Positions 1 to 13,425 are shown, counted from the stretch's first letter. The stretch: 13,425 nucleotides of DNA from an uncultured Deinococcales bacterium (GCA_964247135.1 CAXTTL010000132.1:1-13425); one strand, 5' to 3'. The notes: generated by a model not told the origin, from the sequence alone. Program-made: numbers and translations.

Positions 1-1173
1 CGCGCCACGCAGTTGGCAGCCAACACGATCAGACGGGTCGGCTTGCGCAAACAAGTCGAAGATCAGATCAGACAACTTTCCTTGCTGCGCGACATCGATC
101 TGGCGATCACCAACAGCCTCGACCTCGAGAGTGTGCTGGCGTACTTTCTCAAAGAATGCGTGACGCAGCTCGGGGTCGATGCCGCCACCGTGGTCTTGTA
201 CCATCCCTCGAGCAACGACCTCGAGTACGTCGCATCAAACGGTTTCAAAGTCGATCCCAAAGGCACGAAACTGCAAATCGGTGAGGGACGCCCAGGGTTG
301 GTTGCGCTCGACCGCAAAATCATGCACATCAATGACCTTGACAAGCGTGTACCGGACACCGAAAGCCAACCGCATTGGGCAATGGAGCAATTTATTTCCT
401 GCTGGTCCATTCCGCTCTGGTCGAGTCACGGCTTGCAAGGCATTCTGGAATTGTTCAGCCGCGCCCGAAGCGATTTTGGCAACAACTGGCAAACGTTTTT
501 GCAAGCCCTCTCGGTCCAAGCCGCCATCGCCATCGAAAACTCGAGACTGTACACCGACCTTCAGGCGGTAAACCAAGAACTTGCCCACGCTTACGACGCC
601 ACCATCGAAGCCTTGTCGGCGGCGATAGACCTGCGCGATCACGAAACCGAAGGTCACAGTCAACGGGTCACGTTGCTGACCACCGAAATGGCAAAAGCGA
701 TGGGTTTGGATGCCAACAGCAGCCTGCAAATGCGCCGAGGGGCGCTGCTTCATGACATTGGCAAACTTGGCATCCCAGACAGGGTGCTGTTAAAACCGGG
801 CAAGCTCGACAGCGCCGAATGGCATTTGATGCAACAACATCCGGTGCTCGCCCACCGATGGCTCTCAAAAATACCCTTCTTGCGCCCTGCCCTCGAGATA
901 CCTTACGCCCACCACGAACGCTTTGATGGCACCGGCTACCCGCTGGGACTCAAAGCCCAAGAGATACCCCTGGCAGCCAGGATTTTCGCCATCGTTGACG
1001 TTTACGACGCGCTGGTCTCCGACCGACCGTACCGCAAAGCCTGGACGCCACAAAAAACCCTCGATTACCTGCTCGAGTTTAGCGGCAAGCACTTTGATCC
1101 CGATTTGATTCAAGTCTTTGTGCGCATCATGGGTGACTCGAGGATTCAAGCGCAACTTGAAAATGCGGTTTGA
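1..1173 (+). CDS. GAF + HD-GYP domain protein (putative cyclic dinucleotide phosphodiesterase), 5' partial
   Basis: The frame is open from base 1, so the true start probably lies upstream of the window. GAF-like region (LSLLRDIDLAIT...AAIAIENSRLY), then HD-GYP motifs D-x-E-T-x-G-H-S, LLHDIGK, HHERFDGTGYP and DRPYRKA. Confidence 0.92.
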   Translation, partial: RATQLAANTIRRVGLRKQVEDQIRQLSLLRDIDLAITNSLDLESVLAYFLKECVTQLGVDAATVVLYHPSSNDLEYVASNGFKVDPKGTKLQIGEGRPGLVALDRKIMHINDLDKRVPDTESQPHWAMEQFISCWSIPLWSSHGLQGILELFSRARSDFGNNWQTFLQALSVQAAIAIENSRLYTDLQAVNQELAHAYDATIEALSAAIDLRDHETEGHSQRVTLLTTEMAKAMGLDANSSLQMRRGALLHDIGKLGIPDRVLLKPGKLDSAEWHLMQQHPVLAHRWLSKIPFLRPALEIPYAHHERFDGTGYPLGLKAQEIPLAARIFAIVDVYDALVSDRPYRKAWTPQKTLDYLLEFSGKHFDPDLIQVFVRIMGDSRIQAQLENAV

Positions 1174-1201
1174 GCGCGAATTGGGTTTTATTGTCTGAAA
1201 A

Positions 1202-1242
1202 GAGCCTCGCCAATTTCTTATCTTGAGAAATTGGCGAGGCTC
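1202..1242. terminator. Probable bidirectional intrinsic terminator between convergent genes
   Basis: Perfect 17-bp inverted repeat GAGCCTCGCCAATTTCT (1202-1218) / AGAAATTGGCGAGGCTC (1226-1242), lying between the stops at 1173 and 1269. Confidence 0.8.
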
Positions 1243-1268
1243 GAGTTTATCCGCAATTTCAAGAACTT

Positions 1269-2963
1269 TTAGAAGCTCAAATCAAACTGCTTGAACATGA
1301 CCGACAACGGTCTGGCATCACCTTTGGCAAAATCGCTGCCGACACCATTAAACGCCTTGACCCGCAACGCCAAGGTGTTGCGACCACGAATTGGCGTCAA
1401 GGTCAACTGATGTTTTTGGTTTTCGCCCGCATGTAAACCCGACCACACCTCGAGCGGTTTATTATTGAACAAAACCGTGATTTCCTGCCCTTCGATTGGG
1501 TTAAACACGTCCAGGTTCAACTGCACAGGTTGGGTGCTCGAGCGCCAAAAACCGACGCTGGATTCCTGCCCCAACGCCCAGCGCACACCATTGGTTTCGA
1601 TATCGGCAAACCCGTGCAACTCGAGGCGTTCGCTGCGGGCGGTTAACGATTTTGTTCCAGCGCTCGGCTCGAGCAGCTTGGCGGCGGCGACAGGCAAGGC
1701 GCAACGGTTCGCCGACACGACCTTCAAATCCTTGGTTTCGGCGTACAGGCGCACGCGTTGCGGGTTGTCTCCGTCCAGCGCGAGTGGAATTTTCAGGCGG
1801 TAATTCTGACCCACCAAACCAAGGCGTGAGGTCATGGATTTGCGGTTGGTCGCGCCGATCACTTCAAAGCGCAGTTTCTCGAGCTTGGGGCTGCTGAGGT
1901 TGACCACCAGGCTGCCCATCGGGTTGGTGTCGGCGCCCAGCACAAACTCCTGATACCCGGTGCCCAGGACAGGTTTTAAGCCTGAATCCTGGCAACCGTC
2001 CTGGATCAGACCGCCCAGGGTCAACGCCCAATCTTGAGGCAGTGCGGATTGGTCCACATCGAGCAAAAACGCCTCCCACAATTGCCAGATCACGACTTTT
2101 GGCGCTGAGGTCTGGTAAATGGGGTCGCGCAAATAATCTTCCATCGGCAACCACGGACCACGCCCAGCCTGCGCTGCGTTGATGACATCGGTGGAGAGGT
2201 TGTAGGGCAAGCCGTACTCGAATGGCCACTGCCGCCCACCTTTGGACGCGGACGACCCGACCAGCACCACCTTGGCATCGTTGCCGCCGAGCAAACCGCT
2301 GCTTGGCGAAAGTCGCTCGAGTTCGTAAGGAATAAAAGCTTCGGGTTTGTATTTTGCCCGCTGTGCTGCGGGCAGGCGCGGCAACAAGCTCGATTCCTGA
2401 TAGGTCTCGGGCGGCATCGCGCGAAGCTTGAAGCTTGCCTTTGGTAAATCCTTGATATCGACGGTTTTACGCACCACATCCGCCACGGCTTTGGCGGCAA
2501 TCAACGCGCCTCGGCTCGAGAAGTGATGGTCCAGACGCTGGTAGACGGGGTACTGGCTTTCCTCTTTGGTTTTTTTGCCTTCCATTAATGGGGTCAGCAA
2601 ATCCACGGCGTTGACACCCTGACCGCGCAGCGCCTCGAGCGCCCGCGCGTAACGGCTGCGCATGGTGTCGGTCAGTGGGAAATCGCTCGGCAGTTCGCTT
2701 TCGTAAACGTGCAGTTTGGCGGGCACGAGCGCGACCACCAATTGAATGCCTTTTTGTTTGAACATGGTGCTGGCTGCGCCGATCAGGTTTATTTTTTCGG
2801 TCATGTCGCTTGATGTTTCGTTCTGGTACGCGCCGTATTCGGCGACATGAAACAACCAACCGTCTTTGCCCTCTGCCACACCCGTTTCCTGAAACTGGTT
2901 AAAGGTTCCAGCAATTGCCAGACCGCCGAACAGCAGTCCGACCAACCACCCAGAGCGCCGCAT
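1269..2963 (-). CDS. AlgX/AlgJ-family SGNH-like O-acetyltransferase with extended C-terminal beta-rich (CBM-like) domains
   Basis: Signal peptide (MRRSGWLVGLLFGGLAIA), GKDGWLF, D-x-H motif LDHHF, nucleophile region VLVGSS and PKVVIWQ. The start overlaps the algF-like stop (TGATG). Confidence 0.82.
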   Translation of the reverse strand: MRRSGWLVGLLFGGLAIAGTFNQFQETGVAEGKDGWLFHVAEYGAYQNETSSDMTEKINLIGAASTMFKQKGIQLVVALVPAKLHVYESELPSDFPLTDTMRSRYARALEALRGQGVNAVDLLTPLMEGKKTKEESQYPVYQRLDHHFSSRGALIAAKAVADVVRKTVDIKDLPKASFKLRAMPPETYQESSLLPRLPAAQRAKYKPEAFIPYELERLSPSSGLLGGNDAKVVLVGSSASKGGRQWPFEYGLPYNLSTDVINAAQAGRGPWLPMEDYLRDPIYQTSAPKVVIWQLWEAFLLDVDQSALPQDWALTLGGLIQDGCQDSGLKPVLGTGYQEFVLGADTNPMGSLVVNLSSPKLEKLRFEVIGATNRKSMTSRLGLVGQNYRLKIPLALDGDNPQRVRLYAETKDLKVVSANRCALPVAAAKLLEPSAGTKSLTARSERLELHGFADIETNGVRWALGQESSVGFWRSSTQPVQLNLDVFNPIEGQEITVLFNNKPLEVWSGLHAGENQKHQLTLTPIRGRNTLALRVKAFNGVGSDFAKGDARPLSVMFKQFDLSF

Positions 2964-3571
2964 CAGCGTGCCTCCGTGGTGTTGCGCACCCAGGTCGTGC
3001 GCAAGGTTTTGGCGTCACCAACCACGATCACGCTGTAAGCAACGTTAGGCTCGAGTTGGATTTCGGGCAGCGGCAGCATTTGCGTGCCAGCATCGACGGC
3101 AAGTTTGATCTTGACCGGATTGACCGCCATCATGTCGTAATGCTCGGGTTGGAGCTTGTTCCAGACGGTCAGCTTACCGTCGCTGGTCTTGATTGACACC
3201 TCAACTTTGGAGAGGTTGTATGCCGACAAGCGCGACTGGGTCAAGCTCGAGGCGCTGCGGTCGGGGTTGACCCACCAGCGCCCAGCCACCAATGCCACCG
3301 AATAAAATCCGCCCGCCTCGAGGGTCAAATTGGTTTTGCTCGCGCCGCTGACCAGGACGTGCGTGCCCTGTTTGAAAATTCGGTACGCACCGGCTTGGGC
3401 AGGTTGGAGTTGTTCTGCCAACGATGCGCCGTCGATGGTGGCGGAACTGGCGTTTGGGGTGGCATTGATGAACCGCACAAATGCCGAGTCGGCTGGGGGC
3501 GCGGGCGTGTAGAGCGGCGGTGCCGCCAGTGCCGTGCCGCTTAAAAATGCCAGTAACCATAATTTTTTCAT
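2963..3571 (-). CDS. algF: AlgF-like O-acetylation accessory protein
   Basis: Signal peptide followed by LYTPAPPADSAFVRFINA, typical of the AlgF N-terminus. It lies downstream of the algI/algJ-like genes. Confidence 0.85.
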   Translation of the reverse strand: MKKLWLLAFLSGTALAAPPLYTPAPPADSAFVRFINATPNASSATIDGASLAEQLQPAQAGAYRIFKQGTHVLVSGASKTNLTLEAGGFYSVALVAGRWWVNPDRSASSLTQSRLSAYNLSKVEVSIKTSDGKLTVWNKLQPEHYDMMAVNPVKIKLAVDAGTQMLPLPEIQLEPNVAYSVIVVGDAKTLRTTWVRNTTEAR

Positions 3572-3615
3572 GTTCTTCCCCTTAGAATTTTGTCTTGTTG
3601 CTCGAGATGGATGTT

Positions 3616-4767
3616 TCAGTTGGACTTTCCGATGGTTGAAGCCTTCAAACTTGGTAAAGCTGCGTCGATGGGTTGGTACAAAAAGCGTTCGTTGAATTCC
3701 CAGATCAAAATTTTCGGCGGCGCATTTTCAAAAGCCGAGTCGTTCAGGTACGCCGTCATGCGGCGCTCAAAGCCCGAACCCTCCTTGGCAAGGTTCAGCA
3801 CCGTCGCGCCCAGCGTTTCTTGCAGCGCCCCGTGAAAATTGCCGCGCAGGCAGTACGAGGTCCCAACCAGCACCACCTCGGCGCTGGGTGTACCCAGCAA
3901 GCCCTGGTTGGCTGCCTCCAGGCTTTTGGTCTGCTCGGGAGCTTCTAAGTCGCTGGCGGGTCGCCAGGGGGCTTGTAGCCCGTCCAGGCTCATCAGGCGA
4001 ATCAGGTCGCCGCTGCGCTCTTGCAGGCTGGCTCGGCTGGTCTTGAAACTGCTGCTGGTCAGGTCGATACCAAGCTTGCGAATGGTCTGTGCCACCGCCC
4101 GCGCCGCGACTCGAGCGCCCGCCGTGTTCCAGTGGGTGTCGGTGCGGTAATACACCTCTTGCTTTTTGGCGGCTGCACCGAGTGCCGTCTCGAGGTGAAC
4201 CACGCTGACCCCGCCGCGCTCGAGGGTATTGGCAAAACCTGCGTAACCTGCCTGCATGTCGCTGGACAACTTCATGCCGAGCAAATGCTCGGGGTGAATG
4301 CGGGCTTTGCTCGGGCTGACCGCCATGACTAATTTGACGCCTCTGGTTTTCAAGGCATTGGATAACCGAATCACCGCCTGCGCTCGGGTCTGCCAGGATT
4401 TGGTGGCATCGGCGGGTTGCTGGAGGTCTTGGGTCAGGTACAGCCAGCCGCCCTGCCCGAGCTGCACCGCATCGTCGGCGCTTTGGAGAAAACGGTAGCG
4501 CAGGGCGTTGACGGTTTGGATCAAATGCTGACGAATCGGCAGGGCATCTGCAAACCTCGAGTTGAAATCTTGAGCCGTACCCGCGCCCATGCCGCGCAAA
4601 GTCAAGGCAGCCAGCACGCCGCCGACCACCAGGGTCAAGCCAAAACCGAGGGCGAACAAACGGTTGAGGCTCGAGGTCTGAGCCTCAATCTTGGAAGGTA
4701 CTTTTTTGGTTATGCGATTGGAACCCGAGAGGAATGGAAATTGAGAGACGGGATTTGAATAAGACAT
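3616..4767 (-). CDS. algJ: AlgJ-like membrane-anchored SGNH O-acetyltransferase
   Basis: N-terminal TM segment, GQGGWLYL, YRTDTHWN (D-x-H), VLVGTSY and PPKILIWEFNER. RBS AGGAGG upstream. Confidence 0.85.
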   Translation of the reverse strand: MSYSNPVSQFPFLSGSNRITKKVPSKIEAQTSSLNRLFALGFGLTLVVGGVLAALTLRGMGAGTAQDFNSRFADALPIRQHLIQTVNALRYRFLQSADDAVQLGQGGWLYLTQDLQQPADATKSWQTRAQAVIRLSNALKTRGVKLVMAVSPSKARIHPEHLLGMKLSSDMQAGYAGFANTLERGGVSVVHLETALGAAAKKQEVYYRTDTHWNTAGARVAARAVAQTIRKLGIDLTSSSFKTSRASLQERSGDLIRLMSLDGLQAPWRPASDLEAPEQTKSLEAANQGLLGTPSAEVVLVGTSYCLRGNFHGALQETLGATVLNLAKEGSGFERRMTAYLNDSAFENAPPKILIWEFNERFLYQPIDAALPSLKASTIGKSN

Positions 4768-4776
4768 GACAACCTC

Positions 4777-6177
4777 CTAAAAACGGAAATACAAGAATGG
4801 AGACGCGCTGCGTGCCGCGACGACCGCCAGCGCCAGCCAGAACACGGGCAGCAACAGACTGCGGCTGAACATGGCGATACGAAACTCGAGTTTGTGCCAA
4901 TGCGGTGCGATGTAACAGAGTGCCAAACCGATTCCCAGGGCGGTCAAACGCTCGGGGGTGGCGACCAGGGCGGCATTGTGGGTGAGTTCCCAACCCCTGA
5001 AACCAAACGCCGCCGCGAACTTTTCCATCGCCTGCCCCGCGTCGCTCGAGATAAAGAAGAAACGCCCCAGAATCACGACCGCCATCATTTTGGGTAGCGC
5101 GTACCAGGCGGGCGGCGCGGGAAGCTTAAAGTGGTCTTTCAAAAAACGCTCGAGCATCAAAAACCCGCCATTCCAAGCGCCCCAAAGCACGAACGTCCAG
5201 TTTGCACCGTGCCACAAACCACCGATCAGCATGGTTGCCATAAGATTTATATAAGTTCGGACTTCAGACTGACGATTGCCGCCGAGCGAAAAATAGACGT
5301 AACGCTTTAAAAAACTCGAGAGCGACAGGTGCCAGCGTTGCCAGAATTCGGTGATGCTGAGCGCCGTGTACGGGTGGTTAAAATTTTCGGGCAGCGCAAT
5401 GCCGAGCATTCCCGCCACGCCGATAGCCATGTCGCTGTAACCGCTAAAGTCGTAGTACAACTGTACCGTATACGCCAGACCGCCCAGCCAGACGTTGGCG
5501 GCGGAACTGGGGTCGCTCGAGGCGAAACAGCCCTGCACCAACGGCGAGAGCGTGTCGGCGATCAACAGTTTTTTGCAAAACCCGACCATAAATCGCATCG
5601 CCCCAGTGCCAAATCCCTGAAGATTGACCTGCGGTGCCAGCAATTGCGGTGCGATCTGCGCTTGGCGCAACAAAGGACCGTTCAGCAATGATGCAAAAAA
5701 CGCGAAGCTGGCGGCAAAGCGCAGTGGGTCGCTCGAGGCGGAGGTTTCTTTTCTCGAGACATCGACCAGGTAGGCGACGGCGTTGAAAACATAAAAACTC
5801 AAGCCCACGGGCAGCAATCCTTGAAGGCTGGCGTTTAGCGGCGCGTGTTGAACCAGCTTTAAGATTCCGTTCAGCGTCTCGAGACCAAATTGCGCGTACT
5901 TGAAATACGCCAGTACCGCCAGGTTCAGGATCACGCCTGCCGTCAGCAAGCCGCGTCTTGAGTTTGGGCTGCTGGCATTTGAGATCAGGCGACCAAAGCC
6001 GTAAGCGCTGGCGGTCACCGCGATCAAGAGTGCCAGAAACCACGGACTCCAAAGACCGTAAAAGACCCAACTGCACAACAGCAATGGTACAAATCTTAGG
6101 CGGGCTGGGGTCAGAAAGTACAGCGCCAAAGTGAGTGGCAAAAACAGCAGCAGGAAGCTGTAGACGGTAAAACTCAT
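4777..6177 (-). CDS. algI: AlgI/DltB-family MBOAT O-acyltransferase
   Basis: Polytopic membrane protein with LPVGLSFY, QLYYDFSGYSDMAIG, ENFNHPY, FWQRWHLSLS, GLWHGANWTF (catalytic His) and C-terminal PFLYFRF. Confidence 0.93.
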   Translation of the reverse strand: MSFTVYSFLLLFLPLTLALYFLTPARLRFVPLLLCSWVFYGLWSPWFLALLIAVTASAYGFGRLISNASSPNSRRGLLTAGVILNLAVLAYFKYAQFGLETLNGILKLVQHAPLNASLQGLLPVGLSFYVFNAVAYLVDVSRKETSASSDPLRFAASFAFFASLLNGPLLRQAQIAPQLLAPQVNLQGFGTGAMRFMVGFCKKLLIADTLSPLVQGCFASSDPSSAANVWLGGLAYTVQLYYDFSGYSDMAIGVAGMLGIALPENFNHPYTALSITEFWQRWHLSLSSFLKRYVYFSLGGNRQSEVRTYINLMATMLIGGLWHGANWTFVLWGAWNGGFLMLERFLKDHFKLPAPPAWYALPKMMAVVILGRFFFISSDAGQAMEKFAAAFGFRGWELTHNAALVATPERLTALGIGLALCYIAPHWHKLEFRIAMFSRSLLLPVFWLALAVVAARSASPFLYFRF

Positions 6178-6227
6178 GCTCGAGTTCCTGAAGTGATGTT
6201 GAAGTCTTGGGAGTTATTCGTTTCCAT
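6174..6227 (-). CDS. Putative 17-aa leaderless upstream ORF (METNNSQDFNITSGTRA)
   Basis: ATG at 6227 lies 6 nt downstream of an extended -10 (TGcTAAGCT). Its TGA overlaps the algI ATG as ATGA. Too short for the ORF track. Confidence 0.45.
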   Translation of the reverse strand: METNNSQDFNITSGTRA

Positions 6228-6285
6228 GACCAAAGCTTAGCATGTGATTTTGACACAAAGAGTAAAAAACATACTTCTATCAAAT
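6228..6285 (-). promoter_or_regulatory. Promoter of the alg-like operon (extended -10 TGcTAAGCT at 6242-6234)
   Basis: TG-n-TANNNT element with AT-rich upstream sequence, homologous without gaps to the promoter at 9903-9960. Confidence 0.6.
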
Positions 6286-6369
6286 ATATCAGATTTAAAC
6301 TCGAGATACCACAATGCGATTCGATTTGATGACGTGTCACAAACGAAAATGTGCTGACTGCACTTGAAG

Positions 6370-6614
6370 CCCTCATTCGGCTTCTTGCCCCTTAAGGCAG
6401 CACCTTCTGTCTTGCTCACAAGACAGCATCTGGCGGGCTGTTCGCGCTGACGAGCTTGGGGCACCCATGCCTCGCCACCCTTTCTCAGAGGGAGAAGGGG
6501 AAAATTTCGAGCCAAATGTGTATATCAACAAAACTCCCTTCTCTCCAAGGAGAGAAGCGCCCCAAGCCTGAAGGTGCTGCTTTCAGGGGCAAGAAGGGTC
6601 GGGGATGAGAGGGG
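6370..6614. repeat. Compound REP/REPIN-like inverted repeat element
   Basis: 27-bp arms CTTCTTGCCCCTTAAGGCAGCACCTTC (6381-6407) and GAAGGTGCTGCTTTCAGGGGCAAGAAG (6570-6596) are inverted with 2 mismatches. Inner pair GCTTGGGGC (6454-6462) / GCCCCAAGC (6559-6567). CCCTTCTC...GAGAAG-type hairpins at about 6478-6499 and 6534-6557. Confidence 0.7.
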
Positions 6615-6665
6615 ACAGAACAATTGTTGATTTTGTGTCTAAGACTTTCTGCTGCAAAATTCCAA

Positions 6666-6710
6666 ATCAAAAGCTCGAGCAACCCCAAAACATCAGGCGT
6701 TCCTCGAGCC
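6666..6710 (-). terminator. Probable imperfect intrinsic terminator after the phosphohexomutase gene
   Basis: The minus strand reads GCTCGAGGAACGCC...GGGGTTGCTCGAGC followed by TTTTGATTT, about 25 nt after the stop codon. Confidence 0.5.
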
Positions 6711-6732
6711 GGTTAAGCTTGTATTTTGCGTC

Positions 6733-8148
6733 TTAAACCTTGAACAATCCCTGCGCCTCTTTCAGAATTCCTGCCACCACCCCAGCGCTTAACGCCTCGC
6801 TGTAAAGCCGCAAAACGGGTTCGGTCCCCGACGCCCTGAACAACACCCAGGCGCTATCGTCGAGTGAGAGTTTCACGCCGTCTTTGCTCGAGCGGCTTTG
6901 AATTTTGTGACCCGCAAATGCTGTTAATCCCTCGAGTTTATGATTGAGGTCTGCCTTGCTGATCGGTCGGGTCAATGTTAAGTCCACGCGGTCATAGGCG
7001 TGAAGTGTGTTCGATTCGCGCTCGAGGTCGGCAAAAATCTCTCCCAAGCCCTTGCCGCTCGCCGCGACCGCCTCGAGCAGCAGCAGTGAATTCAGCAAGC
7101 CGTCGCGTTCTGGAATATGCCCCTGCACGCCCAGACCGCCCGATTCCTCGCCGCCCATCAGGACATTGCCCTCGAGCATCGCGTCGGTGATGTATTTAAA
7201 ACCAATCGGCGTCTCGAGCACCTCGAGTCCGCGAATCGCCGCCATGCGGTCGATCATCTGGGTGGTCGAAACGGTTTTCACAACCCGTCCGCGCAAGCCT
7301 TTGCGGTAGAGGTGATCGAGCAGCACACAAAAAATCTGGTGGCTGCTGAAGTACCCGCCGCCTGGCAGCACCGCCCCAACGCGGTCGGCGTCGCCGTCGG
7401 TGACGGTTGCCACGCTGAGGCTCGGCTCGGAGCGCATGAGCTTCATCAGCACGTCCAGGTTTTGGACAATCGGCTCTGGGTTGACGCCGTAAAACATCGG
7501 GTCGGCAACGCCGCGCACGTTGATCACTTTTAGTTTCAAATCGGCAAATTGCACAAAACGCTCGAGGTAACCCGCACCCGCCCCGCCCATCGCGTCGTGA
7601 AACAAGGTCCCAGCGAAACCGCGCAACACGTTCAGGTCGAGCAATTTGGCAATGTCCCTAAAGTATGCCGCGTCAGGCTCGAGGTTTTGAATGCGGTGAA
7701 GACTTGCGTCAAATGCTGGGGTCGGTTCGAGTTGCTCGAGTTCGGCTTCGATGGCGCTGACAATGGCTGGGGTGGCGCTGCCGCCGTAACCGCCTTTGAT
7801 TTTGTAACCGTTGTAACCCGCCGGATTGTGCGAGGCGGTGATCATCACGCCGCCGCCTGCCGCCAGGTGTTTGACCGCGTGGGACAGCACGGGCGTCGGC
7901 ACAAAACTGTTGGTCAAAAACACTTCAACCCCGTTGGCTGCCATGACCCGAGCGGCGGTTTGGGCAAACATCCGACCCGCAAAACGGGTGTCGTAACCGA
8001 TGACCACCCGAGGATTGCCCTGTTTTTTGAGGTACTGCTTTTTTAAATACTGGGCGTGGGCTTGTGCCACCAATGTCACGTTGGCGCTGGTGAAGTCTTG
8101 GGCGATCAAGGCTCGCCAGCCGTCGGTTCCAAATTTGATGACACTCAT
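6733..8148 (-). CDS. Phosphoglucomutase/phosphomannomutase (alpha-D-phosphohexomutase family)
   Basis: IKFGTDGWR, TASHNP (phospho-Ser), DGDADR (metal loop), GEESGG (sugar loop) and FRASGTEP. RBS AGGA upstream. Confidence 0.95.
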   Translation of the reverse strand: MSVIKFGTDGWRALIAQDFTSANVTLVAQAHAQYLKKQYLKKQGNPRVVIGYDTRFAGRMFAQTAARVMAANGVEVFLTNSFVPTPVLSHAVKHLAAGGGVMITASHNPAGYNGYKIKGGYGGSATPAIVSAIEAELEQLEPTPAFDASLHRIQNLEPDAAYFRDIAKLLDLNVLRGFAGTLFHDAMGGAGAGYLERFVQFADLKLKVINVRGVADPMFYGVNPEPIVQNLDVLMKLMRSEPSLSVATVTDGDADRVGAVLPGGGYFSSHQIFCVLLDHLYRKGLRGRVVKTVSTTQMIDRMAAIRGLEVLETPIGFKYITDAMLEGNVLMGGEESGGLGVQGHIPERDGLLNSLLLLEAVAASGKGLGEIFADLERESNTLHAYDRVDLTLTRPISKADLNHKLEGLTAFAGHKIQSRSSKDGVKLSLDDSAWVLFRASGTEPVLRLYSEALSAGVVAGILKEAQGLFKV

Positions 8149-8202
8149 GATGGTTTTCCTTTGGGATTGAGATTATTCAAGATCGAACTCGAGTGTTGAT
8201 CT

Positions 8203-8589
8203 TCAAGACGGTTGCAGCAAAAGCTTGCTTTTAAACAGGGTCTGCTTGGAGGCTTGTTTGCCAGAATTGAAGGCTGCATGGACGCTCTGGGAGGTTTCAC
8301 CGGTGAACAAAATCGCCATCGAATTGAAAAGCCCCGTCAACTCGAGGATCAAACGCACGGTGTCCGAAATGCCGGTGATGCAAAATTCTTCGTTGGCGTC
8401 GCGGAATCGACCTTGGGCGGCTTGCAGGGCGGCAATGCCTGAAAGATCGATGAAACTGACGCGGCTCAGGTCAACAAAGGTGGGTTGGTCTGTTTGTAGG
8501 GCGTCCTGGAACTGGTTGACGCGGTGCGCATCGAATCGTCCTTCGAGGTTGAGAAAGCGTTGGTTGTTTTGGGTTTGAACTGGGTACAT
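8203..8589 (-). CDS. STAS domain protein (anti-sigma factor antagonist-like), 128 aa
   Basis: Start reassigned to the ATG at 8589 (MYPVQ...), which has RBS AAGGAG at 8601-8596. Motifs LEGRFD, VDLSRVSFIDLSG and VRLILELTGL match the SpoIIAA/RsbV pattern. Confidence 0.85.
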   Translation of the reverse strand: MYPVQTQNNQRFLNLEGRFDAHRVNQFQDALQTDQPTFVDLSRVSFIDLSGIAALQAAQGRFRDANEEFCITGISDTVRLILELTGLFNSMAILFTGETSQSVHAAFNSGKQASKQTLFKSKLLLQPS

Positions 8590-8663
8590 GTTGTTCTCCT
8601 TCAAGGATTGAGCAATTGCGCCTGTGGTTGACGATCTGCCGATATTGGTTTCACCTGACTGGC

Positions 8664-9902
8664 TTACCTGAGTGTCAAGGTAGAATTTCGTAACTTTGCC
8701 GCTCGAGAAGGGCTTGAAAAACGAAGTCTTTGAAAGAGCTTGACGAACTCGGCGGCGACGTCCGAAATCTGAATGTCTGTCGCGGCGCGGTAATTTGCCA
8801 AGCCCAAGCTGGCGGCATGTCCGCTTGGCTCGAGCACCCGCCACAACGCCTCTGCCAAACTCCTGGCGTTTTCTGGTTCAAAAAATTCTGCCTGATAGCC
8901 TTCGTCTTTGATCAAATCTGCCAGGTCGCCAATTTGGGGCATGACTGCGGCGCGGGCGTACTCGCCTGCTTGGTGCAAAACGCCGCTCGAGCCGGTGGTG
9001 CTTTTATAAGGAAAGGCGACCACGCTGCATTGCTCAAAAATTTCTGCCACCTTTTCCTCTGGAACGTAACCGGTAAAGGTGATGTTCGGCACGCGAATGT
9101 ACTTTTGACGGGTGCGCTCGAGGTATCCGGCGGCATTGGGCGAGTCGCTGCCGGCGATCACCAATCGAATGTTTTTATCGTAGCCAAGCAGTATCTGATG
9201 GGCTTCGATCAGACTCTCAATTGTCTTGTAGGTGCCAAACTTTCCAAAGGTCATGACCGTTCGGGTGCTTGGCAGCGGTTTCGGGACCCCAATCGAGAAG
9301 GCGCCGTGCGGTGAGTGAAAAACATTTTTGGCGCGGTACTTGTCTTTTAAAATGTTCACGTAACGCGGCATGGTCGTACCGACCAAACTGCTGCCCAAAA
9401 GGGCTTTGGTGAACAACCAACCCGCCGCCCTGGTGATGCGTTCCATGACGGGGTTGTGACCAAAACCGGCTTGCTTGAAATCGACGGTTTCCATGATGTT
9501 ATGCAGCAACGAAATGCTTGGCGTGCCGAGCACCTGAGACGCCATCGGTGAAAGTAAGCCCAGGGCTGCTGGAATTTTTTGGTCGCCAAAAGACGCGAAT
9601 TGCAAATTGTAGAGCACACCGCTGGCTTGGCTGGCACGCAATGCCGATTGAATTTTAATCAGGCTGAACGGATCGTTGAAACGCCAGACCCGCCGCACCT
9701 CGAGCTTGGGATGCTGAATGCTTTCTGGGAGGTTGGTGACATCTGCCAAAACCGTGACTTTGGCGACTTCTGGCAAATCGAGCAATGCCCGAACCAGGTG
9801 TTCACCGTATTCCGTCAGCGTGCCTCGGCTGGGTGGGAACGCGCTGACCACGCACAGATGAAGGGATTTTGCCGATTGATTTGTTTGGCTGTTGGTTTTC
9901 AT
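8664..9902 (-). CDS. Glycosyltransferase, GT-B fold, GT4-like
   Basis: VVSAFPPSRGTLTEY, FGKFGTYKTIESLIEA, LVIAG, FTGYVPEE and VAFPY...SGVL. The ATG at 9902 is preferred over the TTG at 9908 because of -10 spacing. Confidence 0.88.
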   Translation of the reverse strand: MKTNSQTNQSAKSLHLCVVSAFPPSRGTLTEYGEHLVRALLDLPEVAKVTVLADVTNLPESIQHPKLEVRRVWRFNDPFSLIKIQSALRASQASGVLYNLQFASFGDQKIPAALGLLSPMASQVLGTPSISLLHNIMETVDFKQAGFGHNPVMERITRAAGWLFTKALLGSSLVGTTMPRYVNILKDKYRAKNVFHSPHGAFSIGVPKPLPSTRTVMTFGKFGTYKTIESLIEAHQILLGYDKNIRLVIAGSDSPNAAGYLERTRQKYIRVPNITFTGYVPEEKVAEIFEQCSVVAFPYKSTTGSSGVLHQAGEYARAAVMPQIGDLADLIKDEGYQAEFFEPENARSLAEALWRVLEPSGHAASLGLANYRAATDIQISDVAAEFVKLFQRLRFSSPSRAAKLRNSTLTLR

Positions 9903-9960
9903 GTCCAAACTATATCATGCAATTCTTACAAAAATCTTAAAAAATTCACTTATATCAAAT
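9903..9960 (-). promoter_or_regulatory. Leaderless promoter of the GT-STAS-PGM operon (extended -10 TGaTATAGT at 9917-9909)
   Basis: TG-n-TATAGT lies exactly 6 nt before the ATG at 9902, with no clear SD. AT-rich upstream block. Confidence 0.65.
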
Positions 9961-10033
9961 TTACCAAGTAACACTGGCTTCGTGGTGTTTTGTAACATCA
10001 AAGACTCAGAAAATTTCGACAACGTATCCTCTC

Positions 10034-10170
10034 ATACGGAATTAACGAGAACACTCCGTTATTCCGCTTCGCTCCACAACTCCGTTAACCTCGTTGATTC
10101 CGTACTTTTGCCACTCCCGTTGGTCGGGGGAACAGTCGATAAAGCATGACTGTTCCCCGCAATTTGGTAT
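10034..10170. repeat. Small non-coding palindromic repeat / MITE-like element
   Basis: 15-bp IR TACGGAATTAACGAG (10035-10049) / CTCGTTGATTCCGTA (10090-10104) with 1 mismatch, and an internal direct repeat ACTCCGTTA. Adjacent perfect 11-bp hairpin GGGGAACAGTC (10127-10137) / GACTGTTCCCC (10148-10158). Confidence 0.6.
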
Positions 10171-10354
10171 CATTTCCTGCGGATGAACGATTTGGTGAGC
10201 GTAGACCAGATGGGTTCTTTATCGACTTTGATGCAGGCGCGGCTTGGCAAAGTCAAAATATGACCAGAAAAAAGTGAGGTCACCCTTTGTTGACAGCCCC
10301 CAATTAAACCTCACCATTGGACCACCGACACGTGATGACCAGCATCGATTGGGA

Positions 10355-10480
10355 TTGTTTGCGAAAAAGTTAGGATACGCTCGCTCGAGCTTCACTGCCG
10401 ACGTGTACCGTCACACGTTCGAGGATGAACATCTTGCGGCTGTGCGTTTAAGTGATTTACCAGACTCGAGGCGTTTCTAA
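10355..10480 (+). pseudogene. C-terminal fragment of a tyrosine recombinase/integrase
   Basis: Translation AKKLGYARSSFTADVYRHTFEDE resembles box II (LG[H/W]...T..Y). No upstream H-x-x-R motif or N-terminal domains were found. It points toward the tRNA-derived att site. Confidence 0.6.
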
Positions 10481-10550
10481 AGTGCCCAAATTTCGGTTGC
10501 ACGCCGGTTACACACTTGGAGAACAGATATTTTTGCACCCACTTCTCGAG

Positions 10551-10585
10551 AAATAAAGAAACCCCGCTTAAAACGGGGTTTTCTT
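10551..10585 (-). terminator. Intrinsic terminator downstream of the tRNA 3' end
   Basis: Minus strand AAACCCCG-TTTTAAG-CGGGGTTT followed by CTTTATTT, directly after the CCA. Confidence 0.75.
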
Positions 10586-10630
10586 TGGTCGGGGTGGCGA
10601 GATTTGAACTCACGACCACTTGACCCCCAG
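10586..10630 (-). other. 3' half of tRNA-Pro(GGG): att junction, not an intact tRNA
   Basis: Minus strand CTGGGGG TCAAG TGGTC GTGAG TTCAAAT CTCGC CACCCCG ACCA gives the anticodon loop (GGG), T-arm, acceptor 3' strand and CCA (45 nt). The upstream sequence cannot form the 5' acceptor, D-arm or 5' anticodon stem. Confidence 0.88.
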
Positions 10631-10746
10631 AAGCCAAAGAGGGAAACCGAGAGAATCAAAAGGAGTCTAAAGAGGTCGTTATACACGTATTCTCGAGAAG
10701 TCCCTAAACTCTTGTGACCTACTAGAAACCAGCAAAAACGGGTGCG

Positions 10747-10768
10747 GTTGGTCACGGTGTTGGTCACG
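10747..10768 (+). repeat. Tandem direct repeat, candidate integrase arm-type sites
   Basis: GTTGGTCACG at 10747-10756 and 10759-10768 (12-bp period), about 120 bp inside the att core. Confidence 0.5.
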
Positions 10769-10841
10769 ACTCGAGACAGTAGATATTGATTCTAAAAAAT
10801 TTATCAATGCTACAAGGGTGACGTGTTTCACGCGAGAAATT

Positions 10842-11315
10842 CTAAGTATGAAACTGAGCAGGTACAGTTAGGTCTTGTTTGTAAACTCTAGAACCTGTTG
10901 GACCAAAAATGAATTCAACCTGTACTGGGAATTCTGAGTCAAGATTGGGCGTGTAAAAGTTTTTCACATTCAGAATCAGTTCCGTTTGTCCAGGCTCGAG
11001 AATAAAAGAACCAAAATACTCCATTCTTTCATGCCTCGCTGCTACTAACCGAACTCCTGCAATTTGAACTCTTAAAATAAAAATAAATCCATTCGACATA
11101 TTTACCAAAATAGGTCCTTTATCAGATTCGAGCAATTGAAGTGAGGGCGTGCGAAGATCAGTTCGCATTTGTTCATTTATCTGAACATACCGTTGTGTGT
11201 CGTCAGCATATTTTTTCGTTACTCTCCAAATTGCAACCGCAACAATGACGCTTCCTAGAGTTGATAAACTCGAGATGATTTCCAAAAAGGTTTTCCACAA
11301 AGGAGTGTCAGACAT
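10842..11315 (-). CDS. Hypothetical protein with a single N-terminal TM helix (element cargo)
   Basis: 157-aa ORF in AT-rich DNA, with hydrophobic segment IISSLSTLGSVIVAVAIW followed by a predicted beta-rich region. No family recognised. Confidence 0.7.
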   Translation of the reverse strand: MSDTPLWKTFLEIISSLSTLGSVIVAVAIWRVTKKYADDTQRYVQINEQMRTDLRTPSLQLLESDKGPILVNMSNGFIFILRVQIAGVRLVAARHERMEYFGSFILEPGQTELILNVKNFYTPNLDSEFPVQVEFIFGPTGSRVYKQDLTVPAQFHT

Positions 11316-11389
11316 AGGACGTTTATAATATAGGCTTTGGGGGATAAGTGCTTTTTGGAGTTGAGGGTAACTTAATTCATTGAATACGT

Positions 11390-12310
11390 TTAGGCTTTTC
11401 CTGACCGATGAATCGCTTTTCGACAGGCATCACCACACCATTTGCGTTTTTTTACGTTTTTGTATCCTAAAACAAACCATTTTTTGCATTTTTTGTTTTC
11501 GCACTGCCTAATTTCAATATTTCGAGTCACTGCTTTTGAGAATTGCAACCACAAGGCATCTAAAAGGCTTTCAGGTACGATCATTAAATCCAAGTGCCAA
11601 CTTAACGGCTTGGTTGCGTCCCAAAGTACATTCAGGCGCATGTGGGCTAATCTTTCGTTCAAACTCTCGAGCAGCAAATGACGTGCTGCATGTTCTATGG
11701 TTGGATTTTCTATGTTTTCTGGTAACTCGATCTTTTTGAACTTCAGATTCGGATCGTGTTTTCTTACTACCAGTCGCCCGCTTGGTTGCAATCTCTCAAC
11801 AGATTGAGGGTCTTCAGCATAAATCCATTCCCTACGGTTTGGTGTCAGTTGATGCAGGTAAGCACTTAATCCAGAAGTGTCTTCGTTTCGGAGCAAGACC
11901 CAAATATCAAAAAAGTGTTTCATGTCTCGAATTGCTTGAAGCCATGCTTCAAGCAATTCGCCGACTTCCGCCGCGTTGTGATGCCATACAAAAATGGTTT
12001 TTTCTGGCTCTTTCTGGTTTGAGGCACAATTCTCTGACAGTTTTCTTGCCATGACCCCTGATCGTGGAAACAAGTGTCCAAACCTGCCTGCAAAGGCAAG
12101 AATTGACTTTTCAGTCAGGCTGAGATTGGCGAATTTATCCCATGCAGGGGTTTGCTCGAAAAGCGGAAAAATTCGACTTTTTTGAATTGAACCTGTCCTG
12201 CGAGGCACAAGCACACGGTATTGAATCCCGTCGTCTTTGGATTCATCAGGCATGTCTTGGAACTCGTACCCGTCAACATTGACTGTGCAAACAAAATATT
12301 CGATTGACAT
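11390..12310 (-). CDS. CGNR-type zinc-finger protein, putative DNA-binding regulator
   Basis: C-terminal IRQCENKKCKKWF...RKWCGDACRKAIHR matches the zf-CGNR pattern. Start reassigned to the ATG at 12310, which has RBS AAGGAG (12323-12318). Confidence 0.75.
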   Translation of the reverse strand: MSIEYFVCTVNVDGYEFQDMPDESKDDGIQYRVLVPRRTGSIQKSRIFPLFEQTPAWDKFANLSLTEKSILAFAGRFGHLFPRSGVMARKLSENCASNQKEPEKTIFVWHHNAAEVGELLEAWLQAIRDMKHFFDIWVLLRNEDTSGLSAYLHQLTPNRREWIYAEDPQSVERLQPSGRLVVRKHDPNLKFKKIELPENIENPTIEHAARHLLLESLNERLAHMRLNVLWDATKPLSWHLDLMIVPESLLDALWLQFSKAVTRNIEIRQCENKKCKKWFVLGYKNVKKRKWCGDACRKAIHRSGKA

Positions 12311-12338
12311 CTTTGAACTCCTTAAATCACTTTTGTCT

Positions 12339-12374
12339 ACGGTCAAGTCTATAGTTGACCGTCTTGTTTTGCAA
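12339..12374 (-). promoter_or_regulatory. Sigma70-type promoter with overlapping inverted-repeat operator
   Basis: Minus-strand TTGCAA (12374-12369), 17-nt spacer, TAGACT (12351-12346). Perfect IR ACGGTCAA-N8-TTGACCGT (12339-12362) straddles the -10. Confidence 0.6.
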
Positions 12375-12449
12375 ACCGTCTAAACCTAAAGTGATCTCGT
12401 GTACTCGAGTAAAGCGCGTATCACGCGTTTTTAGCACAAAGGAGCTTGT

Positions 12450-12635
12450 ATGGATAATTTAGAGACTGCACCAGAAGTCCTCAATACGCGCGAACTACAA
12501 AAAATCACACGTCTTGGGCGTGAAAGCGTCCAACAACTTTTCCGAAATGGAACACTGCCAAATCTCGGTAATACAAAACGATTTTTAACGTCTCGAGCAG
12601 CACTGAAACGCTTTCTCGAGCAGGGGCAAAAATGA
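12450..12635 (+). CDS. Excisionase-like small helix-turn-helix protein (HTH_17/AlpA-like)
   Basis: 61 aa with RBS AAAGGAG. EVLNTRELQKITRLGRESVQQLFRNGTLP...RFLTSRAALKRFL fits the Xis-type winged-HTH pattern. Confidence 0.8.
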   Translation: MDNLETAPEVLNTRELQKITRLGRESVQQLFRNGTLPNLGNTKRFLTSRAALKRFLEQGQK

Positions 12636-12838
12636 ACAACAGCGCTGGCAGCTCTTGGCAGGACGAAGACAAACGTCACCTCACTTTCGCGCATGAAATG
12701 GCATTGCTCGAGGGCACAGCACTGCTCGAACTTGCCTTTAAACCCTCGAGCAGTGCGGCGCGTGAGGTGTTGGCGATGGTCGCTCGAGTTTTAAACGCGA
12801 CTAACAAAGCGAGTGAGGCGGGATGCAATGGCGCGTGA
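12632..12838 (+). CDS. Hypothetical protein, 68 aa
   Basis: ATGA overlap with the HTH gene, and overlap with the downstream primase start. Confidence 0.6.
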   Translation: MNNSAGSSWQDEDKRHLTFAHEMALLEGTALLELAFKPSSSAAREVLAMVARVLNATNKASEAGCNGA

Positions 12839-13425
12839 TGACTTGCGAGACGCATTGACAAGCGACTCTAACAGCATTTCCGCAATCCTCGAGAGCCTTG
12901 GCGTTAACACATCACACTTGCCCTTGAAGGGCGGTGTGATGTGTGACCCGCGCCCAGGTCACGAAGAAAGCAATCCTAGTTTTGCAGTGTCTCGAGGTTC
13001 TGACGGCGTGGACTTATGGAATCGGTTCGGTGGTGACGGCAAAAGCGGAAACGGTTATCACCTCTTACTCGAGTTTGGGTACAGCCCAAATGAAGCCGCT
13101 AAGTTTCTGAAAGATCGTGCTGGTATGACGAAACCTTTAAACACTCGAGCACAATCAATCACCAAAGCAGTGAAAGCAGATAAACCTGTGCCAAATTACA
13201 AACCTGTTAGCCTCTTGGTGTCTCAGAAGCTCGAGAAAGCACAGCAAAACTTGGTAGCACTCGAAACCTTGCCCGACTGCTTGACCGCTCGAGGATTTGA
13301 TTCTGCGATGTGTGAACAGTACAAACTTGGATTCGAGAATGACGCTGTGATGATTCCGATTTATCGCGGTGCTGACTTGGTGCAAATCAAACAACGCAAT
13401 CCAAACAGAGAACAACCGCGTTACA
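12828..13425 (+). CDS. DnaG-like DNA primase of a mobile element, 3' partial (absent from the ORF track)
   Basis: Hand translation from the ATG at 12828 stays open to the window end: MARDDLRDAL...CDPRPGHEESNPSFAV...LWNRFGGDGKSGN...CLTARGFD...YKLGF...VMIPIYRGADLVQIKQR...PRY. This resembles a CHC2-like zinc-binding domain plus the start of the primase catalytic core. Confidence 0.78.
   Translation, partial: MARDDLRDALTSDSNSISAILESLGVNTSHLPLKGGVMCDPRPGHEESNPSFAVSRGSDGVDLWNRFGGDGKSGNGYHLLLEFGYSPNEAAKFLKDRAGMTKPLNTRAQSITKAVKADKPVPNYKPVSLLVSQKLEKAQQNLVALETLPDCLTARGFDSAMCEQYKLGFENDAVMIPIYRGADLVQIKQRNPNREQPRY

Follow-up and report, generated by a model that had tools for sequence, protein, structure and literature searches.

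The described systems closest to the one reported here are the highly iterated palindromes (HIPs) of cyanobacteria, HIP1 (GCGATCGC) together with the alternate HIPs (Elhai 2015, PMC4390886; Xu, Lawrence and Durand 2018, PMC5861425). HIP1 has been unexplained for three decades, and the literature that we found treats it in cyanobacteria only. Here we report that CTCGAG is a genuine HIP of an uncultured Deinococcales family: like HIP1, it is short, GC-rich, palindromic and, throughout a lineage, hyper-abundant whether the DNA is coding or not; its sites, in ORFs as well as between them, are kept from genome to genome more often than the background, as reported for HIP1, and related genomes have a low frequency or a variant word. 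Over-representation, genome-wide and clade-wide presence and conserved sites, by which HIPs are recognised, were all found for CTCGAG. It differs from HIP1 in being a 6-mer of Deinococcota rather than a cyanobacterial 8-mer, and in its density (6,663 per Mb, compared with the 300–2,700 per Mb quoted for HIP1 in PMC4390886). CTCGAG is a second and denser case, in an unrelated phylum, and shows that the phenomenon is general.

A second comparison is offered by the DUS of Neisseriaceae and the USS of Pasteurellaceae (Findlay and Redfield 2009, PMC2817400; Frye et al. 2013, PMC3630211), which share with CTCGAG the character of a genome-wide short word that is scarcer in recently acquired DNA and denser under low constraint, with proteome distortion and lineage-specific 'dialects'. 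CTCGAG is a strict 6-bp palindrome at 6.7 per kb. In contrast, known uptake sequences are 9–12 nt long, asymmetric and present about once per kb.

The window, that is the whole 13,425-base stretch of DNA that was analysed, has the following features.

1..13425, strandless (CTCGAG reads identically on both strands): 74 CTCGAG sites arrayed over genes and spacers at 5.5 per kb
1..9971, no strand assigned: core segment with an HD-GYP/GAF gene, alginate-type O-acetylation genes, PGM/PMM, STAS and GT1
7213..7227, no strand assigned: pair of CTCGAG sites 9 bases apart in the phosphoglucomutase gene, an example of in-frame spacing
9972..12400, no strand assigned: low-GC (43.4%), CTCGAG-poorer segment (3.29 per kb)
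12404..12788, no strand assigned: non-coding cluster of 6 CTCGAG sites in 385 bases

An earlier note on this DNA had counted about 74 sites by hand, and the exact count was 74. None of 200 dinucleotide-preserving shuffles reached this number (mean 2.75, sd 1.71, largest 9), and shuffling the synonymous codons of each window ORF gave 7.2 ± 2.3 sites (largest 14, n = 200) compared with 56 observed coding sites. Sorting the sites with an ORF map confirmed that they occur in differing reading frames and in non-coding DNA: 34 were CTC-GAG (Leu-Glu), 17 were xxC-TCG-AGx (x-Ser-Ser/Arg), 5 were xCT-CGA-Gxx (x-Arg-x) and 18 of the 74 lay outside the listed ORFs (8.1 per kb over 2,230 non-coding bases). 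The note had also placed the word in terminator stems, which was weakly supported: a few terminator-like sites do contain it, but most lie inside ORFs, and the number of such sites found by a consensus scan of the window (29, compared with 20.5 ± 5.1 in shuffles) was not significant. The core segment (5.42 CTCGAG per kb) is syntenic in two same-genus genomes at ~85% identity. The segment at 9972..12400, which contains dispersed repeats, a tRNA 3' end-like stretch and two ORFs without a Pfam match, is probably younger DNA in which the word has not yet been filled in; positions 12401–13425 have 11.7 CTCGAG per kb.

The source genome (G000; 5,091,702 bases, 5.09 Mb) contained 33,925 copies of CTCGAG, making it the commonest hexamer at 6.7 per kb, or about one per 150 bases, and occupying 4% of the genome. 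All 297 of the 297 contigs of ≥5 kb had between 2.56 and 10.53 sites per kb, and density was 9.3 per kb in spacers, where it was 45-fold above the base-composition expectation, and 6.5 per kb in genes. The claim that codon bias alone is insufficient was upheld: the excess extended beyond the window and, in the window, survived dinucleotide and synonymous-codon shuffles, and genome-wide, when every protein and its codon usage were preserved, about 3,700 coding sites were expected where 26,681 were observed (seven-fold). A maximal-order Markov expectation was discarded as uninformative because the 5-mers within CTCGAG are themselves dominated by CTCGAG. That codon usage, dinucleotide content, assembly or binning produced the excess is next to inconceivable given these figures, the encoding of Leu-Glu by CTC-GAG in 77.2% of cases (11.4% expected) and the presence of the signal in 19/19 family genomes (separate records) and in records of cultured Meiothermus and Calidithermus. 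Codon usage alone does give a moderate density in some relatives, for example G019 (1.47 CTCGAG per kb; CTC-GAG 31.1% of Leu-Glu compared with 25.7% expected; Leu-Glu O/E 1.06); tested by shuffles and relatives, an artefact origin was not upheld.

The proposal of a lineage-specific, HIP1-like iterated palindrome was borne out across the family, since all 19 of the 19 sampled genomes had 4.3–6.8 CTCGAG per kb, and the enrichment in the family is 27-fold. Enrichment was also found in two further lineages, and a weaker form in the cultured Meiothermus and Calidithermus; our literature search found no published report of CTCGAG iteration in Deinococcales. A 16S gene search of the source genome found none, so that named relatives were used to place its lineage; rpoB was not found in the source assembly, and G011 was used as the stand-in for the family. 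The genus Deinococcus avoids CTCGAG as it would a restriction target, in agreement with the earlier statement that restriction sites are normally depleted. Within a single genus, G253 has 7.0 and G197 0.3 CTCGAG per kb although their RpoB proteins are 86% identical. A whole family with the trait, an avoiding genus and congeners differing about 25-fold thus provide independent contrasts for the cause. Lineages also differ in 'dialect': CCTCGAGG makes up 46.8% of 421 sites in G196 compared with 1.9% in G000. In a fossil-site test, CTT-GAG was 1.77-fold over expectation in the motif-poor G197 and 1.79-fold in the CTCGAG-avoiding G020.

Conservation was measured on alignments of two species, G000 and G005. 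Silent third positions were identical in 92.4% of cases (2,662/2,881) within CTCGAG compared with 69.8% (26,187/37,544) outside, and non-coding positions in 94.0% compared with a background of 84.1%; 1,554/1,970 CTCGAG sites were conserved compared with 46.4% for all hexamers, which ranks the word first of 1,091 hexamer classes. These results show that a DNA-level, site-specific pressure maintains CTCGAG. Existing sites decay about four times slower than silent sites elsewhere, and near-cognate words and CTCGAG interconvert at about six times the rate of identical base changes elsewhere, these gain and loss rates being unpolarised pairwise figures. Transition neighbours were aligned with CTCGAG in 286/1,285 cases, compared with 3.6% for a given transition elsewhere, and transversion neighbours were boosted as much (6.4% compared with 0.98% elsewhere). 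The protective effect is confined to exactly six bases: identity was 91.7–94.6% in the six columns and 79–90% in the flanks, and a regional form of the repair-driven signature proposed in the earlier note was not supported. One-mismatch differences were evenly spread (121 outer, 128 middle, 120 inner), unlike the outer-biased one-base deviations reported by Elhai 2015. T2 and A5 were as protected as the other positions (94.6% and 94.0% identical), and equal constraint at all six positions fits recognition of the whole palindrome.

The rise of about six-fold in exchange between one-mismatch neighbours and CTCGAG is what would be expected if repair of the very-short-patch type, or a biased polymerase, turned near-cognates into functionless CTCGAG, and Vsr repair can indeed make a methylase target commoner (CCWGG in E. 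coli). The Vsr effect is small and limited to deaminated cytosine. T:G repair acts at C/G positions alone, yet T2 and A5 are equally protected; transversion neighbours gain no less than transition neighbours, the genome shows no depletion of one-mismatch neighbours (96–2,216 copies each in G000, where the mean hexamer has ~1,243), and there is no regional drop in divergence around CTCGAG. We therefore regard this explanation as very improbable: in contrast to the Vsr case, the effect covers the whole hexamer, amino acids are altered and neighbours are undepleted.

The pressure for CTCGAG extends to proteins and illustrates the reach of DNA-level pressure over protein sequence. Leu-Glu dipeptides were over-represented in the G000 proteome (O/E 2.39, or 2.4-fold, compared with comparison values of 1.00–1.06), an excess that we put at ~10,000–12,000 Leu-Glu pairs in a single proteome. 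In RpoB, residues were replaced to fit CTCGAG, showing that the pressure is strong enough to swap amino acids. Density inversely tracks constraint, being higher in spacers than in genes and higher in genes than in rpoB (2.3–3.0 per kb compared with 4.6–7.0 genome-wide). Recently acquired genes lack the word, and motif-free islands surround newly acquired methylase genes.

The earlier note had pointed to a cognate or orphan XhoI/TaqI-like methyltransferase, to be sought by co-occurrence with the enrichment. This link was not borne out: no methylase ortholog tracks the enrichment across the genomes searched, in searches that covered the commoner methylase families, with the gamma class sought in genomes other than G196, G253, G197 and G008. 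Six G000 methyltransferase genes were profiled over 18 other family genomes and none was conserved. PF01555, a class that we take to include XhoI/MamA-type enzymes, had no match in the single-contig family genome G011 or in the motif-rich, 96%-complete G196. In G011 the sole C5 gene lies within a motif-free island, and a SacI-family nuclease accompanies the D12 gene; G196 had no PF02086 (D12) match and its only C5 gene lies within a motif-poor island; G008 had no PF00145 (C5 methylase) match. XhoI/PaeR7I-type and MamA-type systems have the same recognition word, and Deinococcus is depleted as for a restriction target, but in the family CTCGAG is enriched 27-fold and PF01555 methylases are patchy and unfound in two motif-rich genomes. 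In G000 itself the word is enriched rather than avoided, unlike the target of a host XhoI-type system, and the XhoI nuclease PF04555 had no match there in a search whose control matched in 0/14 genomes.

The most widely shared methylase candidate adjoins a SacI-family endonuclease and so probably targets GAGCTC; its membership of a SacI-type system accounts for the zero occurrences of that word. The SacI-family nuclease alongside also led us to reject the D12 'Dam-like' group as a vertically inherited orphan that G253 also has. Eco57I-family ORFs (~500 aa, five family genomes) were likewise rejected as a shared TaqI/PaeR7I-sized enzyme; they are mutually 25–31% identical, with one pair at 54.5%, and 5/6 read by their motifs as Type I HsdM subunits.

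A methylation-centred HIP would have each carrier encode some CTCGAG-specific methyltransferase, not necessarily orthologous, with methylated sites serving to discriminate strands, to protect or mark incoming DNA, or to control replication or segregation, and selection keeping them. This would match HIP1 and the alternate HIPs, most of which are reported by Elhai 2015 (PMC4390886) to have a matching methyltransferase, whereas none tracks CTCGAG. The word is a methylation target elsewhere, carrying m5C in Halorubrum (PMC8112702) and being the target of a predicted N4/N6 enzyme of M. smegmatis (Randall et al. 2020, PMC7526240), and both avoidance and enrichment occur within the phylum. The word-poor G197 is nearly without the three methylase families (0 PF01555, 0 PF00145 and a marginal PF02086 match alone), unlike its motif-rich congener G253 (2, 5 and 2 matches, respectively), and non-orthologous methylases could share one specificity. 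Against it stand the unconserved G000 genes and the methylase gaps and island-borne or nuclease-paired genes of G011, G196 and G008, and there is no C-to-T excess at either cytosine (transition differences: 50 at positions 1/6, 59 at 2/5 and 48 at 3/4), which argues against m5C. We consider this explanation rather unlikely. CTCGAG separates an iterated palindrome from a conserved cognate methyltransferase and so bears on the leading HIP1 hypotheses.

Spacing bears on another possibility, that CTCGAG serves as the binding site of an abundant nucleoid or chromosome-organising protein, its high density being maintained by ordinary selection on chromosome structure, a role of the kind proposed for HIP1 by Xu et al. 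2018 (PMC5861425). As reported there for HIP1, conservation holds inside and between ORFs; the whole hexamer is equally constrained, and each of the 1,473 five-kb windows of G000 has at least 1.6 CTCGAG per kb. Yet spacing is near random (gap CV 0.963, quantiles near geometric), and between 12 and 400 bases no period but 3, the codon period, was found; gaps divisible by 3 dominate genome-wide (15,577/33,539). HIP1 has a periodicity at 10–90 kb (Xu 2018), whereas CTCGAG was examined at 12–400 bases. Flanks are near-random beyond ±1, with any one base at 39% at most, and with near-geometric gaps this leaves no REP/MITE-type longer repeat unit around the word. Moreover, at every one of the roughly 34,000 sites selection would have to outweigh amino-acid changes such as those in RpoB, a strength that drive attains more easily. 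An architectural word is thus, in our judgement, unlikely.

The explanation that we favour, and hold tentatively, is that a protein reads CTCGAG and that a gain-biased process linked to DNA exchange spreads it; this takes up the 'protein-bound' signature of the earlier note. A putative dimeric DNA-binding protein would read CTCGAG as a 6-bp palindrome, with no conserved methyltransferase mark, and the word would accumulate because fragments or alleles containing it are preferentially taken up, recombined or retained, by analogy with the DUS/USS of Neisseria and Haemophilus and a recent HIP1 proposal. Density would rise where coding constraint permits and fall once the reader is lost. The phylum of the hosts is naturally transformable, and ComEC (PF03772) was present in 8/8 genomes tested; since the motif-poor G197 and the CTCGAG-avoiding G020 are among them, competence genes are no guide to which genomes carry the word. 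In favour of this explanation are abundance beyond the nulls, hexamer-limited protection, the gain side, the inverse relation of density and constraint, word-free acquired genes, the Leu-Glu excess, the 'dialect', the G253/G197 contrast, ComEC and the lack of a tracking methyltransferase. Against it, the same pattern of conservation would be expected if ordinary selection acted on a structural function, uptake sequences are longer (9–12 nt), asymmetric and sparser (~1 per kb), and the methylase-poor G197 also lacks the word, which fits a methylation link.

A wider version, which we consider doubtful, is that CTCGAG is an ancient, methylation-independent 'self' word across much of Deinococcota, read by a putative protein in DNA exchange, with molecular drive dictating roughly 2% of proteome residues and HIPs being general in bacteria. 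If this were true, the G253/G197 contrast together with the weaker Meiothermus/Calidithermus form could reveal the reader gene, and the cultured carriers of that form (Calidithermus, Meiothermus) make methylome, binding and transformation experiments feasible.

Separately, a search of sequencing runs yielded two, whose word shares were 0.08 and 0.05. In viral contigs at least 127 stretches matched and 78 loci were measured, of which 19 had at least 3 CTCGAG per kb. Most CTCGAG-rich loci among the 78 measured have 60–74% GC, with GAGCTC equally common, and were attributed to codon usage; among the measured loci listed, L239, L274 and L252 alone resemble the family signature.

The window contains exactly 74 copies of CTCGAG, compared to a mean of 2.75 and a maximum of 9 in 200 dinucleotide-preserving shuffles. 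When sorted by frame on the ORF map, 34 of them read as CTC-GAG (Leu-Glu), 17 as xxC-TCG-AGx and 5 as xCT-CGA-Gxx, and 18 lie in 2,230 bases of non-coding DNA; this exact count and sorting thus confirm both the figure of about 74 and the use of several frames that an earlier note had read from the sequence. The 56 coding sites compare with 7.2 ± 2.3 when synonymous codons were shuffled within each ORF. The window corresponds to contig C132 in a genome bin (G000; 5,091,702 bases, 386 contigs, 52.65% GC, 84% complete) in which no 16S gene was found and in which CTCGAG is the commonest hexamer, with 33,925 copies (6.66 per kb or, by arithmetic, 4.0% of bases). Hexamers sharing no overlap with CTCGAG reach ~6,000 copies at most, and the second palindrome, TTTAAA, reaches 3,272. 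The density was 2.56-10.53 per kb across all 297 contigs of at least 5 kb, and all 1,473 5-kb windows of the genome held at least 1.6 sites per kb. As proxies for genes we used 3,738 non-overlapping ORFs of at least 150 aa (long ORFs, not curated genes), which cover 80.5% of the genome and contain 26,681 sites (16,332 in frame 0, 4,167 in frame 1 and 6,182 in frame 2), compared to 2,841-2,981, 275-314 and 520-558, respectively, in five synonymous shuffles that leave all proteins and the codon usage of each gene unchanged. CTCGAG is therefore in seven-fold excess in G000 genes under a conservative null, and the enrichment persists under the codon-shuffled control that the earlier note had proposed. 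The short gaps between proxies (n=1,635; 181,593 bases; 46.3% GC) contained 1,692 sites, or 9.32 per kb, where base composition predicts 0.21 per kb.

In G000 the iteration is confined to the six bases themselves: no flanking base is preferred more strongly than G at -1 (39%) or C at +1 (38%), and GCTCGAGC makes up only 12.5% of sites. Gaps between sites are near geometric (CV 0.963, median 108 versus 103 expected), very short gaps being scarce, and no periodicity other than 3 was detected within 400 bases. Counting from the first stop-codon base, a sharp peak lies at offset 5, where CTCGAG starts in 151 of 3,377 gene proxies, compared to ~35 at neighbouring offsets. One-mismatch neighbours of CTCGAG are not depleted (96-2,216 copies each, the mean hexamer having ~1,243).

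To follow the fate of individual sites, 400 kb of a genome of the same genus (G005) was aligned to G000 (297,649 columns, 85.4% identity). As many as 1,554 of 1,970 G000 sites (78.9%) were intact in G005, compared to 46.4% for all hexamers, and CTCGAG ranked first in conservation among 1,091 hexamer classes, exceeding even those containing ATG. Silent third positions were identical in 2,662/2,881 cases (92.4%) within the word and in 26,187/37,544 (69.8%) outside it, and the difference held when the same codon was compared inside and outside (CTC, 91.8% and 63.4%; GAG, 95.4% and 73.9%; CGA, 88.8% and 61.8%; TCG, 92.4% and 75.5%). Non-coding identity was 94.0% inside CTCGAG and 84.1% outside. 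The six columns of the word were 91.7-94.6% identical and the flanks 79-90%, with a codon rhythm only; protection ends at the edges of the hexamer. Single differences, mostly transitions, were spread evenly over outer (121), middle (128) and inner (120) positions. Of 1,285 transition neighbours, 286 (22.3%; 3.64% for a given transition elsewhere) were aligned with CTCGAG in the other genome, as were 83 of 1,290 transversion neighbours (6.4%; 0.98% for a given transversion elsewhere), both figures being unpolarised. Overall, the results demonstrate a six-base-specific pressure on CTCGAG that works at the DNA level, in every frame and between genes, and that slows loss of the word ~four-fold and raises its exchange with near-cognate words ~six-fold (unpolarised figures). 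Coding constraint opposes the word, its density falling from 9.3 per kb in spacers to 6.5 in genes and 2.3-3.0 in rpoB. A regional repair-driven effect, an origin entertained in the earlier note, is excluded by the sharp edges of the protection. A T:G-type repair bias does not account for the equal protection of T2 and A5 or for the boost also seen for transversion neighbours.

The pressure extends to proteins. In G000, Leu-Glu pairs occur at 15.66 per 1,000 residues, with an observed/expected ratio (O/E) of 2.39 compared to 1.02 for Glu-Leu; the Leu-Glu O/E was 2.33 in G005, 1.00 in G020, which avoids CTCGAG, and 1.06 in G019, a relative whose CTCGAG level is codon usage only. Ser-Ser reached 1.63 in G000 and 1.06-1.14 in comparison genomes. 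Taking a baseline O/E of 1.0-1.23, we infer ~10,000-12,000 extra Leu-Glu pairs in the G000 proteome, equivalent to most of the 16,332 frame-0 sites. The rpoB gene contains 10 sites in G253 and 6 in G196 (both CTCGAG-rich and outside the family of G000), 8 in G011 (a single-contig genome of that family), 1 in G197 (a CTCGAG-poor congener of G253) and none in G020. At conserved Leu-Glu columns of RpoB the carriers just encode CTC-GAG. At variable columns residues are replaced, and proteins are thus rewritten to CTCGAG: column 263 is Leu-Glu in G011 and Ala-Asp in four genomes, column 983 is Leu-Glu in G196 and G253 and LK, RD or IQ in others, and columns 42, 550 and 1013 show the same kind of replacement.

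Among the named relatives of the window phosphoglucomutase, MAGs titled 'Deinococcales bacterium' come first (94% and 92% identity), ahead of Deinococcus, Meiothermus, Calidithermus and Truepera. All 18 other genomes of the same family (five genera sampled; most are incomplete bins, 57-94%) carry 4.3-6.8 CTCGAG per kb. Three CTCGAG patterns were seen in a survey of the phylum covering 301 genomes in one order and five families, in which family and genus codes are internal labels and g7, g9 and g13 were matched to named genera by inference. Genus g7 (taken as Deinococcus; 100 genomes) mostly has 0.01-0.2 sites per kb, and the Thermus-like g9 has ~0.9, the same as the reversed control word. Two outliers within the Deinococcus family are G253 (24,536 sites in 3.5 Mb) and G196 (13,562 in 3.8 Mb). 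The survey also lists G265, an unpublished genome, which was left out of all claims. As a codon-aware check, the share of Leu-Glu pairs encoded by CTC-GAG was compared with its expected share, alongside the Leu-Glu O/E. In G019 the share was 31.1% (25.7% expected; O/E 1.06), so its CTCGAG level is codon usage only, and G020 avoids the word (0.3% versus 7.7%). G253, sampled over 26.5 kb only, shows the full trait (77.6% versus 10.9%; O/E 2.47), as does G196 (75.7% versus 20.4%; O/E 1.92), in which the word has a lineage 'dialect', the extended 8-mer CCTCGAGG, accounting for 46.8% of 421 sites compared to 1.9% in G000; 352/421 sites read CCTCGA on one side (67% GC genome; loci L207, L220-L224). 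With one ~20 kb region examined per genome, loci from cultured Calidithermus (65.9% versus 26.9%; O/E 1.72) and Meiothermus (47.8% versus 16.7%; O/E 1.57) carry the trait in a weaker though genuine form. Weak carriers available in culture are Calidithermus chliarophilus DSM 9957, C. roseus NBRC 110900 and Meiothermus taiwanensis DSM 14542. G197 is without it (6.2% versus 8.1%; 0.24 per kb), its RpoB being 86.2% identical to that of G253; at least one close relative has the pressure switched off.

A function centred on methylation of CTCGAG is a serious rival, which we consider unlikely, and the earlier note had suggested a search for an orphan XhoI/TaqI-like methyltransferase. G000 encodes 4-5 PF01555 genes, 2 C5 genes, 1 D12 gene, 3 long Eco57I-family proteins and 1 HsdM-like protein; a search of G000 for the XhoI nuclease (PF04555) gave no match, although the search control matched nowhere either. 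For six of these genes, orthologs were sought in every other sampled genome of the family (n=18).

Orthologs of six G000 methylase genes in 18 family genomes
C36 type: G002, G007
C14 type: G001, G012, G018
C207 type: G006, G009, G017, G018
C4b type: G005 and G012 (internal stops in both), G017
C178 type: G001, G002, G007
D12 type: G001, G002, G003, G005, G011, G018

G011, a single contig with 23,515 sites, encodes 1 C5 gene, 1 D12 gene, 1 Eco57I-family protein (1,111 aa) and a 527-aa protein read as HsdM, and gave no match to PF01555; neither PF01555 nor PF02086 matched in G196, nor PF00145 in another genome, G008. In G197, PF01555 and PF00145 were without match and PF02086 had one marginal match only. 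No methylase thus tracks the trait, whether among the six G000 genes in 18 relatives or by PF01555, PF00145 and PF02086 elsewhere, and the XhoI/TaqI-like link finds no support among those profiled, PF01555 being unmatched in both G011 and G196. Methylation as m5C is further opposed by the G000/G005 alignment, where neither cytosine has an excess of C-to-T change. The CTCGAG methylase of M. smegmatis is reportedly a Type II N4/N6 enzyme by REBASE prediction (PMC7526240); we take it to belong to the PF01555 class, which has no match in two motif-rich genomes.

CTCGAG is lacking from the C5 genes of both G011 and G196 and from the PF01555 gene of G000 contig C189. All three genes lie in motif-poor, low-GC islands, which marks them as recent arrivals; the pressure is absent from newly acquired genes. 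At C189 4433-5699, a solitary PF01555 methyltransferase of 258 aa occupies a 1.27-kb CTCGAG-free stretch (40% GC) that is a recent single-gene insertion within otherwise motif-rich DNA. Two long Eco57I-family ORFs of G000, of 929 aa (C192) and 844 aa (C21), matched no NCBIfam model; the N-terminus of the former presumably resembles MmeI-type fused restriction-modification enzymes. G197 (2.3 Mb, 5 contigs) is nearly devoid of common DNA methyltransferase families.

Since no methylase tracks the trait and the force per site outweighs amino-acid changes in a core protein, we tentatively favour the view that a protein reads the CTCGAG palindrome and that copies build up through a gain-biased process linked to DNA exchange, a possibility to which we give less than even weight. 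The proposed mode resembles that of uptake sequences and recent proposals for HIP1, the highly iterated palindrome of cyanobacteria (PMC13756078). In that work HIP1 was profiled phylogenetically by PGLS or BayesTraits. A preprint of 2024 (10.1101/2024.09.10.611283) reportedly carries a HIP1 proposal of this kind. The uptake gene comEC was found in 8/8 genomes examined, non-carriers included, so it does not separate carriers from non-carriers. An architectural function of CTCGAG is another serious rival to the protein-read palindrome, and an unlikely one in our judgement. In the literature, supplements aside, we found no paper on iterated CTCGAG or any highly iterated palindrome in Deinococcota. 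The sections seen of Elhai 2015 do not mention CTCGAG, Deinococc or Thermus and quote a HIP1 density of 300-2,700 per Mb (PMC4390886), and Xu et al. 2018 describe HIP1 conservation and a 10-90 kb periodicity (PMC5861425).

The D12 methylases of G253 and of the Deinococcales family are 73-75% identical, comparable to RpoB (75%). In G000 and G011 the D12 gene adjoins a 364/365-aa ORF with a match to the SacI endonuclease family (PF09566). In G000 this match reaches 29.7 bits against a cut-off of 19.3; in G011 it reaches only 16.6 bits.

G000 C320 ~1061-2985 (L120 407-2331): D12 adenine methyltransferase (277 aa) and 364-aa SacI-family ORF

From its sequence the pair is best read as a putative SacI-type (GAGCTC) system, to which we attribute the near-absence of GAGCTC in the family (0 copies in the 5.09 Mb of G000 and 3-25 in 15/18 other genomes). 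Many further palindromes are near-absent from G000, namely GGGCCC (1), CGGCCG (3), AGGCCT (4), CGTACG (5), GGATCC (7), CCGCGG (11) and CAGCTG (15), and GGCC has only 380 copies. This scarcity implies that G000 has long been exposed to many restriction systems.

The window also holds a gene cluster and several dispersed repeats.

1269-9908, minus strand: alginate O-acetylation-like gene cluster

Its members are two AlgX/AlgJ-like SGNH proteins, an AlgF-like protein and an MBOAT AlgI-like protein, then a phosphoglucomutase/phosphomannomutase, a STAS protein and a GT1 glycosyltransferase, a predicted gene content that suggests an acetylated exopolysaccharide in this Deinococcales lineage. An inverted repeat at 6381-6596 (34-nt arms, 88% complementary, 148 nt between) lies in a region, 6380-6640, parts of which are found in dozens of copies in five genomes of the same genus; the repeat is probably of the REPIN/MITE type. 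Two more dispersed repeats, at 10030-10175 and 10545-10630, have many copies in related genomes. The segment 10584-10630 is 100% identical in several genomes and resembles a tRNA gene at its 3' end, but tRNA calling gave no tRNA there; this segment may be what is left of an integration site next to the low-GC segment 9972-12400.
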